The notes below the pieces were generated by a model that was given only the letters and a program-made list of their open reading frames with translations, did not search any database and had not been told where the DNA came from. A stretch of 64,000 bases of DNA, taken from positions 64,001 through 128,000 of the forward strand of contig JBHLPH010000002.1 of assembly GCA_048939625.1 (NCBI GenBank), in the 5' to 3' direction. This document shows positions 1-64,000 of the stretch, one piece after another. Both the position numbers and the translations under genes were made by a program. Position 1 is the stretch's first letter, and each line of letters opens with the position of its first letter. Source of the stretch: Promethearchaeota archaeon (GTDB lineage Archaea; Asgardarchaeota; Hermodarchaeia; Hermodarchaeales; Hermodarchaeaceae).

Positions 1-36
1 GAATCCGAGGAACCCAAGAAAGCCCAAATAATACAT
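1..36 (-). CDS. 5' end of a small hydrophobic protein running off the window (MYYLGFLGFLGF...)
   Basis: Read manually: ATG at 36-34 followed by a GFL-repeat hydrophobic stretch. Only 12 codons are visible. Confidence 0.35.
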   Translation of the reverse strand, partial: MYYLGFLGFLGF

Positions 37-182
37 TCTCACTTCTAGCAACCCCGTTTGATGTTAGAAATAATTAACGTTAGAAATATTTAACATTTAT
101 TGTTTGGCATCAAGAAGCCCCTTCTGTACGGATCGAACCATTCTCTCATACCCTGATGGAAAGTAGATAGTGCGTCCTTTGC

Positions 183-234
183 CGTGGTTCCAGCAGAAGA
201 GCCGAGAAGAACCGGGAACAGGTGAAAGTCTGGC
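183..234. repeat. Copy 1 of an approximately 50-bp imperfect direct repeat (CGTGGTTCCAGCAGAAGAGCC...GTGAA...TGGCG)
   Basis: 183-203 matches 841-861 at 20/21 nt, with gapped similarity continuing for about 30 nt. Confidence 0.75.
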
Positions 235-324
235 GCTGATGATTGACTAGACTGCTGTAGTCGTGGTGTTTACTCCGGGTTGCTAGAGGAGAGTGGGTCT
301 TTCAGGACAGTTGTTGTGGAACTG

Positions 325-735
325 TTAGGCGAATTCCATTTCGAGGCGTTTGATGGCGTTTTGGAGGACCTCGATGGCTTCAGTATTTTTGGTTTGGATC
401 ATGAGGAGTACGCCTTTTTCGAATTCGGCGAGGGATTTGGTGAAGTCGCGCCAGTATGGGTTTTGTTTCATGGAGAGGGCGATGTCGATAGGCATTTGGT
501 AGCGGCGGTGGAGCCAGCCGATGACGGAGGCGAGGGGAATGTAGATGACGAGGAATACGAGGAGAAAGTAGAGGATGTTGGGGAAGAGGATTTGCATCCC
601 AGGAATATTGACGAGGACGAGTGTGTACATGAGGATGCTGAAATTCATGAAAGCGAGGAAATAGACGAGGTAGGTTCCGTGTCCCGTGCGAAAGTCAGTC
701 CAACGACGTTGGAAAAAACCTTTTTTCGTGGTCAT
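325..735 (-). CDS. Hypothetical membrane protein, 2 predicted TM helices
   Basis: 136-aa ATG ORF with two hydrophobic segments, flanked by the direct repeats. Confidence 0.75.
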   Translation of the reverse strand: MTTKKGFFQRRWTDFRTGHGTYLVYFLAFMNFSILMYTLVLVNIPGMQILFPNILYFLLVFLVIYIPLASVIGWLHRRYQMPIDIALSMKQNPYWRDFTKSLAEFEKGVLLMIQTKNTEAIEVLQNAIKRLEMEFA

Positions 736-840
736 AGTTGATGCATCTCGAAATTACTTTACTAGATTCTGCTTTTATTTCATTGCGGTATGGGATTATC
801 CGGGGATATTAAGGGTAATCAATTGAAGAGAAGCCATGGG

Positions 841-891
841 CGTGGTTCTAGCAGAAGAGCCCTAAAGAGCGGACCACGTGAAGGCGTGGCG
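841..891. repeat. Copy 2 of the imperfect direct repeat (CGTGGTTCTAGCAGAAGAGCC...)
   Basis: See copy 1. Shorter degenerate cores at 973-987 (TTTGCCGTGTTCTAG), 1038-1049 (GTGTTCTAGCAG) and 43-50 (TTCTAGCA). Confidence 0.75.
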
Positions 892-1068
892 TCGTTAGTG
901 TGTTTTTCGTTCTTTGTATTAGAGCCCGCATGAGGTCGTAGTACGCGATAGTTGTAGATTTTGTCAGGGTGATTTGCCGTGTTCTAGATGAATTAGAATG
1001 CGGTAGAAAAGGCTTGTAAGGAAGTAAAGAGGGAGTTGTGTTCTAGCAGTTACAATCAAAACAGCGGG

Positions 1069-1542
1069 TCATGTTTTTAATAGCGTTGCGATTCGTTTTC
1101 CGAAATCTTTGCACTTGGGGAATTCGCCTTCTGTGACCGGTCCTTTCATGCCGTCAACTTGTATTGACAGGCCAGGTGTTATGAGCTTCAATTGAGGAGC
1201 CTTTTCGCGTATTCGCGTCTCTAGTTTCTTCACGGATTTTTCGAAGTCTTCTCCCAGATAGGTGTCGAACACCGCGGCCCATTTCGCTTTCAAGTCGAGT
1301 TTGCCAAGTTTATCAATGAACTTATTTATACCCCTAACTGGTCCTCCAAAATGCGTGGGTGACCCGATCAATATTGCGTCATAATCAGCTGCCTTTTTAG
1401 CATCGGTATCCTTGATATCACTGATAGCAGTTTCTATTTCCTTGACTTCATTGAGTCCCTCCACAATCTTTTCGGCTACAAGCTTTGTGTTTCCGTACTT
1501 TGTATCATAAACTACAAGCACCTTTACCATTTTGTTCACCAT
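1069..1542 (-). CDS. Flavodoxin-like protein
   Basis: FMN phosphate loop YDTKYGNTKLVAE, plus IGSPTH and AAVFDT. Confidence 0.9.
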   Translation of the reverse strand: MVNKMVKVLVVYDTKYGNTKLVAEKIVEGLNEVKEIETAISDIKDTDAKKAADYDAILIGSPTHFGGPVRGINKFIDKLGKLDLKAKWAAVFDTYLGEDFEKSVKKLETRIREKAPQLKLITPGLSIQVDGMKGPVTEGEFPKCKDFGKRIATLLKT

Positions 1543-1668
1543 TCATTACGCTTCTTTTCTGAGTTTTTATGACTTGTGGGAGTCAGCGTGCATGTTCTGA
1601 AGTACTCTGCAGTGCTAGTGATTGCGAAAAGCAATTAGTGATTAGCTGCAAGTAATTTACTGATTGAA

Positions 1669-2070
1669 ATGAACAAAGCTCGAGAAATGACCGAAGAAAA
1701 ATGGAAGAAGAAGTTGTCAAAGGACGAGTATCAAGTATTGCGGCAGAAGGGCACTGAGCGCCCTTTCACCGGGAAATATTGGAAGCATAAGGAGAAAGGG
1801 ACATACAAGTGTGCGGGGTGTGGTTTGGAGTTGTTCTCCTCAGAGGCGAAGTTTGAGTCGGGGAGTGGGTGGCCAAGTTTCTATGAGGCCCTGGATAAGG
1901 ACAAGATTGAGGAAAAAGTGGATCTGTCGCATGGGATGCGCCGAATCGAGGTTCTGTGCAAGAACTGTGGGGGGCATCTGGGTCATGTGTTCGATGATGG
2001 ACCAAGAGATAAGACCGGGTGCCGATACTGTATCAATTCCGTTGCACTCCAGTTTGAAAAGGATGAGTAG
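1669..2070 (+). CDS. msrB: Peptide-methionine (R)-S-oxide reductase
   Basis: GTERPFTG, two Zn CxxC motifs, GWPSF, HLGHVF and RYCINS (catalytic Cys). Confidence 0.97.
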
Positions 2071-2079
2071 TGCAGTGGC

Positions 2080-2331
2080 TTAGGCGATGGCTTTGTTTTT
2101 CAATTCGTGAGTCCGTAGAATAGCGCCCATGACGAGGAGAATTATCCCGCTTAGGATGAATGCAAGGCTGATCCATGGAGCAAGTGGATGGCAGGGACCA
2201 CAGAAATAGAATAGCGATGATCCGAGGACTGTGCCGATGCCAAGACAGACTACGCCAATGATGATTAAACCAGTTCCAAAGGGGACTTCAGGTTTGACTT
2301 CCTTTTCTACGTGTGCGTTTGGTTCCGTCAT
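2080..2331 (-). CDS. Small 2-TM protein with CGPCH in the inter-helix loop
   Basis: 83-aa ATG ORF with a G-rich SD-like element upstream and two hydrophobic helices. Confidence 0.65.
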   Translation of the reverse strand: MTEPNAHVEKEVKPEVPFGTGLIIIGVVCLGIGTVLGSSLFYFCGPCHPLAPWISLAFILSGIILLVMGAILRTHELKNKAIA

Positions 2332-2472
2332 AGTATGATTCCCCTACCCATTGTACTTACTTTGCAGCGTCTTTTTTGAATTTTCCTGTTGAGAAAGGAA
2401 TTTGAGGGAAAACTTTGTGGTAGTAGAAGGCTTTTTTAGCAGAAGCGAATCATAAAGGAGACCCACTGGAGA

Positions 2473-3636
2473 GTGCGTCATGTGCAGGTACTGTTACCTC
2501 CTCCGTTGAACGCGATTGTCACGTTATTGATGATTATTATCTTTCCTGGGTTCCTATTCCTGACAGGCTATGCCTTCTATATGGAATGGGTAGACCGCAA
2601 ATTCTATGCCGACCAACACCACCGCATTGGCCCACTATACACGGGCTGGCGGGGAATCCTCCAACCCTTCGCCGACTTTGTCAAACTCATGGCGAAAGAA
2701 GATGTGACTCCTGCAGCCGTTGATAAGATTGGGTTTACTCTGACCCCTATCCTGGCGCTAGCTATTCCCATCACAGTGCTCATGTTGGTGCCGATTGGCA
2801 TTTCCCAGACTCCCTTCTTCGTGGTGACCGGTATCATGTACTTTGAAGGCGATCTACTCATGATTGGCTTCTTTAGTACCATGTTTACGTTGATGCTATT
2901 TATTGCTGGGTGGTCCTCATCGAACCGGTTTGGGTTTACAGGAGCTGTTCGGGGTATCGTACAGATGCTTGCATATGAAATTCCCCTTCTCCTAGCCCTC
3001 TTCGCTGCCGGTATGGTGGCTGGTAGCCTTAGCCTCACCGGCGTTGTCATCTACCAAGCCAACCTAGGCCTACCCCTCATCGTGAATCCGGCATTCATCG
3101 GACTCTTCATCGTCTTTCTGATTGCCGCGCAAGCAGAAGCCGAACGCATTCCCTTTGATGCCCCTATTGCGGAAACTGAAATCGTCGGGGGCTGGGAAAC
3201 CGAATTCTCTGGCAAGAAACTCGCCTTCTTCCGCCTCTCCAACAACTTCGAAGTGTTACTTGCCTCAGCACTCGGTGCTGCAGTCTTCCTCGGCGGCCCC
3301 CTCGGTCCCGAAGTCCTTATGGTGTTCCTTGCCAATGGTGGCTTCGTTCACAACATCACAATCAACTCTGGACAATACATGACCTGGGTCACCGCAAACA
3401 TGCCCTATCTCCTCATCCCAGGCATCGCCGCCATATACTATACCTTCTGGTTCATTGTCAAAACCACTATCATCGTTCTCATCTTGTCCAACATGAAGGC
3501 CCTTATGTCCCGTTGGCGCATCGACCAAATCGCTCACGATAGTTGGAAATGGGTCATCCCTATAAGCCTCCTCATGGTAGGTATCCTGTTAGCTTGGCCC
3601 TTAATCATGGACTTTATTATCGCCCTGCCCCCCTAG
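2473..3636 (+). CDS. NuoH/HycD/MbhM-family membrane subunit (complex I subunit 1 family, energy-converting hydrogenase type)
   Basis: RIGP..GILQPFADFVKL.KE, QMLAYEIP, RIPFD...AETEIVGG.ETEFSG and R.RIDQ. Start could be GTG 2473 or 2482. Confidence 0.92.
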   Translation: MRHVQVLLPPPLNAIVTLLMIIIFPGFLFLTGYAFYMEWVDRKFYADQHHRIGPLYTGWRGILQPFADFVKLMAKEDVTPAAVDKIGFTLTPILALAIPITVLMLVPIGISQTPFFVVTGIMYFEGDLLMIGFFSTMFTLMLFIAGWSSSNRFGFTGAVRGIVQMLAYEIPLLLALFAAGMVAGSLSLTGVVIYQANLGLPLIVNPAFIGLFIVFLIAAQAEAERIPFDAPIAETEIVGGWETEFSGKKLAFFRLSNNFEVLLASALGAAVFLGGPLGPEVLMVFLANGGFVHNITINSGQYMTWVTANMPYLLIPGIAAIYYTFWFIVKTTIIVLILSNMKALMSRWRIDQIAHDSWKWVIPISLLMVGILLAWPLIMDFIIALPP

Positions 3637-3653
3637 GAGTGTGAAAAGAAAAC

Positions 3654-4049
3654 ATGCCACGACCTGGAGCAATGGAAGGCGAAATCCTCGGTACCGTCCT
3701 CCGACGGAAAACCGCCACGATTCGTTACCCCTTCCAAGAAGCTGTCCGCCCCGAACGCCTTCGCGGCAGCATCGAATACGATATCGAAAAATGCACTGGC
3801 TGCGGTCTCTGTAGTCGCGACTGCCCTGCCACCGCCATCGAAATGGTTCCCTCAACCAAAACTAAAACCCAAAAGAAGCCCCAATTCCGCTTCGACCGCT
3901 GCATATGGTGTGGAACCTGCGAAGCTGTGTGCCCAAAGAAAGCGATTACGTTGACAACGAAGTTTGAATTGGCAGCGTTTTCGTTGAAGGATGAGCATTT
4001 GTTCGTTGTGTCAGAGGATCCGGAGCCCACAGAGAAAGTAGAAGAGTAG
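3654..4049 (+). CDS. NuoI-like 2x[4Fe-4S] ferredoxin subunit
   Basis: T.RYPF...RG and two CxxCxxCxxxCP motifs. Confidence 0.92.
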   Translation: MPRPGAMEGEILGTVLRRKTATIRYPFQEAVRPERLRGSIEYDIEKCTGCGLCSRDCPATAIEMVPSTKTKTQKKPQFRFDRCIWCGTCEAVCPKKAITLTTKFELAAFSLKDEHLFVVSEDPEPTEKVEE

Positions 4050-4144
4050 AGTGTGTACAAATTTGGGCTAATCGTTTCTTCAAGTGGAGAGTAGGGTCTT
4101 TTGTAGTCAGAAACAGTTAAAATTTTTAACCGTAGTTTTGTTTA

Positions 4145-4786
4145 TTGTTCTTGAACGTGGGGGTAGCAGTGGTTAGTTTTGTACTTCAAACTAATCCTTG
4201 GATAAATTGGTTAAACGGAATAGCACATTTGAGTGTGGTAATTCTAATTCTAATCGTGTCAATTGGTTTGCCACTTCTGTGTGGGCTGATTTGGTATGCG
4301 GTTCAGGAAGAACGCAGGCGGAGTTGGTTGAGAAGCAAGGGAGAGGTTCTGCCTGATTTGGTAAGTGAAGATAGTGTGCGGAATTTTTCTGATTCCTGCA
4401 TTGAAAGGATTGACCTGAGGGATTTTGTTATAAAAGGCCCAGGATTGTATCGGATGCGGGTGCATTTGCGGATGGACAGTGGAATTTCGTTTGAGTTAAC
4501 AGGTAAGAAGAGCGCTGCAGGAAAGGTGTATGAGCCGGGTGAAGGAGAAACTGGGATTGAGATAGTGGATCGTCATTTTTGGACTGAGAGCCCTGATTTA
4601 AAATCTGCGATTCGCGTGTTGGACACTCCGAAGGTTAAGAAGGTTTTGGCGAAGTTGAAAAAAGTATATTCTGTACATGTCATGGGGGATGAGATTGAGA
4701 TTGTGTGCGAAGCCAAAATCGAGTTGCTTGAGCCAATTTATGATTTCGTTACTGCATTAGCTCAGGAATTATTGGACAAGAGATGA
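4145..4786 (+). CDS. Hypothetical membrane-anchored protein
   Basis: 213-aa ORF with an N-terminal TM segment followed by RRR. Start uncertain. Confidence 0.65.
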   Translation: MFLNVGVAVVSFVLQTNPWINWLNGIAHLSVVILILIVSIGLPLLCGLIWYAVQEERRRSWLRSKGEVLPDLVSEDSVRNFSDSCIERIDLRDFVIKGPGLYRMRVHLRMDSGISFELTGKKSAAGKVYEPGEGETGIEIVDRHFWTESPDLKSAIRVLDTPKVKKVLAKLKKVYSVHVMGDEIEIVCEAKIELLEPIYDFVTALAQELLDKR

Positions 4787-4793
4787 GTTGATA

Positions 4794-5672
4794 TTAGTGT
4801 TGTCCTTTTAATCGTTCTAACAGTCGCTCCACGATGTGTTGGAAGGCTTGAGCGACGGGTGTTTTGGCTTCGGCGACGATGAAGGGGGTGCCTTCATCCG
4901 AGAGGGTCATGACCCGTGGATCAAAGGGGAGATCGCCTAAGAAAAATATACTGAGGTCTTTAGCTGCATTCTTACCACCGCCTTTGCCAAATAGGTTGGT
5001 GACTTTATTACAGTGAGGGCAGTGAAAACCAGACATGTTTTCGATGAGGCCAAGGATTGGGATGTTCATGGTGCGGGACATGATAGCGGCTTTACGGGAA
5101 TCGAGTAAGGCGACTTCTTGCGGGGTGGTGACAATGATGACGCCGTCGAGGTCGGGGAGGAGTTGCATGATGCTGAGGGTTTCGTCGCCAGTGCCTGGTG
5201 GGAGGTCGATGATGAGGTAGTCGAGACTTCCCCAGTTAACTTTGGAGAGGAATTCGCTGATCACGCGCATTTTGAGGGGCCCGCGCCAGATGATAGGGGT
5301 ATCAGCGGATTGGAGGAGGAATTCCATGGAGACAGTGAGGATGTTGAGGGGACCGAGGACAGGTTCGAGTCCGGTGTCGCCACCGATCATGCGAGTGCCT
5401 TCGAGGCCGAGCATTTTAGGGACGTTGGGTCCAGTTATGTCGGCGTCAAGGATGCCGACGACGTTACCTTTCCAAGCGAGGGCAGTGGCGAGGTTGACTG
5501 CAACAGTAGTTTTGCCAACGCCGCCTTTACCAGAGAGGATGACGATTTTGTGTTTGACGTGTCGCATCTTTTCAGCGATTTCTTGTTCTGCGCTCGTTTG
5601 GGCGCCAACCATAAGATCTTTGGGAATTTTACCCGAGGATTTTGTTGTGTCTTTCGACATAGAAGTGATCAC
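4794..5672 (-). CDS. mrp: Mrp/NBP35 (ApbC) Fe-S cluster carrier ATPase
   Basis: SGKGGVGKTT, DADITGP, WRGP, DLPPGTGDE and ENMS..CPHC. Confidence 0.96.
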   Translation of the reverse strand: MITSMSKDTTKSSGKIPKDLMVGAQTSAEQEIAEKMRHVKHKIVILSGKGGVGKTTVAVNLATALAWKGNVVGILDADITGPNVPKMLGLEGTRMIGGDTGLEPVLGPLNILTVSMEFLLQSADTPIIWRGPLKMRVISEFLSKVNWGSLDYLIIDLPPGTGDETLSIMQLLPDLDGVIIVTTPQEVALLDSRKAAIMSRTMNIPILGLIENMSGFHCPHCNKVTNLFGKGGGKNAAKDLSIFFLGDLPFDPRVMTLSDEGTPFIVAEAKTPVAQAFQHIVERLLERLKGQH

Positions 5673-5803
5673 GACCAGAGACTAGTCGGTGGTTGGTGCT
5701 TTATGGGGAATACCTTTAATGTTACGCATCGGCAAAACATCAAAAATCCTCAGATCGATGGGTTTAGCAAGTATTGAATGTTGATACGTGTTAGGTGGAT
5801 TGT

Positions 5804-6502
5804 ATGGTAAAAGTGATAGCACATCGTGGGATGGGAGAAGGCTTACTTGAAAACACCCTCACAGCCTTTCAGACCGCAATATCGTGGGGAGTGGATTGCA
5901 TTGAGTGTGATGTTCGGAGTTCTCGTGATGAGGTTGCAGTCATTATTCATGATTTGTCATTGGAGCGGCTATCCAATGAACCTAGAAAAGTGGCAGAATA
6001 TTCATTGAGTGAACTGAAAGCAATAACGATTCACAATGGTGATCGAATTCCTTCTTTGGTCGAATTCTTGGAGTTAGTGAAACCGTACAGCAATCTAGAA
6101 ATCAATCTTGATGTCAAGGTCGTGGGTCTGGAAGCCCAGATAATGCAGCAGATCAGTGAATACGATTTAGTTTGTCGAACGATGATCTCGTCGTTTATTC
6201 AACCAGTTTTGAGAGAGTTTCGTAACCTCAATGATGAGATTGCAACAGCTCTATTATATGAGTACGATTTGCGAAACCCCACAAAGGTGGCTAAGGAGCT
6301 TGGATGTACTGCAATTAACCCACAGTTGCATTTTACTGATTCATCTCTTGTGCAAACTAGCCATCAAGAAGGATTGGAGATTAATCCGTGGGTAATTAAC
6401 GAGCCAGAGGAGATGCAGCTATTCATTGGCATGGAAGTAGATGGGATTATTACGGATTTTCCAACTCGTCTATTAAAGATACTCAATCGTGGAGGTGCAT
6501 GA
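5804..6502 (+). CDS. Glycerophosphodiester phosphodiesterase family protein
   Basis: IAHRG, ENTL.AF, ECDV, IHD..L.R and GIITDFP. ATG 5804 preferred over GTG 5795. Confidence 0.93.
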   Translation: MVKVIAHRGMGEGLLENTLTAFQTAISWGVDCIECDVRSSRDEVAVIIHDLSLERLSNEPRKVAEYSLSELKAITIHNGDRIPSLVEFLELVKPYSNLEINLDVKVVGLEAQIMQQISEYDLVCRTMISSFIQPVLREFRNLNDEIATALLYEYDLRNPTKVAKELGCTAINPQLHFTDSSLVQTSHQEGLEINPWVINEPEEMQLFIGMEVDGIITDFPTRLLKILNRGGA

Positions 6503-6505
6503 GAG

Positions 6506-7567
6506 TTGCGTGATTTGCTGCGTGAATTAGTATTTGCTGATGCACCACCAGGCCATGAAAATGAAGTTCGTGACATTGTCATTCGGGAATTAGAACCACT
6601 TGTTGACGAACTGCAAGTCGATACATTAGGAAACGTGATTGCTACCAAAGAAGCAAAGGAAGAAACGACATTCATGTTAATCGCCCATCAAGACGAGGAT
6701 TGGGCACTGTTACTGACCCATATTAGCAACGAGGGATACTTACGGTTCAATCGGTTGGTTGGTCACCGATGGAATATTCTTGGGCAAAGGGTAACCATTC
6801 ACGGAACACAGAGGAAAATTCCTGGTATTGTGGGATTGAGTGCACCTCACACTATTCCGCTGAATGAGTATCAGCGAGGTTATCAGCCAAGATTTGATAA
6901 AATGTTCATAGATTGTGGGGCTCAAACTGCGGAAGAAGCACGAGCGATGGGATTAGAAATTGGTCAATATGTTACTGCTAAAAAAGATCTTGTTGAACTG
7001 AGCAATAATCGTCTGCTAGGCAACTGCTTTGATGACCGCGTGGGGCTTGTGGCAATGATTGAAACTTTTCGTCGAATCCGAAATCAGAAGCTGCCAATGA
7101 AGGTGGTGGGCGTGGCTTCAGTGCAAGAGGAGTTGGGGACTCGAGGTGCGGGGCCTGCATCATTTAGTGTAGAACCAGAATTCGCTGTAGCCCTTGATGT
7201 ATCACCAACTGGTGATCATCCCAACATCAAATCTGACCTCATACCTGTTAAACTTGGACATGGACCTGTGTTGTTAAAAGCCGATCAGTTTCATGTCACG
7301 TCAGATTTGATGAACAACTGGATTGTTAAAATCGCTGAGAAAAAGCAAATACCATTACAGGAAGCTGCATTGCGTGCTCCAATTCGCTTTGGAACCGATG
7401 CGGCTGCCGTTGAAATTACAAAATCAGGAAGCAGGGCAACATCGTTGCTTGTTCCTGCTCGCTACTTCCATACTGCAAATGGGGTAATTCAGTTTTCAGA
7501 TGTCGAATACACTGTTCACTTATTGATAGAATTAATCAAAGCCCTTAATCAACTGGGGAGTTGTTAA
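6506..7567 (+). CDS. M42 family (TET/FrvX) aminopeptidase
   Basis: PGHE, AHQDE, FDDR.G, QEELG.RGA, ALDV, GTDA and RYFHT. Confidence 0.93.
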   Translation: MRDLLRELVFADAPPGHENEVRDIVIRELEPLVDELQVDTLGNVIATKEAKEETTFMLIAHQDEDWALLLTHISNEGYLRFNRLVGHRWNILGQRVTIHGTQRKIPGIVGLSAPHTIPLNEYQRGYQPRFDKMFIDCGAQTAEEARAMGLEIGQYVTAKKDLVELSNNRLLGNCFDDRVGLVAMIETFRRIRNQKLPMKVVGVASVQEELGTRGAGPASFSVEPEFAVALDVSPTGDHPNIKSDLIPVKLGHGPVLLKADQFHVTSDLMNNWIVKIAEKKQIPLQEAALRAPIRFGTDAAAVEITKSGSRATSLLVPARYFHTANGVIQFSDVEYTVHLLIELIKALNQLGSC

Positions 7568-7599
7568 TTTGTGTGAAATCCGCGAGACGGCATATTGTT

Positions 7600-8151
7600 C
7601 TACTCAATGAGACCGAGGTCGCGCATATGGTCGGCGAGGAGATAGATGGCTTTTCGGGTGATGGTTTCTTTGTTTGTACCAGCGCAAACAATACGTCCGC
7701 TGCTGAAGATAAGGAAGACGGCTTTTGGCGTTTTCATCCGGTAAATGAGACCAGGGAAGACTTCGGGTTCGTACAAACAGCGTTCTAAGGCCATCTGAGC
7801 CATATCGAGGTCTACACGACTATGGAGATCGCCCGAGGCGACGATGTTTTGGATGGTGATTTTGGGAACGCCAGAAACAGTGATGCCGGCTTTCCGGATT
7901 TTGGCGATTACGTTTTCGACGGCCTTCTCTGCTTCACTTTCGCGGCGTAACCCGGTGATGACCATTCGTCCACTGTTGAAGACGAGGATGGTGGCTTTGG
8001 GGTTTTTCACGCGGAGCATTAATCCTGGGAATTGTTCAGGATTATATTCGGCATCTCGTTGTTTGCGGGCAAGAAGATTGAGATCAATTTTGGCGTCGAC
8101 TTCGACGCTGGCAACGACATTTTCAATTTTATATTTTGGTCTCTTTGGCAA
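7600..8151 (-). CDS. tbp: TATA-box-binding protein
   Basis: Two TBP repeats: IENVVAS..EYNPEQFPGL..SGRMVITG and IQNIVAS..YEPEVFPGLIYR..FSSGRIVCAG. Confidence 0.97.
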   Translation of the reverse strand: MPKRPKYKIENVVASVEVDAKIDLNLLARKQRDAEYNPEQFPGLMLRVKNPKATILVFNSGRMVITGLRRESEAEKAVENVIAKIRKAGITVSGVPKITIQNIVASGDLHSRVDLDMAQMALERCLYEPEVFPGLIYRMKTPKAVFLIFSSGRIVCAGTNKETITRKAIYLLADHMRDLGLIE

Positions 8152-8312
8152 AAGAGGGACCTCCCAGTCCGTTGGAGTGTGCTTTATAACCTTTTTAAGG
8201 ACGGTTATAGAGTGGTTGATGCCCTTATAAACTTTTTATAGGTTTCCGAAAGTCCTTTAGAGAGGATAAAGAAGAAGGTTCCGGCTCGCATGGAGCCGGA
8301 TTGGTTGGCTTT

Positions 8313-10571
8313 CTATGTGTATGGACCCGGTGTGGTGTCAATGGCGTCGCGTTTAGTTGACATGGCATCGATATATTCTTTATAAGCTGTGAGCATCTCT
8401 GGGGTGATGCTGGGCTTGATTTTATCCAATGCAGCGTCAAAGTGTTTGCTGTTGACCGTTGTGAGTTTTTCTTCGTGGCGGATGGCATTCATTCCAGCTT
8501 CGCGAACGAGATTCGCAATATCAGCGCCAGAAAAACCTTCGGTAGCCTTGGCTATCTTTTCCAGGTTTACATCATCTGCAAGGGGCATGTTACGGGTGTG
8601 AACCTTTAGAATTTCTACGCGTGCCTCAGCATCGGGTGGTGGAACCAAGATAATTCGATCAAAACGTCCTGGTCGAAGGAGGGCTTTATCGATGATTTCA
8701 GGACGATTAGTCGCTGCGATGACGACGACACTTTTTAGCTCTTCCATTCCGTCCATTTCAGCAAGGAGTTGGTTTAAGACCGATTCGTAGACATGGCTGC
8801 CTTGCCATTGTCCGCGTGCAGGAGCAAGGCTGTCAAGTTCATCGAAGAAGATAATACTAGGAGCAACCTGTCGGGCTTTGCGGAAGATTTTTCGAATTCC
8901 CTTCTCAGATTCACCGACCCACTTGCTAAAAATCTCAGGTCCACGGATTGCAATGAAGTTGGCTTCACTTTCAGTGGCAACCGCCTTAGCGAGCAATGTT
9001 TTTCCACCGCCAGGTGGTCCAACGAGGAGAATGCCTTTGGGTGGTTGCACACCGACTTTTTCGAATTTCGCCGGATACTTCAAGGGCCATTCAACGGCTT
9101 CCCGCAGTTCGGCTTCAACTTCCTTTAATCCCCCTACATCGTCCCATGATACTTTAGGAATTTCGAGATAGACTTCGCGTAGAGCGGATGGTTCTGCACG
9201 TCTAAGAGATTCTTTAAAATCTTCAGCGGTGACTTCTAAATTCTCAATCACTTCTGGGGGAAGGGGTTGATCTTCTTCCAGATTGATTTGTGGAAGGAGT
9301 CGGCGAAGCGTATTCATCGCAGCTTCACGGGCAATTGCGGCAAGATCTGCTCCGACCATTCCATGAGTAGAATCTGCTAGAGCATCGAGATCGACATTCT
9401 TGGTGAGAGGCATTCCTCGCGTATGGATGAGAAGGACCTCTTTTCGTCCGTTGCGGGTGGGAACGGGAATTTCGATTTCCCGGTCAAATCGTCCTGGTCG
9501 ACGAAGGGCGGGATCGAGGGCGTCTTGACGGTTGGTGGCCGCGATGACAATAACACGTCCACGTCCTTGCAGCCCATCCATGAGCGCAAGGAGTTGTGCG
9601 ACGACACGTCGTTCAACTTCTCCCTGAACCTCTTCACGTTTAGGTGCGATACTGTCGATTTCGTCGATGAAGATAATGCTAGGAGCCCGTTCAGAGGCTT
9701 TCTCGAAGAGTTCACGAAGACGTTTTTCGGATTCACCATAGAACTTACTCATTATTTCGGGTCCATTGATGGAAATGAAGGTGGCATCAGATTCACTAGC
9801 TACGGCCCGTGCGAGTAGTGTCTTTCCGGTGCCTGGGGGGCCAAAGAGCAAAACGCCCTTTGGTGGATCAATTCCTAAACGGTCAAAGAGGACAGGATGT
9901 TTGAGGGGGAGTTCAATCATTTCTCGTACACGGTCGATTGCTTCATCGAGGCCGCCAATATCTTCGTATGTCACGATTGGGGTTTTTGCAGTGACTTCTA
10001 CGGCTTCAGGTTGGATTTGAATAATTGTGTCCTCGGTAATTTTCACCACTCCTTTCGGAGTGGTATTGGTTACGACGAACTTGATTTCGCCAAGGGCGAA
10101 AGGAGCACCGGTTCCGCGCATCATGGCTTCGAAGATTGAAGTTGAGTAGTCTCCACTTCGATATGCTCCGGATCCTGCAGTGCTAATGATATCGCCTGGA
10201 GCCACAGGTCGTTGGTTTAGGCTTGGTTTGACGGCATCACCTTCAGCGACGATGCGAACGCCGCGCTGTGCAGGAGCAAGTTCGACTCGTTTAGCAGCAG
10301 GGGGATCTATTCGTCTAACTTCGACGAATTCTCCGATTCCAGTGCTAGCATTACTGCGCACCAGTCCATCCATGAAGATTTTGCCTGATCCTGCGTGAAT
10401 GGATTGGCCACGCCAGACGCGGGCACCTGTGGACTTTTTTCCTGTAATTTCTATGATATCGCCAGATGTTACCCCGAGACGTTCCATGACTTTGGGGTCT
10501 ACACGGACAATGCCCCGTCCAGCTTCATCGCTGGGGAGGGAGACGACACGTAATTGGATTTTGCTTGACAT
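8313..10571 (-). CDS. cdc48: Cdc48/p97/VAT AAA+ ATPase
   Basis: N domain, two AAA modules ([16 protein letters not shown]), RPGRFDR twice, and a penultimate Tyr (..PYT) resembling an HbYX motif. Confidence 0.97.
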
Positions 10572-10994
10572 TTAATCAAATTCCTCCGTCATTTCGGATA
10601 AGCGTTTACGAACAGTTTGGAACTCAGATGCCATTAACTGGAAGAGCGCTTCATAGGTATCAAAGTAGTGGTCGATCATTGCTTTTAGTAAGTGGTCACC
10701 ATCTTTGGTCAACCGGTAGTATCGGCGCATCGGACCTCGACCTTCGCTACGTACTTTGATATCGCCAACAATCCAGCCTTTTTCCGCTAGACGACTGAGT
10801 AAAGGGTAGATGGTTCCGGGTTCCATTTGAATCCGTCCCGTCGACATTTCATCGATTAAGGCGCTGATTCGCGCTCCATAAAGGCTTTCTTGTCGGAGTA
10901 GGGTGAGTACCCAGAACTCAAGAATGCCTCTGTTGATTTCACGCGTCCATTCGCGTAGTTTATCGTGAGTCTTATCGGTGGGGGATTCGTTCAT
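10572..10994 (-). CDS. PadR-family transcriptional regulator
   Basis: RG.LE..VL.LL...YG, GTIYPLLSRL...GWI and GP.RRYYRLT..G. Start reassigned to ATG 10994; its stop abuts the cdc48 ATG. Confidence 0.92.
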   Translation of the reverse strand: MNESPTDKTHDKLREWTREINRGILEFWVLTLLRQESLYGARISALIDEMSTGRIQMEPGTIYPLLSRLAEKGWIVGDIKVRSEGRGPMRRYYRLTKDGDHLLKAMIDHYFDTYEALFQLMASEFQTVRKRLSEMTEEFD

Positions 10995-11020
10995 ATAATA
11001 TCGCTCCAAATATATAGCGT

Positions 11021-11034
11021 GACTATATATAGTC
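11021..11034. promoter_or_regulatory. Perfect 14-bp palindrome GACTATATATAGTC, candidate PadR operator
   Basis: Lies about 27 bp upstream of the PadR ATG and downstream of a minus-strand TTTAAATA TATA-like box near 11057-11064. Confidence 0.6.
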
Positions 11035-11213
11035 TGACAAAGCAGTAATACTATCCTATTTAAACCTATCGAATATCGAAGCCAAAGCCCCCCATTAAAT
11101 TGCACACCATGAAAACTACATCGTTCCAATACTTCCTATGCAGAAAGACTTTAAAAGACGCATCTGACATTGGCTCTGAGCCCAAAGAACAGTAACTGCA
11201 AGGTGGCCAACTA

Positions 11214-12065
11214 GTGAAACTGTCAGTCCGCATTTGTACTTTACTGATTGCCGTGTTGTTCCTTACCACAATTGTGGGTTTGCAGAGCTTCACACCTATC
11301 AGAGCAGATCCTGACATCCAGGTCACTGATGTTCAGGTTCCTTCTGAAGTGGTCCAAGCTTATAGGGGCCAAGTCCAAGCAACAGTTCGCAATTTATTAA
11401 ACACTTCCTTTGATGGATATGCGCAGTTTTCAGACGAATCGGGCGAAATTCGCAGTATTAATCCAATTAATCCGCTAAGTGATGTAGTGAACTTCACGAT
11501 TGGACCAGAAGAGTCAATCACCGTGATCGTTGACTATGAAGTAAACGAATCCGCAACAATTGGTCTTCATATTGCCACCTTTGAGATTGTTGTAGGCGGG
11601 TTTTCATTCTTATTTAACCAATACCAGATTACCGTTTCACCTGTCGCGACAATTACCAGTGTTGTGCCCGGAGCCGTCTTTTCCCAAGGACAACCTGGTC
11701 TACTTCTGATCTCAATAGAAAATCGAGCGGACCGAACACGATCAGTTCGAGTTGAGGTTTTTGGACCAAAATTTGTAAATTCTACGCAGGATGTGGAGCT
11801 AGCCCCAGGAAATAACCAGCTGGCAATACCGCTGATGCCGAATGTCTCCCATGTGTATGATTTTGGAATGTTTCCAGCAAACGTTTCTATCTACTATTTT
11901 GACGAATTAATCAGCAGCGAAGATGTCATTGTCCCGGTTGATATGTTGCTCCTCAACAAAGTTGTCGCTGTTATCCTTCCAGCGGGCCTATTTCTTGTCT
12001 TGGTCCTCTTTTACGCTGTTCGGAAACGAGGTCGACTTCGCGCTGCTACTATTGAAAGTGAATAG
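11214..12065 (+). CDS. Secreted, C-terminally anchored beta-rich (Ig-like) protein
   Basis: Signal-peptide-like N-terminus, NxS/T sequons, and a C-terminal TM followed by RKRGR. Confidence 0.8.
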   Translation: MKLSVRICTLLIAVLFLTTIVGLQSFTPIRADPDIQVTDVQVPSEVVQAYRGQVQATVRNLLNTSFDGYAQFSDESGEIRSINPINPLSDVVNFTIGPEESITVIVDYEVNESATIGLHIATFEIVVGGFSFLFNQYQITVSPVATITSVVPGAVFSQGQPGLLLISIENRADRTRSVRVEVFGPKFVNSTQDVELAPGNNQLAIPLMPNVSHVYDFGMFPANVSIYYFDELISSEDVIVPVDMLLLNKVVAVILPAGLFLVLVLFYAVRKRGRLRAATIESE

Positions 12066-12120
12066 CATTAAGAGGAAGAAAAGCACTCCCTACCGTGTAG
12101 TGCACAGTAGATGGTGAACC

Positions 12121-12735
12121 ATGGCAGCACCCGAATGGACTAAGATTAGACAAGAAATCCTTGACTGCCAGAAATGCCGATTAGCTGAATCCCGAACCCA
12201 GGCAGTGCCTGGAGTTGGACCCCAAAGTGCTCAATTGGTAATTATCGGAGAAGCCCCTGGACGCCATGAGGATCTTCAAGGAGAACCCTTTGTTGGAGCT
12301 GCTGGTAAATTACTTACAAAGTTGCTTGAAGAGGCAGGGATTCCTCGAAGTTCAGTATTCATCACCAACATCGTGAAGTGTCGTCCTCCGGAAAATCGAC
12401 AACCCTTAGCCGATGAACGAAGGGCGTGTTATCCGTATCTCATTCGTCAATTGGATCTCATCCAACCGAAAATTATTGCATTGGTTGGACGTGTACCTGC
12501 TGAGACTATTCTGGAGACCACCGTGCGTATGGGAGCGATGCATGGAAAAACGTTCCACCATGGTGGACGAACGTATATTGTGATGTACCATCCTGCTGCA
12601 GGATTATATAATCAGGATCTGGTTTCTGAGCTCCAAGTCGATATGCAAAAACTAAAACAAGTACTCGATTCAGGAGACCAGTCAAAGCCTGAGAGTGGAC
12701 AACAAGACTTGAGTAAGTTCTTTGAGAAGAAATGA
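12121..12735 (+). CDS. udg: Family 4 uracil-DNA glycosylase
   Basis: CxxC, GEAPG, PFVG.AG, TNIVKCRPP.NR and YHPAA. Confidence 0.96.
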   Translation: MAAPEWTKIRQEILDCQKCRLAESRTQAVPGVGPQSAQLVIIGEAPGRHEDLQGEPFVGAAGKLLTKLLEEAGIPRSSVFITNIVKCRPPENRQPLADERRACYPYLIRQLDLIQPKIIALVGRVPAETILETTVRMGAMHGKTFHHGGRTYIVMYHPAAGLYNQDLVSELQVDMQKLKQVLDSGDQSKPESGQQDLSKFFEKK

Positions 12736-12748
12736 ATTGCTCTATGAG

Positions 12749-13213
12749 CTAGTCCTCGTTTTCCATCATTGATTCAAGTGCCGCCCGGCGTCGAGCGAGG
12801 AATGATTGGAGTTCACCCTGCATTTGAGCCCGAATTCCAAAGCCACCTGATGCTGCCGCACCCATCGGAGAAGTAGGTGTTTGCGGAGGAGGTGCTGCAA
12901 GACCAGGTGAGGAGCTAGGTCCAGAGGGTGCCGGTGGCAGCCCAGGACTTGCCGGAGTATCTGCTGGCGTGGGTGGAGTTGACAAAGAGGGTGCAGAAGG
13001 AGCTGTGCCTTTTGGCCCTCCCATTCGGAGAACAGTATCAACTTGTGTTTCAATTTTCGAGAGGCGGGTTCGTAGTTCTTCCATTTGTTTTTCGAGAGAT
13101 CCCACACCATTCAAAAAGATGGTTGCAACCCGTTCGAGGACTTTTGCGAGCTCCTCGATTTTTTTAGTCGTATCTTTTTCTGCTGCTAGAAAGTCGAATC
13201 CGCCGAATGCCAT
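12749..13213 (-). CDS. Coiled-coil + proline-rich protein with a C-terminal amphipathic/basic helix (candidate actin regulator)
   Basis: 154-aa ATG ORF with a TATA-like TTTTAAA upstream. Heptad helix at about aa 15-63, Pro/Ser-rich linker, then MQGELQSFLARRR. Confidence 0.8.
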   Translation of the reverse strand: MAFGGFDFLAAEKDTTKKIEELAKVLERVATIFLNGVGSLEKQMEELRTRLSKIETQVDTVLRMGGPKGTAPSAPSLSTPPTPADTPASPGLPPAPSGPSSSPGLAAPPPQTPTSPMGAAASGGFGIRAQMQGELQSFLARRRAALESMMENED

Positions 13214-13332
13214 ACTGTTTCAGGTTCAAGTTAGACTGTATGGTTTAAAACCTTGTGGGGCATCAGCTCTGTTCTCAGAAGATTTAGGGGAAAACTAAAC
13301 AATTATCCTTTTAGAAGCTGAAATGCTGTGAG

Positions 13333-14010
13333 ATGACGCAATCGATCTTGTCGCAGTCCCAATATCCACGGGTAATTACGTGGATATTACAACTATTGCA
13401 TCGCCGAACCCAGAAACCTAGTATTCGTAAGATGAATGGATTACTGGTTCAGATTTGCCCGCAGGTCTTTAATCCGATTACGGGTCGAACTACACAGTTC
13501 TTCATTCAGCACATGCAAATTAAACCGGAAAATCGAGTATTGGAGATTGGGACTGGCTCAGGAGCTATTGCGGCAGCAGCCGCTTCTTGCGCACAGTCAG
13601 TGACGGCCACTGATGTGAATCCATATGCTGTTCAGTGTGCCCAAACCACAATGCGATTGAATGATCTGGAAAAGAAAGTCCGTGTCCTGTTGGGAGACTT
13701 GTTTGCTCCTGTGGATGGAGAGAGATTTGATGTGGTCTTATTCAATCCTCCATATTTGGCATTTCAGCCGCGAAGTTGGCTAGCCCAGGCATGGTCTGCA
13801 GGTCCGAATTTTGAACTTCTTGAAAAATTTTTAGATGGAGTGCGAGAGGTGCTTAAAGATGAGGGTAAGATTCAGATTTTACTAAGTTCTGCAACAGTCC
13901 TATCAGAGATTTTCAAGTTAATCAGAAATGCAGCATTTGGAATTCGAGTGATAGCGGAAGGACGGATGCTGGGTTTTATGGAGCGGATTTACTTATTACA
14001 GCTCTCATGA
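13333..14010 (+). CDS. HemK/PrmC-related SAM-dependent methyltransferase
   Basis: LEIGTGSG, DVNP.A, GDLF and FNPPY. Confidence 0.9.
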   Translation: MTQSILSQSQYPRVITWILQLLHRRTQKPSIRKMNGLLVQICPQVFNPITGRTTQFFIQHMQIKPENRVLEIGTGSGAIAAAAASCAQSVTATDVNPYAVQCAQTTMRLNDLEKKVRVLLGDLFAPVDGERFDVVLFNPPYLAFQPRSWLAQAWSAGPNFELLEKFLDGVREVLKDEGKIQILLSSATVLSEIFKLIRNAAFGIRVIAEGRMLGFMERIYLLQLS

Positions 14011-15033
14011 GATTCCTCGTAATTTCCGAAGGAGTGATTCCCAAGGTAAAAAGAACAAACCAATCAAGGCTATGCCAATGATAAGGTAAACGGTATCCAT
14101 GATGGGGTCGGACCCACCACCAAAGATTTGGAGTAAAATGGGTTGAAGGAGAGGATTTAACGCTCCTAAGGTTATGATCAGGGCCAATGCTACTTTTCCA
14201 AAGAAGCAGAAGAGAACTGCTTTCCAAAGGGGATACTTTGTAGCTCCAAGGGCGATGAGGAGAATATCATCAGGTAGGGGTGTCGCAGCGTAAATAAAAA
14301 TGAAGAATCCGCCATAGCCACGTTCAATTTGCTCGCGGAGTTTGAGGATTCGCTGTCCGGTTGGGGATTCTTCTAAGGATTCACTTTGGGTTCGTCCCAG
14401 GAGCCAAGCTACGGTCTCACCGATGGCTGCACCTGCACCAGCAATTATGCCGAGAAGTAGTGCGTCGAGGAGGGTGAAACCAGGCTGGAGTGCGATGAGG
14501 AGTAGAATAAACAAATAGGGAATGGGAAAAATTACGGTGAAGTTGCCAAAGATGCTGATGATGAAGACACCAAGGTATATACCCAAGGGACCAAAAACCG
14601 CGATTGCCCATTCGATAATGGTGTTCATGATGTCAAGAATAGAGAGACCAAGTAGGACTGGGACGACTAAGAGAATTACAAAGAATGTTACGAAAACGAG
14701 GAAGCGGAGTGTTCGTTTGACATCAGATCGTTGGATGCGGGCTTGCCAAACTTGCTGAAATGTCAAATCTTTGCCACGATAGACTTTTCCGAGCCCCCAC
14801 ATGAAGAGCACAATTCCAGGGAGGAGATAACCTAAACCCGCAATGAGGGAGGCTAGAGCAATGTTAGGAGCGAAGAGGAGGACGCCGAGTGAGGTAACCA
14901 GGAATGGAAGGAGAAGAAGGATCCCTAAAAAAATAAAAGTCCCGCTACCGAGTGATAAAAAGAACTTGGCATCACCAGCTCTTTCTTCCAACGAACTTGT
15001 ATCTTCAGATGGTGTGGAGGATATCTCCGACAT
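14005..15033 (-). CDS. DedA/VTT-domain membrane protein with extra N-terminal TMs
   Basis: FPIPY, GAAIGE..AW.LGR, ATPLPDD and F.GK. Confidence 0.8.
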   Translation of the reverse strand: MSEISSTPSEDTSSLEERAGDAKFFLSLGSGTFIFLGILLLLPFLVTSLGVLLFAPNIALASLIAGLGYLLPGIVLFMWGLGKVYRGKDLTFQQVWQARIQRSDVKRTLRFLVFVTFFVILLVVPVLLGLSILDIMNTIIEWAIAVFGPLGIYLGVFIISIFGNFTVIFPIPYLFILLLIALQPGFTLLDALLLGIIAGAGAAIGETVAWLLGRTQSESLEESPTGQRILKLREQIERGYGGFFIFIYAATPLPDDILLIALGATKYPLWKAVLFCFFGKVALALIITLGALNPLLQPILLQIFGGGSDPIMDTVYLIIGIALIGLFFLPWESLLRKLRGIS

Positions 15034-15148
15034 GCATGTTCACTTCACTCGAAATGGATGAGGGTTTGAATACCATGCGGTAGTACTTCCTGTGAAAAGA
15101 GATGATAAAAATAAGCTGGTTGAGAGCAAGAGGCTAGAAGGAGGTAAA

Positions 15149-15379
15149 TTATCTCGTAATGAGCGTTGAAGTCCGCTCTACATTTCGAAGAGCACGGATT
15201 CTTTCTACAAGAACGTAGAGGTCTTCCATTGATTCAGATTCCACAGAAGTAATGATATCCCAGGAGCCTAAGGTTGTACGTGCTTCTTTGACTTGTTTGA
15301 ATTCTTTCAGACTTTCAATGATGTCATATTCTCGTCCGGATTTTGCTAGAATGAGAACATATGCTAGAACTACGGCCAC
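15149..15379 (-). CDS. Stand-alone Lrp/AsnC ligand-binding (RAM) domain protein
   Basis: AYVLI, G.WDII and IR.L..V.RTSTLI. Confidence 0.88.
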   Translation of the reverse strand: MAVVLAYVLILAKSGREYDIIESLKEFKQVKEARTTLGSWDIITSVESESMEDLYVLVERIRALRNVERTSTLITR

Positions 15380-15416
15380 TCCGTGTCACCGAGTGGGAGG
15401 GAAACCTTAGAAGCCT

Positions 15417-16715
15417 TTAAGTCTTTTTCTCCTTTGTGGGACCTAATTCACGGAATGCGACTTGATGAGTGGTTTTTGCTTCTGTGTTAGCAGGCACATC
15501 CGCGGACAGAATTGTACCCGGAAGGACGATTGAGTTTACTCCGATTTTGACTCCAGGATAAACAGATACATTTGGACTCAAGATGGCGCCGTCTCCAATG
15601 ACTGCACCATATTTAATGCGGGGAACAACCTCCCCCTTTCCTTTAATAACAGAGGTGATAGTTTCTCCGGCAAGTGAACGATTAACAAGCTGTGCACCAG
15701 CACCAATATCCACATTTCGTCCAACAACGCTATCACCGACAAAGCAAAGTCGACCAATTTTTGTTTCGTCAAATATGAGGCTTTCTTTGATTTCCACACC
15801 AAACCCAACTAAGACATTTGATCCTAATGCTGTATATTCACGGACAAGCACATTATTTCCAATGTAGGTGTTGGGTCCGATGTACGTGGGTCCACGTATA
15901 GTTGAATGAGGGCGAATCACGACTCCTTCTGAGATATGAACGGAGCCTTCAATGCTGCTTGGTTGTTGAATATCCGCAGAAGATGCGATGAAAGAGCCTT
16001 TACCAGTTAGAACCTTATCGAGGACGAATCGATTTGCTTTAATTAGGTCCCAAGGATACGAGATTTCAACCCAATCTCGTTCCCAGACTGACCCATAGAT
16101 GTCTTTTCCATCTTTGATAAGTTGTTGAAAGGCGCTGGTCAGATCCTTTGTATTTTCCAGGAGATCGAATATGGTGGATTGAACAATGTAGATTCCTGCG
16201 ACAGCGTAACGGCTTTGAATTTCAGTGGGTTGGGGCTTTTCCACTAATTGCTTAATACGAGCTCTTTCGTCAATATCAGCGATTCCATAAAATTGGGGTG
16301 TATTCGTGAGGGTAAGACTGACTACAGCTTCAGCACTTAGATCCTTGAAGTGTCGTTGGGCCCTGCGGAACATGGTGGGTTCACCAAGAATATCGGCATT
16401 GACAATGAAGAAAGCGTCCTCTCCTTGCAATTCTTCCTTGGCAACTAAAATGGAATCAGCAATCCCTCGCTGTTTCTTTTGAACAGCGTACTCGATTTTT
16501 GCCCCTAAATGATGACCGCGACCAAGAAAATCGTGAATTTGGTCCCCACGATATCCAATGGATACAACAATATCTCGGATACCAGCCGCACACATGTCCT
16601 CGATAATCCATTGGATGACTGGTTTTCCACCGATTGATAGAAGTGGTTTGGGAGTTGTGTCGACGAGTGGCCACATTCGTTGACTTTCACTACCAGCTAA
16701 AAGGAGCGCTCGCAT
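15417..16715 (-). CDS. GlmU-like sugar-phosphate nucleotidyltransferase with a left-handed beta-helix
   Basis: R..PL..TTPKPLL, EKP, W..ISYPWDL and hexapeptide repeats. The N-terminal Gly-rich motif is atypical (LAGSESQR). Confidence 0.88.
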   Translation of the reverse strand: MRALLLAGSESQRMWPLVDTTPKPLLSIGGKPVIQWIIEDMCAAGIRDIVVSIGYRGDQIHDFLGRGHHLGAKIEYAVQKKQRGIADSILVAKEELQGEDAFFIVNADILGEPTMFRRAQRHFKDLSAEAVVSLTLTNTPQFYGIADIDERARIKQLVEKPQPTEIQSRYAVAGIYIVQSTIFDLLENTKDLTSAFQQLIKDGKDIYGSVWERDWVEISYPWDLIKANRFVLDKVLTGKGSFIASSADIQQPSSIEGSVHISEGVVIRPHSTIRGPTYIGPNTYIGNNVLVREYTALGSNVLVGFGVEIKESLIFDETKIGRLCFVGDSVVGRNVDIGAGAQLVNRSLAGETITSVIKGKGEVVPRIKYGAVIGDGAILSPNVSVYPGVKIGVNSIVLPGTILSADVPANTEAKTTHQVAFRELGPTKEKKT

Positions 16716-16759
16716 CGTTGGTAACCCCTACTATAAGTGATTGCGGGTCAGCCAGCACA

Positions 16760-18040
16760 TTAATCTTTTTCCTTTCGAACCCGTGGCAGTATTTCAACGG
16801 AAAACTTGCTTTCAACTTTCTGGCTTTTTCCACTAGGTCCCAGATAGTTACAGGTCATTTCTCCTTCATGGGTCCCAGCTTTGGTGGCAATTAAGTAGAG
16901 AGGGAATTGTACATGTTGTTGGGATGGGAGACTGATAATTTGCTTCTCAAGGGTTCCAGTTTTTAGTAAAAGGGTTGGTGGGAGAGTCACCTTGATGACA
17001 ACATCTGATGCATCTCCATGACTATTATTTTCAACTCGGAGAATTAGTTCGAATTCTTCTTGAGAGTGTGGGGGCGTGACAGAATCAATGACGAGGTTGA
17101 TTTTCGGTGTAGCCGCGGTAATTTCTAGCGGAACAGGATTTGATTTGAATTGAAAATGCTGGCCGTCAATTTGAAGAAGAAGCACCATAGGGCCCACCTC
17201 AAAAGTTCCGGGCAATCGGGGATCCAAGATGAAGCGTATTTTTAACTTCTTTTTGGGGTCATGAGGAAAGGCGATTTCTTCTAGAAGGGCGATATTTGAG
17301 GGAAGGGATAGTTGGATATCAAGGACCTGCGTTGGAACCGGAAATGAGATCGTTCCGTATCCCGAGATCTGTTCCTTGATTTTTACTTCGTTCTTGTCTA
17401 ATTTCAGTGTTAGGGAAGAGGATTGTGTATTTTGAAAGAGGGCAAGAAGTGTCGTAATTAGCTGATTAATGGTTTCTGACTCATTTATTCGAGAAGGAAG
17501 TTCCAGATCGGCGGGAACAACTCCACCTTCTATGAATCGGTTTACAAGGATAGAGGCAATCAAGTAAGTGTGTGTTTTGACTTTCTTTCGCCCAAAGCGT
17601 TTCTCGATTTTTTCAGCTTCTCGGTAGGTTTGTTTTGTTCTTGCCAAGTCATTTCCGGCCAGAAAAAAAATAGATTGTAAAGAATAAGTGCGAACCAATA
17701 ACTCATCATCTTTATTCCGTGTGCCAATACGTATGACTTGTTCTAATGCGGCTGATGCGGAAGAGAAATCGTGGCTTGCTATTGCAACATCTGCAGCATC
17801 GAAGAGGATGGCTGTTTCCCGTTTATCGTCTCGAATGGCCAGATAAAATTGGGAGGCTTGTAAAAATGCATCATAAGCTCGTTGATGGTCAGGAATCTTT
17901 GCGTATTCACGACCAGCCGCCGCCCAAGAATCCGCGGCTTTGACTTCATTACCTTCCGCTTGGTGTTCTCGGGCTCGCTTCTCATGTTTGGCAGCGGATT
18001 TTGCTGGGTCACCGGAGAGAATTCCTTTAAGAAAAGACAT
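16760..18040 (-). CDS. TPR/SNAP-like alpha-solenoid fused to two Ig-like beta-sandwich domains
   Basis: Ala-rich helical repeats at about aa 10-200; beta-rich C-terminal half (LDPRLPGTFEVGP, LRVENN..GDA.DV.I.V.LP). No signal peptide. Confidence 0.8.
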   Translation of the reverse strand: MSFLKGILSGDPAKSAAKHEKRAREHQAEGNEVKAADSWAAAGREYAKIPDHQRAYDAFLQASQFYLAIRDDKRETAILFDAADVAIASHDFSSASAALEQVIRIGTRNKDDELLVRTYSLQSIFFLAGNDLARTKQTYREAEKIEKRFGRKKVKTHTYLIASILVNRFIEGGVVPADLELPSRINESETINQLITTLLALFQNTQSSSLTLKLDKNEVKIKEQISGYGTISFPVPTQVLDIQLSLPSNIALLEEIAFPHDPKKKLKIRFILDPRLPGTFEVGPMVLLLQIDGQHFQFKSNPVPLEITAATPKINLVIDSVTPPHSQEEFELILRVENNSHGDASDVVIKVTLPPTLLLKTGTLEKQIISLPSQQHVQFPLYLIATKAGTHEGEMTCNYLGPSGKSQKVESKFSVEILPRVRKEKD

Positions 18041-18101
18041 AATGAGGCACGCTTCCTGTGAACCTGCTAAAATCTATTTCGGGTATTAAAGAAAATGCGG
18101 G

Positions 18102-19475
18102 TTACGCAGGGAATTTCATTGTCACGCCAGGTGTGGGGATTTGTACGGGGATATTGGTGGCTTTGATGAAATTTTTGAAGAGTGCGGGGGCTTCTGTATG
18201 AATTGGTATGACTCGTTTTGGTTGAATTTCTTCCAGGGTTTGTGACAGTTGGAGTGGATGGATGTGGCCTGAACAGTGGGCGGAATACATTGCAAGCCCA
18301 GATAACGCAAGCCAATTGAGTAGTTTTTCAAAGCTAATCTCGCTTTCTTCATTGAACGGCTCTGAAGCGCTCAGCAAGTACACTCCGGATTCAGGGGGTT
18401 TGATTTGCTGAATGGTGCTAATACTGGCAAAACTGCTGCAGAAGATGTATTTGGTTGGGTATTTGTGAAGCTCTTTAGTTGTAACACTTCGATCAGAGAG
18501 CTCTTTAATAGTAGGATCTGCTTCTTTCATTAGTCTTTCATATTTGGAGATACGCTTTTTCTCTCCATCAAACCATCGGATTTCAGTGTCTGTTGCAATG
18601 TTTGGCATGTGGAGGTCACGACATTTATTGATGGCATGAAGAATCCACATTCTTCGAGGGTCAAGCACTAATTGACGATTATTAGCCTTTGCTGCTGTTT
18701 GCATGGTTCGGAAGCGGTCAAAATCTGGTTCAGAAAAATCAGCGATTGCGAGGCTTTTACATCCTTGAATAATCGTAGTAGCTTTTTCGAGTACTTCGTT
18801 TTCAGTGGCTAATTCTGCTTTTGCGATATTAGTTCCTTCACTGAGCACAACGTCTGGTGAACCACCTTTCTGTATCTCATGAACGAAATCTGCGGTGAGA
18901 TGAGGTACAGTTCCATGACGGCGAAAATCGCCTGTATACACGATACTAAGTTCAGAACAGTGAACAATGAAGCCATAAGCTGCGGGGATACTATGATCAA
19001 CATGAACCGGTCGGATGTCTACTCCACCGATTTTCACAGTGTCTCCTGTTCGGAAGGTTTTGATTGTTTGCCCTTCAATATCACAGTCAAAGGTCTTCCG
19101 TGAGCCTTCAAGGCGTGCTTCAAAGATAGTTCTGGTACATTCACCCATATGGATCGGAATGCTTCGGTTCAGTAATGGGAGATAGCCACAGTGATCTGTG
19201 TGGGCATGGGATAATACTACTGCATCAATATCAGAAGTAGGCTGGGTTTTTTTCGATGGTTGATGATAGAGGTTGGGTATGTCAGGTGTAGCGCCAACTT
19301 TGATTAATTCATCAAGGGACCGCGGGGCGATAGGAAAATCATAAAATTCACGCATCGTATCAAAGGATTTCCCGAAGTCGAGAAAGAACTTTACATCATG
19401 ACCTTGATCTTCGATGAGTATTTTATTGGCGCCGATTTCGCCCGCGCCTCCATAGATGGTTATCAATACACTCAT
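18102..19475 (-). CDS. MBL-fold beta-CASP ribonuclease, RNase J-like
   Basis: GG..EIG.N, LDFG, SHAHTDH, VDHSIP, YTGDFR, HCSGH and IPIH. Confidence 0.88.
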   Translation of the reverse strand: MSVLITIYGGAGEIGANKILIEDQGHDVKFFLDFGKSFDTMREFYDFPIAPRSLDELIKVGATPDIPNLYHQPSKKTQPTSDIDAVVLSHAHTDHCGYLPLLNRSIPIHMGECTRTIFEARLEGSRKTFDCDIEGQTIKTFRTGDTVKIGGVDIRPVHVDHSIPAAYGFIVHCSELSIVYTGDFRRHGTVPHLTADFVHEIQKGGSPDVVLSEGTNIAKAELATENEVLEKATTIIQGCKSLAIADFSEPDFDRFRTMQTAAKANNRQLVLDPRRMWILHAINKCRDLHMPNIATDTEIRWFDGEKKRISKYERLMKEADPTIKELSDRSVTTKELHKYPTKYIFCSSFASISTIQQIKPPESGVYLLSASEPFNEESEISFEKLLNWLALSGLAMYSAHCSGHIHPLQLSQTLEEIQPKRVIPIHTEAPALFKNFIKATNIPVQIPTPGVTMKFPA

Positions 19476-19957
19476 GGCTTTTTTCCACCGGACTGATCTT
19501 TTTTACGATTTAATCGACGAATTTTGGGTACATAGCTGCGGAGGATGCCGTGGGAGAGACTTCCGCAGCCTAGGATAGTGTCGTTGTGGGTGACAATTAC
19601 ATATCCTCTTCGGTCGTCTTCATAATTAACCGATTCCCCTCTGAGCCAAGTTTCTGCCTGCAATCTAGTTAATTGGACGATTTGCTTTGTAGCATGAGTA
19701 CCAAGTAGTTGAGCACCATCCATGGAGAGCCGAAATGCTGTGGGCGAGTATTCACCGATGTATAGTCCGGTTGTGCCAGTGTATGGTAATTCCGAAAGGA
19801 GTGCAAATGCTGCATCACTAATAAGGCGAATCCGTTTGCGTCCTGACTTGAGAAACCTAAATCCAGCAAGTTTTGGAATGCCAAATTGGCTATAGAGTAG
19901 TTGCCAGATGTGGGTTTCCCGCGCAGAATCAATGGTCAGTGTTTGGCCGTGAGACAT
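19472..19957 (-). CDS. RsmF C-terminal/PUA-like (NIP7-type) RNA-binding protein
   Basis: GLYIG..FRLSMDGAQL, WLRGE, GYVIV....LGCG and YVPK.RR. Coupled to the upstream methyltransferase by a TAATG overlap. Confidence 0.8.
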   Translation of the reverse strand: MSHGQTLTIDSARETHIWQLLYSQFGIPKLAGFRFLKSGRKRIRLISDAAFALLSELPYTGTTGLYIGEYSPTAFRLSMDGAQLLGTHATKQIVQLTRLQAETWLRGESVNYEDDRRGYVIVTHNDTILGCGSLSHGILRSYVPKIRRLNRKKDQSGGKKP

Positions 19958-20898
19958 TAGGCGTCCTTCCTGATCAAGGCTATGAAGAAGCCGTCTGTAT
20001 CATTATCCTGTGGATAAATTCGAAGACAGTCTTTGAGAGTTTCATGGTAGTGCGTTTTATTCCAGTAGGTGATTCCGGGATGGTAACGAAGGTTTGCGGG
20101 TTGTGGGGATTCAATGGAAGCCAAAGGAAAAGCACCAAGGAGGTGGTCGACCACCGCTTCATTTTCTTCCGGATGCAGACTGCAGGTTGAATAGACTAAC
20201 AGACCTCCCGGTTTGAGTAAGCGGAATGCTGCTGTTAGAAGTCCTTTTTGGATAGTCTGGATGCCGAGAATACGTTGAAGATTAGTAACCTCATATTGAG
20301 GTGATTTACTGCGAAGATGTCCAGACGCGGTGCATGGGGCATCAACAAGGACGCGATCGAATTGAAGAGGGATTCGTGTGGATAGGTGTCGACCATCTTG
20401 GCAAAGTGTGATAGTATTGATGACGCCACACACCTGTATATTGTGACCTAGGCTGGTAAGCCGTCGGAAAGATCTGTCGTTCGCAATTAGTGCGCCTTCG
20501 TTTTTCATCATCTGAGCGATCTGAGTGGTTTTCGATCCGGGAGCGGCACATAAATCAAGAACAACATGGTGTGATTGTGGGTCTAAAATTACGGGAGGAA
20601 CCATACTTCCTCCTTCTTGAATATAGAATAGCCCTAGCGAATATTCTTGGGTAAAGGGGAGTCGCTCATAGTCCCCAGTGATGCGGAATCCATCTGAATA
20701 CCAGGGAAGTGGAACGGGATTAACATTGAGGGCTTCTAATCGAGCGAGACCTGCTGTGAGGTCGGTTTTGATTGTGTTGATGCGGATGAAGTGAGTGGGA
20801 GGTTGGGAAATTGAAGCGAGGAAGCTTAGGTATTCATCTCCAAGAAGGATTTGGAATCGTTCTTCGAAAGCCGATGGGAGAGATTTAGATTTGTTCAT
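19957..20898 (-). CDS. RsmB/NOP2/NSUN-family RNA m5C methyltransferase
   Basis: RINT.K, YIQE..SM.P, DLCAAPGSKT, DAPC, YSTCS..PEENE and DGFF. Confidence 0.95.
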   Translation of the reverse strand: MNKSKSLPSAFEERFQILLGDEYLSFLASISQPPTHFIRINTIKTDLTAGLARLEALNVNPVPLPWYSDGFRITGDYERLPFTQEYSLGLFYIQEGGSMVPPVILDPQSHHVVLDLCAAPGSKTTQIAQMMKNEGALIANDRSFRRLTSLGHNIQVCGVINTITLCQDGRHLSTRIPLQFDRVLVDAPCTASGHLRSKSPQYEVTNLQRILGIQTIQKGLLTAAFRLLKPGGLLVYSTCSLHPEENEAVVDHLLGAFPLASIESPQPANLRYHPGITYWNKTHYHETLKDCLRIYPQDNDTDGFFIALIRKDA

Positions 20899-20926
20899 AT
20901 CTTATAGTGCTTCCTTGAACCCCACA

Positions 20927-22072
20927 TCATGGCGGGGAAGAACTAAGCCGATTCCGATGAATTGACCAGGTGGATATAACGCGATTGCCATCAACAACGT
21001 AATAATGAGCAAAAAGGTTAGCTGTCAGGCATGAATGGTTTGGAATTATACGAAGATGATCACCGGGCGAGAGCGCCTTATGTTGTGTTTTGTCAGCAAA
21101 CGTGATTTTCCCATGTTCCTGAGATAAGCTCGTTATTATTGCCTGATGTGTGGTGTTATTTTCATCCGGATTAAGAACCACTCCATATCCTTGGTTTGAT
21201 GGAATATGTGCTGCTCCGGTATCCTTGGATAAGGCAGTGGCACCGGCGTCGACCACCACATGCGTATCTTGGACACCAACTACGCTGGTAAGCACTGATA
21301 GAGCACAATCGGTGAACCGGCACACGCCAAGTGCGACTTGAGTATTATCAAAAAAGACATAGTTGCCAGGTCGAATTTCGGTTATTCCATCTTTAAATCG
21401 AGTTGCCAGCTTGGCGGTGGGTGTTGAACCTATCGAAACAACCTCAGAAGCTAGTCCATGAGATTGCAAGCTGTCAGAGAAGTGGAGCATTATATCTTGT
21501 TCATGATTAGCAATTGCCTGGATTTCCTGTGGGGATTGAGCAGTGTATGCATGACCCGCATGAGTGAGGATTCCTCCAAAGGTCAGGTTAGACGCCGCAT
21601 CAATTTGCTTTGCAAGAGAAATCGCACGGGAGTCTTGAGGGTCAATCCCACATCGATGATATCCACAATCCACCTTAACTAAGACGGTGAGCTGGAGATC
21701 TGCCGCAATGGAATAGGCTTCCAAGAGGGGAATCATTGCGGAATGATCAGTGACGATATTGAGTTGAGCTTGTTGAGCAAGTTCACCTAGACGAGGAAAT
21801 TTATCAGGAATAATAGGATATGCAAGTGTCACATCCATAAACCCATGATCAATGAACGTACCAGCTTCCCCCAAAGTCGAGACAGTGATGCCGTTTGCGC
21901 CGTATTCACGTTGGAGATTCGCGATTTCCATACATTTGTGTGTTTTAATGTGAGGGCGAAGACAAACCTTGTTTTGATGAGCCTTATCTGCCATGTTCTT
22001 TATGTTTCGGAGAAGTCTACTTTTCTCAATGAGCAAAGCAGGAGTGATTAGGTCATCAATTTTCATCAACAT
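20927..22072 (-). CDS. PLP-dependent fold-type III enzyme, D-serine dehydratase/D-threonine aldolase (DSD1) family
   Basis: TPAL, RPHIKTHK (PLP Lys), HAGH, GSTP, EIRPGNYVF, SQEHG and IPNHSC. Start reassigned to ATG 22072/22066. Confidence 0.92.
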   Translation of the reverse strand: MLMKIDDLITPALLIEKSRLLRNIKNMADKAHQNKVCLRPHIKTHKCMEIANLQREYGANGITVSTLGEAGTFIDHGFMDVTLAYPIIPDKFPRLGELAQQAQLNIVTDHSAMIPLLEAYSIAADLQLTVLVKVDCGYHRCGIDPQDSRAISLAKQIDAASNLTFGGILTHAGHAYTAQSPQEIQAIANHEQDIMLHFSDSLQSHGLASEVVSIGSTPTAKLATRFKDGITEIRPGNYVFFDNTQVALGVCRFTDCALSVLTSVVGVQDTHVVVDAGATALSKDTGAAHIPSNQGYGVVLNPDENNTTHQAIITSLSQEHGKITFADKTQHKALSPGDHLRIIPNHSCLTANLFAHYYVVDGNRVISTWSIHRNRLSSSPP

Positions 22073-22111
22073 CAACTCGTAAATGAACGGATCAACTGCT
22101 GAGAATGTGAA

Positions 22112-22200
22112 AGGTGTGGCTCCGCCTTGACTGAACCCACTTTCCTCGCAGCTCCTAACGGAGGCCTCGGTGGGTTTAAGATAGCCGTGTCGACGGAGCC
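22112..22200 (-). ncRNA. Box H/ACA pseudouridylation guide RNA (single hairpin, K-turn, ACA box)
   Basis: Minus strand: 9-bp lower stem GGCUCCGUC/GGCGGAGCC directly followed by ACA (22117-22115). Pocket strands GGCUAUCUUA and CAGUCA; upper stem AACCCAC/GUGGGUU; CCGA...GCGAGGA K-turn-like motif. ACA is 16 nt from the upper-stem base. Confidence 0.85.
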
Positions 22201-22302
22201 AACTATGCTTTCTGTTCAGCACCTGAAAAAAGCTCCCGTAGAGCGACAAGTGCAACCTTTTTTAACCGCAACAAGCAAAACCCCGTAGTCGAGGGACGCT
22301 TT

Positions 22303-23250
22303 ATGGTGAGCCTAAAATCGTATGAAAAGGTCCGGAAAGCTCTTGAAAAAATCGGGTTACCCGGACAAGATGCCTATGATTTACCAACCAGCGACCACCG
22401 GTTTCCAGATGGAGCCGGCTATCGGATTGAAATCTCGGGCGTTGAACGCCCGGAAGTCTTAGAAGCACTAATTGATGAATCGGATAAACGCGATGTGCCA
22501 GTTCATCGCCTCATTAGTGTCGTCATGGGAGCAACGCTTCTTGACGATAAAGAACTGAAGAAATTTGCCCAACTAGCCCATGATGCACAAATGGAAGTGA
22601 TCCTTACCCCTGGCCCACGAACCAGCTGGGATGTGGGTCGACAACTTGTTACATCTGAAGGTGTCCTGTCAGGAATGCGCTTTCGCGGCGCTGATAAGCT
22701 AGTAGAAGTTATTAGCGATATCAAAAGGGGCATTGAACTAGGCTTCCGAGGTTTCTTAGTCATCGATGAGGGACTACTCTGGGCTTTGAACAAGCTCAAA
22801 GAAATCGGTGAAATCCCGAAGGATATTACCTTCAAGGTAAGCATCTTTGCTGGCCACGCTTCCCCAGCGGGTGGTAAACTGCTAGAAGAATTAGGCGCAG
22901 GTAGCTTCAATCCAGTTGCCGATATGACCGTGCCCCAACTAGCAGCTATTCGCCAAGCAACAAAGCTGCCAATTGACATTCACATCATGCTCATGCCCAG
23001 CTTTGGTGGATTCAATCGATTCTATGAAGCAGCCGAAATTACACGATGCGTCCAACCAGTGTACTACAAATTTGAACCCGGACCGAGTATGGCCTTGTAC
23101 ACACCTTGGTCCTCGATTGACGGCCTAAGTTTCCTTGCCCGTGAAAAAGTCAAATGGGCTGAAATTGTACGAAACTTGATCCAAGATAATTATCCAGAAG
23201 CGAAATTATCAAAACTCGGAGTCAAGGACTTAGCGATCCCTCAACCCTAA
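22303..23250 (+). CDS. Conserved TIM-barrel-like protein (often labelled U32-like), function unknown
   Basis: 315-aa ORF with RFPDGA.YRIEI, G.RGFLV.DEG.L and FKVS; co-oriented with the DapA-Fae gene. Confidence 0.7.
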   Translation: MVSLKSYEKVRKALEKIGLPGQDAYDLPTSDHRFPDGAGYRIEISGVERPEVLEALIDESDKRDVPVHRLISVVMGATLLDDKELKKFAQLAHDAQMEVILTPGPRTSWDVGRQLVTSEGVLSGMRFRGADKLVEVISDIKRGIELGFRGFLVIDEGLLWALNKLKEIGEIPKDITFKVSIFAGHASPAGGKLLEELGAGSFNPVADMTVPQLAAIRQATKLPIDIHIMLMPSFGGFNRFYEAAEITRCVQPVYYKFEPGPSMALYTPWSSIDGLSFLAREKVKWAEIVRNLIQDNYPEAKLSKLGVKDLAIPQP

Positions 23251-23268
23251 AGCGAGGAGCGTTAACAT

Positions 23269-24753
23269 ATGGGATTTAAACCTAGCGGCGTGAATCCAGC
23301 ACTGGTTACGCCGTTTACCAAAGATGGATCGAAAGTTGATGTCACGGCCTTCCGTCAGCTAATTCGCCATTGCATCGATAATTTGGGGGTCACCGGTCTT
23401 GTTCCAGCAGGCACAACTGGAGAATTCACAAGTCTGACATTGACCGAGCACAAGCAAGTAGTAAAGCTTGCAGTTGAAGAAGCAGCAGGTAAGGTGCCAG
23501 TAATTGCAGGAGCCGGAGCGAGTAACACCAAAACAACCATCGAGCTAGTCAAGGCAGCAGAAAAGGCGGGAGCAGATGCGTGTCTGGTGGTCACACCGTA
23601 TTATATGCGTCCAACACTTCGTGGGCTCTATGAGCATTACCGTCAAGTGAGTGAAGTCGGTCTTCCAATTGTTCTGTATAATATCCCTCAATGTACCGGT
23701 CTTGATATGCCGTGGCAAATTGTTGAAGACCTTGCAGATCTTGAAAACATCGTCGGCATCAAAGATTCTAGTGGACAACTAAAGCTCATCCTAGCGGTCT
23801 TGGAGAAAGTTGGTTCGAAAATCAATGTGCTGGTGGGGCATGATGAAGTCGTATTCCCTGCTCTTGCATCGGGTTGTTCGGGGGCTATTCTTGCGAGTGC
23901 CCAATTGATTGGGGATATTTGGTTAGATATGCTCAAGAAGGTACAAGCGAAGAAATTCGATGAAGCCGTTGCACTCCAGTTGAAGGTCCAAAAACTCACG
24001 CGATTGATTGTGGGCTCAGGAGCTGCAGGAACAAAGGCTGGTCTCAAAATGATGGGTGTTCCAGTCGGTAAACCTCGACTACCCTTAACCTTTGGCGGAG
24101 TTCTTACGTATGAGAATCGGGAAGAAATTCGAATCGAACTAGAAAAACTCGGTAAAATCAAGCCCAAAGATGTGATAATTGAAGTCGAACCCAAAGAACC
24201 TCTTAAAGCACGATTTGGGGCATTTGGTTTCTCACCCGACCAGGTTAAAGATTTCTCATTGAAGATTGGTGAAGGGCTCTCTGGGGGTGGAGCTGAAGTC
24301 GCACACATCGACTTGATGATTGGACGTAAGGACGGTCCTGTTGGTTTTGCCTTTGCGCAAGCTAAGGCGGCACCCAAAGAGCGCATGGAACCTCTTCTCG
24401 CCATTCTGGAACCCAACCTCATGGTGAAGCCTGAAACACTGCTCGTTCCAACTGTTGCCAACCGTAGTATGCATCAAGCCAGCCTCTTTGGAGGTCCCGC
24501 ACAAACAGGGTGTGCCAAAGCCGTCATGGATTCCGTTGAAGAAGGTTTTATCCCCAAGTCAGCAGTCGACAAATTAGTAATAATTGCCACAGTCTTTGTC
24601 CATCCCACAGCAGTCGACCGGAAGCGCATCCAAATTAACAACTATAAAGCAATGCGACACGCCATCCGACGAGCCATTGAAGGCCGCCCAAGCATCGAAG
24701 AATTACTCCGCGACAAAGAATTTGCGAAACATCCGTTTCGCTGGGGACCCTGA
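23269..24753 (+). CDS. fae: Fusion: DapA/NAL-family class I aldolase + formaldehyde-activating enzyme (Fae)
   Basis: N-terminal part: VTPF, GTTGE, TPYY, YNIP, GIKDS. C-terminal part: IGE...G.G.EVAHIDL.IG, PNL..KP, GPAQ...AKAV.D, VFVHP, NYKA and HPF. Confidence 0.93.
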   Translation: MGFKPSGVNPALVTPFTKDGSKVDVTAFRQLIRHCIDNLGVTGLVPAGTTGEFTSLTLTEHKQVVKLAVEEAAGKVPVIAGAGASNTKTTIELVKAAEKAGADACLVVTPYYMRPTLRGLYEHYRQVSEVGLPIVLYNIPQCTGLDMPWQIVEDLADLENIVGIKDSSGQLKLILAVLEKVGSKINVLVGHDEVVFPALASGCSGAILASAQLIGDIWLDMLKKVQAKKFDEAVALQLKVQKLTRLIVGSGAAGTKAGLKMMGVPVGKPRLPLTFGGVLTYENREEIRIELEKLGKIKPKDVIIEVEPKEPLKARFGAFGFSPDQVKDFSLKIGEGLSGGGAEVAHIDLMIGRKDGPVGFAFAQAKAAPKERMEPLLAILEPNLMVKPETLLVPTVANRSMHQASLFGGPAQTGCAKAVMDSVEEGFIPKSAVDKLVIIATVFVHPTAVDRKRIQINNYKAMRHAIRRAIEGRPSIEELLRDKEFAKHPFRWGP

Positions 24754-24761
24754 GTCTCCTG

Positions 24762-25745
24762 TTAGAGGATAGATTTGATATTTCCAAGGAATAGGGCAAG
24801 AAAGAGTGCAGCTGAAAGTATGTCAGCAGTGGTTCCTGGATTCAGTTGAGAACCTTGTGAACGGAGGTACTCGTCGAAAGGTTCAGTTTGTGTCGCCCAG
24901 CTCGTTTCTTGCATTTTCATAATTCGTGTATACACTTTCTGGGCACGTTGCATGACATCTTGTGCAACCTCGGCGCCATTTTTCCGTTGGATAAAGGAAT
25001 CGGGGCGATTACTTAGAGCCCAAAGATAGGAGGCAAGGACAGCGTCTTCTGTGCGTGGATGCTGGTTCAGCGCCTTGGTCACTTGAGGGTAGAGCGTATC
25101 AAAGGTGTAAGCGAAGTTCGTGGTATATTCATGGGCAACGGAATCATAACTTGCTGCTAAAGCTTGTAAGTCACAGAGTGTATATTTTTCGCGACGAATC
25201 AACTGAATGGTATGAGGTGATTGGAAATCAAAAGCCTGAGATTGTGGTTTCCATTTGGCTGTTTTAGGAATGGCGCCACCGGGACTAGCTGCCTGTAGGG
25301 CGTGAATAAGTTCAATGGCATCTTCAACAGTAGTATTTGTTAGAATCCGTTTGAGGCTTTGCTGCAATGTTGTTTTTGTGGATCGAGGTCGTGTGATTTC
25401 ATGTCCAGCAGCGGCAGCGAGTGGAACAAGGAGTAGAATTGTGCCAAGTAATGTGTTCTTTCCATGGGGCTCCATTGAGGTTTGGACTGCGAATCTGATG
25501 AGTTTCCCAAGGCGCGAAGGTGTATAATCTGTCGTGCTAAACTCATAGCCCCACTCCGCACTTTGATGAAGGGGATATCCCAAGCTGTTGATGCTGGCAA
25601 CAAAATGGATAAACCGAGTATCAGGGTGGTCCTTGTACCTATGCACATTGCCGGGTTTGGGAGTGAGAATGTCTAAGAACATGGCAAATTGTGCCTTCTC
25701 AGAAATGTCACACAGTTGCTCCTCAACCTTAACTCCCGGAACCAT
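24762..25745 (-). CDS. citG: CitG-family (triphosphoribosyl-dephospho-CoA synthase-like) protein
   Basis: PKPGNVHR, NT.LG..LL..PL, PDS.I.RK.G and NPGTTAD. Confidence 0.9.
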   Translation of the reverse strand: MVPGVKVEEQLCDISEKAQFAMFLDILTPKPGNVHRYKDHPDTRFIHFVASINSLGYPLHQSAEWGYEFSTTDYTPSRLGKLIRFAVQTSMEPHGKNTLLGTILLLVPLAAAAGHEITRPRSTKTTLQQSLKRILTNTTVEDAIELIHALQAASPGGAIPKTAKWKPQSQAFDFQSPHTIQLIRREKYTLCDLQALAASYDSVAHEYTTNFAYTFDTLYPQVTKALNQHPRTEDAVLASYLWALSNRPDSFIQRKNGAEVAQDVMQRAQKVYTRIMKMQETSWATQTEPFDEYLRSQGSQLNPGTTADILSAALFLALFLGNIKSIL

Positions 25746-25857
25746 TTGGGGATATCACCTGTTATGAGAAAAGGGGGATTTGAGTGGTATAAGATGTTTG
25801 GTTGAATCCTTGGAACACCCTCAAGGTTTTTCTCCGGCAACAGAATAATGTCGCTTT

Positions 25858-27201
25858 GTGATGCCGATGCCTCCAAATGAATGGGAACAAAAGGTGCTTT
25901 CCCGGGTTGATGAGTTACGAGATGAGCTCGTAAAATTGTGTCAGGATATTATTCGCATCCCGAGTTGGGATCGCGAGACCAGGGGTGAAGCGGAGGTAGC
26001 TCACCGGGTTGGGAAGACAATGGAAAAGAGGGGAATTCAAACTGAATATGTCACATCTCATCCGAGTATCGATAACCTTGTAGCAACTTGGGCAGCAAAG
26101 AATGGCAAACGCTTACTGTTTAATGGTCATGTAGATGTAGTGCCACCTGGCGAGGATTGGACGGTCGATCCCTTTGCTGCAGAAATCCGCGAGGGTCTCA
26201 TTTATGGACGCGGTGCCATGGACATGAAAGGCGGAGTGGCCTGCATGACGATGGCTATGAGCGCATTACATGATCTTGAGGTGCCATTGAAAGGATCCCT
26301 AATCGTTAATGCAGTTGGCGATGAAGAGCGGCAGGGGAAATTGGGAACAGCATATTGTATTGAAAACGCTTGGAAGAAGATTAAAGCAGATGCAGCAATT
26401 GTTGCTGAGCCTTCAGGAATTGGGCAGTTCGGACACGCTGTTAATATTGGTGAGAAGGGGCCGGTGTGGATGAAGGTTACGACAAAGGGTGAGAAAGCAC
26501 ATGGCAGTATACCATCAGCCGGAAAGAATGCCATTATCATGATGTTTGAGTTGCTTGAAGCCCTCCGTCAAGCTAAACCTCCAACAATTCCACCTCCCAT
26601 AACCCGTAAAGCAATTATTCACCAGTTCGCTGCCAGTTTAAACCTTGAACCAGAAGTGATGGAGTCATTTATTGAAAAGGGAGGTGAATCTAATCCGTTC
26701 TCCGCAGGATTAGAGGGACTTACAGCAAGTACGATGAACATCGGAACAATAAACGGAGGAGTCGCTGCCAATGTAGTACCTGACCGCTGTAATGCCCAAA
26801 TAGATTTTCGGATTCTCCCAGGCCAAACACCGCAGGAGATGGTTGAGTTCATTCAACACTATGCGGAGAAGCTGGGAATCTCAGAGGTCTGTGACATCGA
26901 AATCATTGAAGCATTTGAGGGCAACTCCATTCCCAATTATGAACAAAACAAAATCGTAACCACCATGTTTGATGCCTCAAAAGAAATCGCAGGACCTACT
27001 GTATATTTCCTAGTACCATATGCTACAGATGGTCGCCTTCTCCGCCGCGCGGGCATCGAGTCAACAGTGGTCTATGGACCCGGAAATTTATTCTTAGCGC
27101 ATACAGCAGACGAAAACGTTGCTATTGAGGACTTGGTTAAAGTGACCAAAGTCTTTGCACTGACTGCAATCCGCTATCTGGGAGTGAAGGACTATCGATA
27201 A
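25858..27201 (+). CDS. M20 family (ArgE/DapE-like) metallo-amidohydrolase
   Basis: NGHVDVVP, GRGA.DMKGG, DEE, AEPS, HGS.P and AH..DE. Confidence 0.93.
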   Translation: MMPMPPNEWEQKVLSRVDELRDELVKLCQDIIRIPSWDRETRGEAEVAHRVGKTMEKRGIQTEYVTSHPSIDNLVATWAAKNGKRLLFNGHVDVVPPGEDWTVDPFAAEIREGLIYGRGAMDMKGGVACMTMAMSALHDLEVPLKGSLIVNAVGDEERQGKLGTAYCIENAWKKIKADAAIVAEPSGIGQFGHAVNIGEKGPVWMKVTTKGEKAHGSIPSAGKNAIIMMFELLEALRQAKPPTIPPPITRKAIIHQFAASLNLEPEVMESFIEKGGESNPFSAGLEGLTASTMNIGTINGGVAANVVPDRCNAQIDFRILPGQTPQEMVEFIQHYAEKLGISEVCDIEIIEAFEGNSIPNYEQNKIVTTMFDASKEIAGPTVYFLVPYATDGRLLRRAGIESTVVYGPGNLFLAHTADENVAIEDLVKVTKVFALTAIRYLGVKDYR

Positions 27202-27204
27202 AAT

Positions 27205-27621
27205 CTAGGCAGGACGGAAAACCAGCCGCATCACCGCTTCACTGTCAGCAGATCCAGGGAATTCCTCAAAATCAGCTACTACCGCATCACCCACATGAAT
27301 TTCTTCGGGTTTGAGGGGATCAACTCCTACTAACCGAGTACAGACAGATGGACCTTCCTTGAGTGCCACAATAGCAACGATATAGGGAACATCCTCCGAG
27401 TACTTGATTCCAGCAATGTGAATCACTGTAAAGGAACGAAGTGTCCCTTCTCCACTGAGTTGAGTCCAATCAGTAGTTTTACTATTACAATTTGGACAGA
27501 ACAATCGTGGAGGCAGATGAAGTGCATCACAGCTCGAACAATGGGCTGCACATAGTTTCTGTTCATTGATTAACTCAAAGAATTTCTTGATAGTTGTTTC
27601 TTCACTCATCTCGATTACCAC
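27205..27621 (-). CDS. DUF35 Zn-ribbon/OB-fold thiolase partner
   Basis: CxxC..PPR..CxxC and SG.G.L.SFTV; adjacent to the thiolase gene. Confidence 0.92.
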   Translation of the reverse strand: MVIEMSEETTIKKFFELINEQKLCAAHCSSCDALHLPPRLFCPNCNSKTTDWTQLSGEGTLRSFTVIHIAGIKYSEDVPYIVAIVALKEGPSVCTRLVGVDPLKPEEIHVGDAVVADFEEFPGSADSEAVMRLVFRPA

Positions 27622-28775
27622 CGTTCACAAATATGCACAACTGCCGTCGCTCCCGATCCACCAACATTATGAGCTAATGCCAAGTTAGGTGAATCAATTT
27701 GACGTTTACCAGCTTCGTTTCGAAGCTGATGGTATAATTCGATGATTTGAGCGACACCAGTAGCTCCGACCGGATGGCCTTTAGCTTTGAGACCACCACT
27801 AGGATTAATCGCAAATTCGCCATCGAGCGTAGTGTATTCTTCTTCGACGGCTTGTCCGCCCATGCCGGGGTTGAAGAAGCCGAGGTCTTCGGTGGCGATG
27901 ATTTCAGCGATGGTGAAGCAGTCGTGGACTTCAGCAAAGTCAATGTCTTTTGGTCCGATTTTAGCTTGCTTATAGGCATGGTAGGCTGCTGTTTTAGCGG
28001 AGTATAGTGTGGTGAGGTCGGTGCGGTCAGACATGTCCATATTGTCATTGGCTTGTGCGGAAGCGATAATTTTCACAGGGGCATCTGTAAATTTCTTAGC
28101 GTGTTTGTTACGGGTGAGAATTACGGCAGCAGCTCCGTCAGTGATTGGGGAGCAATCATAGAGACCTAGAGGCCAAGCGACCATGCGGGCAGATAAGACT
28201 TGGTCTAGGGTGATAGCTTTTTGATATTGGGCTAAAGGATTATGGACGGCGTTGGCATGGTTTTTGACAGCGACAGCTGCAAGTTGTTCTTTGGTGGTAC
28301 CGTATTTTGCCATATGAGCAGTTGCGAAGAGAGCGAAGATTCCGGGGAAAGTGATGCCGGGTTCAGCTTCGAATGGCTGGTCCGCGGCCATGGCTAAAGT
28401 CTCAATGACACCGGGCGTTCTGAGATCGGTCATCTTCTCTACACCGGCAGCCATCACAACGTCGTGTTGTCCGGATTCGATGGCAAGAATAGCAGCGCGT
28501 AATGCTGTAGCAGACGAAGCACATGCCGCTTCACATTTGGTTGCGGGAATGCCTTTCATTCCAGCAGCATCCACCATCATCGGTGCAATGTGGGTTTGTC
28601 GATTGAATTGGTCGGCGGAAAGGTTACCGATAAATGCGGCTTCAACATCTTTGGGAGTGATACCCGCATCTTCGATGGCTTCATGGGCTGCAAGTGCAAA
28701 GAGCTCGCGCAAATTGTAATCGTCATGGCGTCCGAATTTAGTCTGTCCGGCGCCTACAATGCTTACATTGATCAC
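27615..28775 (-). CDS. Archaeal/SCP2-type thiolase
   Basis: EAACAS, GVEKM, KNH.NA..NP.A, CSPITDGAAA, EVHDCF, GHPVGATG and HNVGG. GTG 28775 follows an AGAGGTG SD. Confidence 0.95.
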   Translation of the reverse strand: MINVSIVGAGQTKFGRHDDYNLRELFALAAHEAIEDAGITPKDVEAAFIGNLSADQFNRQTHIAPMMVDAAGMKGIPATKCEAACASSATALRAAILAIESGQHDVVMAAGVEKMTDLRTPGVIETLAMAADQPFEAEPGITFPGIFALFATAHMAKYGTTKEQLAAVAVKNHANAVHNPLAQYQKAITLDQVLSARMVAWPLGLYDCSPITDGAAAVILTRNKHAKKFTDAPVKIIASAQANDNMDMSDRTDLTTLYSAKTAAYHAYKQAKIGPKDIDFAEVHDCFTIAEIIATEDLGFFNPGMGGQAVEEEYTTLDGEFAINPSGGLKAKGHPVGATGVAQIIELYHQLRNEAGKRQIDSPNLALAHNVGGSGATAVVHICERW

Positions 28776-28890
28776 AATAGTACACCTCTGTTTAATGAGG
28801 AACGCTGAATGAGGCAACGGTAACCTCAAGGAATTATAAACTGTACCGTTGTCCAAGCTTGGTTGAAAAAGAGGTGGGGTATTTTGATTA

Positions 28891-30288
28891 TTATCGATTA
28901 TGCCCTTTATGCAAATGTTGCCCGTATTCCACTAAGGCCCAAACAGCCTTTGCTGCCCTGGCAGGTGTGGGTAAAGCAGGAATTCCAGCTTCTTCAAGGA
29001 GTTGGGCACCTTTCATTGTGAAACGTCCTCCAGCTGTAAGGGCGACGAGAGGTTTCTGATATTTCCGGACTACGGCAACTAATCGGTCAATGATATCTAG
29101 ATTTAGTAAGGGGACCTGCATCATCACGATAGCAATTGCAGCATCATAATGGGGAGTGCCAAGTAGTGTATCGAAAGCTGTTTGGTATCGCTCGGCATTA
29201 GTGTCGCCGGTTAGATCAATGGGATTGTGGACACTACAATATCCAGGGAAGGCATCTCGTAGAACGCGTTTGAGTTTTTCTGGTGGCTCGGGAACAGTTA
29301 AGCCTAAGGCTTCGCAGGCGTCGACTGTCATTACTCCTGCGCCACCAGCATCGGTTACAATAAGGATACGGTTCCCTTCAGCGGGAGGTTGAGAGGCGAG
29401 AGTTTTTGCCATTTCGAAACCATCTTCAAAGTCACGCGCAGACAGAATACCGGCTTGACGGAAGGCAAAATCATAAAGTCGCGCGTCACCAGCAAGAGCC
29501 CCGGTGTGACTGGCAGCAGCGGCAGACCCACGTTTTGATCGACCCGATTTGACAACGATGATGGGTTTTTGTTTGGTGACTCTTTGAGCCGTTTCGATAT
29601 ATGTTCCACCGGTACTTGGTGAGAGCCCTTCCAGATATTCGACGATTACACGCGTTTCGGGGTCGTCGCCGAGATAAGTGATTAGATCAATTTCGTTGAC
29701 ATCGGCTTTATTACCGAAACTGACGACACGACTGACTCCGAGACCTGATTGGGCATTCATATCTAAAACGGCAGCTGCAAAAGCACCACTTTGGCTGATG
29801 AAACTGATGTAACCTTTTTCAGGCCGTCCCATTCGGGAAGCTGGGAGGAATGTGGTGTCGACGCCAGTATTTGTATCGTAGATTCCGACACAGTTCGGTC
29901 CAATTACACGGATCCCACTTCGTTTAGCGATCTCTACAACTTGTTGTTCAAGATAGGCGCCTTCAGGACCAGTTTCTTTGAATCCCCCACTAACTATGAT
30001 GACCGCTTTCACGCCTTTTTTTTCACAATCTTTCATGATATTAGGAACAAGTCCTGCAGGAACAGCAATGACGGCGAGATCGACTAGTCCAGGTAAATCG
30101 GAAACTCGTTCATAACTTGGAATCCCGAGGACGTCAGTGGCACGGGGATTGATGGGATATACTGAACCTTTGAAGGCGGGTTTGAGGAAGTTTCGAAAGA
30201 TAACTCCGCCTACGCTTGCTTTGCGTGCTGATGCTCCGACAACGGCGACCGTTTGAGGATTGAAGAACGATTCCAAGTCAGACTTCAT
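28891..30288 (-). CDS. acdA: Acetate/acyl-CoA ligase (ADP-forming) alpha subunit
   Basis: AVVGAS, GGFKETG, GPNCVG, SQSGA, GNKAD, catalytic SHTGALAG and NPIDLTGD. Confidence 0.94.
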   Translation of the reverse strand: MKSDLESFFNPQTVAVVGASARKASVGGVIFRNFLKPAFKGSVYPINPRATDVLGIPSYERVSDLPGLVDLAVIAVPAGLVPNIMKDCEKKGVKAVIIVSGGFKETGPEGAYLEQQVVEIAKRSGIRVIGPNCVGIYDTNTGVDTTFLPASRMGRPEKGYISFISQSGAFAAAVLDMNAQSGLGVSRVVSFGNKADVNEIDLITYLGDDPETRVIVEYLEGLSPSTGGTYIETAQRVTKQKPIIVVKSGRSKRGSAAAASHTGALAGDARLYDFAFRQAGILSARDFEDGFEMAKTLASQPPAEGNRILIVTDAGGAGVMTVDACEALGLTVPEPPEKLKRVLRDAFPGYCSVHNPIDLTGDTNAERYQTAFDTLLGTPHYDAAIAIVMMQVPLLNLDIIDRLVAVVRKYQKPLVALTAGGRFTMKGAQLLEEAGIPALPTPARAAKAVWALVEYGQHLHKGHNR

Positions 30289-30332
30289 GACAGGCCTCCA
30301 GATGATCTCGATGTTTTTGTTTTATTTCTGGT

Positions 30333-30596
30333 TTAGAGAGGCGCTCCATGGACATCCATTTCGAAATCCGCTACGAGGTTGGTTATAGTATCGAGGACGC
30401 CTTTGATGGCGCGGATTTTCCCAATTGTTTCCATGATATCGCGCATGCCTTTTCGTTCGATTTCAACAATCACATCATAAAGGCCGAATAGCTTGTGCGC
30501 TTCTGAGATAGCCGGGAATTTACTAATTTCGCGTAGGATTGTGTCTTCTTGTTGAGGGGCGACTTTGATGAGGACATATGCTTTGTAAATTGTTAT
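30333..30596 (-). CDS. Lrp/AsnC ligand-binding domain protein missed by the ORF track (non-canonical ATT/ATA start)
   Basis: Manual translation: ITIYKAYVLIKVAPQQEDTILREISKFPAISEAHKLFGLYDVIVEIERKGMRDIMETIGKIRAIKGVLDTITNLVADFEMDVHGAPL*. GGAG lies 9 nt before ATT 30590. Confidence 0.85.
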   Translation of the reverse strand: MTIYKAYVLIKVAPQQEDTILREISKFPAISEAHKLFGLYDVIVEIERKGMRDIMETIGKIRAIKGVLDTITNLVADFEMDVHGAPL

Positions 30597-30602
30597 CGAC
30601 TC

Positions 30603-31985
30603 CTAAGTATTGGATTTAAGCAGAGTGTGAAGGTGATACGCATTTTCTAACGTGGTTACTGCTCGGTGGGAATTGGAGAATACAGGAATGTTCAGCCGCT
30701 CAAGGCTGTCGATAAGGAGATTGTCTCGTTCAGTAGCAGGTATGATTCCGATAATTGTTTTTGGTGATTTCAACGTTTTCAAACGTTGACGCAACATGAC
30801 ATAGAGGTAATCAGGATCGATATTAGGTGAATCAGGTAGGAGACTGATTAGGATACTATGGGCAGTAGGATCAGCAAGTACAATGCGAAGAGCAATGTCT
30901 AGTCGTTCTTCATCAGCATTCGTGTATAACCCGATGGGATTTGCACTGCGGCAGTAAGGAGGAAGATTTTCTTTGAGAGTAGCAATCGTGTCTGGAAGCA
31001 ACTTGGCTAGCTCCATTGGCGAATCATGGAGGGCGCTTGCAGCATATACACAGTACGCTCCGAAGTTTGAGATTGCTACAACACCTTTGCCTTCAGGGAG
31101 GGGTTGGTTCTGACAGAGAAGGGCTAAATCGACGGCACGCCCCCAAGAGGAAGTGACCATAAGGTTGTGTTCTTTCGCTAGTGCAGCGGTAAGGGGTTGG
31201 ATAGCTTTTCCCGTTCGTCGGTGTAATCCAAGTTGGTTGGTAATATTTTGCGGCCATAAGGATATGATGATTGGTTTCTTGACACGGTGGGCTTTTCGTA
31301 CAGCGGTTCGGAATTTGGTAAGATTTGTAATCTGACCTACTCCGAGGAGAATCACGCGGGTTCCAGTATCTTGTGTAAGAAATGCAAGGAAGTCTGTTTC
31401 AGTAGTTCCAAGTGTTTCGCCAAGATCCATGAAAAGGGAAACGCCGCATCGGTATTTGGTGACTTGTTCGAGTAAGCCATATGCTACATCCCGATTATCT
31501 GTGATTACTCCTGTTGCCCCATTTCGGGGGCGAGGGAGGACTTCGGTAGGAAGTGGTATCATGTCGATATTTGTTGAGGAACTGTAGAATCCGGCACTGC
31601 GGGGACCAATCACTGGTATAGATAGTTTTGCGATGGTCTTTCGCGCTGCGTCGAATTCAGTGGATTGAAGCTCAAAGAGTAAGAGGATTCCTACAGGTTG
31701 GCGTTTCCCAATGATTCGAAGCGTCTCTGTAAAATCTCTTGTAGGTGAAGCGATGATCCAAAGATGGCTTCCTTCCGGAACTTCATTGATGGTTGCAAAG
31801 GTTGGATATCCAAGAACTCGTGCTTCAGTTGGGTTTACATAGTGGACTGGACCTTCAAAATCTCGGATAAGAGAGCGGGCCACTTGGAACCCAAAGGAGA
31901 GTGGATTATCACTAGCACCAATTAGAACAATAGATGAGGGAGCCAAAAGTGATTGGATTTGTTCGTGGGCGCTCTTTGAGACCAT
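30603..31985 (-). CDS. Divergent ACD-alpha-like CoA-binding protein, probably non-catalytic
   Basis: Colinear with AcdA (LIGAS, VNP, IGP, LPPYC..ANPI), but SQSG and SHTG are replaced by TDNR and LHRRTG. Confidence 0.8.
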   Translation of the reverse strand: MVSKSAHEQIQSLLAPSSIVLIGASDNPLSFGFQVARSLIRDFEGPVHYVNPTEARVLGYPTFATINEVPEGSHLWIIASPTRDFTETLRIIGKRQPVGILLLFELQSTEFDAARKTIAKLSIPVIGPRSAGFYSSSTNIDMIPLPTEVLPRPRNGATGVITDNRDVAYGLLEQVTKYRCGVSLFMDLGETLGTTETDFLAFLTQDTGTRVILLGVGQITNLTKFRTAVRKAHRVKKPIIISLWPQNITNQLGLHRRTGKAIQPLTAALAKEHNLMVTSSWGRAVDLALLCQNQPLPEGKGVVAISNFGAYCVYAASALHDSPMELAKLLPDTIATLKENLPPYCRSANPIGLYTNADEERLDIALRIVLADPTAHSILISLLPDSPNIDPDYLYVMLRQRLKTLKSPKTIIGIIPATERDNLLIDSLERLNIPVFSNSHRAVTTLENAYHLHTLLKSNT

Positions 31986-32164
31986 CTATGACACCGAGTA
32001 GTGTGTAACACGTTAGGGTAGTAGCTCGCCTTTGGCTGGTTTTACTTAAGAACCATTCGCAATTAGAAGAGGAATAACTGCAGGGATTTTCTTGTGTTTC
32101 AAAAAAGATAAAGGATGAGGAAAGGGAAGCTGAGTTAGGAGATAGCAGTAGGAGCCAATCGACC

Positions 32165-32739
32165 TTGACTAAAGAATTGGAAGCTGCCGGATTAATCGTA
32201 AACTATAATCGCCGTGAATATTTGCGTTCTCCATTGACTCCAGATCGAGTTTGGATTTGGGATGAAACGCTCCGTGATGGCGAGCAAACCGCAGGAACTC
32301 TCTTGACCATCAATGAAAAGGTTGAGATCGCGAAACTAATGGATGAAGTTGGTGTAGCAATTATCGCTGCGGATTTCCGGTGGTCTCTGAAGAAGAGAAA
32401 CGGACCATTAAGCTTCTGTCAGAAGAAGGGTTTAAACAAGCAAGACTAGCAGCTCCTGCTCGTGCGGTTATGGGCGACATTCAGGCGTGTTTAGATTCGG
32501 GTGCGGATATTATTCCGATTTTTATTGCTCCTAGTCGTCTCCGATTAGAATATCAGTTGAGAATGACTCTCGATGAGGCGATTGCCCAGGCTGTCAAACA
32601 GCATCATGCTAAACAGGATAAGAAAGATATTCTCAAGCGCTTTGATGAGTGCAAAAGTGAGTTTAGCCACTTGAAAGCAGATCTCAGTGAAGAAGAGCTT
32701 CTCGCCATCGCAAGACCCATTCTCCAAGGCAAGAAATAA
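32165..32739 (+). pseudogene. LeuA/homocitrate/citramalate synthase (DRE-TIM) pseudogene: frameshift plus a large internal deletion
   Basis: [10 protein letters not shown] and EK.EIAK.MDE.GV. A 1-nt loss near 32370 breaks the expected AGFP.VSEEE. After EAIAQA the sequence jumps to a C-terminal-like helix; about 190 codons in total. Confidence 0.8.
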
Positions 32740-32756
32740 ACAGTTGTCCTTGAACG

Positions 32757-33302
32757 CTATTTGACCTTGAAAATGCAGGCTGGCGTTTTAGGCAATTTTT
32801 CGAGCTCTTTCTCAAGGTCTGTGATTTCTACTTTGGCCTTAGAATCAGTAGACCCATTGGCTTTCAGTTTCTTGAGCTTGTATTCAAGCTTCGCTCTCGT
32901 AACGTAAGCTAACCGAAGATTCGTTTCGACTTTCGCTTCCTTAGCTCCTAATGCATCCTTTATACCGGTTAAGTAGGGGGCACAAATAAAGTCCTCACAG
33001 CGCAGGGCATATTCCAGTTGGCCAGCGAGAATCCGATCCCAAATCGGACAAGTGGTTACCCTGATAGTGTGATTGTTGACATCCACTGTTCTTCCAAACA
33101 TGGAATGGGCCGCTTCTGCAGTTTTAATGATGTCGAGACCTTCAGTCTTTCCTATTTCGCCGACTTTCTTTCCAGCAGCTTGCCAAGAGTTTTGGAGACT
33201 TTCAATCATGGAGAGAGCACCGACGCGGTCGCGCATACTCCACCAGAGTTCATCCATCCAAGTGACAATGAATTCCTGTAACGTTTTGAACTGATCCATC
33301 AT
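32757..33302 (-). CDS. Hypothetical Cys-containing protein, possibly V4R-like fold with a coiled-coil insert
   Basis: VTTCPIW...CEDFIC and a terminal C.F.V; GAGGAG SD before ATG 33302. Confidence 0.7.
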   Translation of the reverse strand: MMDQFKTLQEFIVTWMDELWWSMRDRVGALSMIESLQNSWQAAGKKVGEIGKTEGLDIIKTAEAAHSMFGRTVDVNNHTIRVTTCPIWDRILAGQLEYALRCEDFICAPYLTGIKDALGAKEAKVETNLRLAYVTRAKLEYKLKKLKANGSTDSKAKVEITDLEKELEKLPKTPACIFKVK

Positions 33303-33316
33303 TTGTTTCTCCTCGT

Positions 33317-34084
33317 TTATTTTGCAGCTTTCTTGTTGGGTTGCCAGTTTTGTCCCCATTTATCAACATAGGTTATTTCTTCGGGAGTTTGACGGGGTGG
33401 GCCACGAGTTCGTGGGAATTTGGGATAACCTATAGCTAGACACATGATTGGCGTCCAATGAGGTTGTGGGATATCGAGTAATTCGGAAATCTCTCGGATA
33501 TCATCATAATGGTCCAGCTGGACACTTGATACACAAGCTCCAAGACCTAAAGCGGAAGCTGCCAACCAACAGTTCTGCAAAAACATACTACCCGCGATAA
33601 TAGAATGGCGTAAGCTACTCCACCCGTAGACACCTCCAGTTCCTCGTAAAGTGGGTTGAGAATTACCCACATGGGTTGATTCAACGACTAACACCAGAAG
33701 AATGGGGGCTCCATCCGTTTCTGGTTCTCCTTTGATGTATTCAAAGCGCCTTCCAGTAATGAGCCAATCAATAGTTCGTTCACGACTTGGTAAAGCTTTG
33801 ACATATCCTAGACGCCGTTCAATCTCCTGACGCGGTGTGATACGGCCAAAGAGTTCGATGGTTCGGATGACGGCTAATTCGCCGATGCGGCGCTGCTTGT
33901 CGGGATCCCGAACAATAATCACACGCCAGGGTTGTTGGTTTTCCGCGCTAGGCGCATAACCACCTGCTTCGATGATTTTGTAGAGGAGTTCATCACTCAC
34001 CGGTTTGTTTGTGTTAAAGTCCCGGATTGCGTGACGTTCCTTAATCAGATTTAACATCAATTCGCTGTCATCAGGCTTCGTCAT
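33317..34084 (-). CDS. Nitroreductase family protein
   Basis: R.AIRDF, APSAEN.QPW, QN.WLAA..LGLG and AIGYP. Confidence 0.92.
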   Translation of the reverse strand: MTKPDDSELMLNLIKERHAIRDFNTNKPVSDELLYKIIEAGGYAPSAENQQPWRVIIVRDPDKQRRIGELAVIRTIELFGRITPRQEIERRLGYVKALPSRERTIDWLITGRRFEYIKGEPETDGAPILLVLVVESTHVGNSQPTLRGTGGVYGWSSLRHSIIAGSMFLQNCWLAASALGLGACVSSVQLDHYDDIREISELLDIPQPHWTPIMCLAIGYPKFPRTRGPPRQTPEEITYVDKWGQNWQPNKKAAK

Positions 34085-34207
34085 GCGTATGCCACCGTAT
34101 AGCAACTTGTCCTAGGCAACATACGCAGGAATCCCACCTAATAGTATTACCGGTTACACCTTGAAAGACAAATCGAAATCGTGTCGAATGGCGCTTAGGG
34201 TTTGTTT

Positions 34208-37200
34208 CTATTGCTTTTCGCCATCGATGACGAAGTCTTTCTTACCTTTAATCCGCTTCCCTTTGGGAGCATCGTCATCTCGTTTTTCTCGGAGGGTTTT
34301 AAGCACTTTTTGACGTTCGTCTTCTGTCAAATCCTTGATCTCTTCCATCAGTTTTTCTCGTTCTTCTTTGGTGAGGGAGGGGAGTTCAGCGGGACCAAGT
34401 GGTTCAGGTGCTTGTACGGTTTGGGGAGCGTGGGACATTGCCAGGGTCTCAAAGATTTCATTCCAGTCTTCCTTAGGCAATTTCCGCAGTTGTGCAGCGA
34501 TTCGGGTTTTCTCAATATCACTGAGAGCAGGGAATAAGGCAAGCCGTGCTCGGAGGAGGGTTTCAAGGTCTTCGTCGAGTTCAGGTTCCTTGATCTTTCG
34601 GTCGAAGCGTGTGCCATCGGCCATTTGTTTCCTCAAGTCTTCAACGAACCAGACGCGCTCAGAGGGCGCGATTAGCTTCATTTGCTGAAAGAGTTCCAGT
34701 TTTTGCTCATATTCGATGAAGGGCAGTGCTTTGAGTTGGGCCCAGATGGCATCCTCTTCGGCTTCGCGTTCACTCCAATCGATTTCAGCAGGAATGACAA
34801 CTGATGCGCCTCCTAACCCAACAGTTCGATAGGCCGTTTCTACAATTTCTTGCATGATATCGGGTCGACTAGAGATACGACCAATTTCGCCTTTGGAGAG
34901 TGACGGTGTTTGCCCTTTACTGATTGTACGAGCCATTTTCCGCATCTTTCGCACCACCCAAGGAATCGAGTAAACTCGTACATAAGCCAACCAAGTCACC
35001 AAGATTATAATGCCCAAAACAGCAATGATTGCCCCGATATTGATGACGTTTTGTACGACTGGATTAGTCTCTGCAAAAAAGGTGATAGGTTCATCATTGA
35101 TAGTAAATCGATCATCGACTTCAACATGGACTACGAACTCATGTCTTCCTGGTTGAGGGATACTAAAGAAGATTGAGTAGTTTCCATTATTGTGATTCTC
35201 AAATGGTAAGTTGAAAATACGTAGTGATTCACATGAGAGGGATACATTTGCATGTGTAACCGGTAATTGGTGAAAGCTATCCGAAATATACAGGACTAAC
35301 CGGAAGAGTGCCCCTGCCGTAACGCTCGTTACTCCTTCTAAAATTGTAATTTCTGTTTGGAATTTGGTGACAATTAATTCGAATGTGGAGGAACGTCTGG
35401 TCTCATAATTTTGTTTACTCATGGTAATCGTGAGTTGATAAGAAGCGGGAGTAACACCCGTCAGGTCAATCGAAGCAACATAGAAGCCGTCAATATACTC
35501 GAGTGGGCCTGTGCCGAAGCCCCAGTTATATACTCCGGTTGCGTTGGGGATACTCAATCCGTTTTTGTCAGTGTAGTTAAAATATAACACCAGAGTATCA
35601 CCCCATGGGATTTCCCAGGGTGTTGTGTTTAGGGTGCGAGTGGTGGTTTGGTAGTGGGCTTCAGCCTGCATTAAAACAAGATCGGTGCTTTGACGGCGAA
35701 TATTCACTGTTACGATGGCAATACGGTATTCGTAGCTGGGGTGATCAGCGGTTAATGTGAGGGCATAGAAAGAGTCAGCAGGATAAAAAGTGCTTGAAAG
35801 CGTAATAGTATACCAGCCTAATGAACCATTAGGTAGAAGGGAGCCAGTTTGCTCAGCCCAATTAAAGGTAATATTAGCACTGGATATTGGTGAACCAGAG
35901 ATATTATAGAAGTATGCATTCACGGTAAAGTCATCGCCCCAATCGACGTTAACTACGGGGGCTTCGGGATCAAGACTACATGGAATTAGAGATAGATGCA
36001 CGGTGACTTGAATCCATTGAGTTTGCATGGTGGCTTTGCTTGCGCTGATGTAAAGCGTGTATGAGCCTACACCCATACCAGTTGAGCTAATGGTGGCGTT
36101 GTAGACGCCTTGAGTTTCGTCAATGAAAACACCATTGTGGGGGCCAAAACTGTATGTGACCGTAGCGCCTTCAATGGGTTGACCATTTGTGGTGGTGAAG
36201 TTGACAAGGAAGGTAAAACTGGTATTAGCGATTGTAGTTACAGGGAACGGCGTTATTTGTTCTAGTTGAGTTGTGGTTTCTTGGATGATTAGTGCGATGG
36301 ATGCTGATCCGATTCGATAGTTCGGGGGATTGGTGGCGATGATGGTGACAATCCAGCTCCCAGGTTCTGCGTCGGCAAGGAATGTAGCAGTCCATATTCC
36401 GTTCCCGAGGAAGGTCATAGTGACGTTGGGTCGACCAGCCCAAGCGTAGACTGCTGTTCCAGTATTTATGGGTCGTCCTAAATGATCAGTGACGTTGACC
36501 GTTAGGATTTGCATATCGTTATACCAAGTGATATTTTGTCCACTTAATGGACTGATAATGTCGATGAGGATAGGGATTGGGTCAAGAGTTAGGAGAATCG
36601 TAATGGTTCTTTCCGCAAAATGAGGACTTAGATGGGAATCACTCAGAGTGATTTGGACCGCGTGTTGACCTATTACTCGATTGGTAGTGTTTAAGACGAG
36701 GAGGTAGGTGCCGTTACCGTAATCATAGAAGGTGTAGAATCCGATATCCCAATCAGTTGTGGTTGTGGCATAGGGAATGTAGGTGCCTCCATGGTCTAAA
36801 TCTTGATAGGTGAGGCGTATGGTGAGATTGTCTCCCCAAGGCCAAGAAGCGACATAGGAGGGAAGGGCGGAGAGGCTAGTTTGGATTTCTCGAATTACAA
36901 AACTTTGGATGTTGAATCCATTGGCGTAATGACTTTTGATTGCATATATTTGGATGGTATAGCTACCTTCGATGCTATTGTCAGTGTAGATGGTTAGATA
37001 ATAGGCATTATCAGTTGCATTATGGTAGACGTCCCAATAAGAAGCGTTCCAGTTACATGAGATGCTCGCACTGGATATTTGGAGTTCATTTTCGGTATCA
37101 TTGTAATGGATGATTATGGTAAGCGGTTCACCCCAGGGAATTGAAGTGGTGGTCTGTCCCATTACCTTAGCGTCGACGATGAAGAGAGTCGTTTGGATAT

Positions 37201-40200
37201 CACGTACTTGAAATGTAACATCAATTTGGTCTGAATCATAGTGTGTTTTGGATAAAGTGAAGGACACAGTGAAACCTTGGGTGCCTGCGGTCACTTTGGA
37301 GGTATTTAGAATGAACGTGTATGTACCATCGCCATTATCACTGAGCCAATAATCTATTCCAGGTAGGTTATCCATCCAAGAAAAGGTTATCACAGCACCT
37401 GAGATGCCAATATACCCATTATCACTGTCATTATACTTGAGCGTGATGACAACAGCAGTTCCCCAAGGAACTGAAGGATTTTCTGTTGAAGCCCAAGTAG
37501 CTGTATGGATTGAACGTACAGTGAGTTCATAATATTTTGAGTTGATTACGTAATTACTCTCATTAAACAAGACGGTGACATAATAGATAGTTTCTGAGAC
37601 ATCTCCTTGGAAAGTAACAGTGTAGGTTCCATCACCATTGTTAGCAATCGAATACTTTCCGCTAATGTACCCAGAAACGGTTACCGTAGCCCCTGTGATC
37701 GGAACAGATGTTGAGACCACGTCAGTATAATTGAACATAACTGAAAGGTCACCACCATACGGAAATTGGGCAGTGGTTGGAGAGTATGAACTTGTAAGTT
37801 GGGTGGCGCGTGCATCAATATTAACTTGAATTCGAATTGTTTGGGCTGCATGATCCGTAAAAGTGGCAGTCACATAAAGGTCAATTACACCAACGGAAAA
37901 AGCGTGCGTATCAAACGTGTATAAATAATATCCACTTCCAAGGTCAGTCAAGGGATATGATGAAGTATCGATGAGAATGTTGACAGTAGCAGATGCAATA
38001 CCATGATGAGGTAAGGCGCTGATATTCTCATAATAGACATTGATATTGAAAGTTTCATCCCAAAATACATGGACCTGATAACTATCGGTTACGTTGTTGT
38101 ATTCAGTCCATCCATCTCCAGTCCCAGTGGGAGGGTAGGTGATTGAGGTTCGAACTGCATCAAGATCGGTAGCCCAAGATACGACATTGATGATGATTGT
38201 GAAATTTTGTTGTTCAAATTCCCAAGAGGTTCCAATAATTCGCATGGTAACCTCATATTTGACTCGATGAACGTCACCAAAAGAGGGATCTTCTTTATAG
38301 AAAACACGAGTTGTAGCGTTTTGGCTGAAGCTCCCCGAGGCTAGGGAACTTCCAAAACCCGAGCCAGTGTCTTCATAATAGTCGTACTGAACCAAAACTG
38401 TTGGCCATAAAGAGGTCTTATTCAAGACATATGCTGATTGGAAGGGATCATAGAATTTAACCAAACTTGTGTAACCTTGGGATTTGGAAGTTTCAGCTGT
38501 AAATTCATCAGGGCCTGTTTGTTGGGTCGGTTTGATCATGGCATAGTTGATATTATTAACGAGATTAATTGTGAAATCGACTTGGGATCCTTCATCAGAG
38601 CTTGCGTTAACGTATCCGTATCGGTATAGTTCGACAGAGAAAGTTGCTGTCATGCTTGGTTGCATAAGACTAGTGGAAAATTCAGTGGAGTAGCCTCCCA
38701 GCCCATCCGCTGTCATACCTACGGTTTGTAATTGCATATTCCGGTCATAATAGCGAATTCTGGCACTGGCATCTCTGATGTATTCGCTCGTGTCGAGATT
38801 CTGCCATTTTACTTCGACTGTCACAGTGGAGCCAGAGATTACTCGTGTACCATCTGATGGAGTCACTTTGGTAGCAGTGGTCTCGATGGCAACGGTTATG
38901 AACTTTTCTCGCATTCCACATTGACTTGACGAGTTATAGGATACAGTGATAAGCCAGCCACTTCCCGCTGCTGAAGCATTTATTGTTGGAATCAACCATA
39001 TTTGACTAACCAAAGTGCCATTAGAATAAATGGTGGGATTGGTATCAGTTTGCCATAACGAGCTGTTTGGAAAGAAAATAGAGACTTCACCATCATTATC
39101 AATTGGATCCCAAGCTTGTAGTTCCGCCACAACACGGATATAATCACCTTTCACGAAGTAATCGTCCGTTGATTGCGTGGTCCAGCCCCCAATCCCTGTG
39201 GCGCTAATTTGAGGAGATATGCTTTCAATATAGTTCGTGCTGGAGGCAAAAATCGAGAAATCCTCATTCGGCCCAGGAACATCCTCATCGATTTTAATGA
39301 ATCGGCTTGAAGTGTTAAACTGATAATCGGAGATAGCGTCTCCTGTGTCATTTTCAACAGAGCTCAGAGCCCAACCAGGTTTTAAAAATAATCCAAATGT
39401 GTAGCCTAAATGACCTGAAGGTGGAAGAGAACTGGGTGTAGTGTAACTAACCTCCCATATTGGACTCGCATTGACAGGTGCAGTGAAATGAGTTGATGCA
39501 GCATCAAGTTTCTCAGTTTTTACATACATTGAGTAATGATAATGGAAGTTCAGGTTATATGGGGAGTTGAATTGAAAGACTTGTGTTGTTGACCAGCAAT
39601 TTGTAAGTAAAGCTTCATCTTTATTTGCTGGGTCAGCGTGAACTTCGACTTCGCCCTTATTATTGCCAGTATTAACGAAAGCCGTATTGTTCAAGGTTAG
39701 AGCCACTTCAGTTGGACTCCGCTGGGTTAGAATTCGATAACGGAAGTTGTCGAAATAGACATGACCAGTAAGCCAATTGGTTTTTCCCCCAGAATAAATA
39801 ATGGAGATCCGAAGCTTGGCTGACCCGTTGATGGGTGCTGTACTAAAACTTAGATGGTCCCAATTTGTTGGCGCATAGATGTCAGTGGTTTCTGACCACC
39901 CTCCAATTTCAGTTGTATGATAGATGAGGGCTACTCTAATTTGTAGTTCTTTTTTATGAGTTATAGTAGGTGAGTATTTGATGTCAAATTCGAGGGTTGA
40001 GTTGTAAGGTTGTTTATCTGAAGAGTAGGTGAACGTGTTGTCAAAGCGGGCTTCGGCGGCATTATCTTCCCATCTATCATCAATATTTATATCTAGACAA
40101 GGGGCAGGATTGCCTTCGAAAATAGTTGTACCCCAGTGTTCAACAATACCACGAGTATTGAGTTCTTCGGTCCAAGTGGTTCCTGGTTCAAATTGGTTGA

Positions 40201-40519
40201 ACTCTCCGTTCGGTACCGGATTGTGGATTTCAAAGAGATTAGTGACCTCAGCATGAAGTTGATAGCCACGATAAACTGTTGGGGTTTGTGGAAACCAGCT
40301 ACCAAGATAGCTAAATGCAGTATCATTGAGACCGTTCTGAAAGGTGAGGCTGCTTTCGTTTTTTGCAAACTCGTAAACATCGATTAATCCACCAACGCCC
40401 TCATAAGGAGAGTTTGGTGCTGCGGCTCCCAGTGGATTTGTAGTTAATCCGGATGGTGAGAGAATGATAACAGCGAAGAGTGCTACGATGGTAACCAGTC
40501 CTATCTTTAATCGGCTCAT
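34208..40519 (-). CDS. Giant single-pass surface protein 1 (about 2100 aa), Ig-like repeats, conserved cytoplasmic tail
   Basis: Signal-like N-terminus (start likely MSRLK 40519), repeated WG..I...Y.D / DNGDGTY modules, many NxS/T, a TM, then IPWVVRKMRKM...QMADGTRF. Confidence 0.9.
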   Translation of the reverse strand: MSRLKIGLVTIVALFAVIILSPSGLTTNPLGAAAPNSPYEGVGGLIDVYEFAKNESSLTFQNGLNDTAFSYLGSWFPQTPTVYRGYQLHAEVTNLFEIHNPVPNGEFNQFEPGTTWTEELNTRGIVEHWGTTIFEGNPAPCLDINIDDRWEDNAAEARFDNTFTYSSDKQPYNSTLEFDIKYSPTITHKKELQIRVALIYHTTEIGGWSETTDIYAPTNWDHLSFSTAPINGSAKLRISIIYSGGKTNWLTGHVYFDNFRYRILTQRSPTEVALTLNNTAFVNTGNNKGEVEVHADPANKDEALLTNCWSTTQVFQFNSPYNLNFHYHYSMYVKTEKLDAASTHFTAPVNASPIWEVSYTTPSSLPPSGHLGYTFGLFLKPGWALSSVENDTGDAISDYQFNTSSRFIKIDEDVPGPNEDFSIFASSTNYIESISPQISATGIGGWTTQSTDDYFVKGDYIRVVAELQAWDPIDNDGEVSIFFPNSSLWQTDTNPTIYSNGTLVSQIWLIPTINASAAGSGWLITVSYNSSSQCGMREKFITVAIETTATKVTPSDGTRVISGSTVTVEVKWQNLDTSEYIRDASARIRYYDRNMQLQTVGMTADGLGGYSTEFSTSLMQPSMTATFSVELYRYGYVNASSDEGSQVDFTINLVNNINYAMIKPTQQTGPDEFTAETSKSQGYTSLVKFYDPFQSAYVLNKTSLWPTVLVQYDYYEDTGSGFGSSLASGSFSQNATTRVFYKEDPSFGDVHRVKYEVTMRIIGTSWEFEQQNFTIIINVVSWATDLDAVRTSITYPPTGTGDGWTEYNNVTDSYQVHVFWDETFNINVYYENISALPHHGIASATVNILIDTSSYPLTDLGSGYYLYTFDTHAFSVGVIDLYVTATFTDHAAQTIRIQVNIDARATQLTSSYSPTTAQFPYGGDLSVMFNYTDVVSTSVPITGATVTVSGYISGKYSIANNGDGTYTVTFQGDVSETIYYVTVLFNESNYVINSKYYELTVRSIHTATWASTENPSVPWGTAVVITLKYNDSDNGYIGISGAVITFSWMDNLPGIDYWLSDNGDGTYTFILNTSKVTAGTQGFTVSFTLSKTHYDSDQIDVTFQVRDIQTTLFIVDAKVMGQTTTSIPWGEPLTIIIHYNDTENELQISSASISCNWNASYWDVYHNATDNAYYLTIYTDNSIEGSYTIQIYAIKSHYANGFNIQSFVIREIQTSLSALPSYVASWPWGDNLTIRLTYQDLDHGGTYIPYATTTTDWDIGFYTFYDYGNGTYLLVLNTTNRVIGQHAVQITLSDSHLSPHFAERTITILLTLDPIPILIDIISPLSGQNITWYNDMQILTVNVTDHLGRPINTGTAVYAWAGRPNVTMTFLGNGIWTATFLADAEPGSWIVTIIATNPPNYRIGSASIALIIQETTTQLEQITPFPVTTIANTSFTFLVNFTTTNGQPIEGATVTYSFGPHNGVFIDETQGVYNATISSTGMGVGSYTLYISASKATMQTQWIQVTVHLSLIPCSLDPEAPVVNVDWGDDFTVNAYFYNISGSPISSANITFNWAEQTGSLLPNGSLGWYTITLSSTFYPADSFYALTLTADHPSYEYRIAIVTVNIRRQSTDLVLMQAEAHYQTTTRTLNTTPWEIPWGDTLVLYFNYTDKNGLSIPNATGVYNWGFGTGPLEYIDGFYVASIDLTGVTPASYQLTITMSKQNYETRRSSTFELIVTKFQTEITILEGVTSVTAGALFRLVLYISDSFHQLPVTHANVSLSCESLRIFNLPFENHNNGNYSIFFSIPQPGRHEFVVHVEVDDRFTINDEPITFFAETNPVVQNVINIGAIIAVLGIIILVTWLAYVRVYSIPWVVRKMRKMARTISKGQTPSLSKGEIGRISSRPDIMQEIVETAYRTVGLGGASVVIPAEIDWSEREAEEDAIWAQLKALPFIEYEQKLELFQQMKLIAPSERVWFVEDLRKQMADGTRFDRKIKEPELDEDLETLLRARLALFPALSDIEKTRIAAQLRKLPKEDWNEIFETLAMSHAPQTVQAPEPLGPAELPSLTKEEREKLMEEIKDLTEDERQKVLKTLREKRDDDAPKGKRIKGKKDFVIDGEKQ

Positions 40520-40898
40520 GCACCACACCTCATCGAAGATATCCCAATCGGTCAAAAAGCAAAGCTAGTTGCCGATCAATAATATATGTTGCAAGGAACT
40601 TTATGAGTATTTTCTGAATTATTCATCTAGACAACATAGCGGACATACTATGATTTTGTTTTGCAGAGATAGTTTGTTTACATTCTACCTAAGTCTTTAT
40701 TCTTCAGTAAAATCAGCAGTTATTAAGCCTCAGTCTTAAGGGGGAAGAGATGTCTGAACCAAATCAGATCCGAACTGCTGCGTTGCCAGATTAAGAACCG
40801 GATACAGGTAATACAATTTAACACCAAATTAGAAGTGGTCTTGGGGTTGTTTTTGCAATTATTTTCAACACTTATCTTAATCGAATTATCCATCGAAT

Positions 40899-43800
40899 TT
40901 ATTGTTCATCGTCTGGCTCGTCAACTTGAAATCTTTTTTTGCCTTTCACGACTTTCCCTTCTGCAGTGTCCTTAGTTTTCTTCTCCCGAAATGTTTGTAG
41001 AACCTTGTGGCGTTCTTCCTCAGTGAGATCCTTCAATTCTTCGAGTAATTTGTGGCGTTCTTCCTCAGTTATTGTTGGTAATTCATCTGGTCGGAGTATT
41101 TCATCATCTGAGACAACCTGGGGCTTCTCAGCGATGGCTAGAGTGCTAAAGATTTCACTCCATTCTTCTTGGGGGACGTTGCGAAGTTGTTTGGCAATCC
41201 GTTCTTTTTCGTTAGAACTTAATTGAGGGAATTGTTTCAACCGGTCTTGTATTTCCTTTTCTAGTTCGGGAGACAAAGTGGGTTCTTTGGCTTTGCGGGC
41301 AAATCTGGTGCCGTCGGCCATTTGTTGTTTCAGGTCTTCGATGAACCACACACGTTCTGAGGCTGGTATTCGTTTCATTTCCTGAAATAATTCGAGTTTC
41401 TGATCGTGTTCGATATAGGGTAATTTCTTTAATTCAGCCCAGATGGCTTCATCTTCAGCATATCGTTCCTCGTAATCTAAGACAGCGGGAAGCACAGTGG
41501 AAGGAATTGGAATTTGAATGGTCTCGTATGCGGGTTCGATAATTTGGGTCATTAATTCAGGTCGAGCGCCTATACGACCTACATCACCCTTTGAGAGTTT
41601 AGGCGTTTTGCCTTTACCAATGGTGCGGCTCATTTTTCGCATTTTCCGGACCAGCCAAGGGATGGCAAGAACTCGCGTGTATGCGAGCCAAAAAATGATT
41701 ATGAGTATCCCTATTACTGCGGCAATGAGGCCGATTTGAATTGAGGTTTGAACCATTTGACTTAGTGTGACCACAACAACGATGTTTTCTGTTGAAGAGC
41801 TATATTGTAAACCGCCAAGGGCGTTTATTTCAATGTGGAGTGTGTCAGCAAGGAAAAGAGGTAGAACTGTGAATGAATAATATCCATTTCCGCTGTCAAC
41901 CATGTATTGTCTATCAATACCAAGTTCTGGAATGGTCACTGTGAGATTGCCCCCAATTATTGGTAGATTGTGGTAAGTATCATTATAGTAGACTACTAAA
42001 CTCCAAGATGTACCAGTGTCCACTGTTCCAGGATCTGTGATAACTTGGATTTCGGTGGGAACACGGATAACGAATAAATCATAGCGAGGACTTTGCCCAG
42101 TTGCGTAGTTTTGTAAGGTCAATGTGACTTGGATTGAATAGGAGCCAGGAGCAGCTAGCGTTAGATTTAGGGTAGCGACATAGAAGCCATTTTCATATAC
42201 AAGGAGGCCTATGCCGTAATCCCAACTGTAGGATCCTGTTGCACCATCTATTGTTGTGTTGGTTGCGTCTGTGAAGTTGAAGTATAACGTGAGAATTTCA
42301 CCCCGAGGAACAATCCAAGTAATTCCTGTCAAATTTGTTACAATATCTTGTGGTGCGAAATAGGTTTGAATTAGTACTAGGTCCAGGGTCGTCGGTTGTG
42401 CACGAATAAAAATCTCAGCAGAGGTAATAGCAAAGTCATATCCTTCGTGATCAACGGTAAGAGTTACTTGCCAGTGTCCTTCGGTGTAGATTGTAGAAGG
42501 TAATAATGTGATGTACCATCCAGATGTTCCATTTGGTTGAAGTATTCCAATCAGCGTGCCCCAGATATACGTGATGTTTGCTCCATCAATGGGTAAATCA
42601 TGATGGGTGTCTTTGAAGAATACTTGAATTGTGAAATTTGATCCATAATATACCTCCTGGATGCTCGGAAAAGCTTGGAGTTCTGTTGGAATTAGCATTA
42701 GTGTCACGCTTATGGTCGTTGTTCGTTCGATGGCATTTGGCCCTCCGGCTGTGACATAGATGATATATTGGGCTTTTGTTAAACCAGCGCTAGTTAGCGT
42801 GGCATTATAGATATTGTTCCCAACAAATAGGAGGAATCCCGTTCGGTTAGATGCCCAAAGGTATGTTACAGTGGCATCCACAATGCCTGTGCCATAAATT
42901 GTTGTGAAGTTAAGTGATATTTCGAAGCTTTCGCCTACAACGACTTGGATACTTGAGGTTATTGGGCTAAGAATAGTGTCAGTGGGTAGGATATTAAGCA
43001 TGATGAATCCGGTACCGATTTGGTAGCCAGTTTTGTTTGCTTGAATAGTTACGACATAGGCTCCTGTATCTGCGGCGGCTCCAAAAGAGACGTTGTATAC
43101 TCCAGCTCCGACAAATACCATAGTTCCATTTCCTCCTAGCCAATGGTATGAGGTCATAGAGTCATTCATTAGTCGTCCATACAGGTCTGTGACACGCGCT
43201 GTGATTACTACCAATTCAGTCGAGTTATAAGTAGTCGTAACTGGTGAGGAGGAAATAACTTCAACAAATAGCGGAATGGGTACTAAGGTGAGAGAGACTA
43301 TTATGGTTCGTTGTGCAAAGTGGTCTCGCCAGAGTGTAATATTAACGGAATGGGTTCCAACGCCTCGACAAGTAGTGTTAAGAATTAAATCGTAGGTACC
43401 ATTTCCATAGTAGATAATAGCATAATAGCTGGCATTCCAGTCGGTGGCAACTTCAGCAAAGGGTACTTGTCCTCCATGGTCTGTATCATTGTAGTCGATG
43501 CGGATTGTTATATTGAAGCTTAAAGGCCAATTCGGGATATAATCAGGATCCGCTTCAAGAGTTGTTTGGATTTTCCGTATAACAAAATTTTCAATTATTG
43601 AAAAGTCTTGGTAGTGAGCCTTGCTGGCACTTATCGTGACTGTATAACTTCCTTCTAATCGGCTTGCTGTTTGGATAATAAGCACATAAGCCTGTAGGGT
43701 AGTGTTATAGTAATAGCTCCAATAAAATTCGTCCCAATCACAGTCAATGCTGGCTCCAGGAATTGGAGAACCACTATCATCTAGATTAGAGTATGTAAAA

Positions 43801-46800
43801 ACAATGACTAGGTTATCACCCCAGGGAACGGTGGTTCCTGGATCAAGGGATTGCCGCTGTAGTACAGTGAGATTATCACGGACTTGGAAGGACACAAAAA
43901 CATCAGCAGTGTTGTAATGATTTTTGCCTAAGGTAATGATAAGCGTAAATGGATGCATACCCGATCCTACTCGTGTTGTATTGAGAATCAAAGTATAGGA
44001 TCCATCAGGATTATAGAATAGCCAATAATCGATGCCTAGAATATCAGTTGAAGAGTTAAAGAATCCAGTGGTTGAAACGTATGCCAAATCTGCTCCATAA
44101 ACGGGAATAATGCCGTGGTCGGTGTCATTGTATGATAACGTGATAGTTACATTTTGGCTCCAAGGAATTGAAACCGAGTCAGCAAGACCGAACCCAGTGG
44201 TTTGTATCGGGCGTACCGTAATTTCAAAGTACTTAGATTGAGTTGTACAATTGGTGCGGCTGAACATGACAGTTACATAGTAAGTGGTTTCGGTAATGTT
44301 TCCCCAGAATGTAATGGTATAAGTTCCATCCCCATTATTAGAGACAGTAAAGTTACCACTAGGATAACCTAGTATGGATTCAACAGCATCGGTTATTGAA
44401 GAAGGAATACCTGTAACAATATCGCTGAACGTAAAGGTTACGGTGAAATCATCCTCATACGGAAGATCAACTAAGGAGCTAAAATAGTCCTTCGAGAGTT
44501 CTGTTTTCCGTGCTTCGACAATCATTCTAATCTGAATTGTTTGGGATGCAAAGGTGGGATAGCTTGCATTCACTAAAATATCAGTGATTCCAAGTCCAAC
44601 ATCATTGGTGTCTAGTATGATGCCATAATACCCATTTGAGAGCGAATTTAGGGTTCGTTTCGACGTTCCAATCATGAGATGTGCTGTCGCACCCGGAATT
44701 CCCGTGCCGTTCTCTGCGAAGTGATAAAACACTGTGATATTAAAATTTTCATTCCAATAGAGACGCACTTCGTATGTATCAGTATTGTTGTTATATTGGC
44801 TCCATCCATCACCGGATGGTGGATATGAGGTTGTTGTTCGCACGGCATCCATGTCTGTAGCGATTAGAACAATTTGGATGATAATTGTGAAGTTTTGCTG
44901 TTGATAATCCCATGCTGCGTTTTCAATTCGCATAGTGACTTCATATTTTACTCGTGTAACACCAGAATATTGGGAATCAACCTTCTCGAAAATAGTTGGA
45001 GCAGAAGCGTTAGGAGTGAAACTTCCTTGAGCAATATAAGTCCAGTCGGGTTCGGACCAATGATAGCGAGTAAAGTTTACCCGCACTTTTTCATTCCATG
45101 CTCCTGTATCATTACGCACATAGGCTTGTTCATATAAATCGTAGAATTTAACTTGGCTAATATAGCCTTCAGCACTGGTTGTTTCTGCCGTATATTCAGT
45201 GGGCCCTGTTTGCTGGGAAGGTCGAATCAATGTGTATTCTAAATCATTAACTAAATTGATCGTGTAGCGGAGTTGGGTTCCTGTCACGTTCACATATCCA
45301 TAATGGAATAATTCAACAAAGAATTCAGCAGCCCGATCAGGACTCATCAAATTTGTGCTAAAGTCTAGCTCATATGCACCTTGGCCATTTGCGGTCATAT
45401 TTTCATATCGGGTTTGGAGATTACGATCAATGTATCGAATCCGTGCAGAAGCACCCGGGATGAATGCTCCAGTATCATTGTTCGCCCAGGTTACATTTAC
45501 AAAGACTGTTTCCCCCCAGAGAACACGCGTGCCTGGGTCGGGATCGATTTTTTCTACAGCTGTCTCGATGGCGACTGTGAAGAATTGTGCACGCATACCA
45601 CATTGTGTGTCATTATCAAAGGAGATAGAAATCTGCCACTTACTACCTGCATTATCTGTGTCGATTTGGTTGATTTGCCACGCTGAGCTCGTAATGGTAG
45701 CCTTAGTTGAATCAATTGTCGGGGAGGAATCAGTATTCCAAAGCGTTCCGTTGGGATAGAATATCGACACATCGGCGGTATTATCTGAAGATCCGATGGG
45801 TCGTAATGTAGCAAGGATTCTTAGCCAGTCATCCTTTAGATAATAGTCATTTGAGGATAGATTGGTCCAAGGACCAGATCCACTGCTACTCTTTTGGGGG
45901 TATATTTCCAAGACATAATTCAGGCTAGAAGCAATAATTCGGAATGTGTCACCGACAGAGGCTAGACCTTCATTGAATTTGAAGAACTGACTGGTTGTGT
46001 TATAGGTGTATTGGCTTATGGGAATAATATCATTAGTACCATTTCTTACCTCAATGAGGTTCCAAGTTGAACGTAAGTACAAACCAAAACTATAGCCCGT
46101 ATATCCATCGGGAGGACGTGAGTCTGGAATTGTATAGTTGATATGCCAAGAGGGGAGTTCATCGGCAATCGTTGAGAAATCGGTAGAGGCCGCAGCAAGA
46201 TTCTCACTCTTTATGTACATGGAATATTCGTAATGAAAGCTGATGTCACCGTAAGTAGACGAACTGAATTCAAAGAAGCTATCCGAAGCCCAGCATGATG
46301 CTAAGGGTATCTGATCTTTTGAGCTTGGATCAGCATAAATGTCAACTTCTCCTGCATTGCCCACAGTATCGGAGATTGCGGTTCCGTTAAGAGACAATCC
46401 TACTTCACTAGGCTTACTGTCTGTGCCAATGACGTATTGAAAATTATCAAAGTAAATATGTCCTTTTGTGTTAGCACCGCCACCACCCTGTTTTTCAATC
46501 GTGATGCGAATAGTCACGGTTCCATTGACTGCAGCTGTTAGAAAACTGAGAGAATCCCAAGTTGTTGGATTATAGAGATCAGTCGTATTCGTCCAGCTTC
46601 CAACTTCTGAAGCTTGGTATCTGACTGATACTTTGATATGTAACCATCCGGCTTGGGAAATATCTTGAGAAAAGCGGATATCAAAATATAGACGAAGGCT
46701 ATCCGGGGTGATGGATGAAGTATAGGTAAAGTCGTTATCTATCCAAGCGTAGGCAGTATTTGGAACATTTCCATATTTTAGTTCAGCGTCAAGACAATAA

Positions 46801-47219
46801 CCAGGATTCCCACCAGTCGCATTATCAATTGATTTGACCAATCCACCTGTAGAATCTTTTAATGTCCAATTATTCCCAGGTTCATCATATTGGTCAAAAT
46901 CACCGTTGGGGACAGGGTCTTCTGTTCGGCGAAGGTTAGACACTAATGTGTGTAAGTGATAACCATAATATGTTGTAGGACTCGTGGGGTACCAGCTACT
47001 AAGATACGAAAATGTAGTGCCATTAATTCCATTTGTAAAGAGGGTACTGTCATTTTTTGCAAATTCTGTTACATCGAGGTAATCACCCAAACCTTCATAG
47101 GGAGAATTTGGAGGTGCAGCAGCCCGCACAGAATGATCTGGTGTCATTTCGTTTGGTTGAGAGAAGAGAATCAGAGCCATAAACAAAAAAATCGTTAAAA
47201 GACCCACTTTTTTATCCAT
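40899..47219 (-). CDS. Giant single-pass surface protein 2 (about 2100 aa), full-length paralog of protein 1
   Basis: Colinear with protein 1 (PNSPYEG, EFAKN, QCGMR, QQTGP) and shares the tail. Start likely MDKK 47219. Confidence 0.9.
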   Translation of the reverse strand: MDKKVGLLTIFLFMALILFSQPNEMTPDHSVRAAAPPNSPYEGLGDYLDVTEFAKNDSTLFTNGINGTTFSYLSSWYPTSPTTYYGYHLHTLVSNLRRTEDPVPNGDFDQYDEPGNNWTLKDSTGGLVKSIDNATGGNPGYCLDAELKYGNVPNTAYAWIDNDFTYTSSITPDSLRLYFDIRFSQDISQAGWLHIKVSVRYQASEVGSWTNTTDLYNPTTWDSLSFLTAAVNGTVTIRITIEKQGGGGANTKGHIYFDNFQYVIGTDSKPSEVGLSLNGTAISDTVGNAGEVDIYADPSSKDQIPLASCWASDSFFEFSSSTYGDISFHYEYSMYIKSENLAAASTDFSTIADELPSWHINYTIPDSRPPDGYTGYSFGLYLRSTWNLIEVRNGTNDIIPISQYTYNTTSQFFKFNEGLASVGDTFRIIASSLNYVLEIYPQKSSSGSGPWTNLSSNDYYLKDDWLRILATLRPIGSSDNTADVSIFYPNGTLWNTDSSPTIDSTKATITSSAWQINQIDTDNAGSKWQISISFDNDTQCGMRAQFFTVAIETAVEKIDPDPGTRVLWGETVFVNVTWANNDTGAFIPGASARIRYIDRNLQTRYENMTANGQGAYELDFSTNLMSPDRAAEFFVELFHYGYVNVTGTQLRYTINLVNDLEYTLIRPSQQTGPTEYTAETTSAEGYISQVKFYDLYEQAYVRNDTGAWNEKVRVNFTRYHWSEPDWTYIAQGSFTPNASAPTIFEKVDSQYSGVTRVKYEVTMRIENAAWDYQQQNFTIIIQIVLIATDMDAVRTTTSYPPSGDGWSQYNNNTDTYEVRLYWNENFNITVFYHFAENGTGIPGATAHLMIGTSKRTLNSLSNGYYGIILDTNDVGLGITDILVNASYPTFASQTIQIRMIVEARKTELSKDYFSSLVDLPYEDDFTVTFTFSDIVTGIPSSITDAVESILGYPSGNFTVSNNGDGTYTITFWGNITETTYYVTVMFSRTNCTTQSKYFEITVRPIQTTGFGLADSVSIPWSQNVTITLSYNDTDHGIIPVYGADLAYVSTTGFFNSSTDILGIDYWLFYNPDGSYTLILNTTRVGSGMHPFTLIITLGKNHYNTADVFVSFQVRDNLTVLQRQSLDPGTTVPWGDNLVIVFTYSNLDDSGSPIPGASIDCDWDEFYWSYYYNTTLQAYVLIIQTASRLEGSYTVTISASKAHYQDFSIIENFVIRKIQTTLEADPDYIPNWPLSFNITIRIDYNDTDHGGQVPFAEVATDWNASYYAIIYYGNGTYDLILNTTCRGVGTHSVNITLWRDHFAQRTIIVSLTLVPIPLFVEVISSSPVTTTYNSTELVVITARVTDLYGRLMNDSMTSYHWLGGNGTMVFVGAGVYNVSFGAAADTGAYVVTIQANKTGYQIGTGFIMLNILPTDTILSPITSSIQVVVGESFEISLNFTTIYGTGIVDATVTYLWASNRTGFLLFVGNNIYNATLTSAGLTKAQYIIYVTAGGPNAIERTTTISVTLMLIPTELQAFPSIQEVYYGSNFTIQVFFKDTHHDLPIDGANITYIWGTLIGILQPNGTSGWYITLLPSTIYTEGHWQVTLTVDHEGYDFAITSAEIFIRAQPTTLDLVLIQTYFAPQDIVTNLTGITWIVPRGEILTLYFNFTDATNTTIDGATGSYSWDYGIGLLVYENGFYVATLNLTLAAPGSYSIQVTLTLQNYATGQSPRYDLFVIRVPTEIQVITDPGTVDTGTSWSLVVYYNDTYHNLPIIGGNLTVTIPELGIDRQYMVDSGNGYYSFTVLPLFLADTLHIEINALGGLQYSSSTENIVVVVTLSQMVQTSIQIGLIAAVIGILIIIFWLAYTRVLAIPWLVRKMRKMSRTIGKGKTPKLSKGDVGRIGARPELMTQIIEPAYETIQIPIPSTVLPAVLDYEERYAEDEAIWAELKKLPYIEHDQKLELFQEMKRIPASERVWFIEDLKQQMADGTRFARKAKEPTLSPELEKEIQDRLKQFPQLSSNEKERIAKQLRNVPQEEWSEIFSTLAIAEKPQVVSDDEILRPDELPTITEEERHKLLEELKDLTEEERHKVLQTFREKKTKDTAEGKVVKGKKRFQVDEPDDEQ

Positions 47220-47390
47220 TTTAATACACCCTATTCTCAAATTGATGAATTTACTGTTGAATACCCCGCTAAATTAAGAACATACTTTTGAGGTTTTATC
47301 AGTTTTTCTTGAAATGTTTCTTTTACAAAATAATATCGTGGAATAAATATTAAGGGATGAGAGTGCAAGTCGCACCCTCATTAAGATATG

Positions 47391-50300
47391 TTAGTCATTT
47401 TTACGTGTGGTTTCTTCGAGGGCTTTGATGACTTCTTCTTGTTCTTCTTTGGAGAGTCCACGGAGCTGTTCGACGACCGCTGCTTTTTCTTCAGCTCCAA
47501 GGGCGTCAAGGGATTGGAGTCGGGCATGGATTAGGGGATCGACGCCTTCAGGTACGGGGGTCGGTTCTACTGAAACCCGTCCAAACCGGGTGCCGTCGGC
47601 CATTTGTTCTTTGAGGTCTTCGATGAACCAGACCCGGTCCTTGGCAGGGATGCGTTTCATCTCTTCGAAGAGTTCGAGTTTCTGGTCGTGACCGAGGCCT
47701 TCGAGTTTTTCGAGTTCGGTCCAAATCATTTCGTCTTCGGCTTCCCGTTCTTCGATGGTTATGGCAGCGGGGAGCACGGTTACTCCAATGGGGAGACCGA
47801 TGGCGCCATAGGAGGGTTCGATGATGGTTTCCATGGATTCAGGACGGGTGGCAATGCGGTTGATGTCGCGGTTGGAGAGATGGGTGCTCCCGCCTTTTCC
47901 GAGGGTTATGGACATCTTGCGCATCTTGCGGACAAGCCATGGAATAGCGAAGACTCGTGTGTAGGCGAGCCAGGCAATAAGGATGATGATGCCTAGGATG
48001 GCAATAACTAAGCCGAGGCGAAGACCTGTTTGGACGAGAGGATGAAGTGTGACTGTGATACTCGTCTGGTGGGTTGCGATGGAATAAATAAGACCTGTTT
48101 CAGCGGTGAATTCCATTATATAGCTTTGTTCGATTGGAAAACTGACGGAGGGGAGTGTGTAAGTGCCATCTCCATTATCGGTCAGGATCCAACCAGTCTC
48201 ATCGGTGATACCAGGGATTATGACGGTGATTGTTGAACCAGGGATAGTTATGTTGTGATCGAGGTCCCAAAGTGTGAGGGTAAAGGTCATGGCAGTTCCT
48301 GTATAAGCGGACATGGCAGGAGGGAGGCCGCGAATTTCGGTTCGAACAAGGGTCACGGTGAGTGGGAGATTGAGTATCTGGGCGGTTTCGTAATTTTGTC
48401 GAGTCATTGTGACATCTAGGAGATAATTGGCGGGAGTGACTTGTGTCATATTCAGAATCGCGTAGTATAAGCCGTCTTCGTAGATCAGGGGACCGCTACC
48501 TTGTTGCCAGTTGAAGGACCCAAGGGCATTGAGAATTGTCTGGTTGGCATAGTCGGTGAAATTGAAATAAAGATAGAGAACATCACTGCGGGGTACAGTC
48601 CAAGGTTCTGAAATGTTCAGCCATGTGATTGTGTCGGTGTCGGGGAAATACATCCATGCATTGACAAGTTCCAGTTGTGTGGGGCGGGCTTCGATATAGA
48701 TTGTAGCTGAGCTTACCACGAATTCAAAGCTGGGTTCATTGGCAGCAAATGTGGCTGTGTATACTGCGCCAGCTGAAAAGGCAGTACTTGGAAGGGTGAC
48801 TGTATACCAGCCGAGACTGCCATTGGGTTGAAGGGTTCCTGAAAAAGGTCCCCAGAAGTATTCAATGGATGCGCCCGTGACTGGGGTGTCATTGAATAGA
48901 TTGCGGAAGTAGATGTTGATGGTGAAATTCAAACCCCAATAGACCACATAGGTGGTGGTTTCGGGTTCAAGGGCTGCTGGGAGTAAGGTTAGGACAAGGC
49001 TAATGGCACGGGATTGCGAATCCACGTTAGGTGAAGAAGCGGTAATATAAATTGTGTAAGACCCAGCTATGAGCCCAGTAGTGTCGATGGTGACGTTGTA
49101 GATACCGCCTCCAACTTCTGCATAGTTACCAGACAAAGTACCGACAGAATAGGTGACGATTGCACCGAGTACAGGTCCTCCAAGTAGGGTGCTGTAATTG
49201 ACTGGGAGACTGAAGCTAGATCCAATTGTAAAGTTTAGAGAATAGCGACCCGTGGGCACAGTATCGAGGAAGCTGGGGATTTGTTGGACATTAACAACAA
49301 TGGAGGCAAAGCTTTGGGCACAGTTGGTGCGGTTTACAAACGCAGTAATATAGTGTACGCCGATGGTACCTGTGGAGGAAGCGAACCACGTACCATAATA
49401 TCCTCCGGGTCCACTGGAGTTCATTGCAGATCCACCAACCCAGGAGAATGTGACTTCTGCATCTGAAATTGGGTCACCGAATATGGTCTCCACATAGATT
49501 TCAACCCAGAAGTTTTCGCCATAAACGATGTTTATGGGTTCTGAGACGGTGACCGTCAAATCGAGAGGCAGAGGATTAACATAAAATTGAACAATAATTT
49601 GTCGAGTATTATAGAAGGTTTTACTGACAGTGATAGTAACTGTGTGTAGCCCGACACCGACATTGTCTGTTCGAAGTGTGAGAAGATACATATCGGAGAC
49701 AAAGTAAACATCGCCCCAGTCACAAGTGACTAAAGCACCGGGGATGCTGATGCCGCCGTGATCGGTGTCATTGTAGAAGAGAGGAATGGTGGTGTTTTGG
49801 CTCCAGTAGATATTGGTAGGATTGGTAAAGTCAAGGTCGGTGAGGATTTCGCGGACAGTCACTGTTAGATAGAATTGCTGGAACTGATAACGTTCCTTGT
49901 AGATGGTGATGTTAAGCGTGTAAGATCCGAGTGCTCCGGGTCCAGTTCCGTTAAGTTCTATTTCATACCATCCACTACCAGTTTCGGTGATGGTGTAATA
50001 TCCGGCTGTCCAGTTTGCTGTGACTTCAATATAAGGAATACAGCCAGTGATTCCTACACTGTCAGTTTTTCTCGTATATTGGAGTTGGACGGTTGCATTG
50101 TCTCCCCAGGGAACGTATACCCCAGCAGCTTGAGGTGAATAGATAACCGTTTCTGCCACAATGTCGATTATAATATAACAAAAGGCATCATCATAGTGGC
50201 TTTTGCTTGCGTTGACACGAATCGTAAACTGGCCTACATCGCCTGGATCCAAGGCATTGATTTCGGCTTCCCAATACCCAGTTCCTGAGACATAATGGAA

Positions 50301-52220
50301 GGAGATTGTGCCGGTGGTCCAGTTACCCTCTACTAATGCCGGAGGTTCAAGCCAATCATCACTATCAACATCTAAATATCGGACTTTGGGGAATAGAGGT
50401 TGATCTTCGAAATAAGCTTCAATGAGAGATTCACGTGGTGTTAGGCTAGTTGCATGGCGCACGGTATAAGAGAGGCTAAATTCACCTGCTTCTGTGGAGT
50501 TGTCCCATCTTACGAAGATTTGATAGGTTCCACCGGTTGTGTTCCATCCATCATTATAAATGCTTGAGGTGTAGACCCAGCCGGCTGCCGTGGGAGTGAC
50601 CAATTCGGAGTACCAAAGCCCGCCGCCAGGTTGAAAGATAGTCACATTCGCTTGAGTGCTTGTGACTCCTGAAGGTGGATTATCTGTCCCATCGAGAATC
50701 CGTGCGGCAACTCGGGTTGTATTATCTACACGAATCGCTGAAGTTGGCGTCCAGCCGCCATCCCATATTTGGAGCTCAGCCGAATCAACATAATTATGCG
50801 ATTCTGCTTGAATCATCCAGTAGCCATCGGGACTGTTGGTGATTGTGGTAGCCGGGATAATCAGATAGCCATCACCTAGATCACCACCCGAGCATTGCCC
50901 AACTTTGTTAGTAGTGGGGAGTTGGGGTTCGGATACAAATGTGATATCCCAGTCAACGGGAATGGTGAAGTTGAAAACATCATTCCAGTATTGCGAAGGC
51001 AAGGCAAGCTGGTAGTAGAAGGTCCAGGTTGTATTCTGTCCACTCATTGCGGTAAAGCCAACGCCGACTGCAGAGGGATTCTGTGCATACACTGTTGTGG
51101 AAGTCTTATTGGCAAAAAGGTTCAAGTCACAAAGGGCCGTGACTTCGATGTCTAAGTCAGGATCTGGCGGATTCGGAGTGGGTGCCCAGACAAGGTTGGA
51201 AATCACAGGACTGGAAGTCCAGACTGTGGTGGGATATTGTCGGACAAAACCAGTCCCACGGCTGCCTTGATCCTCAACATCGAGACCATTCATCTGGAGG
51301 TTAAGTTCAGAGGGGTACACTTTGGTCTCCATGTATAGCCAAACATTATCAAAGTCAACACGCATCCAATTGTTGGAGCTGTAACCCACACTCATGGTGG
51401 AAAACATGCCGATTTCAAGTTCTACCGCGCTATTCGGGAGATCAAATAACCCGGTATCAAGAGAAAGGAAACCAGTATTGTGCCAGTTTGTATCGCCTAC
51501 AGATTGAAAGCCTTTCGCCCATACCTGTGAGCCGTTGATGCGGACATAGACGTTGAAGAGGGCGTTGCTTCCCCAGGCGCTATCGACTCGATAATCCATC
51601 TTTACAGCGACCCAAGCTAGATCTGATCGGTTAACAGTGAAAGTTTGGGTCCACCAAGTTCGATCGTTGTTATCATAACGGTAATAGGATCCATCCCATC
51701 GTCCATTCTCTTGTACTCGAACAAAGCCGTTGCCATCAATTCCGCCACTTTCCCACGTCTGAGAGAACGTATTTGCACCGCCTAGATCACTATAGCCACT
51801 TGTCCAAGAGGTGGCAGCACCGTTAAAGCTGGGGTTTAGGACCCATGTTCGATTTTCATACAAATCGTAAATGGAATAATCAAGCCGATACCCTGTCCAT
51901 CCCGGTGGAAGGACTACATCTGCAGAATCCGTACCTGGAGTCTGAGTTACACTATCATAAAGCAAATACACGCTTTGAGAGCCATCGGTCCGATTCGCGA
52001 CTTCAAGAACCGATCGGGCATTACCAACACCAGCATAATCAGGATTTGGAACAGGTGGTGTGCCTCCCGGAAGTGGAGCTTGGGAACTAGCAGTTGGAAA
52101 GGGAATGTTTGCCGGAGAAGGCAGGATAGCTTCGGGTGCGCCTAAAGCAGAAACTGGCTGGGCCAGTAATGGAAGGGCAATACAAAATAAAGCTAGAAGA
52201 ATAAGATACCGGGATTTCAT
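47391..52220 (-). CDS. Giant single-pass surface protein 3 (1609 aa)
   Basis: Signal peptide, divergent N-terminal ectodomain, Ig-like repeats, QPNGSLGWY, a TM and the shared tail. Confidence 0.9.
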   Translation of the reverse strand: MKSRYLILLALFCIALPLLAQPVSALGAPEAILPSPANIPFPTASSQAPLPGGTPPVPNPDYAGVGNARSVLEVANRTDGSQSVYLLYDSVTQTPGTDSADVVLPPGWTGYRLDYSIYDLYENRTWVLNPSFNGAATSWTSGYSDLGGANTFSQTWESGGIDGNGFVRVQENGRWDGSYYRYDNNDRTWWTQTFTVNRSDLAWVAVKMDYRVDSAWGSNALFNVYVRINGSQVWAKGFQSVGDTNWHNTGFLSLDTGLFDLPNSAVELEIGMFSTMSVGYSSNNWMRVDFDNVWLYMETKVYPSELNLQMNGLDVEDQGSRGTGFVRQYPTTVWTSSPVISNLVWAPTPNPPDPDLDIEVTALCDLNLFANKTSTTVYAQNPSAVGVGFTAMSGQNTTWTFYYQLALPSQYWNDVFNFTIPVDWDITFVSEPQLPTTNKVGQCSGGDLGDGYLIIPATTITNSPDGYWMIQAESHNYVDSAELQIWDGGWTPTSAIRVDNTTRVAARILDGTDNPPSGVTSTQANVTIFQPGGGLWYSELVTPTAAGWVYTSSIYNDGWNTTGGTYQIFVRWDNSTEAGEFSLSYTVRHATSLTPRESLIEAYFEDQPLFPKVRYLDVDSDDWLEPPALVEGNWTTGTISFHYVSGTGYWEAEINALDPGDVGQFTIRVNASKSHYDDAFCYIIIDIVAETVIYSPQAAGVYVPWGDNATVQLQYTRKTDSVGITGCIPYIEVTANWTAGYYTITETGSGWYEIELNGTGPGALGSYTLNITIYKERYQFQQFYLTVTVREILTDLDFTNPTNIYWSQNTTIPLFYNDTDHGGISIPGALVTCDWGDVYFVSDMYLLTLRTDNVGVGLHTVTITVSKTFYNTRQIIVQFYVNPLPLDLTVTVSEPINIVYGENFWVEIYVETIFGDPISDAEVTFSWVGGSAMNSSGPGGYYGTWFASSTGTIGVHYITAFVNRTNCAQSFASIVVNVQQIPSFLDTVPTGRYSLNFTIGSSFSLPVNYSTLLGGPVLGAIVTYSVGTLSGNYAEVGGGIYNVTIDTTGLIAGSYTIYITASSPNVDSQSRAISLVLTLLPAALEPETTTYVVYWGLNFTINIYFRNLFNDTPVTGASIEYFWGPFSGTLQPNGSLGWYTVTLPSTAFSAGAVYTATFAANEPSFEFVVSSATIYIEARPTQLELVNAWMYFPDTDTITWLNISEPWTVPRSDVLYLYFNFTDYANQTILNALGSFNWQQGSGPLIYEDGLYYAILNMTQVTPANYLLDVTMTRQNYETAQILNLPLTVTLVRTEIRGLPPAMSAYTGTAMTFTLTLWDLDHNITIPGSTITVIIPGITDETGWILTDNGDGTYTLPSVSFPIEQSYIMEFTAETGLIYSIATHQTSITVTLHPLVQTGLRLGLVIAILGIIILIAWLAYTRVFAIPWLVRKMRKMSITLGKGGSTHLSNRDINRIATRPESMETIIEPSYGAIGLPIGVTVLPAAITIEEREAEDEMIWTELEKLEGLGHDQKLELFEEMKRIPAKDRVWFIEDLKEQMADGTRFGRVSVEPTPVPEGVDPLIHARLQSLDALGAEEKAAVVEQLRGLSKEEQEEVIKALEETTRKND

Positions 52221-52407
52221 TTATGTGCTCACCTTTTCTCGCAGTTTTGCGGTCTCTGAGCTGGTGTAGCCACTTAGCTAGACACACGTAGGGAATTTAA
52301 ATAGATTTCCTGAAATCTTCTCTTGAAGAAACTGGCTTAAGGATAAGGTCAAGGGACGTGAGACGCTTTAAACAACAGCGCGATTCAATCCAGAAGAAGG
52401 AAGAGAG

Positions 52408-55400
52408 CTACTCTTCCTCTTCACTGGGAGTCTCGTATTGATCTTTGAGGGTTTCAAAGACTTCTTCGCGATCTTCGGGGGGTAGACTGCTAATTTGTTT
52501 AAAGAGGGTTTTCTTCTCGCGTTCACTGAGCGTGGGAATCGCATCCAGGCGAGCCTGGATGATTTGTTCCTCTGCGGTCTTATCGAGGAGCCCTTCTGGT
52601 GGGAGGGCTGGAGCACGTTTAAAACGGGTGCCGTCAGCCATCTGGTGCTTCAGGTCTTCGAGGAACCAGATGCGGTCCTTGGCAGGGATGCGTTTCATCT
52701 CTTCGAAGAGTTCCAGTTTCTGGTCTCGACCGAGACCTTCGAGTTGATCGAGTTCATGCCAGATATCAACTTCTTCGGCTTCTCGTTCATCAACTGAGAG
52801 CGCGATTGGAACGGCGCTTGTAACAAAGGCAATGTTGACGTTGCCATAGGCGTCTTCCATTATATCGCCCATTTGGTCAAGGCGATCGGATATCCGTCGC
52901 TGATCCCGACCGGAAAGTTTTGTCATCTTTCCTTTACCAAGAGTAGTTGACATTTTTCGCATTTTGCGAACCAGCCAAGGAATCGCGAACACGCGCGTAT
53001 ATGCAACCCATGCAATGAGAATGATGATACCAATCAAAGCCGCTATGAGCCCCCAAGTGATGATATTTCGGGAGAATTCGGGGACTTGGACGATAAGTTG
53101 GAGCTGGAATGTCGCTGGTGCGTAGTTCGTCTTTGAAGCCACGATATTGAGCTCCCAAACTCCTTCGAAGAGTACACTGAGCCCAATTGCTTCATAGACA
53201 CCAGGTTCGACTTCTTGCATGAGAATGGGGCCAAGAGTCACCCCGGGAATATCAAGAGTCAAAACTGCTCCCGATATGTATGTAAAGTGGGCGAGGTCAG
53301 TGAAATTAACCCGGATTCGAAAGAGGTCTCCAACATTAAGCTCATGAAAGTCAGTGTCAAGAATTGGATTAAGCAGAAATAAATCTGTAGGGATTAGAGT
53401 TACCTCGATTGTAAAACTAAGAATTGATATTTCATAATTTTGCCCTGAGAATCCCGCAGCTGCAGAGTAGGAACCTATAGGTACTGTGCTGGAATTGATG
53501 ATAACGCGGTAGAGACCATTGCCGATATATTCAATGGATTGGAAGCCTACTTGGTAACTGATTTGTGCTGTTGCATTGTGAATAAGTTGGTTCCACATTC
53601 CTGAGTAATTGAATGTGAGAATTAACAGGTCATTTATAGGCACCTGTAAGGTGCTGAAGTCAGTGATGCTATTGTTGCTGAGCCCTGCTTGATCTGCAGT
53701 GTATGCGTCGATGAGGGCAGCAGTAGTTGGTTGAGGAGCGACGTATAACAAAACTTGTGCAGTGGCATCTTCATATGCTGCAATTTGCGCGCGTATCGTA
53801 ATGGTGTATGTGCCTACCGTGATTGCTTCAACTCGGAATGTGGTGGCGTACCAGCCATCGGTTCCGTTGGGCTGAAGAATTCCGGAAAACCCAATGCCAA
53901 AGAACTGCGGTGCCGCCCCTGTAATTGGTTGATTGGTTGCCGTATCATTAAGATACACAGTAAGGGTAATTGAGTCGTTCCAAAACACACCATACGATTG
54001 GTATTCTGGGATAATCTGGACTTCGCGACCTCGAATAACAATACTAATTGAGAGGAAAGCTTGCCAGTAGTCCACGGGGGCGTTGACATCGAGTAGAATC
54101 CGGAGCTGGTATGTCTCATTGACCAAATAGCCTGCAGCATTGAAGGTAACAGAATAATTACCGGGTTCACCGCCAATAGGATTGAGAGTTCCTGAATCAA
54201 CATTGCTGTGAGTAGAGTTGGATAAAGTCCAGTTCGCGACATAGGGAATCGATGTTAAAGTTGCATCAATCGGAGCTCCGGCGACAAGGTCCCAGTACTG
54301 GACGACGAATTGGGTTGTGGTGTTGTAGCCCACTTCGATGTAGGGGATAGTGCTGGGGCGGACCAGTTGGAGTTCAGTGGGATGTTCCGTAGCCACAACC
54401 CCGATCGGCACATTAGTGCTGGTGGTATCGCTGACAGAAATAGGGGTGGTTTGGTTATGGACGCGGAATTGATTGATGTAGCGGATATTGACATCATAAA
54501 GACCAGGAAGCAGATACGTGGAAGCTGTCCCTGTTGGTAGTGTTGCATTTAAGGCAAACACTGGCTTGCCGGTTGTGGCATTATCAAGGAATATTTCTGC
54601 AAATGTAACTAGGTTGTTGTTAGTATACCAATCCACGACGTGAACGGTTGTGTCGCTGAGCTGGCAGTGTATAGTTTGTTGCCATCCACGTTGGGTAGTA
54701 TGATTTAATGTAATCTGGGTGGTGTTAACGAGAAAGGTGACTGAACCTCCATAAGTCGAAAGTAGGGTATAGTTAGAGATAATCGTGTAGAGTCCATCTT
54801 CTAATTTGAGGAATGTCACATTAGCGTTTACAGTGGGACCGCTTTGCACGAGGTCCATGGAGCTGTTGTAGATGTAGACGTTAATATTGGATATATTAGA
54901 GCCTTCGACGTCTTTAGTCGTGCAGTTTAAGATGTTGTGCCGGAATAGTTCCTGTTCTCCCAATTCAATGGTTATTGGATTATTAATTTGAAAGGTAAGT
55001 GATCGCACATCGGTATAATTTGTGCCATATGCACTGGTAAAGACGGTATAATCATAGGTGAAGGTCTCACCAGTAGGCATAATGAAGAGGTCGCCTTGAT
55101 GACCTTCACGGAGAATCTGTTCGAGCATGGTGTTATCGCCCATATTAAGCACAGCAAGTGACAGAACTTCCCAGCCCACAGGATTAACCTTGGCAATGAG
55201 ACCAAGAGTAGGGTGCTGGGTTCCATCGTAACCGGCTTCTCCCGAGTCATCATACCAAACCATCCAAGGTTCAATTGGGAAGTCTCGACGGCGCCCATCA
55301 ACCGATTCATTATATAATCCATATTTTGAGCCGATCCAAGCCTTGCGGTTTTGAACGGCATCAATTGTGCCTGGGGTACCAGACCCACAAGTGAAGGTCA

Positions 55401-56652
55401 TAATATGCGGCCAGTCACCATAATTTTTCACATGACATTGTGTGTTTTGCCATTGTGGATTCGCTGTTATTTCAAGAATCACATTTACTAGGGCACTATC
55501 ACCATGCCAATAGAAGGTATATGTAATTGTATAATTCAGGAAGCCAGCTGCGCCATTATTTCCACGATTAACAGTGTCAGATGTCTGATTACACCATGGC
55601 GAATTTTGATTACAGTAACCACCATCACTAGTAATAATTTTGATTCTTGTGAAAAGAGAGCCGTCTTCAATAATCCAAACTCCTGCTCCTGCAATCCAAG
55701 CCTCTGCAGGATTATCAGGAGCAACATTTGCTCGATTGAAAATAGTTGATCCCGATCCAGTTGTTGAATCGACGCCCTCAGGATCTAATGCGAATTCACC
55801 TAATAACATGTATTGTAGATTTGTTCCAGATCCCGTTCCGTTATTCGTGTCAAGAGCATCGGTATCACCGTAGCGTACAGCAATTAGACCACAACAGGGT
55901 CCGCCCCAGTCAGAGCCTCCACGGAGCATGTCAGTGAGGAGAATGGCAGCGTGTTCGCTTGAAGTTGCAGCGGAGCGGATGTAGACTATGTCAACATTAG
56001 TGTAGTTTGTTGAGGTCACGTCCGAGTAGACCCATGGCATGGTCGAATCGTCATTGATAGGACCGTTGGCGGGTATAGCAGTAATCTGGTCTATATATGT
56101 GGGGGCAACGGAATAATCATCATCATAGTAGATGTAAAAGACTTCTTGATGATTCAGCGTGATGTTGACCAGAAAACAGATAGTGAGTGAGTCATAGAAG
56201 GTCGTAGGGCCTGTTGTGTGAGTGGTGGTATTCCACACTTGGGAGGGTACTTCGTGCCAAGTCATGAGATCCCAGTAGGCGACGGCGATGATGTTTTCAC
56301 GGGCAACATCACCTGAAAAGGTGAGGTAAACATGAACTGGTTCCATTGTTCTGGATGCGATATCCGGTTCGATGATGGTGATTTCGCGACGATAATCGTA
56401 ATTAGTATCCCACCACTCGACGAGTGTTTCTCGACCTGTTCCTTGTGGATTGTCGGGAACGGGAGGTGCCCCAGCTTCTGAAGGAATTACGATGAGGTTG
56501 TTCTGAGGTTGAAAAGAACTAGCAATAGTGGTTGTTTCGAGTTCTGGATTTCCCTCCGCGGTAAGGGGTGTGGCGGGTATCATGGCGGGGACTGTAAATT
56601 CGAGTAAGAAGAAGATTAGAAAGAGCCCTAGGGCTAGATGTGTTTTTCGCAT
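52408..56652 (-). CDS. Giant single-pass surface protein 4 (1414 aa) with an N-terminal DUF2341-like domain
   Basis: WWDTNYDYRREITI...EVPSQVW...FYIYYD, Ig-like repeats, QPNGTDGWY, a TM and the shared tail. Confidence 0.9.
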   Translation of the reverse strand: MRKTHLALGLFLIFFLLEFTVPAMIPATPLTAEGNPELETTTIASSFQPQNNLIVIPSEAGAPPVPDNPQGTGRETLVEWWDTNYDYRREITIIEPDIASRTMEPVHVYLTFSGDVARENIIAVAYWDLMTWHEVPSQVWNTTTHTTGPTTFYDSLTICFLVNITLNHQEVFYIYYDDDYSVAPTYIDQITAIPANGPINDDSTMPWVYSDVTSTNYTNVDIVYIRSAATSSEHAAILLTDMLRGGSDWGGPCCGLIAVRYGDTDALDTNNGTGSGTNLQYMLLGEFALDPEGVDSTTGSGSTIFNRANVAPDNPAEAWIAGAGVWIIEDGSLFTRIKIITSDGGYCNQNSPWCNQTSDTVNRGNNGAAGFLNYTITYTFYWHGDSALVNVILEITANPQWQNTQCHVKNYGDWPHIMTFTCGSGTPGTIDAVQNRKAWIGSKYGLYNESVDGRRRDFPIEPWMVWYDDSGEAGYDGTQHPTLGLIAKVNPVGWEVLSLAVLNMGDNTMLEQILREGHQGDLFIMPTGETFTYDYTVFTSAYGTNYTDVRSLTFQINNPITIELGEQELFRHNILNCTTKDVEGSNISNINVYIYNSSMDLVQSGPTVNANVTFLKLEDGLYTIISNYTLLSTYGGSVTFLVNTTQITLNHTTQRGWQQTIHCQLSDTTVHVVDWYTNNNLVTFAEIFLDNATTGKPVFALNATLPTGTASTYLLPGLYDVNIRYINQFRVHNQTTPISVSDTTSTNVPIGVVATEHPTELQLVRPSTIPYIEVGYNTTTQFVVQYWDLVAGAPIDATLTSIPYVANWTLSNSTHSNVDSGTLNPIGGEPGNYSVTFNAAGYLVNETYQLRILLDVNAPVDYWQAFLSISIVIRGREVQIIPEYQSYGVFWNDSITLTVYLNDTATNQPITGAAPQFFGIGFSGILQPNGTDGWYATTFRVEAITVGTYTITIRAQIAAYEDATAQVLLYVAPQPTTAALIDAYTADQAGLSNNSITDFSTLQVPINDLLILTFNYSGMWNQLIHNATAQISYQVGFQSIEYIGNGLYRVIINSSTVPIGSYSAAAGFSGQNYEISILSFTIEVTLIPTDLFLLNPILDTDFHELNVGDLFRIRVNFTDLAHFTYISGAVLTLDIPGVTLGPILMQEVEPGVYEAIGLSVLFEGVWELNIVASKTNYAPATFQLQLIVQVPEFSRNIITWGLIAALIGIIILIAWVAYTRVFAIPWLVRKMRKMSTTLGKGKMTKLSGRDQRRISDRLDQMGDIMEDAYGNVNIAFVTSAVPIALSVDEREAEEVDIWHELDQLEGLGRDQKLELFEEMKRIPAKDRIWFLEDLKHQMADGTRFKRAPALPPEGLLDKTAEEQIIQARLDAIPTLSEREKKTLFKQISSLPPEDREEVFETLKDQYETPSEEEE

Positions 56653-56810
56653 CCCAAATCGCTCCTTAGTGGAGTGTTGACATATGTCGGTAGTGACTAG
56701 CCAGAAATTGTGCTTTAACGGTTTTGCCTTTAACTGAGATGGTTCCGTTTAACTGTGGATTCTGCGAGGTAATTTCTTCACGCGTTGGATGAATATTGGT
56801 GTGGAAAATC

Positions 56811-57575
56811 CTATTTATCCACCACTTTGGGATCACGTTTTTCGAAAAACGCTTTGATTCCTTCTTTGGCATCTTCGGTTTCAAATACTTCTCCGAAATA
56901 GCGGGCTTCCAGTTTCAAGCCATCTTCGATGGGCGTGTACAGAGCACGTTTGAGGGCTTTCTTAGCAAGTTTGATTGCCTCAAGGCCACGAGCCGCTATC
57001 CGTTCGGCAAGGTGCAGGGCAGTAGGCATGAGTTGGCTAGGGGGAACGACTTTGTAGACGAAGTTGCCCATTTCAGCAGCTGGGATGATGTCACCGGTGA
57101 AGATGAGTTCACGTGCGCGTTGGGGGTCCATCCAGCGTTGGAGGCGTTGGGTTCCACCCCATCCGGGGATAATGCCAAGTTTGATTTCGGTTTGTCCGAA
57201 GCGGGCGTTTTCAGAGGCGATGATGAAATCACACGCTTGTGAGAGTTCCATGCCACCACCGAGACAGAAACCATTAACAGCCATGATGATGACTTTGCTG
57301 TGTTGCTCTAAGAAGAGAGTAAAATCTTGACCCATTCGTGATACCTTTTCAGCACCCTTAGCGTCTAGCCCTTCGAATTGTTTGATGTTGGCACCGCCAA
57401 TGAAGAAGCGATCGCCAGCGCCGGTGATGATGATGACTTTGGTGTCATCTGAATCCAATTCCGTGAGGACTTTTTTGAGTTGGTTGAAGATCTCTTGGTT
57501 TAATGCATTTGCGGGAGGGTTGTTGATGGTGATGGTTGCTATCTGATTTTCTTTTTTGACTTCAATTTGGGACAT
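56811..57575 (-). CDS. Enoyl-CoA hydratase/isomerase (crotonase) family
   Basis: NNPPANAL, GG.ELSQACD, FGQTEIKLG.IPGWGGTQRL and EG..AF.EKR.P. Confidence 0.95.
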   Translation of the reverse strand: MSQIEVKKENQIATITINNPPANALNQEIFNQLKKVLTELDSDDTKVIIITGAGDRFFIGGANIKQFEGLDAKGAEKVSRMGQDFTLFLEQHSKVIIMAVNGFCLGGGMELSQACDFIIASENARFGQTEIKLGIIPGWGGTQRLQRWMDPQRARELIFTGDIIPAAEMGNFVYKVVPPSQLMPTALHLAERIAARGLEAIKLAKKALKRALYTPIEDGLKLEARYFGEVFETEDAKEGIKAFFEKRDPKVVDK

Positions 57576-57715
57576 GATATGTTTCTCCCGAGGGTTTCTT
57601 GATGGTTCTTACCGGTTTGAAGTTCCTTTTACTTGTTTGCCTTTTGAAATGTGATGAATAACCCTGACCTTTATAGAAGAGACCGTGGCAAAGAAGAACA
57701 AAGAGGTGGACGTTG

Positions 57716-58606
57716 ATGCGCTTTGGTATTACAGCATTGGATTGGGCTACAGTCTTTAACCAATTGACCGAAGGTGGCTTCTTTGATTTAAGCAAGTTTG
57801 ACTTTGCTGAAATTGTACGGTTAACTCATCAACACGGATTCTCCTTAATGGAACTAACCCTTGATCTTGGGTATGTAGTTCCAGGCGCTTTATCCGAGGA
57901 CCAGATTACTAATTTGCTGGTGGCGAAAGAAGAACTGGATTTAACCTATACGGCGCATCTTCCCTTATGGTCTATTGAACCAGCGAGTCCCAATCCTTTT
58001 ATTCGTGAAGCGTCTGTTGCCTGCCTTGTTGAAGCGGTTCAACGTGCAAAGCCACTGGACCCAGAAGCATACGTGGTACATAATGCGGGTTGGATTGGTG
58101 CGGAATTCAGCGAATTCGATATTGGTGGAGATGACCAACCCATTATTTCGTTGATAATGGGGAATCTAGCTGAACAAAGTATTCGCGAAGTAATCAAGCA
58201 GACGAACGTCCCATCACGCAAGTTCGCTTTAGAATCCATCGAGTTTCCCTTTGAAATCACATGGGCCATTGCAGAAAAGCTCGATACATCGGTGTGTCTC
58301 GATACGGGCCACGTTTTATCAGGACAGTCAGGGTCGACGGATGTTCTCGAGTTTGTAAACCAATATTATAACCGATTACTGGAGATTCATCTACACGATG
58401 GATCTCTGAAGCGTGTGGAAGGGAAACGATTCCCCTACTATGATCATAAGGTGTTGGGTCAAGGTGACTTACCGATCGTAGAGTTTTTAACTGCCCTGGA
58501 CGAGCGGAGGTTTGATGGCCCCATAATATTTGAATTGAACCGAGTTGATGCATTAGAATCACTGAAGGTCATCCGAAAACTTTTACCTGATTTTGCGATT
58601 GACTGA
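57716..58606 (+). CDS. Xylose-isomerase-like TIM barrel (AP endonuclease 2 family), CbiR-like phosphodiesterase
   Basis: YTAHLP, VVH, ALES, CLDTGH, IHLHD, DH..LG.G and IFE. Confidence 0.78.
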   Translation: MRFGITALDWATVFNQLTEGGFFDLSKFDFAEIVRLTHQHGFSLMELTLDLGYVVPGALSEDQITNLLVAKEELDLTYTAHLPLWSIEPASPNPFIREASVACLVEAVQRAKPLDPEAYVVHNAGWIGAEFSEFDIGGDDQPIISLIMGNLAEQSIREVIKQTNVPSRKFALESIEFPFEITWAIAEKLDTSVCLDTGHVLSGQSGSTDVLEFVNQYYNRLLEIHLHDGSLKRVEGKRFPYYDHKVLGQGDLPIVEFLTALDERRFDGPIIFELNRVDALESLKVIRKLLPDFAID

Positions 58607-58630
58607 TATGATTGTGAGGGAAGCCCTGCT

Positions 58631-59530
58631 GTGATACGATTCGTGGATTTGCATACCCATACAACCGCCTCAGATGGGACTGAGTCGCCAACACAAGTGG
58701 TTAGTAAAGCGCATGCCTTGGGATTGGTAGGAGTGGCTATCACCGATCATGATACGATTCAAGGTGTGGATGAAGGCATACGTGCGGGCATCAATATGGG
58801 GATAGAAGTGATTCCCGGAGTCGAAATTAGCTGCAACTGGCTAGAGCACCAACTCCATCTCCTGGGATTCTACATTAACACCCAAGATTCAGAATTGCAG
58901 GCTCTGCTGGACTGGATGCGTGTTGGACGAGAACAACGCCTATCGAAAATGATTGCAAAGCTTAGAACCTTAGGCATTGTGGTTGACCCCCAGGAGGTGG
59001 AAGCCGAGGCGAAAGGCGAATCCACTGGACGCCCCCATTTAGCCCGTGTCCTCATGCGTCATAATCATGTTGCCACGCTTGAAGAAGCCTTTGACAAATA
59101 TCTGGGGTATGGTCGTCCAGCTTACGTGGATCGTCCACGACCGACAATTAAACAGGGAATTCAAACTATCTTGCATGCGAAGGGCGTGCCAATAATTGCC
59201 CATCCCCTGACGGTTGATGCTGATTTAGGAGTGATGCTTGCAGAACTCAAACCGCTTCACATCCAGGGAGTTGAGTATTATTATCCATATAAGCAGGTTG
59301 CAGGTAAATCAGACCACTGGTATGCGACCATAGAACCCCGGCAAACCGAGCTAATGAAACTCGCAAAAGGTTATGAACTGATTATTACAGGAGGCTCTGA
59401 TTACCACGGGGCGATTCCAGAGAAAGCCGATTTGGGATCCGTTGCAGTTCCCGTGGAAACGCTTGAGATGCTTCGGCGTCGGTATAAGGAGCTTTTCGGA
59501 AGCCTTCCGTTCGCCAAAGGCCCTGCTTAA
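58631..59530 (+). CDS. PHP-domain phosphoesterase (TrpH/YciV-like)
   Basis: DLHTHTTASDG, AITDHD, GVEIS, HLLG, GRPH, AHP and GGSDYHG. Confidence 0.93.
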   Translation: MIRFVDLHTHTTASDGTESPTQVVSKAHALGLVGVAITDHDTIQGVDEGIRAGINMGIEVIPGVEISCNWLEHQLHLLGFYINTQDSELQALLDWMRVGREQRLSKMIAKLRTLGIVVDPQEVEAEAKGESTGRPHLARVLMRHNHVATLEEAFDKYLGYGRPAYVDRPRPTIKQGIQTILHAKGVPIIAHPLTVDADLGVMLAELKPLHIQGVEYYYPYKQVAGKSDHWYATIEPRQTELMKLAKGYELIITGGSDYHGAIPEKADLGSVAVPVETLEMLRRRYKELFGSLPFAKGPA

Positions 59531-59542
59531 TGATTGACAAGA

Positions 59543-59550
59543 TTTAAAAA
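59543..59550 (+). promoter_or_regulatory. TATA-like box TTTAAAAA with a purine-rich BRE-like upstream element
   Basis: Predicts a transcription start near 59573-59574, at the 5' end of the closing stem of the structured region. Confidence 0.5.
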
Positions 59551-59573
59551 CCTGTTTTCCTGTCACACCCTTA

Positions 59574-59778
59574 GACAAGAGATACGTGTTCCACGTCGTG
59601 TCTCGATCATTTGATTTACATGATTTGATTCGAGACGGAACGACGGTAATTCACCTGCACGAAGAATACAGCGAAAAGACTGATTCTTCAGATGAGGCAG
59701 CGTGAACGAAACACCTAGCTAACCTGGAATACCTGAATCAGTAGAGCTTGATTCAGAGTCAAGGGTTGACTTGTCACA
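59574..59778 (+). ncRNA. Putative approximately 200-nt multi-stem structured RNA or leader of unknown class
   Basis: Nested, mutually compatible stems: GACAAG/CTTGTC, GTGTTCCA/TGGAATAC, CGTCGT-GTCTCGA/TCGAGAC-ACGACG, TTCACCTGC/GCAG(C)GTGAA, GAAGAAT(A)CAG/CTGATTCTTC and CTGAATCA/TGATTCAG. Confidence 0.55.
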
Positions 59779-59806
59779 CTTACCTAACAGAGGGAATGAA
59801 AGAAAA

Positions 59807-61120
59807 ATGACAAAAACAACCTTCCTCGGCGGCTGCCGTCAAGTAGGAGCCTCAGCAGTTCTCATTGAACAAGCAGGCACCCGCGTCGTTATGGATTATG
59901 GTACTGCCTTCAATGGTACCCAACGTGTGCCGCTACCAATTTCCACACGGAATCTCGTTAGCGTGCTTTCTCACGCACATTTAGACCATAGTGGAAGCCT
60001 ACCACTAATTGCTGGGAGTCAGACGCATAAGGTCCCCATGTATTCAACGACTTTGACCAAGGAGTTAACCCAACTTTTGCTTATGGATATGCTCCGTATC
60101 GGAGGAGAGACCCTGGCATTTGAGCGACCGGAGATTCAAGCCCTTCTTCGTAATACCAACACTCTCTCTTATGGAGAACCTGTTCAGATCCACCCGAAAA
60201 TCAAACTCACCTTATACGATGCCGGTCATATCCCAGGAAGCGCCTCCATTCTCGTCGAAACCGAAGCCAATGGCGGACCTGCAGTCCGAATCCTTTACAC
60301 CGGCGACCTTAACACAACCAATACCCGTTTAGTGAACGGCGCTCCATCCCTGCGAGCACTCGGAGATCTTGATGCCATTATCGTTGAAAGCACATATGCA
60401 CAAGAAGAACATCCAACACGCCGTAATGTTGAAACCGAATTTGTAGAAACAGCTCGGTCCTCATTAGAATCAGGAGGTACCGTCCTAATCCCTTCTTTTG
60501 CCGTTGGACGAGCTCAAGAAATACTTGCAGTTCTATATCAGCACCGTCATCGTGGTTTAGACTTCCCAATTTTCATTGATGGAATGGCGCGGAAAGTCAC
60601 TCGAATAATGCAACAGCACTCACACTCTTTTACAGGTGGATCACTTGTATCCAAAGCTGCAAAACAATCTGTCTTTATTCGAAATAGGGCTGACCGAAAG
60701 GTAGCACTCGATGAGCCAGCAGTTATCATTGCACCCGCGGGTATGCTCAAAGGCGGGACTGCACAATTGTATCTTCGTAATATCGCGAGCGATTCACGTA
60801 GTAGTGTCTTATTGGTAGGAAAGCAGCTCCCTGGAACACCCGGTGCTGAACTTCTTGATACTGGAAAAATCCAACTGAGCGATAAAGGTCAAGCGCCTGA
60901 AACATTTCAGGTTAAAGGAAAAGTGAGGAGCTTCGATTTTTCCTGTCATGTTGGGCGCCAAGAAGTCTTGAACTATCTTAAGCAGGCGAAAGGAAACCCG
61001 ACAATCTTAACGATGCATGGAGAACCAGCATCCTGTGAAAATCTAGCACACACTCTTCGAATGCAGTTTGGATTCAAGGCAAAAGCCGCGACATGTGGCG
61101 AGACTATTCGATTCAACTAG
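59807..61120 (+). CDS. MBL-fold beta-CASP ribonuclease (CPSF73-like, without KH domains)
   Basis: LGG..QVG.S, SHAHLDH.G, AGHIPGS, YTGD, ESTY, F.VGRAQE, FSCH and HGE. Confidence 0.92.
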   Translation: MTKTTFLGGCRQVGASAVLIEQAGTRVVMDYGTAFNGTQRVPLPISTRNLVSVLSHAHLDHSGSLPLIAGSQTHKVPMYSTTLTKELTQLLLMDMLRIGGETLAFERPEIQALLRNTNTLSYGEPVQIHPKIKLTLYDAGHIPGSASILVETEANGGPAVRILYTGDLNTTNTRLVNGAPSLRALGDLDAIIVESTYAQEEHPTRRNVETEFVETARSSLESGGTVLIPSFAVGRAQEILAVLYQHRHRGLDFPIFIDGMARKVTRIMQQHSHSFTGGSLVSKAAKQSVFIRNRADRKVALDEPAVIIAPAGMLKGGTAQLYLRNIASDSRSSVLLVGKQLPGTPGAELLDTGKIQLSDKGQAPETFQVKGKVRSFDFSCHVGRQEVLNYLKQAKGNPTILTMHGEPASCENLAHTLRMQFGFKAKAATCGETIRFN

Positions 61121-62790
61121 ATAGGTGCGGAATTAGTAGTCTTAGATTCACGTAGTTCGCGCCGAAGAATTTTCCCAACAGCTGATTTGGGTAAGTCAGT
61201 ATGGAATTCGATAATGCGTGGATATTTGTAAGCTGCCATTTCCTGTTTCGCCCAATTTCGCAGTTCATCAGTGGTGAGATGGTCTTGATATTCGGTTTTG
61301 AGCACAACCACGGCTTTGACTTCCTCGCCCACCCTTGGAGAAGGAACTCCAATTACGGCGCATTCCGCAACCGCAGGGTGCCGATGAAGTAGGGCTTCAA
61401 CTTCAGCGGGGAACACGGAGTAACCACTTCGTTTAATAAGATCTTTCTTGCGGTCTCCAATGTATAGATAGCCATCTTCATCAAAGCGCCCAATATCACC
61501 TGTGTGGATCCAACCTCCACGAATCGTTGTTTTGGTAGCTTCAGGAGCATTCCAATAACCTTGGAAGATTTGGGGTCCTTTAGCTAGAATTTCGCCCCAT
61601 TCCCCAATACGTAGTTCCTTCGTACTGTCAACTTGATCAACAATTTTAATGTCGGTATTAAAGGTGGGAATGCCGACAGCCCCTGGACGCAGAACCCCTT
61701 GAGGAATCAGAGTCAGAATGGGAGAAGTTTCGGTCATCCCATAGCCTTCTACAATATAACTGCCTGTTTCACGTTGAAACTGCTCTAATACTTGTACTGG
61801 GAGTGAAGCGGCACCAGAGAAGCAATTTTCCAAGCTACTGATATCATACTTCTTCAATAAGGGACTGGCAAGCATTGACACATAGAGTGTTGGGACTCCC
61901 ACAAGGACTGTTGCCTGATAATGTTCAATGCTTTTTAGAATCTCTTTGATCTCTGGTCGAGGAATGAGCACCACTGATGCAGCGATTAGAGTTGCAAGAA
62001 TGATAATGCATGAAAAGCCAAAAGCATGAAAGGCAGGTAGTACTCCGATGAAACATTCTTCACCCTCTCGAACCTTAAACCACTGGCTTCCCACTTTCGC
62101 ATTAAACATGAAATTTTGATGACTCAGCATTGCACCCTTCGGTGGACCTGTAGTTCCTCCCGTAAACAGTAAGGCTGCAATATCATTAGAGCCAATCTTC
62201 AGCGAAGGATTTTCTGGTGCTTGCTTTTTCAACAAATCACTAAAGAAATGAATATCATCACTTTTAGGAAGCTTTGGATAAGGAATTTTCCCTGCTAACC
62301 GTCCCAGAATCGCTTTGACTTTGCTAAGGTATTCTCCTGTTCGGGTGTATACTACTGATTCAAGAGAGGTTTCTTGTTTTCCGGCTTCCACAACCTCATG
62401 AAACAGATCTAAGGCGATGAGGTGCTTTACATTTGCAGAATTTAACTGATAATGTAGTTCGTGGTGTTTGAATAGCGGATTAATGGGAGTGACAATGGCG
62501 CCTGCTTTGAGTATACCAAAAATAGTGATAGGCGCTTGGGGAATGTTAGGAAGCATAAATGCAACAGAATCACCCTTTTTCACTCCCATTTCAATGAGCG
62601 CATTGGCAAATTGATTGGAAAGCCGATCCAGTTCCAGGTAAGTCAACGCTTTGCCTTGGAAGTGATATGCAGGATTTTGGGGGTATTTTTTTGCCGTCAC
62701 TGTAAGGGTTTCATGAATTGTCGTAGTTGGTATTTCGATGTCGTAGGGTAATCCATCAGGCCAACTCTTATGCCAAAACCGTTTCATCAT
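61117..62790 (-). CDS. fadD: Long-chain fatty-acid--CoA ligase
   Basis: TGGTTGPPKG, EGYGMTE, HTGDIG, DRKKDLI and LPKSAVGKILRR. Confidence 0.93.
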   Translation of the reverse strand: MMKRFWHKSWPDGLPYDIEIPTTTIHETLTVTAKKYPQNPAYHFQGKALTYLELDRLSNQFANALIEMGVKKGDSVAFMLPNIPQAPITIFGILKAGAIVTPINPLFKHHELHYQLNSANVKHLIALDLFHEVVEAGKQETSLESVVYTRTGEYLSKVKAILGRLAGKIPYPKLPKSDDIHFFSDLLKKQAPENPSLKIGSNDIAALLFTGGTTGPPKGAMLSHQNFMFNAKVGSQWFKVREGEECFIGVLPAFHAFGFSCIIILATLIAASVVLIPRPEIKEILKSIEHYQATVLVGVPTLYVSMLASPLLKKYDISSLENCFSGAASLPVQVLEQFQRETGSYIVEGYGMTETSPILTLIPQGVLRPGAVGIPTFNTDIKIVDQVDSTKELRIGEWGEILAKGPQIFQGYWNAPEATKTTIRGGWIHTGDIGRFDEDGYLYIGDRKKDLIKRSGYSVFPAEVEALLHRHPAVAECAVIGVPSPRVGEEVKAVVVLKTEYQDHLTTDELRNWAKQEMAAYKYPRIIEFHTDLPKSAVGKILRRELRESKTTNSAPI

Positions 62791-62967
62791 AATAACATCC
62801 ACTGGAGTAGTAAGATACTCAAGCTATCAATATCATCCAGTATAAATGCTGATGAATCATTCCGCTCGGATTTTACAGATACATTCGTAAGGCTTTTTGA
62901 TTCAAAGCAATATTCTTAGGGAAACTCATCAGTATCTCCGTATTATTCAAACTTTGAGGAAGTCCCC

Positions 62968-63756
62968 ATGACTAATGCAGTTCTTTTGAAGAAAGAGCCA
63001 GAGAGAAAAATCGCATGGCTTGTTTTGAATCGTCCCAAAAAATTGAACACCATCAACGAGGATCTTACTCGCGAACTTCAAGCGGCCCTCGCCAGTGTTG
63101 AGCAGGACAAAGAAATCCGTGTTCTCATCATTACAGGTGCGGGAGAGAAAGCCTTCTCAGGTGGCGCAGATTTATCGGTTTTTATGAGCGGAGTAACTCC
63201 ACTCTACGCCCAATATATTGCCGCAAAGGGACATGAGATTCTGGCGATGATTGACCGTCTTCCCCAGCCCGTAATTGCTGCAATCAACGGATACGCGTAT
63301 GGTGGAGGTTGTGAAATCGCGCTTGCGTGTGATTTTCGATTAGCAAGCAAACGGGCGAAAATCGGTCTTATTGAAGTCAACCTAGGATTAATTCCTGCTT
63401 GGGGAGGTACACAGCGAATGCCTCGGGTCATTGGGTTAGCAAAAGCGCGGGAAGCGATTATGTTTGGTAAACAATTCTCTGCTGATGAGGCGTTGGAAAT
63501 TGGATTAGTCGATCGTGTGTTTTCAGATACGTCTTTTGAAAAGGAGGTTCGGGAGTTCGCAGAGTCATTGGCAGCTCAAGCACCGATAGCTTTGCAGCTA
63601 GTTAAGCAATGCCTAAACTATGGCACTCAGGTGCCATTGGAGGTTGGATTAGCCTATGAAGCTCAGGCATTCTCAAAAACATTCACAACAAAAGACATTT
63701 TTGAGGGAATCACTGCATTTCTGCAAAAACGAAAACCCGAATACAAAGGCGAATGA
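62968..63756 (+). CDS. Enoyl-CoA hydratase/isomerase (crotonase) family
   Basis: LNRP.KLN, FSGGADL, GGGCEIALACD and E.NLGLIP.WGGTQR. Confidence 0.95.
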   Translation: MTNAVLLKKEPERKIAWLVLNRPKKLNTINEDLTRELQAALASVEQDKEIRVLIITGAGEKAFSGGADLSVFMSGVTPLYAQYIAAKGHEILAMIDRLPQPVIAAINGYAYGGGCEIALACDFRLASKRAKIGLIEVNLGLIPAWGGTQRMPRVIGLAKAREAIMFGKQFSADEALEIGLVDRVFSDTSFEKEVREFAESLAAQAPIALQLVKQCLNYGTQVPLEVGLAYEAQAFSKTFTTKDIFEGITAFLQKRKPEYKGE

Positions 63757-63777
63757 AATTCAACAAAGGTGAATAGT

Positions 63778-64000
63778 ATGAAAGAACTCCGTGAAACTGT
63801 TATTGTTGATGCGATTCGAACACCGATTGGTCGTAAAGATCGTGCCTATGTTAAGACACGACCCGACGAATTGGCTTCTCATGTCCTTCGAGAGATTACA
63901 AAGCGCACTAAGGTAGATCCGAAAGACGTGGATGATGTGATGATGGGCTGTAACACCCAAACGGCTTGGCAAGGCGCTAACATTGGTCGGCTTGCTCTTC
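63778..64000 (+). CDS. Acetyl-CoA C-acyltransferase (thiolase), 5' part, runs off the window
   Basis: Manual translation MKELRETVIVDAIRTPIGR...RPDELA...VDDVMMGC...GANIGRLAL; not in the ORF track. Confidence 0.9.
   Translation, partial: MKELRETVIVDAIRTPIGRKDRAYVKTRPDELASHVLREITKRTKVDPKDVDDVMMGCNTQTAWQGANIGRLAL

Follow-up and report, generated by a model that had tools for sequence, protein, structure and literature searches.

A pan-Asgard family of small coiled-coil proteins with a conserved, putative docking helix and a possible role in actin regulation

Introduction

Asgard archaea possess actin, profilins and gelsolins of a eukaryote-like kind and crawl on actin-filled protrusions, and we know of no canonical Arp2/3 complex in these organisms. 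In papers up to September 2026, the known regulation of Asgard actin rests on profilins and gelsolins, [quoted passage not shown] in this group, and elongation machinery is likewise described as not found (PMC9433394, PMC13716822). Profilins of Thor and Heimdall lineages bind the poly-Pro of VASP weakly, and those of Loki and Odin lineages were reported not to bind it (PMC8410842).

Several described systems may serve as references for an actin regulator of this kind. The EVH2 half of Ena/VASP proteins consists of a Pro-rich part, a GAB, a FAB (residues 259-278) and a tetramerising coil (PMC10340426). In the WASP family (WAVE1, N-WASP), an N-terminal helical region and a Pro-rich middle are followed by a VCA end, and the small coiled-coil partners of these factors, the WASH-complex subunit CCDC53/WASHC3 and BRK1/HSPC300 (a trimer-forming helix of 75 aa), each offer a helix to compare. 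A precedent from archaea is arcadin-2, the crenactin regulator of Pyrobaculum calidifontis, whose conserved 17-aa C-terminal helix alone docks in the hydrophobic groove of an archaeal actin (PDB 5LY3, PMC5173319).

Here we describe a gene in a window of 64,000 nucleotides (the whole stretch of DNA analysed; positions are counted from its first letter) from a Promethearchaeota archaeon. Its product and relatives share a logic with the EVH2 half of Ena/VASP, in that a coil (presumed to oligomerise in this family) is combined with Pro-rich motifs of the profilin type and with a basic amphipathic helix of short length. However, the order is reversed (the coil is N-terminal), the type of coil differs, and the window protein has no EVH1, no GAB and no Pfam or PDB sequence match to these proteins; the likeness lies in motifs. 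With the WASP family and CCDC53 the family shares a Pro-rich middle and, in distant members, an N-terminal helix that matches CCDC53 (up to 25.5 bits), and a fusion to GTPases recalls the GTPase control of WASP-family factors. On the other hand, all that the window protein shows of a VCA end is its last helix, followed by a few acidic residues with no Trp, and the C-terminal CCDC53 domain is absent from the family. The docking of arcadin-2 is the mode of action that we propose for the end helix of the family, although arcadin-2 comes from another phylum, acts on another actin, has its gene next to that of crenactin in the arcade cluster, binds in a Trp-dependent manner as a depolymeriser or sequesterer, and has no Pro-rich arm described. 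Finally, Asgard Arf/RagA-like GTPases ("ADP-ribosylation factor-like protein", for example MHA2430964.1) share the coil and the putative docking helix (hhalign probability 93%) but differ in having a GTPase head, an extra N-terminal region and, in one type, a linker that is short or basic, not Pro-rich.

Materials and Methods

Close homologs were taken from a word-indexed search of 5.8 billion proteins. The AlphaFold2 model of the window protein was built with a 24-sequence alignment. For CCDC53/WASHC3 (PF10152) the curated cut-off of 24.6 bits was used. Eukaryotic references were VASP GAB (223-239) and FAB (259-278) (PMC10340426), N-WASP VCA (PMC6624021) and WAVE1 499-559 (PDB 4n78_D). All z values refer to local (Smith-Waterman) alignment against composition-preserving shuffles, and the background consisted of 3,616 long ORFs of the genome to which the window belongs.

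Results and Discussion

Gene Structure and Protein Architecture

The gene and its features are as follows:

12749..13213, minus strand: whole gene, an ATG-to-TAG ORF of 154 codons plus the TAG stop (12749-12751), encoding 154 aa
13178..13213, minus strand: N-terminal cap MAFGGFDFLAAE, from alignments of close orthologs and distant members
13022..13204, minus strand: long N-terminal helix, residues 4-64, from the AlphaFold2 model, a heptad-length insertion, coiled-coil matches and hhalign
12839..13021, minus strand: disordered Pro/Ser/Thr/Ala-rich arm, residues 65-125, from low pLDDT and variable alignment columns
12752..12838, minus strand: C-terminal amphipathic basic putative "docking" helix, residues 126-153, with the acidic end ENED, from the AlphaFold2 model
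12785..12814, minus strand: core of the putative docking helix, ELQSFLARRR, E134-R143, from family alignments and Smith-Waterman alignment with VASP FAB
13244..13250, minus strand: putative TATA-like box, TTTTAAA on the coding strand, read from the sequence 31-37 nt upstream of the ATG

The adjoining gene on either side lies on the plus strand: a uracil-DNA-glycosylase-like gene, convergent with the minus-strand gene, ends at 12735, and a methyltransferase-like gene starts at 13333. The gene between them is thus a stand-alone transcription unit. The putative TATA-like box has the distance to the ATG that is typical of archaeal promoters, and it would leave a very short leader. A chance ORF is argued against by 66 homologs at 50-90% identity whose conservation is concentrated in two helices.

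The AlphaFold2 model contains a single long helix (residues 4-64, pLDDT 84-95, mostly above 90), a disordered stretch (residues 65-125, pLDDT about 40-45) and a second helix (residues 126-153, pLDDT 86-91). The N-terminal helix holds the invariant motifs VATIFLNGVGSLE and ETQ, and the tail reads ...MQGELQSFLARRRAALESMMENED. The arm has 18 Pro among its 61 residues, including LPPAP and APPPQ; a TPTSPMG element is semi-conserved and the rest of its sequence varies. A first-pass annotation of this DNA had read the ORF as a helix, a Pro-rich linker and a helix with an acidic end. The 154-aa translation carries exactly the segments that it quoted, and the three-part layout is borne out by both the model and ortholog conservation.

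A Pan-Asgard Protein Family

All 66 homologs found in the search of 5.8 billion proteins are 136-165 aa long, with the exception of one 86-aa fragment, and those with a named source come from Promethearchaeota or Thorarchaeota. In their alignment the two helices hardly change from one sequence to the next, whereas the arm varies freely. Invariant residues of the first helix include K17, K18, E20, L22, A23, E27, V29, A30, I32, F33, N35, G38, L40, E41, E55, T56 and Q57, and those of the end helix include E134, L135, F138, L139 and R141-R143. The cap residues G5, F6, D7, F8, E12, K13 and D14 are nearly invariant in these close orthologs, unlike distant members, which begin with EEF/ExF-type starts. 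One ortholog subgroup carries a 7-aa insertion in the first helix, a heptad length in keeping with a coiled coil.

When 1.84 billion representatives were scanned exhaustively with HMMER, only three further relatives were gained; they are distant, full-length and built of the same three parts, and a profile that included them reached Odin-, Hod- and Loki-type members. This family profile matches 123 of the 151 sampled genomes of the phylum (61 of the 72 high-quality genomes and 46 of the 52 genera); in a search of its own genome the window protein matches it with E=2e-56 (191 bits). The family is mostly single-copy with an ORF size of 134-190 aa. The member in Odinarchaeum yellowstonii LCB_4 is WEU40005.1, annotated as "hypothetical protein", and no description of the family was found in the literature searched. 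All source-named matches of the 5.8-billion and 1.84-billion-protein searches are Asgard (Promethearchaeota, Thor-, Odin- and Hodarchaeota), and no member was found outside Asgard archaea in these searches, in which most matches are unnamed. Judged by sequence, the gene codes for the Thor/Hermod type of this pan-Asgard family, whose small proteins are putative adaptors.

Across the phylum, only the overall plan (N-terminal helix, arm and C-terminal helix) and the core of the tail are kept. The coil diverges to less than 30% identity among lineages, and the Pro-rich arm is kept in most of them. The phylum-wide consensus of the tail is NP...R..h..ELKxLFx[KR]x[KR], after which acidic residues frequently come, and E134 and L135 are the sole internal residues invariant in all lineages. 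The FLN and LARRR motifs, to which the first-pass annotation attached its eukaryotic likenesses, are thus a feature of one clade: they are invariant in the close Thor/Hermod-type orthologs, and elsewhere FLN is replaced by VLN, ILN or LLK and the tail motif by FSKRK, FAKVRK or FKKIR.

Loki-Type Members and the Long Form of Lineage f4

Two groups of relatives carry more informative motifs than the window protein. At the place of the arm, Loki-type members carry GxPPPPPG repeats in two or three copies; among these members are the orthologs from two closed genomes of 6.0 Mb and 4.4 Mb, which are probably those of L. ossiferum and P. syntrophicum. GxPPPPPG is a classical profilin-type motif. These repeats directly precede ...PVSLRGSIMDELKxLFSKRR, which is followed by a run of Asp (up to 10). 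The poly-Pro character noticed at first is weak in the window protein itself and canonical, with its two to three copies, in the Loki types.

In the second group, lineage f4, a long form of 276-340 aa is present in 27 of the 31 genomes, among them two closed genomes (3.1-3.3 Mb). It opens with the N-terminal helix of the family, which is followed in order by Ala/Pro repeats, a short helix that closes with an invariant L.KAP, an invariant I......L[KT]KVD.D.H.KER, a basic amphipathic helix, an acidic run that ends in Phe and the family tail. Several f4 members have a canonical LKKV, which is triplicated in the two closed f4 genomes as ...AILEAKAKLKKV. Smith-Waterman alignment of f4 proteins with WAVE1 VCA revealed a collinear arrangement of WH2, charged linker, C helix and acidic run (V-C-A); the features of WASP-family proteins that recur here are LKKV, the basic amphipathic helix and an acidic run with an aromatic residue. 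The strength of this match differs among members. One of them, L046, reaches a score of 50 (z=8.1) against WAVE1 VCA (4n78_D 499-559), a value equalled by 1 of the 3,616 background ORFs, whereas most f4 members are unremarkable against WAVE1 (110-851 of 3,616 background ORFs equally high). Against N-WASP VCA, a fragment with Pro-rich and acidic low-complexity stretches, other f4 members score 47-54 (1-8 background ORFs equal), and L061 scores just 40 (58 background ORFs equal).

Relationship to CCDC53 and BRK1

The first-pass annotation had likened the N-terminal helix to the coiled coil of BRK1/HSPC300 and CCDC53. The window protein has no match to PF10152 at E<=10, and BRK1 chains of PDB WAVE-complex entries are absent from the profile-search matches at E<=10; the part of the claim that stands is a CCDC53 match in distant members. 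CCDC53 is the top Pfam match of the Odin member P0071 (E=0.014, 16.3 bits), of the f4 long form L046 (E=5e-4, 20.9 bits) and of its ortholog L049 (E=2e-5, 25.5 bits, above the cut-off), and the helix of the window protein aligns to that of the f4 long form with an hhalign probability of 93% (E=2.6e-7). In L046 and L049 the match is confined to the N-terminal coiled coil (profile positions 5-50). No family member aligns to the conserved C-terminal region of CCDC53 (profile positions about 100-147), and the few six-frame matches to this region sit in unrelated long ORFs.

Just 5 of the 33 family members match CCDC53, and a six-frame scan of 151 genomes with PF10152 gave none over the cut-off. 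Since sub-threshold PF10152 matches also occur in 6 of the 14 control genomes, the likeness to CCDC53 may reflect convergence of coiled coils. In our view the CCDC53 match is a lead that points to possible homology of the helix, short of a demonstration.

Search for Actin-Binding Motifs

For the window protein, sequence databases gave nothing beyond generic coiled coils. Pfam yielded sub-threshold coiled-coil noise (FlaC_arch, NPV_P10, CLZ and DUF7310), PDB sequence and profile searches returned mostly trimeric coiled coils (reovirus sigma-1, stalks of adhesins (TAA) and the CLZ zipper of CNG channels), and Foldseek gave 0 matches for the monomer model against the PDB. Pfam WH2 (PF02205) had no match at E<=10 in the window protein, whether whole or as its last 49 aa, in five distant members, or in f4, whether as the long form or as its excised repeats; EVH1, VASP and VASP_tetra had none in any member or excised segment, the only coil of the window protein being the N-terminal one. 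Likewise, no WH2, VASP, WASP or WAVE chain was found in PDB profile searches with the full family, the tail alone or the f4 form. Because these Pfam and PDB searches were empty, membership in the WH2, Ena/VASP or WASP families is unsupported. In the tail of the window protein, FLARRRAA has no LKK[TV], and L[KT]KV or LQKA after a short helix was found only in the f4 relatives. No tail contains Trp; the ends are ENED in the window protein, poly-Asp in Loki types and an acidic run to Phe in f4.

The tail of the window protein aligns to FAB, the F-actin-binding segment of VASP, with a Smith-Waterman score of 35 (z=5.1), which 7 of the 3,616 background ORFs equal, and the part after the coil in relatives gives z values of 5.5 (lineage f6, ...MMGELKMLLAARRQKAT) and of 6.0 and 7.5 (Loki types). 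The family tails ...MMGELKMLLAARRQKAT and ...SIMDELKTLFSKRR both align to the FAB sequence LMEEMNAMLARRRKAT. For the tested tails overall, 4-7 of the 3,616 background ORFs reach the same score, and in an ungapped scan of the 2.3-Mb genome with the FAB 17-mer the window tail ranks 10th among 10,939 ORFs, nine others scoring at least equally. With this tenth rank, the FAB likeness is real but not unique, and the agreement among lineages is not independent because they share descent. The suggestion that the last helix resembles VASP FAB or WH2 comes down to a FAB pattern above shuffles, a non-unique one, and is not borne out by Pfam for WH2. More generally, the likenesses to eukaryotic sequences quoted in the first-pass annotation are real as patterns, and they are short.

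All eukaryote-like features of the family consist of short motifs or of coiled-coil sequence, both of which converge easily.

A Possible Role in Actin Assembly

We consider the window protein a conserved adaptor with a putative docking helix. The N-terminal helix would pair into a homo-oligomeric coiled coil, from which each chain would extend a flexible Pro-rich arm, predicted to be disordered. The arm would end in the near-invariant amphipathic basic helix and its acidic residues, which would dock onto a conserved partner. We rank Lokiactin as the likeliest partner on the basis of the layout as a whole, the motifs GxPPPPPG and LKKV, the FAB/VCA-like order, the CCDC53-like helix and the arcadin-2 precedent. 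The end helix may bind the hydrophobic groove or the filament side of actin, like WH2, VASP FAB and arcadin-2, and profilin-actin may be brought in by the Pro-rich arm. In oligomeric form the protein would thereby become a multivalent binder of filament ends or sides, i.e., an elongation, bundling or nucleation-promoting factor, with a function akin to that of the EVH2 half of Ena/VASP or of the Pro-rich/VCA half of WAVE/WASH, and in some lineages this factor may be under the control of an Arf-like GTPase. Such a Lokiactin-binding regulator is a plausible but tentative prediction. If the family binds actin, it would work like the helix-tipped actin factors of eukaryotes; by sequence it is not demonstrably a member of their families.

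A more far-reaching reading is that the family is an archaeal forerunner of the WASP/WAVE/WASH-type nucleation-promoting machinery, which we consider unlikely. According to it, a CCDC53/BRK1-like helix, a profilin-recruiting arm and a V-C-A-like end would form one factor, wired to Arf-like GTPases in some lineages; this combination, too, is improbable. If it were true, GTPase-controlled actin assembly factors would be older than eukaryotes.

Some observations count against a role in actin binding. The Loki members have the best poly-Pro, yet Loki profilins were reported as non-binding (PMC8410842). In addition, LARRR is lineage-specific, the acidic end has no Trp and a conserved neighbour gene is lacking.

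The family is nevertheless a concrete candidate for the missing nucleation or elongation factor of Asgard filaments, on the basis of its presence in nearly every Asgard genome, its layout like the working half of VASP/WAVE, LKKV in one lineage and GTPase fusions in another. If actin binding is true, Pro-rich, helix-tipped actin-assembly factors would predate eukaryogenesis, and perhaps their GTPase control as well. If the partner is another protein, a conserved docking peptide would be present in the closest relatives of eukaryotes.

Fusions to Arf-Like GTPases and Alternative Functions

The whole module recurs as the C-terminus of Arf/Gtr1_RagA-like GTPases of 408-469 aa (Pfam Arf, 75 bits), which nearly every genome of one Loki-type family encodes. 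The family and the fusion protein align with an hhalign probability of 93% (E=4e-7) over 90 columns covering coil and tail. A second type of GTPase fusion retains a Pro-rich linker ahead of ...NPRSQIMLELKDIFKKK. A search for longer fused forms, a weak test in which Pro-rich words crowd the candidates, gave nothing that scored. In 5 genomes, the tail profile matched no gelsolin ORF.

These fusions are the main argument for a different function, in which the family would belong to the small-GTPase network of Asgard archaea as an adaptor or effector. Its end helix would dock on an Arf/Rag-like GTPase or a regulator of the roadblock/longin type, and coil and arm would act as a tether for membrane trafficking or signalling, with no direct contact to actin. 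The complete module is present at the C-terminus of the GTPases, and a helix that is tethered by fusion will often bind the head domain of its own protein. However, Arf and Rac control WAVE and Cdc42 controls WASP, and a GTPase fusion is equally expected of a GTPase-controlled actin factor; in addition, the LKKV-type motifs of f4 and the GxPPPPPG repeats would be left unexplained. We see this role as the main rival to a Lokiactin-binding regulator, possible in itself but rather doubtful.

The composition of the end helix raises the question of whether it might contact a membrane. With its hydrophobic face and K/R cluster (ELKxLFxKRK), it could be a membrane-targeting sequence like those of MinD and FtsA, anchoring the coiled-coil oligomer via the flexible arm; MinD tails are of the L/F-K-R-L-F type, and the Arf-family fusions are membrane-associated proteins. 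Nevertheless, the acidic runs right after the helix (ENED in the window protein, up to 10 Asp in Loki types) would repel anionic lipids, and the near-invariant E134 and L135 across the phylum suggest a protein partner, which makes a membrane tether quite improbable.

A purely structural coiled-coil protein, with motifs that resemble eukaryotic ones by coincidence, the arm as a spacer and the end helix folding back on its own coil, seems very unlikely as well. It would fit the generic coiled coils that make up all statistically sound database matches, and motif matches at the top 0.1-0.3% of ORFs, which are non-unique. On the other hand, a self-binding helix would not recur on GTPase heads with no poly-Pro, and it would not stay invariant across the phylum while the coil falls below 30% identity.

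Finally, a link to ESCRT, with the end helix as a MIM1-like ligand of the Vps4 MIT domain and MIM2-like sites in the Pro-rich arm, is highly improbable: Vps4 and ESCRT-III are present in Asgard archaea and ESCRT-III tails consist of a Pro-rich linker and a basic C-terminal amphipathic helix, but the spacing L-x-x-F-L-x-R-R-R of the window protein and its family departs from the C-terminal MIM1 pattern (D/E)xxLxxRLxxL(K/R), no ESCRT gene adjoins the family in 10 lineages, and there is no Snf7 or ESCRT Pfam match.

Genomic Context and the Actin Toolkit

The gene lies apart from actin, profilin and gelsolin at its locus, and comparison of 10 loci from 10 lineages revealed no common neighbour gene. 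The preferred partner of the family, Lokiactin, was present in 71 of the 72 high-quality genomes, compared with 61 for the family. Because both are near-universal, their co-occurrence says little: the phyletic comparison with Asgard actin finds both widespread, as a role in actin regulation would have it, and does not discriminate. Lokiactin is missing from the assembly that contains the window (87.6% complete). Contig ends frequently interrupt the gene in sister genomes; the genus does contain complete copies.

A co-immunoprecipitation of Lokiactin from L. ossiferum enriched one profilin, five gelsolins and one 38.1-kDa "Arf" (bioRxiv 10.1101/2025.11.30.690169). We considered whether this "Arf" (UYP48373.1, 38.1 kDa) carries the module and found no support for it; no module fusion was found in the 6.0-Mb genome G181. 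A placement of the L. ossiferum ortholog (L066:1501-1956) in the co-immunoprecipitation table by molecular weight and neighbour was also rejected, such a mapping of identifiers being a guess. GNAMCCOK_02218 (24.01 kDa) fits the gene upstream of this ortholog (Supplementary Table 2, 10.1101/2025.11.30.690169), and GNAMCCOK_02217 and GNAMCCOK_02219 are in the L. ossiferum proteome and absent from the co-immunoprecipitation rows examined. As the exact protein is not on record and a 97-aa antisense ORF overlaps the ortholog at L066:1501-1956, the published experiment is uninformative for the family.

The genome that contains the window encodes one profilin, two 2-domain gelsolins and two tandem actin-related genes whose best PDB match is Arp1. 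Loki-type genomes alone keep a gene for a 206-aa Zn-ribbon protein upstream of the family member.

Architectural Variants of the Family

The coil and docking helix are not confined to stand-alone proteins, as a copy of both was detected at the C-terminus of Arf/Gtr1_RagA-like GTPases in the following loci:
L062:989-2215 (+), L063:719-1945 (+), L064:1136-2386 (-) and L100:220-1629 (+): fusion GTPases, 408–469 aa

These proteins, which nearly every genome in one Loki-type family encodes, also carry a conserved extra N-terminal region of approximately 130 aa, and their sole annotation is "ADP-ribosylation factor-like protein".

The family itself has a long form, which is present in 27 of the 31 genomes of a single lineage:
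L046:7416-8378 (-), L049:1504-2442 (+) and L050-L061: long form, 276–340 aa

The long form combines GAPNLSAAP-type repeats with WH2-like L[KTQ]K[VA] motifs, of which it has two or three, and its acidic run is closed by a Phe.

Actin-Family Genes

Two tandem genes with a Pfam Actin match were identified in the window's own genome (G000):
G000:C45:24297-26424 (loci L001 and L002): actin-family genes, 337 and 343 aa

Their Pfam Actin scores are only 113–124 bits, and the best PDB match of the one member searched was Arp1/centractin. Judged by sequence, both are actin-related proteins, not Lokiactin. The Lokiactin gene is absent from this genome assembly, and in several sister metagenome-assembled genomes (MAGs) of the genus it is truncated by contig ends, for example:
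G011:C15:6-584: Lokiactin gene piece
G060:C9:53228-53734 with G060:C18:11406-11822: Lokiactin gene pieces

Such truncation suggests that Lokiactin is systematically difficult to assemble in this genus.

Genomic Context

In Loki-type genomes, the gene immediately upstream of the family gene encodes a Zn-ribbon protein, which starts with MGRRKRKK and has the motifs CPKCGH...CGHCG:
L066:738-1358 (+) and L067:2050-2670 (-): Zn-ribbon protein, 206 aa

Its mass (24.01 kDa) agrees with that of GNAMCCOK_02218, which was mildly enriched (log2 1.36) in a published Lokiactin co-IP (bioRxiv 10.1101/2025.11.30.690169); equating the two proteins is a guess from mass and position.

The family gene of the window has the following neighbors and overlapping ORFs:
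8313-10571 (-): CDC48/p97-type double AAA ATPase
10572-11129 (-): PadR-like small regulator
12121-12735 (+): family-4-type uracil-DNA glycosylase
12928-13298 (+): ORFs on the antisense strand, 79 and 109 aa

None of the first three is kept beside the family gene in other lineages (10 loci from 10 lineages). The antisense ORFs overlap the Pro-rich part of the family gene, and shadow ORFs of this kind may account for the wrong-strand annotation of the family in some genomes.

What the first reader, a model, noticed from the sequence alone, without database searches (positions are those of the whole stretch)
20927..25745. Aldolase-Fae fusion cluster: a possible formaldehyde-releasing catabolic route feeding H4MPT
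Seen: the DapA-family domain keeps the Schiff-base Lys (GIKDS) and Tyr (YNIP), but has PQCTG where true DHDPS has the ASA-binding Arg (P.RTG). It is fused to an intact-looking Fae (VAHID His). Neighbours are an unknown TIM-barrel gene upstream, a divergent DSD/D-threonine-aldolase-family enzyme, and a convergent CitG homolog. Known: Fae condenses formaldehyde with H4MPT; the well-characterised fusion is Fae-Hps; CitG-like genes occur in H4MPT-linked C1 clusters. Inference: retro-aldol cleavage of a 2-oxo acid such as 4-hydroxy-2-oxobutanoate to pyruvate + formaldehyde, channelled to methylene-H4MPT, with the PLP enzyme possibly supplying the oxo acid from a hydroxy-amino acid.
Basis: partly seen in the sequence, partly recalled or inferred. 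Interest (0 to 1): 0.7.

Follow-up and report, generated by a model that had tools for sequence, protein, structure and literature searches.

The report
Aldolase-Fae fusion with barrel partner
This Asgard archaeal gene, labelled in databases as the lysine enzyme DapA, fuses a different pyruvate-type aldolase to a formaldehyde-activating domain; it always travels with an uncharacterised barrel enzyme and probably joins pyruvate to a carrier-bound one-carbon unit, a reaction known so far only from engineered pathways.

Summary
Gene 23269-24753 (+) encodes a DHDPS-fold aldolase and a full Fae domain, joined by a disordered linker. Schiff-base Lys165, Tyr137 and TTGE are invariant. The Arg that binds aspartate semialdehyde in true DapA is never Arg in 127 family members.

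The genome has Ftr, Mch and Fae-Hps. I found no dapB, asd, homoserine dehydrogenase or second DHDPS gene, so this is not DapA.

Of the proposed four-gene cluster, only the upstream 315-aa gene is a conserved partner. It is a divergent, Cys-poor U32-superfamily TIM barrel. Where it is missing (most Bathyarchaeia, two Asgard families), a remotely homologous 430-aa protein takes its place. CitG and the M20 gene are syntenic only in close relatives. The D-Ser/D-hydroxyaspartate dehydratase-like gene is sporadic.

The fusion anticorrelates with homoserine dehydrogenase in both Asgard and Bathyarchaeia samples. A histidine-pathway control does not explain this.

Best reading: methylene-H4MPT + pyruvate <-> 4-hydroxy-2-oxobutanoate, probably in the synthetic direction towards homoserine and threonine. 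Weak points: no homoserine kinase was found, the lineage is a broad auxotroph, and Chloroflexi carriers keep Hom and lack Mch.

The scan found this family before on other DNA with the same reading.

The parts
22303..23250 (+). 315-aa partner gene: a divergent, Cys-poor TIM barrel of the peptidase-U32 superfamily; function unknown
   Evidence: No Pfam or NCBIfam hit. The AF2 model is a TIM barrel. PDB matches are generic: CutC Z 15, class II aldolases Z 14.5, U32 Mk0906 Z 13.2. Of 31 distant homologues, 14 hit PF01136. Nearest Atlas clusters are 'Peptidase U32'. It has one Cys. It is 65-70% identical across Asgard, Bathyarchaeia and Chloroflexi. It is adjacent to the fusion in five Asgard families, in Chloroflexi and in 8 Bathyarchaeia loci.
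23254..23259 (+). GAGGAG ribosome-binding site in the 18-nt gap between the barrel gene and the fusion
   Evidence: Sequence read. TAA stop at 23248-23250, ATG at 23269. The layout implies co-transcription.
23269..24153 (+). Aldolase domain of the fusion (residues 1-295): DHDPS-fold class I pyruvate aldolase lacking the DapA Arg
   Evidence: Pfam DHDPS 247 bits. K165, Y137 and T49-T50 are invariant. Position 142 is C/V/T/A and never R in 127 sequences. An invariant GHDE 190-193 replaces the G(D/E)D of DHDPS. The domain is well folded in the model.
24175..24252 (+). Flexible linker (residues 303-328)
   Evidence: pLDDT below 50 in the AF2 model; pTM 0.61, so the domain orientation is undefined.
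24256..24738 (+). Fae domain (residues 330-490)
   Evidence: Pfam Fae 189 bits; TIGR03126 195 bits against cut-off 118. It aligns end to end with M. extorquens Fae 1Y5Y, including EVAHIDL.
24762..25745 (-). CitG-like gene, convergent; context only
   Evidence: Pfam CitG 209 bits, but 44 bits against cut-off 272 for the citG equivalog. Single copy in the genome; the family also rings in 4 archaeal control genomes. It is adjacent to the fusion only in the window's own family.
20927..22072 (-). PLP enzyme of the D-serine dehydratase / D-threo-3-hydroxyaspartate dehydratase family, divergent; context only
   Evidence: Best PDB matches are 3WQC (221 bits) and 3ANU (186 bits); D-threonine aldolase scores 125 bits. 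It is present beside the fusion in only 3 related loci.
25858..27201 (+). M20 ArgE/DapE-family deacylase; context only
   Evidence: TIGR01910 271 bits. Syntenic only in close relatives.

Best explanation
The 494-aa protein is a two-domain enzyme. It moves a one-carbon unit between methylene-H4MPT and pyruvate. The Fae domain interconverts methylene-H4MPT with H4MPT plus formaldehyde. The DHDPS-fold domain holds pyruvate as a Schiff base/enamine on Lys165 and adds it to formaldehyde. Net reaction: methylene-H4MPT + pyruvate + H2O <-> H4MPT + 4-hydroxy-2-oxobutanoate (HOB). In vivo it most likely runs towards HOB. HOB would then be transaminated to homoserine and feed threonine synthase, standing in for the missing aspartate-semialdehyde / homoserine-dehydrogenase route. 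The co-transcribed U32-like barrel is a dedicated partner enzyme acting on a substrate or product of this reaction; its step is unknown. Shown here: the domain architecture, the conserved and the missing catalytic residues, the gene distributions and the partner linkage. Inferred: the substrates, the product, the direction and the link to homoserine.
For: Domains and residues. Not DapA: position 142 is never Arg in 127 members. The only DHDPS-family gene in the genome is the fusion. dapB, PF02774 (Asd/ArgC/LysY) and Hom were not found; the same holds for Hom and PF02774 in two closed carrier genomes. H4MPT genes are present: Mch, Ftr, GXGXG, Fae-Hps. thrC is present and passes NF006050, 351 bits against cut-off 303. 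thrC is kept in carrier lineages without Hom: f1 genus 14/14, f6 24/26, f12 3/3. Complementarity with Hom in the Asgard sample: Hom in 10/68 fusion carriers against 47/83 non-carriers. In the Bathyarchaeia sample: 4/25 against 59/76. Within Asgard family f9: 4/16 against 7/9. The control marker HisD is not significantly linked to the fusion (18/68 against 30/83, p 0.22). Among HisD-positive genomes, Hom is in 27/30 non-carriers but only 7/18 carriers. Chemical precedent: HOB aldolase plus transaminase gives homoserine in the engineered homoserine cycle (PMC8879981). Fae-Hps is the precedent for fusing Fae to a formaldehyde-handling aldolase. Partner linkage.
Against: There is no biochemical evidence. 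No homoserine kinase was found in this genome or in two closed carrier genomes (thrB or the TIGR02535 type over cut-off). No MetX was found, so the only recognisable homoserine-pathway consumer is thrC. The window's family is a broad auxotroph (no HisD in 0/19, no ArgC/LysY), so loss of Hom could be part of general gene loss. Chloroflexi carriers have Hom; G151 also has thrB, and they lack Mch. Fourteen sampled archaeal genomes carry both the fusion and Hom. Families f16 and f19 keep thrC with neither Hom nor the fusion. The genomes are related, so the Fisher tests overstate significance. The model gives the conserved barrel partner no defined role.
Confidence: 0.45

Rival explanations
1. Same chemistry, catabolic direction. 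A 4-hydroxy-2-oxo acid such as HOB is cleaved to pyruvate plus formaldehyde. The fused Fae traps the formaldehyde as methylene-H4MPT for oxidation or for C1 supply.
For: Fae-Hps, the known analogue, works in the formaldehyde-capturing direction in archaea (established knowledge). The lineage looks like an amino-acid and peptide consumer: it lacks HisD, ArgC/LysY, Asd and Hom. Its neighbours include an M20 deacylase and a D-amino-acid dehydratase-like gene. Distant homologues of the barrel sit in catabolic operons with TRAP/ABC transporters, oxoprolinase/hydantoinase, creatininase and amidohydrolases. Chloroflexi carriers keep a normal Hom-thrB-thrC route.
Against: No source of HOB is evident. 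The PLP gene proposed as supplier is not conserved with the fusion. A catabolic role does not predict the specific anticorrelation with Hom, which persists among HisD-positive genomes.
Confidence: 0.2
2. A hydroxymethyl transfer or aldol reaction with other substrates. The donor could be another 2-oxo acid or the acceptor another small aldehyde. The U32-like barrel makes or consumes the real substrate, and the product is not on the homoserine route (for example a cofactor or a specialised metabolite).
For: The barrel partner, in two remotely homologous forms, is tied to the fusion across three phyla yet has no role in the HOB-homoserine scheme. Barrel genes also lie beside nitroreductase and corrinoid methyltransferase genes. 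No homoserine kinase or MetX was found. The invariant Gln141 and the GHDE 190-193 motif have no counterpart in characterised DHDPS-family enzymes aligned here.
Against: PanB is present, so ketopantoate does not need a new enzyme. All characterised DHDPS-family enzymes use pyruvate or a pyruvate-derived moiety (established knowledge). An intact Fae domain points to formaldehyde as the one-carbon species.
Confidence: 0.25
3. A genuine DapA (4-hydroxy-tetrahydrodipicolinate synthase) that happens to be fused to Fae, as the databases annotate it.
For: It scores above the TIGR00674 dapA equivalog cut-off (230.7 against 206.15). Its best PDB matches are all DHDPS. It is the only DHDPS-family gene in the genome.
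Against: The ASA-binding Arg is absent in all 127 members. No asd is found to make the substrate and no dapB to use the product, in this genome and in two closed carrier genomes. A standalone Asgard DHDPS with YNVPSRTG shows what the true enzyme looks like in the phylum.
Confidence: 0.03

Closest known systems
Fae-Hps (bifunctional 5,6,7,8-tetrahydromethanopterin hydro-lyase / 3-hexulose-6-phosphate synthase) of methanogens and other archaea
   Same: An Fae domain is fused to an aldolase whose substrate or product is formaldehyde, in an organism with H4MPT. This genome also carries a canonical Fae-Hps (394 aa).
   Different: The partner domain here is a class I, Lys-Schiff-base DHDPS-fold aldolase acting on a 2-oxo acid. 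Hps is a metal-dependent OMPDC-fold enzyme acting on a sugar phosphate. The domain order is reversed (Fae is C-terminal). A 25-residue disordered linker joins the domains. A separate barrel protein is genetically coupled.
DapA / DHDPS (EC 4.3.3.7)
   Same: Same fold. It has the Schiff-base Lys, the Tyr-Thr-Tyr relay and the pyruvate-binding TTGE. It is the closest sequence family (about 175 bits to solved DHDPS).
   Different: It lacks the ASA-binding Arg and has Gln-Cys/Val instead. It has GHDE in place of G(D/E)D. There is no asd or dapB in the genome. It is fused to Fae.
HOB aldolase step of the engineered homoserine cycle (promiscuous E. coli RhmA; PMC8879981)
   Same: The proposed chemistry: pyruvate + formaldehyde -> 4-hydroxy-2-oxobutanoate -> homoserine -> threonine.
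   Different: RhmA is a class II metal aldolase working promiscuously on free formaldehyde in an engineered strain. Here a natural class I aldolase would take the C1 unit from methylene-H4MPT through a fused Fae.
PanB, ketopantoate hydroxymethyltransferase
   Same: Net transfer of a hydroxymethyl group from a methylene-tetrahydropterin to C3 of a 2-oxo acid.
   Different: Unrelated fold and a metal-dependent mechanism. PanB is itself present in this genome.
Peptidase U32 superfamily (UbiU/UbiV, TrhP, RlhA, Mk0906), for the partner gene
   Same: TIM-barrel fold. Homology is transitive: 14 of 31 distant homologues hit PF01136. Structural Z is 13.2 to 5D88.
   Different: The protein itself does not hit PF01136. 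It has one Cys, so it cannot hold the Fe-S cluster of the characterised hydroxylases. It is linked to a C1/oxo-acid enzyme, not to quinone or RNA modification.

Membership tests
DapA / DHDPS (EC 4.3.3.7) | Schiff-base Lys (E. coli K161) and the Tyr133/Thr44/Tyr107 relay | tested here: met
   K165, Y137 and T49/T50 are invariant in 127 sequences. Y112 is present in 121/127; position 111 is Y or F.
DapA / DHDPS (EC 4.3.3.7) | Arg138 that binds the carboxylate of aspartate semialdehyde | tested here: not met
   Position 142 is C in 106, V in 16, T in 3 and A in 2 of 127 sequences, never R. It is aligned under the Arg of solved DHDPS.
DapA / DHDPS (EC 4.3.3.7) | Pathway context: asd upstream and dapB downstream in the same genome | tested here: not met
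   TIGR00036 and PF02774 were not found in G000, which is 87.6% complete. PF02774 was also not found in two closed carrier genomes.
DapA / DHDPS (EC 4.3.3.7) | Score above the curated equivalog HMM cut-off | tested here: met
   TIGR00674 scores 230.7 against 206.15. This explains the database name, but the cut-off does not separate this subfamily.
Fae (formaldehyde-activating enzyme, EC 4.2.1.147) | Full-length Fae domain above the curated cut-off, with the conserved EVAHID His | tested here: met
   TIGR03126 scores 195 against 118. It aligns to 1Y5Y over residues 5-166, with EVAHIDL kept. The His is kept in most of 127 members; one Chloroflexi paralogue has Gln.
Fae (formaldehyde-activating enzyme, EC 4.2.1.147) | H4MPT-dependent C1 pathway in the same organism | tested here: met
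   Mch, Ftr, a GXGXG subunit and Fae-Hps are present. Mtd and Mer were not searched. Chloroflexi carriers lack Mch.
Fae (formaldehyde-activating enzyme, EC 4.2.1.147) | Catalysis of formaldehyde + H4MPT condensation | not testable with these tools
   Needs an enzyme assay.
Fae-Hps type bifunctional enzymes | Fae fused to 3-hexulose-6-phosphate synthase (OMPDC/HUMPS fold) | tested here: not met
   The partner domain is DHDPS, not OMPdecase. The genome's true Fae-Hps is a separate gene.
Peptidase U32 superfamily (partner gene 22303-23250) | Match to PF01136 | tested here: inconclusive
   P0122 itself has no hit. Of 31 homologues at 26-63% identity, 14 hit PF01136, best E 7.7e-8. Atlas feature search scores 0.98 to U32 clusters.
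Peptidase U32 superfamily (partner gene 22303-23250) | Cys ligands of the 4Fe-4S cluster of UbiU/V, TrhP and RlhA | tested here: not met
   There is one Cys in 315 residues.
CitG (triphosphoribosyl-dephospho-CoA synthase) | Score above the citG or mdcB equivalog cut-offs | tested here: not met
   TIGR03125 scores 44 against 272; TIGR03132 scores 34 against 282. Only the broad Pfam family is met, at 209 bits.
D-serine dehydratase / D-threo-3-hydroxyaspartate dehydratase / D-threonine aldolase family | Ala_racemase_N + D-ser_dehydrat domain pair | tested here: met
   Pfam scores 85 and 81 bits. It is closest to 3WQC and 3ANU. It is far below the BhcC equivalog cut-off, 155 against 690.

The most novel reading that the evidence does not exclude
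The barrel gene plus the aldolase-Fae fusion form a widespread, undescribed archaeal module. It builds the C4 skeleton of homoserine and threonine from pyruvate and a Wood-Ljungdahl-derived C1 unit (methylene-H4MPT), replacing aspartate-semialdehyde dehydrogenase and homoserine dehydrogenase in many Asgard archaea and Bathyarchaeia. This would be a natural counterpart of the engineered homoserine cycle's key step. The U32-like barrel, in either of its two remotely related forms, would catalyse an unknown obligatory step.
Probability: 0.3. Interest if true: 0.85.

Novelty: new variant of a known kind. Interest (0 to 1): 0.7.

Why it matters
If the reading holds, thousands of 'DapA' annotations in Asgard and Bathyarchaeia genomes are wrong. 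Metabolic reconstructions of these uncultured lineages would then misread both lysine and threonine metabolism. It would also show a natural enzyme for pyruvate + C1 -> C4, a reaction that synthetic-methylotrophy projects had to borrow from promiscuous aldolases. That would link the archaeal Wood-Ljungdahl C1 pool directly to amino-acid synthesis. Separately, the work defines two large protein families with no annotation: the 315-aa type, with 869 clusters at 50% identity, and the 430-aa type, with at least 8000 proteins. Their genomic coupling to the fusion makes their function experimentally approachable.

Tried and rejected
- Ketopantoate synthesis (a PanB analogue): set aside because PanB is present.
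- True DapA: rejected on residues and pathway context.
- The PLP gene as supplier of the oxo acid: not conserved with the fusion. By similarity it is a dehydratase-type enzyme that would give pyruvate or oxaloacetate, not HOB.
- CitG as part of the unit: adjacency is confined to one family.
- Complex prediction of the fusion with the barrel protein: no verdict (score 0.00). This is not evidence either way.
- PDB fold searches for the barrel gave only generic TIM-barrel matches with no clear winner.
- The sequence search of PDB for the barrel found nothing.
- The Atlas feature search for the 430-aa protein gave only chance-level scores of about 0.8.
- Literature searches for a described DHDPS-Fae enzyme or a natural HOB/H4MPT link found no relevant paper in the held library.
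- MetX as a second homoserine consumer: not found.
- Homoserine kinase of either known type: not found over cut-off in G000, G153 or G154.
- The two ~870 and ~816 aa genes upstream of the tandem fusions in Asgard family f6 have no Pfam match.

Full report
**1. What is in the window**

The region holds five genes:
- 20927-22255 (-): a PLP enzyme with Ala_racemase_N + D-ser_dehydrat domains.
- 22303-23250 (+): a 315-aa protein with no Pfam or NCBIfam match.
- 23269-24753 (+): a 494-aa protein with DHDPS (residues 5-274) and Fae (333-490) domains.
- 24762-25745 (-): a CitG-family protein.
- 25858-27201 (+): an M20 ArgE/DapE-family deacylase.

The 315-aa gene and the fusion are 18 nt apart, with a GAGGAG ribosome-binding site before the fusion's ATG. 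They are almost certainly co-transcribed. CitG is convergent, 8 nt from the fusion's stop. The PLP gene is divergent. Its annotated TTG start is probably too far upstream: relatives are 378-384 aa and the Pfam match begins at residue 77.

The organism is an Asgard archaeon close to MAGs labelled Hermodarchaeota/Promethearchaeota. Its assembly is 2.31 Mb and 87.6% complete.

**2. The fusion protein**

An AF2 model shows two well-folded domains, a TIM barrel (residues 1-295) and an Fae fold (330-488). They are joined by a disordered linker (303-328), and the relative orientation is undefined (pLDDT 82, pTM 0.61).

The Fae domain aligns end to end with the solved Methylorubrum Fae (1Y5Y), including EVAHIDL. 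It passes the curated Fae cut-off.

The aldolase domain is closest to true DHDPS and even passes the dapA equivalog cut-off (230.7 against 206.15). That is why every database record calls it 4-hydroxy-tetrahydrodipicolinate synthase.

I aligned 127 family members from Asgard archaea, Bathyarchaeia and Chloroflexi:
- The Schiff-base Lys165, Tyr137 and TTGE 49-52 are invariant.
- The residue under the aspartate-semialdehyde-binding Arg of DHDPS is Cys (106), Val (16), Thr (3) or Ala (2). It is never Arg.
- Gln141 is invariant.
- An invariant GHDE (190-193) replaces the G(D/E)D of DHDPS.

A standalone Asgard DHDPS with the canonical YNVPSRTG motif shows the contrast within the phylum.

**3. Genome context**

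The fusion is the only DHDPS-family gene in the genome. I did not find:
- dapB
- any PF02774 protein, that is Asd, ArgC or LysY
- homoserine dehydrogenase
- thrB or the alternative kinase type
- MetX
- HisD

Present are Ftr, an FwdC/FhcC-like GXGXG protein and Mch in one cluster, a canonical Fae-Hps, PanB, and a threonine synthase that passes its equivalog cut-off.

Two closed carrier genomes give the same picture: Mch present, Hom and PF02774 absent, thrC-like genes present, no thrB. One is a Bathyarchaeia chromosome and the other Candidatus Atabeyarchaeum.

The protein therefore cannot act as DapA. Its substrate cannot be made and its product cannot be used.

**4. Which neighbours belong to it**

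I examined 52 related loci, a 151-genome Asgard sample and further contigs.

The 315-aa gene:
- It lies next to the fusion in all complete loci of the window's family.
- It is also adjacent in four other Asgard families, in Atabeyarchaeum, in 8 Bathyarchaeia loci and in Anaerolineae. In Anaerolineae it precedes two tandem fusions.
- Close homologues occur only in fusion-bearing genomes, apart from contig-end truncations.
- It is more conserved than the fusion: 97% against 89% identity in the nearest relative, and 65-70% across phyla.

The other neighbours:
- CitG and the M20 gene are adjacent only within the window's family.
- The PLP gene is adjacent in 3 loci only.

The proposed four-gene cluster therefore reduces to a two-gene module.

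**5. The partner protein**

Its AF2 model is a TIM barrel. Fold matches are generic: CutC, class II aldolases, MJ1099 and the U32 protein Mk0906.

Homology to the peptidase U32 superfamily is supported transitively. Of 31 homologues at 26-63% identity, 14 hit PF01136. Atlas searches also point to U32 clusters.

It has a single Cys, so it cannot carry the Fe-S cluster of the characterised U32 hydroxylases. The superfamily is large, with 869 clusters at 50% identity.

Distant bacterial members sit in catabolic operons with TRAP or ABC transporters, oxoprolinase/hydantoinase, creatininase and amidohydrolases. A 52%-identical member, and the Atabeyarchaeum copy, lie beside nitroreductase and corrinoid-methyltransferase genes.

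In Bathyarchaeia the commonest neighbour of the fusion is a 427-430 aa protein with no Pfam match. It is found in 28 of 40 loci, usually divergent and about 200 nt away. It never coincides with the 315-aa type, which occupies 8 loci. Of the four loci with neither, three have the fusion at a contig end and one (L032) lacks both types within 8 kb.

Profile-profile comparison links the two families: probability 83%, E 8.7e-6, 180 columns, with a shared D-x-x-F-K-[IV]-S-[IV]-F-x-G motif.

Asgard families f9 and f27 carry the fusion but no 315-aa gene. There the 430-aa gene lies directly upstream on the same strand, overlapping the fusion by 4 nt in one locus.

Family f6 has tandem fusions and neither barrel. 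Instead, two conserved unannotated genes of about 870 and 816 aa precede the pair.

The 430-aa family has at least 8000 members, all 'hypothetical'. This recurrent coupling to one or other form of a remotely homologous protein argues for a dedicated functional partner.

**7. Mechanism and direction**

The residues indicate a class I pyruvate aldolase with a remodelled acceptor pocket, fused to a formaldehyde/H4MPT enzyme. The simplest reaction is methylene-H4MPT + pyruvate + H2O <-> H4MPT + 4-hydroxy-2-oxobutanoate.

This follows the logic of Fae-Hps and of PanB. It is also the aldol step of the engineered homoserine cycle (PMC8879981).

For direction I tested complementarity with homoserine dehydrogenase (Hom):

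| Sample | Hom among fusion carriers | Hom among non-carriers |
|---|---|---|
| Asgard, 151 genomes | 10/68 | 47/83 |
| Asgard family f9 only | 4/16 | 7/9 |
| Bathyarchaeia, 101 genomes | 4/25 | 59/76 |
| Asgard, HisD-positive genomes only | 7/18 | 27/30 |

Many carrier lineages are broad auxotrophs, so I used HisD as a control marker. HisD is not significantly associated with the fusion (18/68 against 30/83, p 0.22). The anticorrelation with Hom persists among HisD-positive genomes, as the last row shows.

thrC is retained in carrier lineages that lack Hom. This favours the synthetic direction, with HOB as a homoserine precursor.

**8. Weaknesses**

- There is no biochemical evidence.
- No homoserine kinase or MetX was found in this genome or in the closed carrier genomes.
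- The window's own family lacks histidine, arginine and lysine pathway markers, so loss of Hom may be generic there.
- Chloroflexi carriers have Hom, one has thrB-thrC, and they lack Mch. The enzyme must therefore do something compatible with a normal threonine route and perhaps another C1 carrier.
- Fourteen sampled archaeal genomes carry both genes. Two Asgard families keep thrC with neither.
- The genomes are related, so the p-values overstate the case.
- The model assigns no role to the partner barrel.

I therefore give 0.45 to the stated reaction with synthetic direction, 0.2 to the same chemistry run catabolically, 0.25 to a related reaction with other substrates, and 0.03 to true DapA.

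**9. Prior notes and novelty**

The scan has met this family before on other genomes. Earlier follow-up agents reached the same homoserine reading, and first readers called the partner 'U32-like'. I formed the homoserine idea before that look-up (notes) and re-tested it independently. Those notes are not independent evidence.

- the HisD control
- the transitive U32 link
- the second, remotely homologous partner type and its mutual exclusivity with the first
- the negative results for thrB and MetX
- the demonstration that CitG, the M20 gene and the PLP gene are not part of the conserved unit

I found no paper describing the fusion in the held library.

Noticed in passing
L004:5575-6867 (-); L121:7252-8559 (+); about 28 Bathyarchaeia loci: A 427-430 aa protein family with no Pfam match and at least 8000 members. 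It lies next to the aldolase-Fae fusion wherever the 315-aa barrel is missing, and it is remotely homologous to that barrel (hhalign probability 83%). This genome has no copy.
   Followed up: partly
L117:3103-8162 (+); L118:12179-17428 (-); L129, L130, L131: In Asgard family f6, the tandem fusion pair is preceded by two conserved genes of about 870 and 816 aa with no Pfam match. They form a four-gene operon-like block.
   Followed up: partly
L088:7001-11486; L090:7001-11583 (Anaerolineae): Chloroflexi carry barrel gene -> fusion (476 aa, with the Fae His replaced by Gln) -> Cys-rich DUF6485 -> fusion (489 aa). The block is flanked by TAL_FSA, an aldehyde:ferredoxin oxidoreductase, a class II aldolase and an FGGY kinase. 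The one Anaerolineae genome that could be searched (that of L088) lacks Mch and has Hom; L090's genome was not held.
   Followed up: partly
G000:C38, L094:9653-10312 (-): A 219-aa ORF with no Pfam or NCBIfam match lies 2 nt upstream of threonine synthase on the same strand. It is a candidate for a missing step such as a non-orthologous homoserine kinase.
   Followed up: no
L089:7001-10410; L103:1441-9064: Barrel-family genes sit beside a nitroreductase and corrinoid methyltransferase components (B12-binding + URO-D in L089; three MttB genes in L103). This hints at a link to methyl-group metabolism.
   Followed up: no
window 22073-22302: A 230-nt gap lies between the probable start of the PLP gene and the barrel gene. 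Rfam found no match in 20000-27500.
   Followed up: partly
window 19472-20898 (-): RsmF-type rRNA methyltransferase is encoded as two abutting ORFs: the catalytic part at 19957-20898 and the PUA part at 19472-19957. The split is conserved in related genomes.
   Followed up: no
window 34208-56652 (-): Four consecutive giant ORFs (2115, 2113, 1609 and 1414 aa) on the minus strand in a region of lower G+C. They were not examined.
   Followed up: no
PDB 8ub7 chain B: A solved 290-aa chain named 'Avd' matches the Fae domain over its residues 125-287 (E 1.8e-32). This is another Fae-domain fusion with a solved structure whose biology I did not look up.
   Followed up: no

Follow-up and report, generated by a model that had tools for sequence, protein, structure and literature searches.

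The window analyzed here is a 64,000-nt stretch of one contig from a Hermodarchaeota MAG (2.31 Mb, 83 contigs, 87.6% complete). Its minus strand carries an H/ACA-type RNA of 89 nt at 22200-22112, in which a hairpin, a pocket, a second hairpin and an ACA follow one another (Table 1). R1, a covariance model derived from the alignment of the genus, scores 110 bits at 22112-22200. No Rfam family matched anywhere in the window at the gathering threshold. When 21900-22400 was searched at E ≤ 10, nothing overlapped the RNA; outside it, MALAT1, SNORD25 and SNORD108 gave hits at chance level, and there were no others. A sequence-only reading of this stretch had described an unannotated hairpin-pocket-ACA element at this place; the stems and the ACA on the minus strand bear out the layout. 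The internal loop that forms the pocket is asymmetric: 22191-22176 make up a 5′ side of 16 nt and 22134-22127 a 3′ side of 8 nt.

The RNA occupies a non-coding gap of about 230 nt. An open reading frame running from 20927 to 22255 formally covers it. However, the Pfam domains of the encoded D-serine-dehydratase-like (DSD-like) protein begin only at residue 77, and 22072 and 22066 offer in-frame ATG codons. It follows that the frame is falsely extended by 61-63 codons at its start, and the RNA lies inside that extension, as had been suggested from the sequence alone.

The next genes in the direction of the RNA are the DSD-like gene and a gene for an RNA m5C methyltransferase of the RsmB/RsmF family. 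The DSD-like gene separates the RNA from the methyltransferase gene in nine genomes from two genera, that of the host and its sister genus. It is absent from at least seven loci where the RNA is intact, and where it is missing the methyltransferase gene follows the RNA directly. One genome (G008) retains a 50-aa remnant of the DSD-like gene, which comes and goes at this spot. In relatives a separate small gene with an RsmF PUA-like domain stands after the methyltransferase gene (e.g. L009, 2668-3096). The conserved methyltransferase and PUA-like neighbors suggest that this may be a small cluster of RNA-modification genes. On the other side of the RNA, the product of the divergent 315-aa gene is 81-97% identical across 15 loci of both genera (tblastn), and no match to its sequence was found in Pfam, NCBIfam or PDB.

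Upstream of the RNA an A/T-rich box is found at the same distance in both genera, and the sequence between box and RNA is not conserved. This box, 22224-22232 in the window, is a candidate promoter of the RNA gene, from which the RNA would be expressed as a discrete small RNA.

Table 1. Features of the RNA gene and its surroundings (positions in the 64,000-nt window)
Feature	Position	Strand	Remarks
Whole predicted box H/ACA sRNA	22112..22200	-	89 nt; 5′ end at 22200; 3′ end is ACA + 3 nt
Lower stem, 5′ strand	22192..22200	-	9 bp with 22118-22126; 6/9 pairs with compensatory double changes (19 distinct sequences); 100% of cells paired
Lower stem, 3′ strand	22118..22126	-	partner of 22192-22200
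ACA box	22115..22117	-	abuts the lower stem on its 3′ side; invariant in every complete homologue
Upper stem H2, 5′ strand	22170..22175	-	6 bp with 22135-22140; C-G to U-A double changes in 4 sequences
5′ guide strand GGCUAUCUUAA	22176..22186	-	pairs with 23S equivalent to E. coli 1925-1935; invariant in 14/14 genus genomes
3′ guide strand AGUCA	22128..22132	-	pairs with 23S UGACU (E. coli 1917-1921); central GUC invariant
U + C topping the 3′ pocket strand	22133..22134	-	unpaired with target; C opposite C1922; genus-invariant
Apical module, K-turn-like motif	22141..22169	-	ends in a short hairpin, 22163-22160 with 22155-22152
T-rich TATA-like box	22224..22232	-	-32 to -24 from the first base of the RNA; purine-rich stretch before the box
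DSD-like gene	20927..22072	-	Ala_racemase_N + D-ser_dehydrat (Pfam); downstream of the RNA, not part of it
RsmB/RsmF-family RNA m5C methyltransferase gene	19957..20898	-	PF01189, 173 bits; conserved downstream neighbor of the RNA gene
315-aa gene of unknown family	22303..23250	+	divergent from the RNA gene at every locus

Conservation, covariation and the predicted fold

Searches for homologues were performed with blastn and with the R1 model, and both gave the same picture. The RNA is present in one copy per genome in 14 of 14 genomes of the same genus and in three of four genomes of the sister genus; no copy was found in the 132 other sampled Asgard genomes at E ≤ 0.1. A weak model match in G010 was set aside, as it appears to lie within coding sequence. 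In addition, a metagenome scan returned six contigs, all of which carry the same RNA.

The 19 stem pairs were followed through 19 distinct sequences, and all 361 of the resulting cells form standard pairs. Seven pairs, of which six belong to the lower stem, show compensatory changes on both sides. Sliding the 3′ partners by one to three columns left just 29-44% of the cells able to pair. The alignment used for these counts was fitted to the model; a plain MAFFT alignment of the genus was also 100% paired, and RNAalifold recovered the lower and upper stems unaided. The covariation check proposed with the sequence-only reading came out positive. Sixteen G-U cells would become A-C mismatches on the plus strand, which identifies the minus strand as the functional one, and indels of 1-2 nt in the loop and in the pocket spacer break any reading frame and exclude coding.

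Across the 17 genomes the conserved block runs from the G that opens the lower stem to a few nucleotides past the ACA, at the predicted 3′ end; the flanks are not conserved. Inside the block the genus shows no variation at the 11 bases 22186-22176, at the central GUC in the 3′ strand, at 22134-22133 (U and C) or in the ACA; changes are seen in the five spacer bases (22191-22187), in the terminal loop and at several positions of the stems. Invariant guides and ACA next to a varying spacer and loop are the pattern of an antisense guide, not merely of a structural hairpin. A fortuitous hairpin that happens to match rRNA would be in keeping with a single-sequence fold only modestly better than those of shuffled sequences (z = -2.3) and with a plus strand that folds about equally well. 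We give such an origin practically no weight in view of the conservation in 17 genomes, the compensatory changes, the invariant ACA and guides, the non-conserved flanks and the unique rRNA match described below.

The position of the element could also be explained by a cis-acting role, for example as an L7Ae-binding K-turn switch in the 5′ leader of the DSD-like or RsmF-like methyltransferase gene. At every locus the element lies 27-45 nt upstream of the next gene and in the same direction, it contains a K-turn-like motif, and archaeal K-turn leaders are known. However, the RNA is unchanged whichever gene follows, be it the DSD-like gene (nine genomes) or the methyltransferase gene directly (at least seven loci). 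Conservation is lacking between the ACA and the start codon, and no part of the element pairs with a ribosome-binding site or start codon. Nor would a leader explain why the ACA and a 16-bp complementarity to rRNA are invariant. Since the RNA stays the same in front of different genes and the spacer drifts, we consider a leader role highly unlikely.

The apical module above H2 was examined as a K-turn, which the sequence-only reading had included in its layout. In the register proposed here GA 22168-22167 forms a sheared tandem with GA 22144-22143, 22147-22145 forms the 3-nt bulge, 22166 and 22148 make the G-C pair that closes the stem, and C 22169 would provide the position-3 pair against 22142/22141. 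None of the 19 sequences departs from the four GA/GA purines or from this G-C, and variation is seen at the first bulge nucleotide and at the position just after the second GA, both of which K-turns tolerate. Against this, the register needs one extra nucleotide on the 3′ strand, the stem beyond the closing pair (C-stem) is irregular, and RNAalifold favors a different apical pairing. Thus the invariant GA/GA above a 6-bp H2 speaks for the earlier assignment and these irregularities against it; judged by the sequences, the module is likely a K-turn, whose register we infer, and L7Ae would be expected to bind there. In the genus alignment, columns 36 and 51 pair in 11 of 13 sequences, with two double changes and one single-side change. 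An alternative register with GA/AA at 22147-22146 was rejected, as its first purine varies between G and A; it would also separate the motif from the pocket by 8 bp and a 4-nt bulge. The apical-module pattern was found seven times in the host genome, and this RNA was the only hairpin among the matches.

RNAalifold also pairs the two guide strands with each other over 4 bp (22186-22183 with 22132-22129), and the A/G variation at 22132 keeps its pair with the U at 22183. The free RNA may therefore hold its pocket closed.

As regards the protein partners, the host MAG encodes Nop10 (79 bits), L7Ae (94.6 bits) and a candidate Cbf5, a 335-aa TruB_N protein. The only Gar1-like ORF of this MAG (G000) lies on contig 12 (L110, 64871-65086); it encodes 152 aa and scores 28.7 bits against a Pfam cut-off of 29.3. 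Taken with this machinery, the conservation, the covariation, the strand-specific G-U pairs and the ACA and guides leave the core of the earlier H/ACA proposal standing, though not the exact 3′ pairing it contained. We regard it as highly likely, from the comparison of sequences, that 22112-22200 on the minus strand is a genuine H/ACA pseudouridine guide RNA of Hermodarchaeota. A home-made H/ACA descriptor applied to the host genome recovered this RNA; the other matches, about 45, look like noise, and no second H/ACA gene was established among them.

Complementarity to helix 69 of 23S rRNA

No 23S rRNA was found in the host MAG, either by pattern searches, exact or allowing 3 mismatches, or with the LSU model of Rfam, and SSU rRNA is missing from it too. 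The target was for this reason read from relatives, using 23S fragments of the congeners G005 (two contigs) and G007 and of G017 and G015 from the sister genus. In all of them GGGAG is followed by the helix 69 loop, CUCUC and then UUAAGGUAGCC.

The 5′ guide strand, GGCUAUCUUAA (22186-22176), had been said to be complementary to UUAAGGUAGCC with one G-U pair, and this holds in the 23S of the congeners: 10 Watson-Crick pairs and one G-U pair are formed with the equivalents of E. coli 1925-1935. In homologues with a U before the guide the pairing reaches 1936 and comprises 12 bp. Sister-genus copies carry one or two mismatches to this target at the top of the 5′ guide, whose 7-bp core is intact. 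The 3′ guide AGUCA (22132-22128) pairs with UGACU, E. coli 1917-1921, over 5 bp, or 4 bp in some homologues. Between the two guide helices three target bases, C1922-U1923-C1924, remain unpaired. The bipartite match thus consists of 15 Watson-Crick pairs and one G-U pair, 16 in total.

On the 3′ side the sequence-only reading had predicted that CAGUCA pairs with UGACUG immediately 5′ of the target U, and hence a helix 69 stem of GGCAG/CUGUC. CAGUCA is present at 22133-22128, but its UGACUG partner is missing: G005, G007 and G017 all read UGACUC, so that five pairs are formed instead of six and C faces C. The stem of both the congeners and the sister genus is GGGAG/CUCUC, an outcome that the reading had itself named as refuting it, and the CUGUC variant occurred in none of the Asgard 23S sequences found. 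With this prediction gone the pocket becomes atypical, leaving three target bases unpaired instead of two and placing the U at 17 rather than 14-16 nt from the ACA.

In the 3′ guide, position 22132 is A or G, either of which pairs with U1921, and 22128 is A, G or U. As these two variable bases face target U's and change between A and G, the pairing of the 3′ guide is kept; the two sequences with U at 22128 lose one target pair.

All available LSU and SSU rRNA of the family was scanned. With its 16 pairs the helix 69 site was the best in mature rRNA, and the next site had at most 13 pairs and depended on G-U. About 1e-3 chance matches are expected in 4.5 kb of rRNA with G-U freely allowed. The 2.3-Mb host genome has two such sites only, each of which needs 5-6 G-U pairs. 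Taken together, these data make it very likely that the RNA targets the 3′ strand of helix 69 and the linker that follows it.

The guides themselves were also used as a query. To look for the guide elsewhere in Asgard, 400 genomes were searched with a strict pattern made up of the 10-nt 5′ guide, the 5-nt 3′ guide and the ACA, with gaps between them. It gave 18 matches outside the family, compared with about 40 for a reversed control. The one match that looked hairpin-like (L139) was rejected because it has no lower stem.

Pocket geometry, the predicted modified base and known guides

The distance from the ACA to the pocket was counted along the RNA. The lower stem contributes 9 nt, one unpaired A follows and the 3′ guide helix adds 5 nt, which gives 15 nt. 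C at 22133 faces C1922 at position 16, and U1923 is the 17th nucleotide. In Pyrococcus H2 has 5-6 bp, the distance between ACA and target U is 14-15 nt, the 3′ guide helix is dominant and an unpaired UNN is tolerated; a 17-nt spacing was non-functional in in vitro tests (PMC2377435). A review gives 14-16 nt for archaea, with the K-turn 5-6 nt above the pocket (PMC7991803). The 6-bp H2 and the 15-nt span of lower stem plus 3′ guide agree with the Pyrococcus rules (PMC2377435). U1923 lies outside the 14-16 nt range, and the pocket is non-canonical in that a C-C mismatch or extra unpaired base stands 5′ of the U and the U and C of the guide are left spare. A further point against the predicted target is the shortness of the 3′ guide helix, just 4-5 bp on what is reported to be the more important side.

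A different standard is provided by stem-loop 2 of sR-h45 from Haloferax volcanii, a helix 69 guide that requires its ACA, leaves four target bases unpaired and acts on U's at 17 and 19 nt (PMC7075261). There the most 5′ unpaired U is converted, modification still takes place when the U lies one base 3′ of its usual position, and a terminal paired U can be modified through breathing (PMC7075261). Because an archaeal guide works at 17 nt, the position of U1923 weakens the case for strict H/ACA membership, not for the mechanism.

The identity of the target base in eukaryotes follows from the numbering. Yeast Psi2258/Psi2260 correspond to E. coli 1915/1917 (PMC2794176), so that Psi2264 (guided by snR3) corresponds to 1921 and Psi2266 (guided by snR84) to 1923. 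The equation of the target U with E. coli 1923 and yeast Psi2266 made in the sequence-only reading is correct (PMC2794176). The equivalents of 1921 and 1923 are pseudouridylated in human 28S too, as Psi3747 and Psi3749 (PMC2794176).

U1923, the sole unpaired U, is the best candidate for the modified base, and the balance of probability is somewhat in its favor. U1921 is the second candidate, being at the canonical 15 nt from the ACA but paired. For the mechanism as a whole we propose the following. A single-hairpin archaeal box H/ACA sRNA would be transcribed from the minus strand (22200-22112) under its own promoter and would assemble with Cbf5, Nop10, Gar1 and L7Ae. Its pocket would capture unfolded 23S at two places: the 3′ guide would bind UGACU, which comprises the end of the helix 69 loop and the start of the 3′ strand (1917-1921), and the unusually long 5′ guide would bind the 11-12 nt after helix 69 (1925-1936). 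C1922-U1923-C1924 would remain unpaired at the top of the pocket, where Cbf5 would turn U1923 into pseudouridine. That all of these steps hold, up to the conversion of U1923 by a single-hairpin guide RNP, seems to us fairly probable.

The same guide might instead modify U1921 (yeast Psi2264), or U1921 and U1923 in turn, if the pair between 22132 and U1921 breathes and U-C-U-C behaves as an unpaired UVUN, as in stem-loop 2 of Haloferax sR-h45. U1921 is then at the canonical 15 nt and U1923 at 17, U-C-U-C fits UVUN with V = C, and both 1921 and 1923 are pseudouridine in yeast and human. In Haloferax alternate U's at 17 and 19 nt are modified, with breathing of the terminal pair (PMC7075261). However, double modification in Haloferax needs the first three bases of UNUN to be unpaired (PMC7075261), and U1921 can pair (A-U or G-U) in every homologue. 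Moreover, without the U1921 pair the 3′ helix would shrink to 3-4 bp, with 3 bp in the two sequences that have U at 22128. Modification of U1921, alone or in turn with U1923, is therefore judged unlikely. The narrower proposal that one Asgard pocket makes both helix 69 stem pseudouridines (1921 and 1923; Psi2264 and Psi2266) by a sequential UVUN mechanism is quite improbable.

Among known archaeal RNAs, the predicted guide with U1923 as its target resembles in architecture the single-hairpin sRNAs of Thermococcales (Pab21, Pab91, Pab160/Pf9; PMC2377435). Both have one hairpin, an ACA after the lower stem and an internal pocket, and both combine a 6-bp H2 with bipartite pairing to rRNA (PMC2377435). 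The Thermococcales RNAs have a K-turn/K-loop module above H2 and Cbf5, Nop10, Gar1 and L7Ae as partners (PMC2377435), to which the likely K-turn and the predicted partners of the Hermodarchaeota RNA would correspond. No similarity in sequence or to Rfam models is detectable between them, and the Hermodarchaeota RNA is longer (89 nt). Its 5′ guide is much longer (11-12 bp) and its 3′ guide short (4-5 bp), and its pocket leaves three target bases unpaired, the U being central and 17 nt from the ACA. The 1923 site is not among the 17 pseudouridines of P. abyssi.

Stem-loop 2 of H. volcanii sR-h45 likewise has a pocket on helix 69, more than two unpaired target bases and a U at 17 nt, an atypical geometry for which it depends on the ACA (PMC7075261). 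It belongs to an RNA of two hairpins and makes the universally conserved loop pseudouridines 1915 and 1917 (PMC7075261). Compared with that site the Hermodarchaeota guide is shifted about 8 nt downstream, onto the 3′ strand of the stem, and no homology is evident.

In eukaryotes yeast snR84 and snR3 and the guides for human 28S Psi3749/Psi3747 serve the same predicted position, 1923 or possibly 1921 (PMC2794176), and can be considered functional analogues. They have two hairpins, H and ACA boxes and no K-turn, and bind Nhp2. Restriction of the Hermodarchaeota RNA to one archaeal family argues for an origin independent of the eukaryotic guides.

The two helix 69 stem pseudouridines are known from yeast and human (PMC2794176); in the archaea checked, P. 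abyssi, Haloarcula marismortui and Haloferax volcanii, the pseudouridines of helix 69 are in the loop only. No paper linking Hermodarchaeota with pseudouridine was found in the literature searched. The RNA very probably represents an uncatalogued family within the well-known H/ACA class, confined, as far as searched, to one Hermodarchaeota family. The advance is incremental, as the family is narrow and the class well understood. A conserved guide for a stem position would nevertheless mean that archaeal machinery is able to serve a modification site of the eukaryotic type, and if the dual-site reading were true, modification of the helix 69 stem would predate eukaryotes instead of being a eukaryotic invention. 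The RNA also offers a natural example of a non-canonical pocket, with an unpaired N-U-N and the U at 17 nt from the ACA, on which spacing rules can be tested.

Introns in the rRNA genes of relatives

The 23S genes of both congeners are interrupted in the target region. Group I introns (RF00028) were found after the equivalent of position 1931 in G005 (contig 17, L063, 401-663, minus strand, 70 bits) and in G007 (contig 20, L064, 3249-3498, minus strand, 61 bits). A second 23S copy of G005 (contig 60, L065, approximately 452-1152) has an insertion of about 700 nt between 1923 and 1924, which contains ORFs of 96-158 aa and matches the group I model below threshold (25 bits, E 3.6e-4). L1923 and L1931 are known archaeal insertion sites of group I introns (PMC6125680).

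The L1931 site falls within the stretch paired by the 5′ guide, and the L065 insertion is directly 3′ of the predicted target U. With its target split in the rDNA of these congeners, the guide would recognize spliced rRNA only, and modification there would have to follow splicing. The unspliced junction of contig 60 (3′ end of the intron plus exon) can form 6 + 10 pairs with the guide, also 16, which is probably a matter of chance.

The positions of these introns bear on one further explanation, in which the H/ACA RNP binds without modifying and serves as a chaperone of folding or processing, holding the linker between helices 69 and 71 open, much as yeast snR30 employs its pocket in processing and not in modification. 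The paired stretch spans the L1923 and L1931 intron sites, so that timing relative to splicing matters, and an unusually long 5′ guide (11-12 bp) and a non-canonical pocket would suit such a role. In snR30, however, pairing of this type takes place at the bottom of the pocket, and here it is at the top, beside H2; an unpaired U is offered where the catalytic site expects one, and the site is a known pseudouridine of eukaryotes. We see only a slim chance that binding without modification is the function of this RNA.

The SSU rRNA genes of the family are heavily interrupted as well. In G005 (contig 71, L116) the gene extends over 619-4212, i.e. 3.6 kb for 1478 model positions, and SSU matches are fragmented in G015 (contig 142, L120), G003 and G017. 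Interruptions of this kind may explain why rRNA is missing from most MAGs of the family.

Follow-up and report, generated by a model that had tools for sequence, protein, structure and literature searches.

Four giant genes and their ectodomains

Four co-oriented giant genes lie on the minus strand of the window, by which we mean the whole 64,000-nucleotide stretch of DNA that was analysed. Based on the list of open reading frames, they encode proteins of 2103, 2106, 1609 and 1414 aa (proteins 1 to 4, at positions 34208-40519, 40899-47219, 47391-52220 and 52408-56652), in agreement with an earlier reading made from the sequence alone. The full open reading frames span 34208-40555, 40899-47240, 47391-52220 and 52408-56652, the first two being open as far as TTG codons at 40555 and 47240. 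For genes 1 and 2, the internal ATGs at 40519 and 47219 are probably the start codons; the resulting lengths equal those of the database copies P0023 (2103 aa) and P0006 (2106 aa). A fifth paralog of 2694 aa is encoded on a separate contig of the same genome (G000:C58; the four window genes are on C34). The genes that flank the array within the window have metabolic functions (enoyl-CoA hydratase, nitroreductase, CoA ligases, and thiolase), and their synteny extends to close relatives only.

All giants share one architecture. Each has an N-terminal hydrophobic signal and a single strong C-terminal transmembrane (TM) segment, consistent with the signal peptide and one TM helix previously assigned to every protein, and in all of them a PNGxxGWY module lies ~290 residues N-terminal of the TM segment, where a shared membrane-proximal module had been noted. 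The TM segment is followed by IPWxVRKMRKM, after which 252, 254, 184 and 191 residues remain to the C-terminus of proteins 1 to 4; the cytoplasmic tail, put at 190-260 aa in the sequence-only reading, thus measures 184-254 aa. We assigned a type-I topology based on hydropathy, charge, and the distribution of sequons. Specifically, the 30 residues that begin with the IPW motif past the TM segment contain 7-10 K/R versus 1-2 D/E, and the tails contain zero sequons and zero Cys, whereas the ectodomains contain 31-79 sequons (31-57 in the window proteins and 79 in the fifth paralog) and 7-10 Cys. These sequon counts are 1.7-2.5 times the expectation from shuffled sequences (z 4.3-9.2), so that the ectodomains are indeed sequon-rich, as had been claimed. 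The genome encodes STT3/AglB, and the sequons suggest that the giants are probably glycoproteins.

The ectodomains consist of a stalk of Ig-like domains and a distal head. Using an in-house repeat HMM, we counted 11 domains in the stalk of protein 1 (35114-38848), 11 in that of protein 2 (41841-45530), 8 in that of protein 3 (48099-50396), 4 in that of protein 4 (53119-54339), all on the minus strand, and 17 in the fifth paralog. One domain of protein 1 (P0001 residues 1036-1103) passes the Pfam cut-off for Invasin_D3 (E = 1.1e-9, 39.1 bits versus a cut-off of 33). The head of protein 2 (46221-47123, minus strand) belongs to a type that also occurs in the fifth paralog and in protein 1, and protein 3 carries a distant version of it. 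As proposed earlier, the distal domains of proteins 1 and 2 are similar to each other and that of protein 3 is divergent, with a distant kinship to heads 1 and 2 at ~22-23% identity (E-values of 1e-4 to 8e-8). None of these four heads, including that of the fifth paralog, had a match in Pfam or in PDB sequence profiles. The head of protein 4 (54793-56475, minus strand) is an Asgard-only domain of ~560 aa without a Pfam match, and sequence comparison found it unrelated to the other heads. Its earlier description as DUF2341-like found no support: in Pfam, neither protein 4 itself (P0004:60-620) nor any of 12 orthologs gave a match to DUF2341 (PF10102) or to anything else at E-values up to 1. An AlphaFold2 model of this head, built from an alignment of 13 orthologs, reached a pLDDT of only 29, and an Atlas feature search for this head returned unnamed clusters only, all of them sub-threshold.

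A two-layered cytoplasmic tail and its distribution

The tail regions, counted here from the TM helix onwards, lie on the minus strand at 34208-35038 and 40899-41735 in proteins 1 and 2, where the TM helix and a juxtamembrane (JM) motif are followed by three helical units and a Lys-rich end, and at 47391-48017 and 52408-53055 in proteins 3 and 4, which have two helical units. We distinguish two layers within the tail. Layer 1 comprises the ~35 residues just past the TM helix, namely a hydrophobic or aromatic residue, a proline, a basic amphipathic helix, and K-G-x-x-P; written out, the JM motif reads hydrophobic/aromatic, P, x, two aliphatic residues, R, x, aliphatic, R/N, K, aliphatic, and, further on, K-G-x-x-P. 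Layer 2 comprises the two or three small helical units of ~50 residues each, of which unit 1 is the best conserved; units 1 and 2 match each other in BLAST (E ~1e-5). A model of the protein 2 tail is entirely helical (pLDDT 77.5), and its pTM of 0.37 means that the mutual arrangement of the helical units is not given by the model. When two copies of tail residues 24-205 were predicted together as a complex, without controls, the score was 0.00, which speaks neither for nor against self-association.

Searches for relatives of the tail using PDB sequence profiles, Foldseek, VIA-align wide, and the Atlas (features and shape) found no family. The Foldseek comparison, which the sequence-only reading had suggested, gave generic matches alone, and VIA-align wide returned only generic three-helix bundles (best Z 6.4). 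Similarly, Pfam assigned no family to any of 108 tails, and we attribute the recurrent sub-threshold matches to BET, DUF3106, MgtE_N, and FliG to an LSxEE-type helical hairpin pattern in the tails. As far as Pfam, solved structures, and the Atlas reach, the tail therefore corresponds to no known anchoring domain.

To map the distribution of the tail, we carried out the HMM survey that had also been proposed. In a search of 1.84 billion proteins, only 57 cluster representatives matched the tail, nearly always with a match that ended at or near the C-terminus. The full tail was found only in Asgard genomes labelled Hermod or Thor; matches over most of the tail model (E-values of 1e-25 to 1e-97) came from the giants' own family and from two others (f30 and f31). 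The TM helix and JM motif range more widely: four other families, sampled through five genomes, have this part alone, with or without one helical unit, and cross-lineage matches have E-values of 1e-5 to 1e-16. An HMM of the JM motif only, which matched all five giants of this genome at E-values of 4e-31 to 7e-34, also matched the C-terminal parts of proteins from Loki-type, Odin-type, and further genomes. Type-I surface proteins of many Asgard lineages thus carry the JM motif, far beyond the range of the full tail.

The claim that the tail is far more conserved than the outside holds among paralogs only. For the five paralogs, mean pairwise identity is 21-47% in the ectodomain, 64% in the TM/juxtamembrane part, and 65% in the QKLELF...MADGTRF segment. 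Between orthologs, however, the conservation of each ectodomain almost equals that of the tail. We rejected concerted evolution as the source of the likeness between tails, because the tail of P0002 is closer to that of its ortholog P0007 (86% identity) than to that of its paralog P0001 (59%). In other Hermod genomes, wherever positions are known, the giants are neighbours in one order: ~1414 aa, 1520-1610 aa, and then 1900-2300 aa. Given that the ectodomains are conserved nearly as well as the tail between orthologs and that the gene order is fixed, the four-gene set is, judged by these comparisons, old and stable and not a diversifying repertoire. A parallel with clustered cadherins, drawn earlier, therefore fits poorly, and the fixed order and conserved ectodomains tend to favour a separate, fixed role for each protein or a coat built from several components. 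Together, these comparisons support the view that the giants are old paralogous type-I membrane proteins, variable outside among paralogs and carrying one conserved cytoplasmic module.

An adaptor family linked to the juxtamembrane motif

In other Asgard lineages, the JM motif is co-encoded with a family of cytoplasmic proteins of 360-430 aa, which we call the adaptor and which had no match in PDB or Pfam sequence searches. We examined 20 adaptor-centred loci, from six Asgard families, in genomes that had been left out of the definition of the adaptor. In 18 of them, one to three JM-motif genes lay directly upstream on the same strand, and in 17 of these 18 linked loci the distance between the JM gene and the adaptor was within ~150 bp. 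Moreover, every family with a tail or JM match also has the adaptor, and families largely without the adaptor show no such match; several adaptor-bearing families have no detectable JM motif, and the phyletic pattern amounts to few independent events.

The genome studied here has one full adaptor, P0138 (G000:C60:2810-4354), which matches the adaptor profile (E = 6e-154) as well as an Odin-type adaptor (E = 6e-62). Its gene adjoins that of a Roc/Arf/Ras-type (longin/Arf-like) small GTPase. As the five giants are the only JM carriers in this genome, they form a closed set with one adaptor and one adjacent GTPase. The adaptor (C60) is unlinked to the giants (C34 and C58) and does not lie directly downstream of JM genes. 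Similarly, in the five Thor-type genomes that we checked, the full-tail giants are not beside the adaptor, and an adaptor paralog adjoins giants that have the JM motif only. The earlier suggestion of one intracellular partner for different ectodomains is thus supported indirectly: the JM motif stands in tandem with one adaptor elsewhere and that adaptor is present here, but it is unlinked to the giants in this genome. Three candidates from the window itself were rejected as partners: the protein encoded at 12749-13213, which combines a coiled coil with a Pro-rich part and has neither family nor linkage; Cdc48 (8313-10571), which is 24 kb away and unlinked; and the immediate neighbours, given their metabolic character and narrow synteny.

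Possible roles of the tail

In the reading that we propose, the tail would serve as a platform where cytoplasmic factors dock onto surface proteins, its layer 1 would be read by the adaptor, and the giants would be candidate coat components, a combination to which we give about even chances. In this model, each giant would expose a distal head on its stalk of 4-17 Ig-like domains outside the cell, held by the TM helix and followed by the folded tail in the cytoplasm. The best candidate reader of the JM motif would be the adaptor family, here P0138, because this family is co-encoded with the motif elsewhere; the helical units of layer 2 might dock some further cytoplasmic factor. Cultured Asgard archaea have no S-layer lattice and an unidentified protein coat (PMC9834061; PMC11284389; 10.1101/2025.11.06.686947). 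The giants would be good candidates for parts of this non-crystalline coat, and they supply named candidates for its components. A more specific version, which we consider rather unlikely, places the tail at the membrane side of a cargo-adaptor-GTPase circuit in archaea: the JM motif would dock P0138, which would work with the neighbouring GTPase, and the lineage-specific helical units would recruit a second factor. If true, the surface coat would be coupled to membrane remodelling or trafficking under GTPase control, and this would represent a forerunner of eukaryotic receptors that are read by adaptors and small GTPases. Asgard archaea encode many eukaryote-like GTPases and longin proteins, for which we know of no membrane clients. 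Should the link between surface and interior fail, the giants would still belong to a widespread, undescribed class of archaeal surface protein that has a folded domain inside the cell.

The docking platform has to be weighed against readings in which the tail serves the coat itself or the making of it. The four or five fixed paralogs might form a hetero-oligomeric coat that needs no soluble partner of its own: contacts among the tails, and between the tails and the inner face of the membrane, would keep the very long stalks anchored in one membrane and impose order on the coat from the cytoplasmic side. The recurrence of the size classes as ordered neighbours across Hermod genomes, the near tail-level conservation of each ectodomain between orthologs, the basic and amphipathic JM helix, and the amorphous protein coat without an S-layer lattice in cultured Asgard archaea (PMC9834061; 10.1101/2025.11.06.686947) all agree with such an arrangement. 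We nevertheless regard it as improbable, if possible, as it leaves unexplained both the co-encoding of the JM motif with one cytoplasmic protein in 18 of the 20 loci from other lineages and the fact that the most conserved segment of the tail is a soluble helical unit ~60 residues from the membrane. That co-encoding is accommodated if the JM motif and tail are instead a signal that acts at the insertion, quality control, turnover, or vesicle loading of very large exported proteins, with the adaptor as a dedicated chaperone or sorting receptor: one or more JM genes closely followed by the adaptor gene is an arrangement typical of client-chaperone pairs, the adaptor adjoins an Arf-like GTPase gene, and Arf-like GTPases are linked to the sorting of cargo in eukaryotes. 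On the evidence of operon linkage, a chaperone or sorting role of the adaptor may fit as well as a docking role. However, a pure insertion signal needs no 150-220 additional conserved folded residues, and the giants carry ordinary N-terminal signal peptides. Coat-lined vesicles have been reported in a Heimdall-group culture (10.1101/2025.11.06.686947), but most of the Heimdall-type families surveyed lack motif and adaptor, so that the organism of that paper may lack both. Overall, we find a biogenesis or trafficking signal doubtful.

Finally, the giants could be ordinary archaeal S-layer or adhesin proteins with the tail as an unimportant leftover, which we consider very improbable and already disfavoured. 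A signal peptide, a sequon-rich Ig-repeat ectodomain, and a C-terminal TM helix are common in archaeal surface proteins, and one domain passes the Invasin_D3 cut-off; among paralogs, however, the tail is the best conserved part, and it has been retained from Hermod- to Thor-labelled genomes. The S-layer glycoprotein of Haloferax volcanii is an archaeosortase/PGF-CTERM substrate with a C-terminal membrane anchor, and the C-terminus of PGF-CTERM proteins is tripartite, with a PGF-type motif, a TM helix, and a short basic tail. The giants resemble archaeal S-layer glycoproteins in their signal peptide, large beta-rich ectodomain rich in N-glycosylation sites, and single C-terminal TM helix. They differ in having 184-254 folded, conserved residues past the TM helix rather than a few basic ones, in the absence of a PGF-type motif before the TM helix in the four of the five proteins whose residues were examined, and in being several fixed paralogs. 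An Exosortase_EpsH-type gene is present in the genome (29.6 bits), and it may have other substrates. In the published literature, we found no description of the tail-bearing giant family, as S-layer or otherwise.

Eukaryotic type-I adhesion receptors with adaptor-binding tails include integrins, whose beta tail binds talin and kindlin, and classical cadherins, which bind catenins. The giants follow a similar logic, with a modular ectodomain of Ig-like or other repeats, one TM helix, a juxtamembrane stretch of basic character, and a conserved tail to which, in our proposal, an adaptor would be recruited, except that their partner is suggested only by gene linkage in other lineages. Pfam, PDB sequence, Foldseek, VIA-align, and Atlas comparisons found no sequence or fold relation between the tail and those of integrins or cadherins, only generic three-helix bundles; by this comparison, the resemblance would be functional only. 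Long Ig-like stalks with a distal head are shared with invasin/intimin and other Big-domain bacterial adhesins. These are held by a barrel in the outer membrane or by the cell wall, whereas the giants are archaeal, sequon-rich, and anchored by a C-terminal TM helix with a cytoplasmic tail. A further parallel exists with other Asgard JM-motif surface proteins, which have the TM helix and JM motif in common with the giants and likewise an adaptor in the same genome beside a GTPase; the giants are much larger, have two to three extra conserved helical units, and are not adjacent to the adaptor.

The four-gene array and its fifth member

Positions 34208-56652 are filled by four long open reading frames, all on the minus strand (34208-40555, 40899-47240, 47391-52220 and 52408-56652, for proteins 1-4), with intergenic gaps of 343, 150 and 187 bp. 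The first two frames open at TTG and have an ATG 12 and 7 residues further in (at 40519 and 47219), ahead of the signal peptides; counted from there, the proteins are 2103 and 2106 aa long, as are their database copies. All four proteins carry a hydrophobic signal at the N-terminus and a single strong hydrophobic segment close to the C-terminus, followed by IPWxVRKMRKM and a further 184-254 residues beyond this motif. Reading frames, hydropathy and motif position agree with the sequence-only reading, which had described four co-oriented giants with a signal peptide, one transmembrane (TM) helix and a long tail. A search of the whole genome (2.3 Mb in 83 contigs, completeness 87.6%) added a fifth family member, protein 5, which is 2694 aa long and encoded on contig C58. 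Downstream of it lie split pyruvate-phosphate-dikinase-like (PPDK-like) genes (PPDK_N, PEP-utilizers) and a gene for a protein of at least 812 aa with many PAS domains. Of these neighbours, the PAS protein is seen again in six related loci, the PPDK-like genes in three.

The 30 residues from the IPW motif onward include 7-10 Lys/Arg and 1-2 acidic residues. Across the five paralogs, the tails contain neither N-x-S/T sequons nor Cys, and the ectodomains contain 31-79 sequons, 1.7-2.5 times commoner than in composition-preserving shuffles (z 4.3-9.2), and 7-10 Cys; the genome also encodes an STT3/AglB oligosaccharyltransferase. Taken together, these patterns suggest that the large part of each protein is extracellular and the tail cytoplasmic, a predicted topology opposite to the outside tail that would speak against the earlier reading.

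By iterated search with a repeat HMM, the Ig-like units, each about 75 residues long, number 11, 11, 8, 4 and 17 in proteins 1 to 5; one of these units reached the Pfam Invasin_D3 cut-off. The proposed membrane-proximal module is indeed shared, its two conserved patches appearing as identity peaks of 46-47% among the paralogs. At the distal end, proteins 1, 2 and 5 have a common head of about 300 residues, of which the protein 3 head is a distant version (about 22-23% identical, with E 1e-4 to protein 1 and 8e-8 to protein 2); the head of protein 4 (about 560 residues) is unrelated to the others. This matches the earlier view that heads 1 and 2 are alike, 3 divergent and 4 of another type, except that the DUF2341 label for head 4 is not supported, as neither protein 4 nor 12 orthologs matched DUF2341. 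The protein 4 head was found in Asgard proteins only, where different tails are attached in other lineages, which indicates that heads and tails have been shuffled. In relatives of this head (P0127-P0136), the roughly 35-residue juxtamembrane (JM) motif is kept, and the distal tails are quite different (a Pro-rich stretch and a coiled coil ending ...LRRKMLNF).

Between orthologs, the ectodomain is nearly as conserved as the tail (e.g. 84.7% vs 88.7%, and 65.9% vs 84.7%), and in other Hermod genomes the same size classes again adjoin, in a single order wherever positions are known. The array is therefore a stable set of distinct proteins and not a fast-diversifying receptor repertoire, which fits poorly with the suggested analogy to clustered cadherins. 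Gene conversion as the source of the tail likeness is ruled out, as the tail of protein 2 (P0002) shares 86% identity with the tail of P0007, its ortholog from another genome, and 59% with the tail of its paralog P0001; the likeness thus reflects old purifying selection.

Conservation, predicted fold and range of the tail

The tail had been described as far more conserved than the outside, and this holds: identity among the five paralogs is 21-47% outside, 64% in the TM/juxtamembrane stretch and 65% in the QKLELF...MADGTRF stretch. An AlphaFold2 model built from an alignment of 108 tails is all-helical (pLDDT 77.5, pTM 0.37). Counted from the start of the modelled tail, the model has the TM helix at residues 2-23, an interruption at I-P-W and then a basic amphipathic helix (27-40), a pair of short helices and three small helical units (88-141, 156-203 and 224-258), the third of which, together with the Lys-rich end, is missing from proteins 3 and 4. 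Units 1 and 2 cross-match by BLAST (E about 1e-5), so that the distal tail is a tandem repeat. No Pfam family scored over its cut-off in the 108 tails, no PDB match was found by sequence and none by Foldseek, VIA-align returned only generic three-helix bundles (Z ≤6.4), and the Atlas gave no match.

Among 1.84 billion cluster representatives, the tail profile had only 57 matches; nearly all of them run to the C-terminus or close to it, and those that do not are weak and partial, falling on the helical repeat. The relatives with a name come from Asgard archaea and are listed as 'hypothetical proteins', apart from one with the automatic name 'collagen binding domain-containing protein'. Within the phylum, 243 of 400 genomes have a match. 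Only the genome's own family and families f30 and f31 have matches that span most of the tail model (E 1e-25 to 1e-97); f30 and f31 we take as Thor-type, since the database proteins that match bear the label Thorarchaeota. In five genomes from four other families (one a single contig of 6,035,313 bp, another of 1.42 Mb), the match covers the TM helix and JM motif only, sometimes with one helical unit, which makes the JM module an Asgard-wide one and its helical extension lineage-specific. One Thor-type protein (P0100, 208 aa) has a Met just ahead of the TM helix and then only TM helix and full tail; it is either a form without ectodomain or a gene-call fragment.

An adaptor gene linked to the JM motif

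In four genomes from three families, one 363-424-aa protein (the adaptor, a candidate cytoplasmic partner) is found repeatedly, at most a few genes away from genes that carry the motif. We scanned 20 adaptor-centred loci from other genomes of six families (L058-L077) with an HMM of the TM helix and JM motif only. These loci are not phylogenetically independent, 12 of them belonging to a single family. In 18 of the 20, the adaptor gene is immediately preceded on its own strand by one to three genes with the motif, within about 150 bp in 17; of the remaining two loci, one lacks a motif gene and in the other it lies 2.6 kb downstream. With detectable motif genes numbering about six or fewer in a genome of 3-4 Mb, the probability of adjacency by chance would be far under 1%. 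The motif proteins of these loci are smaller type-I proteins, mostly of about 500-1350 aa (up to 1904), and the gene for the 360-430-aa adaptor often follows after a few bases. Elsewhere the adaptor lies inside open frames of about 1020-1029 aa (G227:C23, G179:C65, G225:C13 and G216:C43) or 871 aa (G084:C43), which may represent fusions to the gene upstream or to some other domain.

Every family with a tail or JM match also has the adaptor, and families largely without it (absent in f6, f8, f9, f11, f28 and f29; 1/31 in f7, 1/22 in f10, 1/12 in f12) have no such match; some adaptor-bearing families have no detectable motif. The genome under study has a single full-length adaptor (P0138; E 6e-62 to an Odin-type protein) and an N-terminal paralog, and its only JM-motif carriers are the five giants. 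P0138 (514 aa, with a long Lys/Glu-rich C-terminal extension) belongs to a minus-strand three-gene module on contig C60 (L057:2810-6374), together with a 313-aa adaptor-like paralog with a weak TFIIB repeat and, adjoining P0138, a 289-aa protein in which a weakly longin-like N-terminus is combined with a Roc/Arf/Ras GTPase domain.

Possible roles and neighbouring genes

In the literature searched, neither the family nor its tail nor the motif-adaptor link is described. For cultured Asgard archaea, published work reports a surface coat that forms no lattice and whose protein is unidentified; the putative S-layer proteins of Promethearchaeum syntrophicum reportedly went undetected (PMC9834061; PMC11284389; 10.1101/2025.11.06.686947). 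That the giants are ordinary S-layer proteins with an irrelevant tail is highly improbable, given the conservation of the tail. We favour, at even confidence, the explanation that they belong to the Asgard surface coat and that their tails would form a cytoplasmic docking platform, on which the adaptor family would most likely dock at the JM motif and the helical units would serve a lineage-specific partner. A simple adaptor-docking reading is countered by gene positions: full-tail giants do not lie beside adaptor genes in this genome or in five Thor-type genomes, where an adaptor paralog adjoins giants with the motif only. An unlikely alternative to the docking platform is that the tails act only as a structural keel for a coat of several components, with no dedicated soluble partner, which would leave the linkage in 18 loci unexplained; slightly less probable still is a biogenesis or sorting signal, for which that same linkage would reflect an adaptor acting as chaperone.

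Downstream of the array, a minus-strand frame (32757-33359, TTG start as listed) encodes a 200-aa protein without a Pfam family, which lies beside a nitroreductase gene in 11 related loci; here the nitroreductase frame overlaps it by 43 bases. In the first third of the window, minus-strand genes for a Cdc48-type double AAA ATPase (8313-10571), a VTT/DedA-domain membrane protein (14005-15033) and a protein with a weak SNAP-like match (16760-18040) have no visible link to the array. Another contig (C45:24297-26424, minus strand) carries a tandem pair of actin-fold genes of about 340 aa each (Pfam Actin, E 5e-36 and 6e-33).
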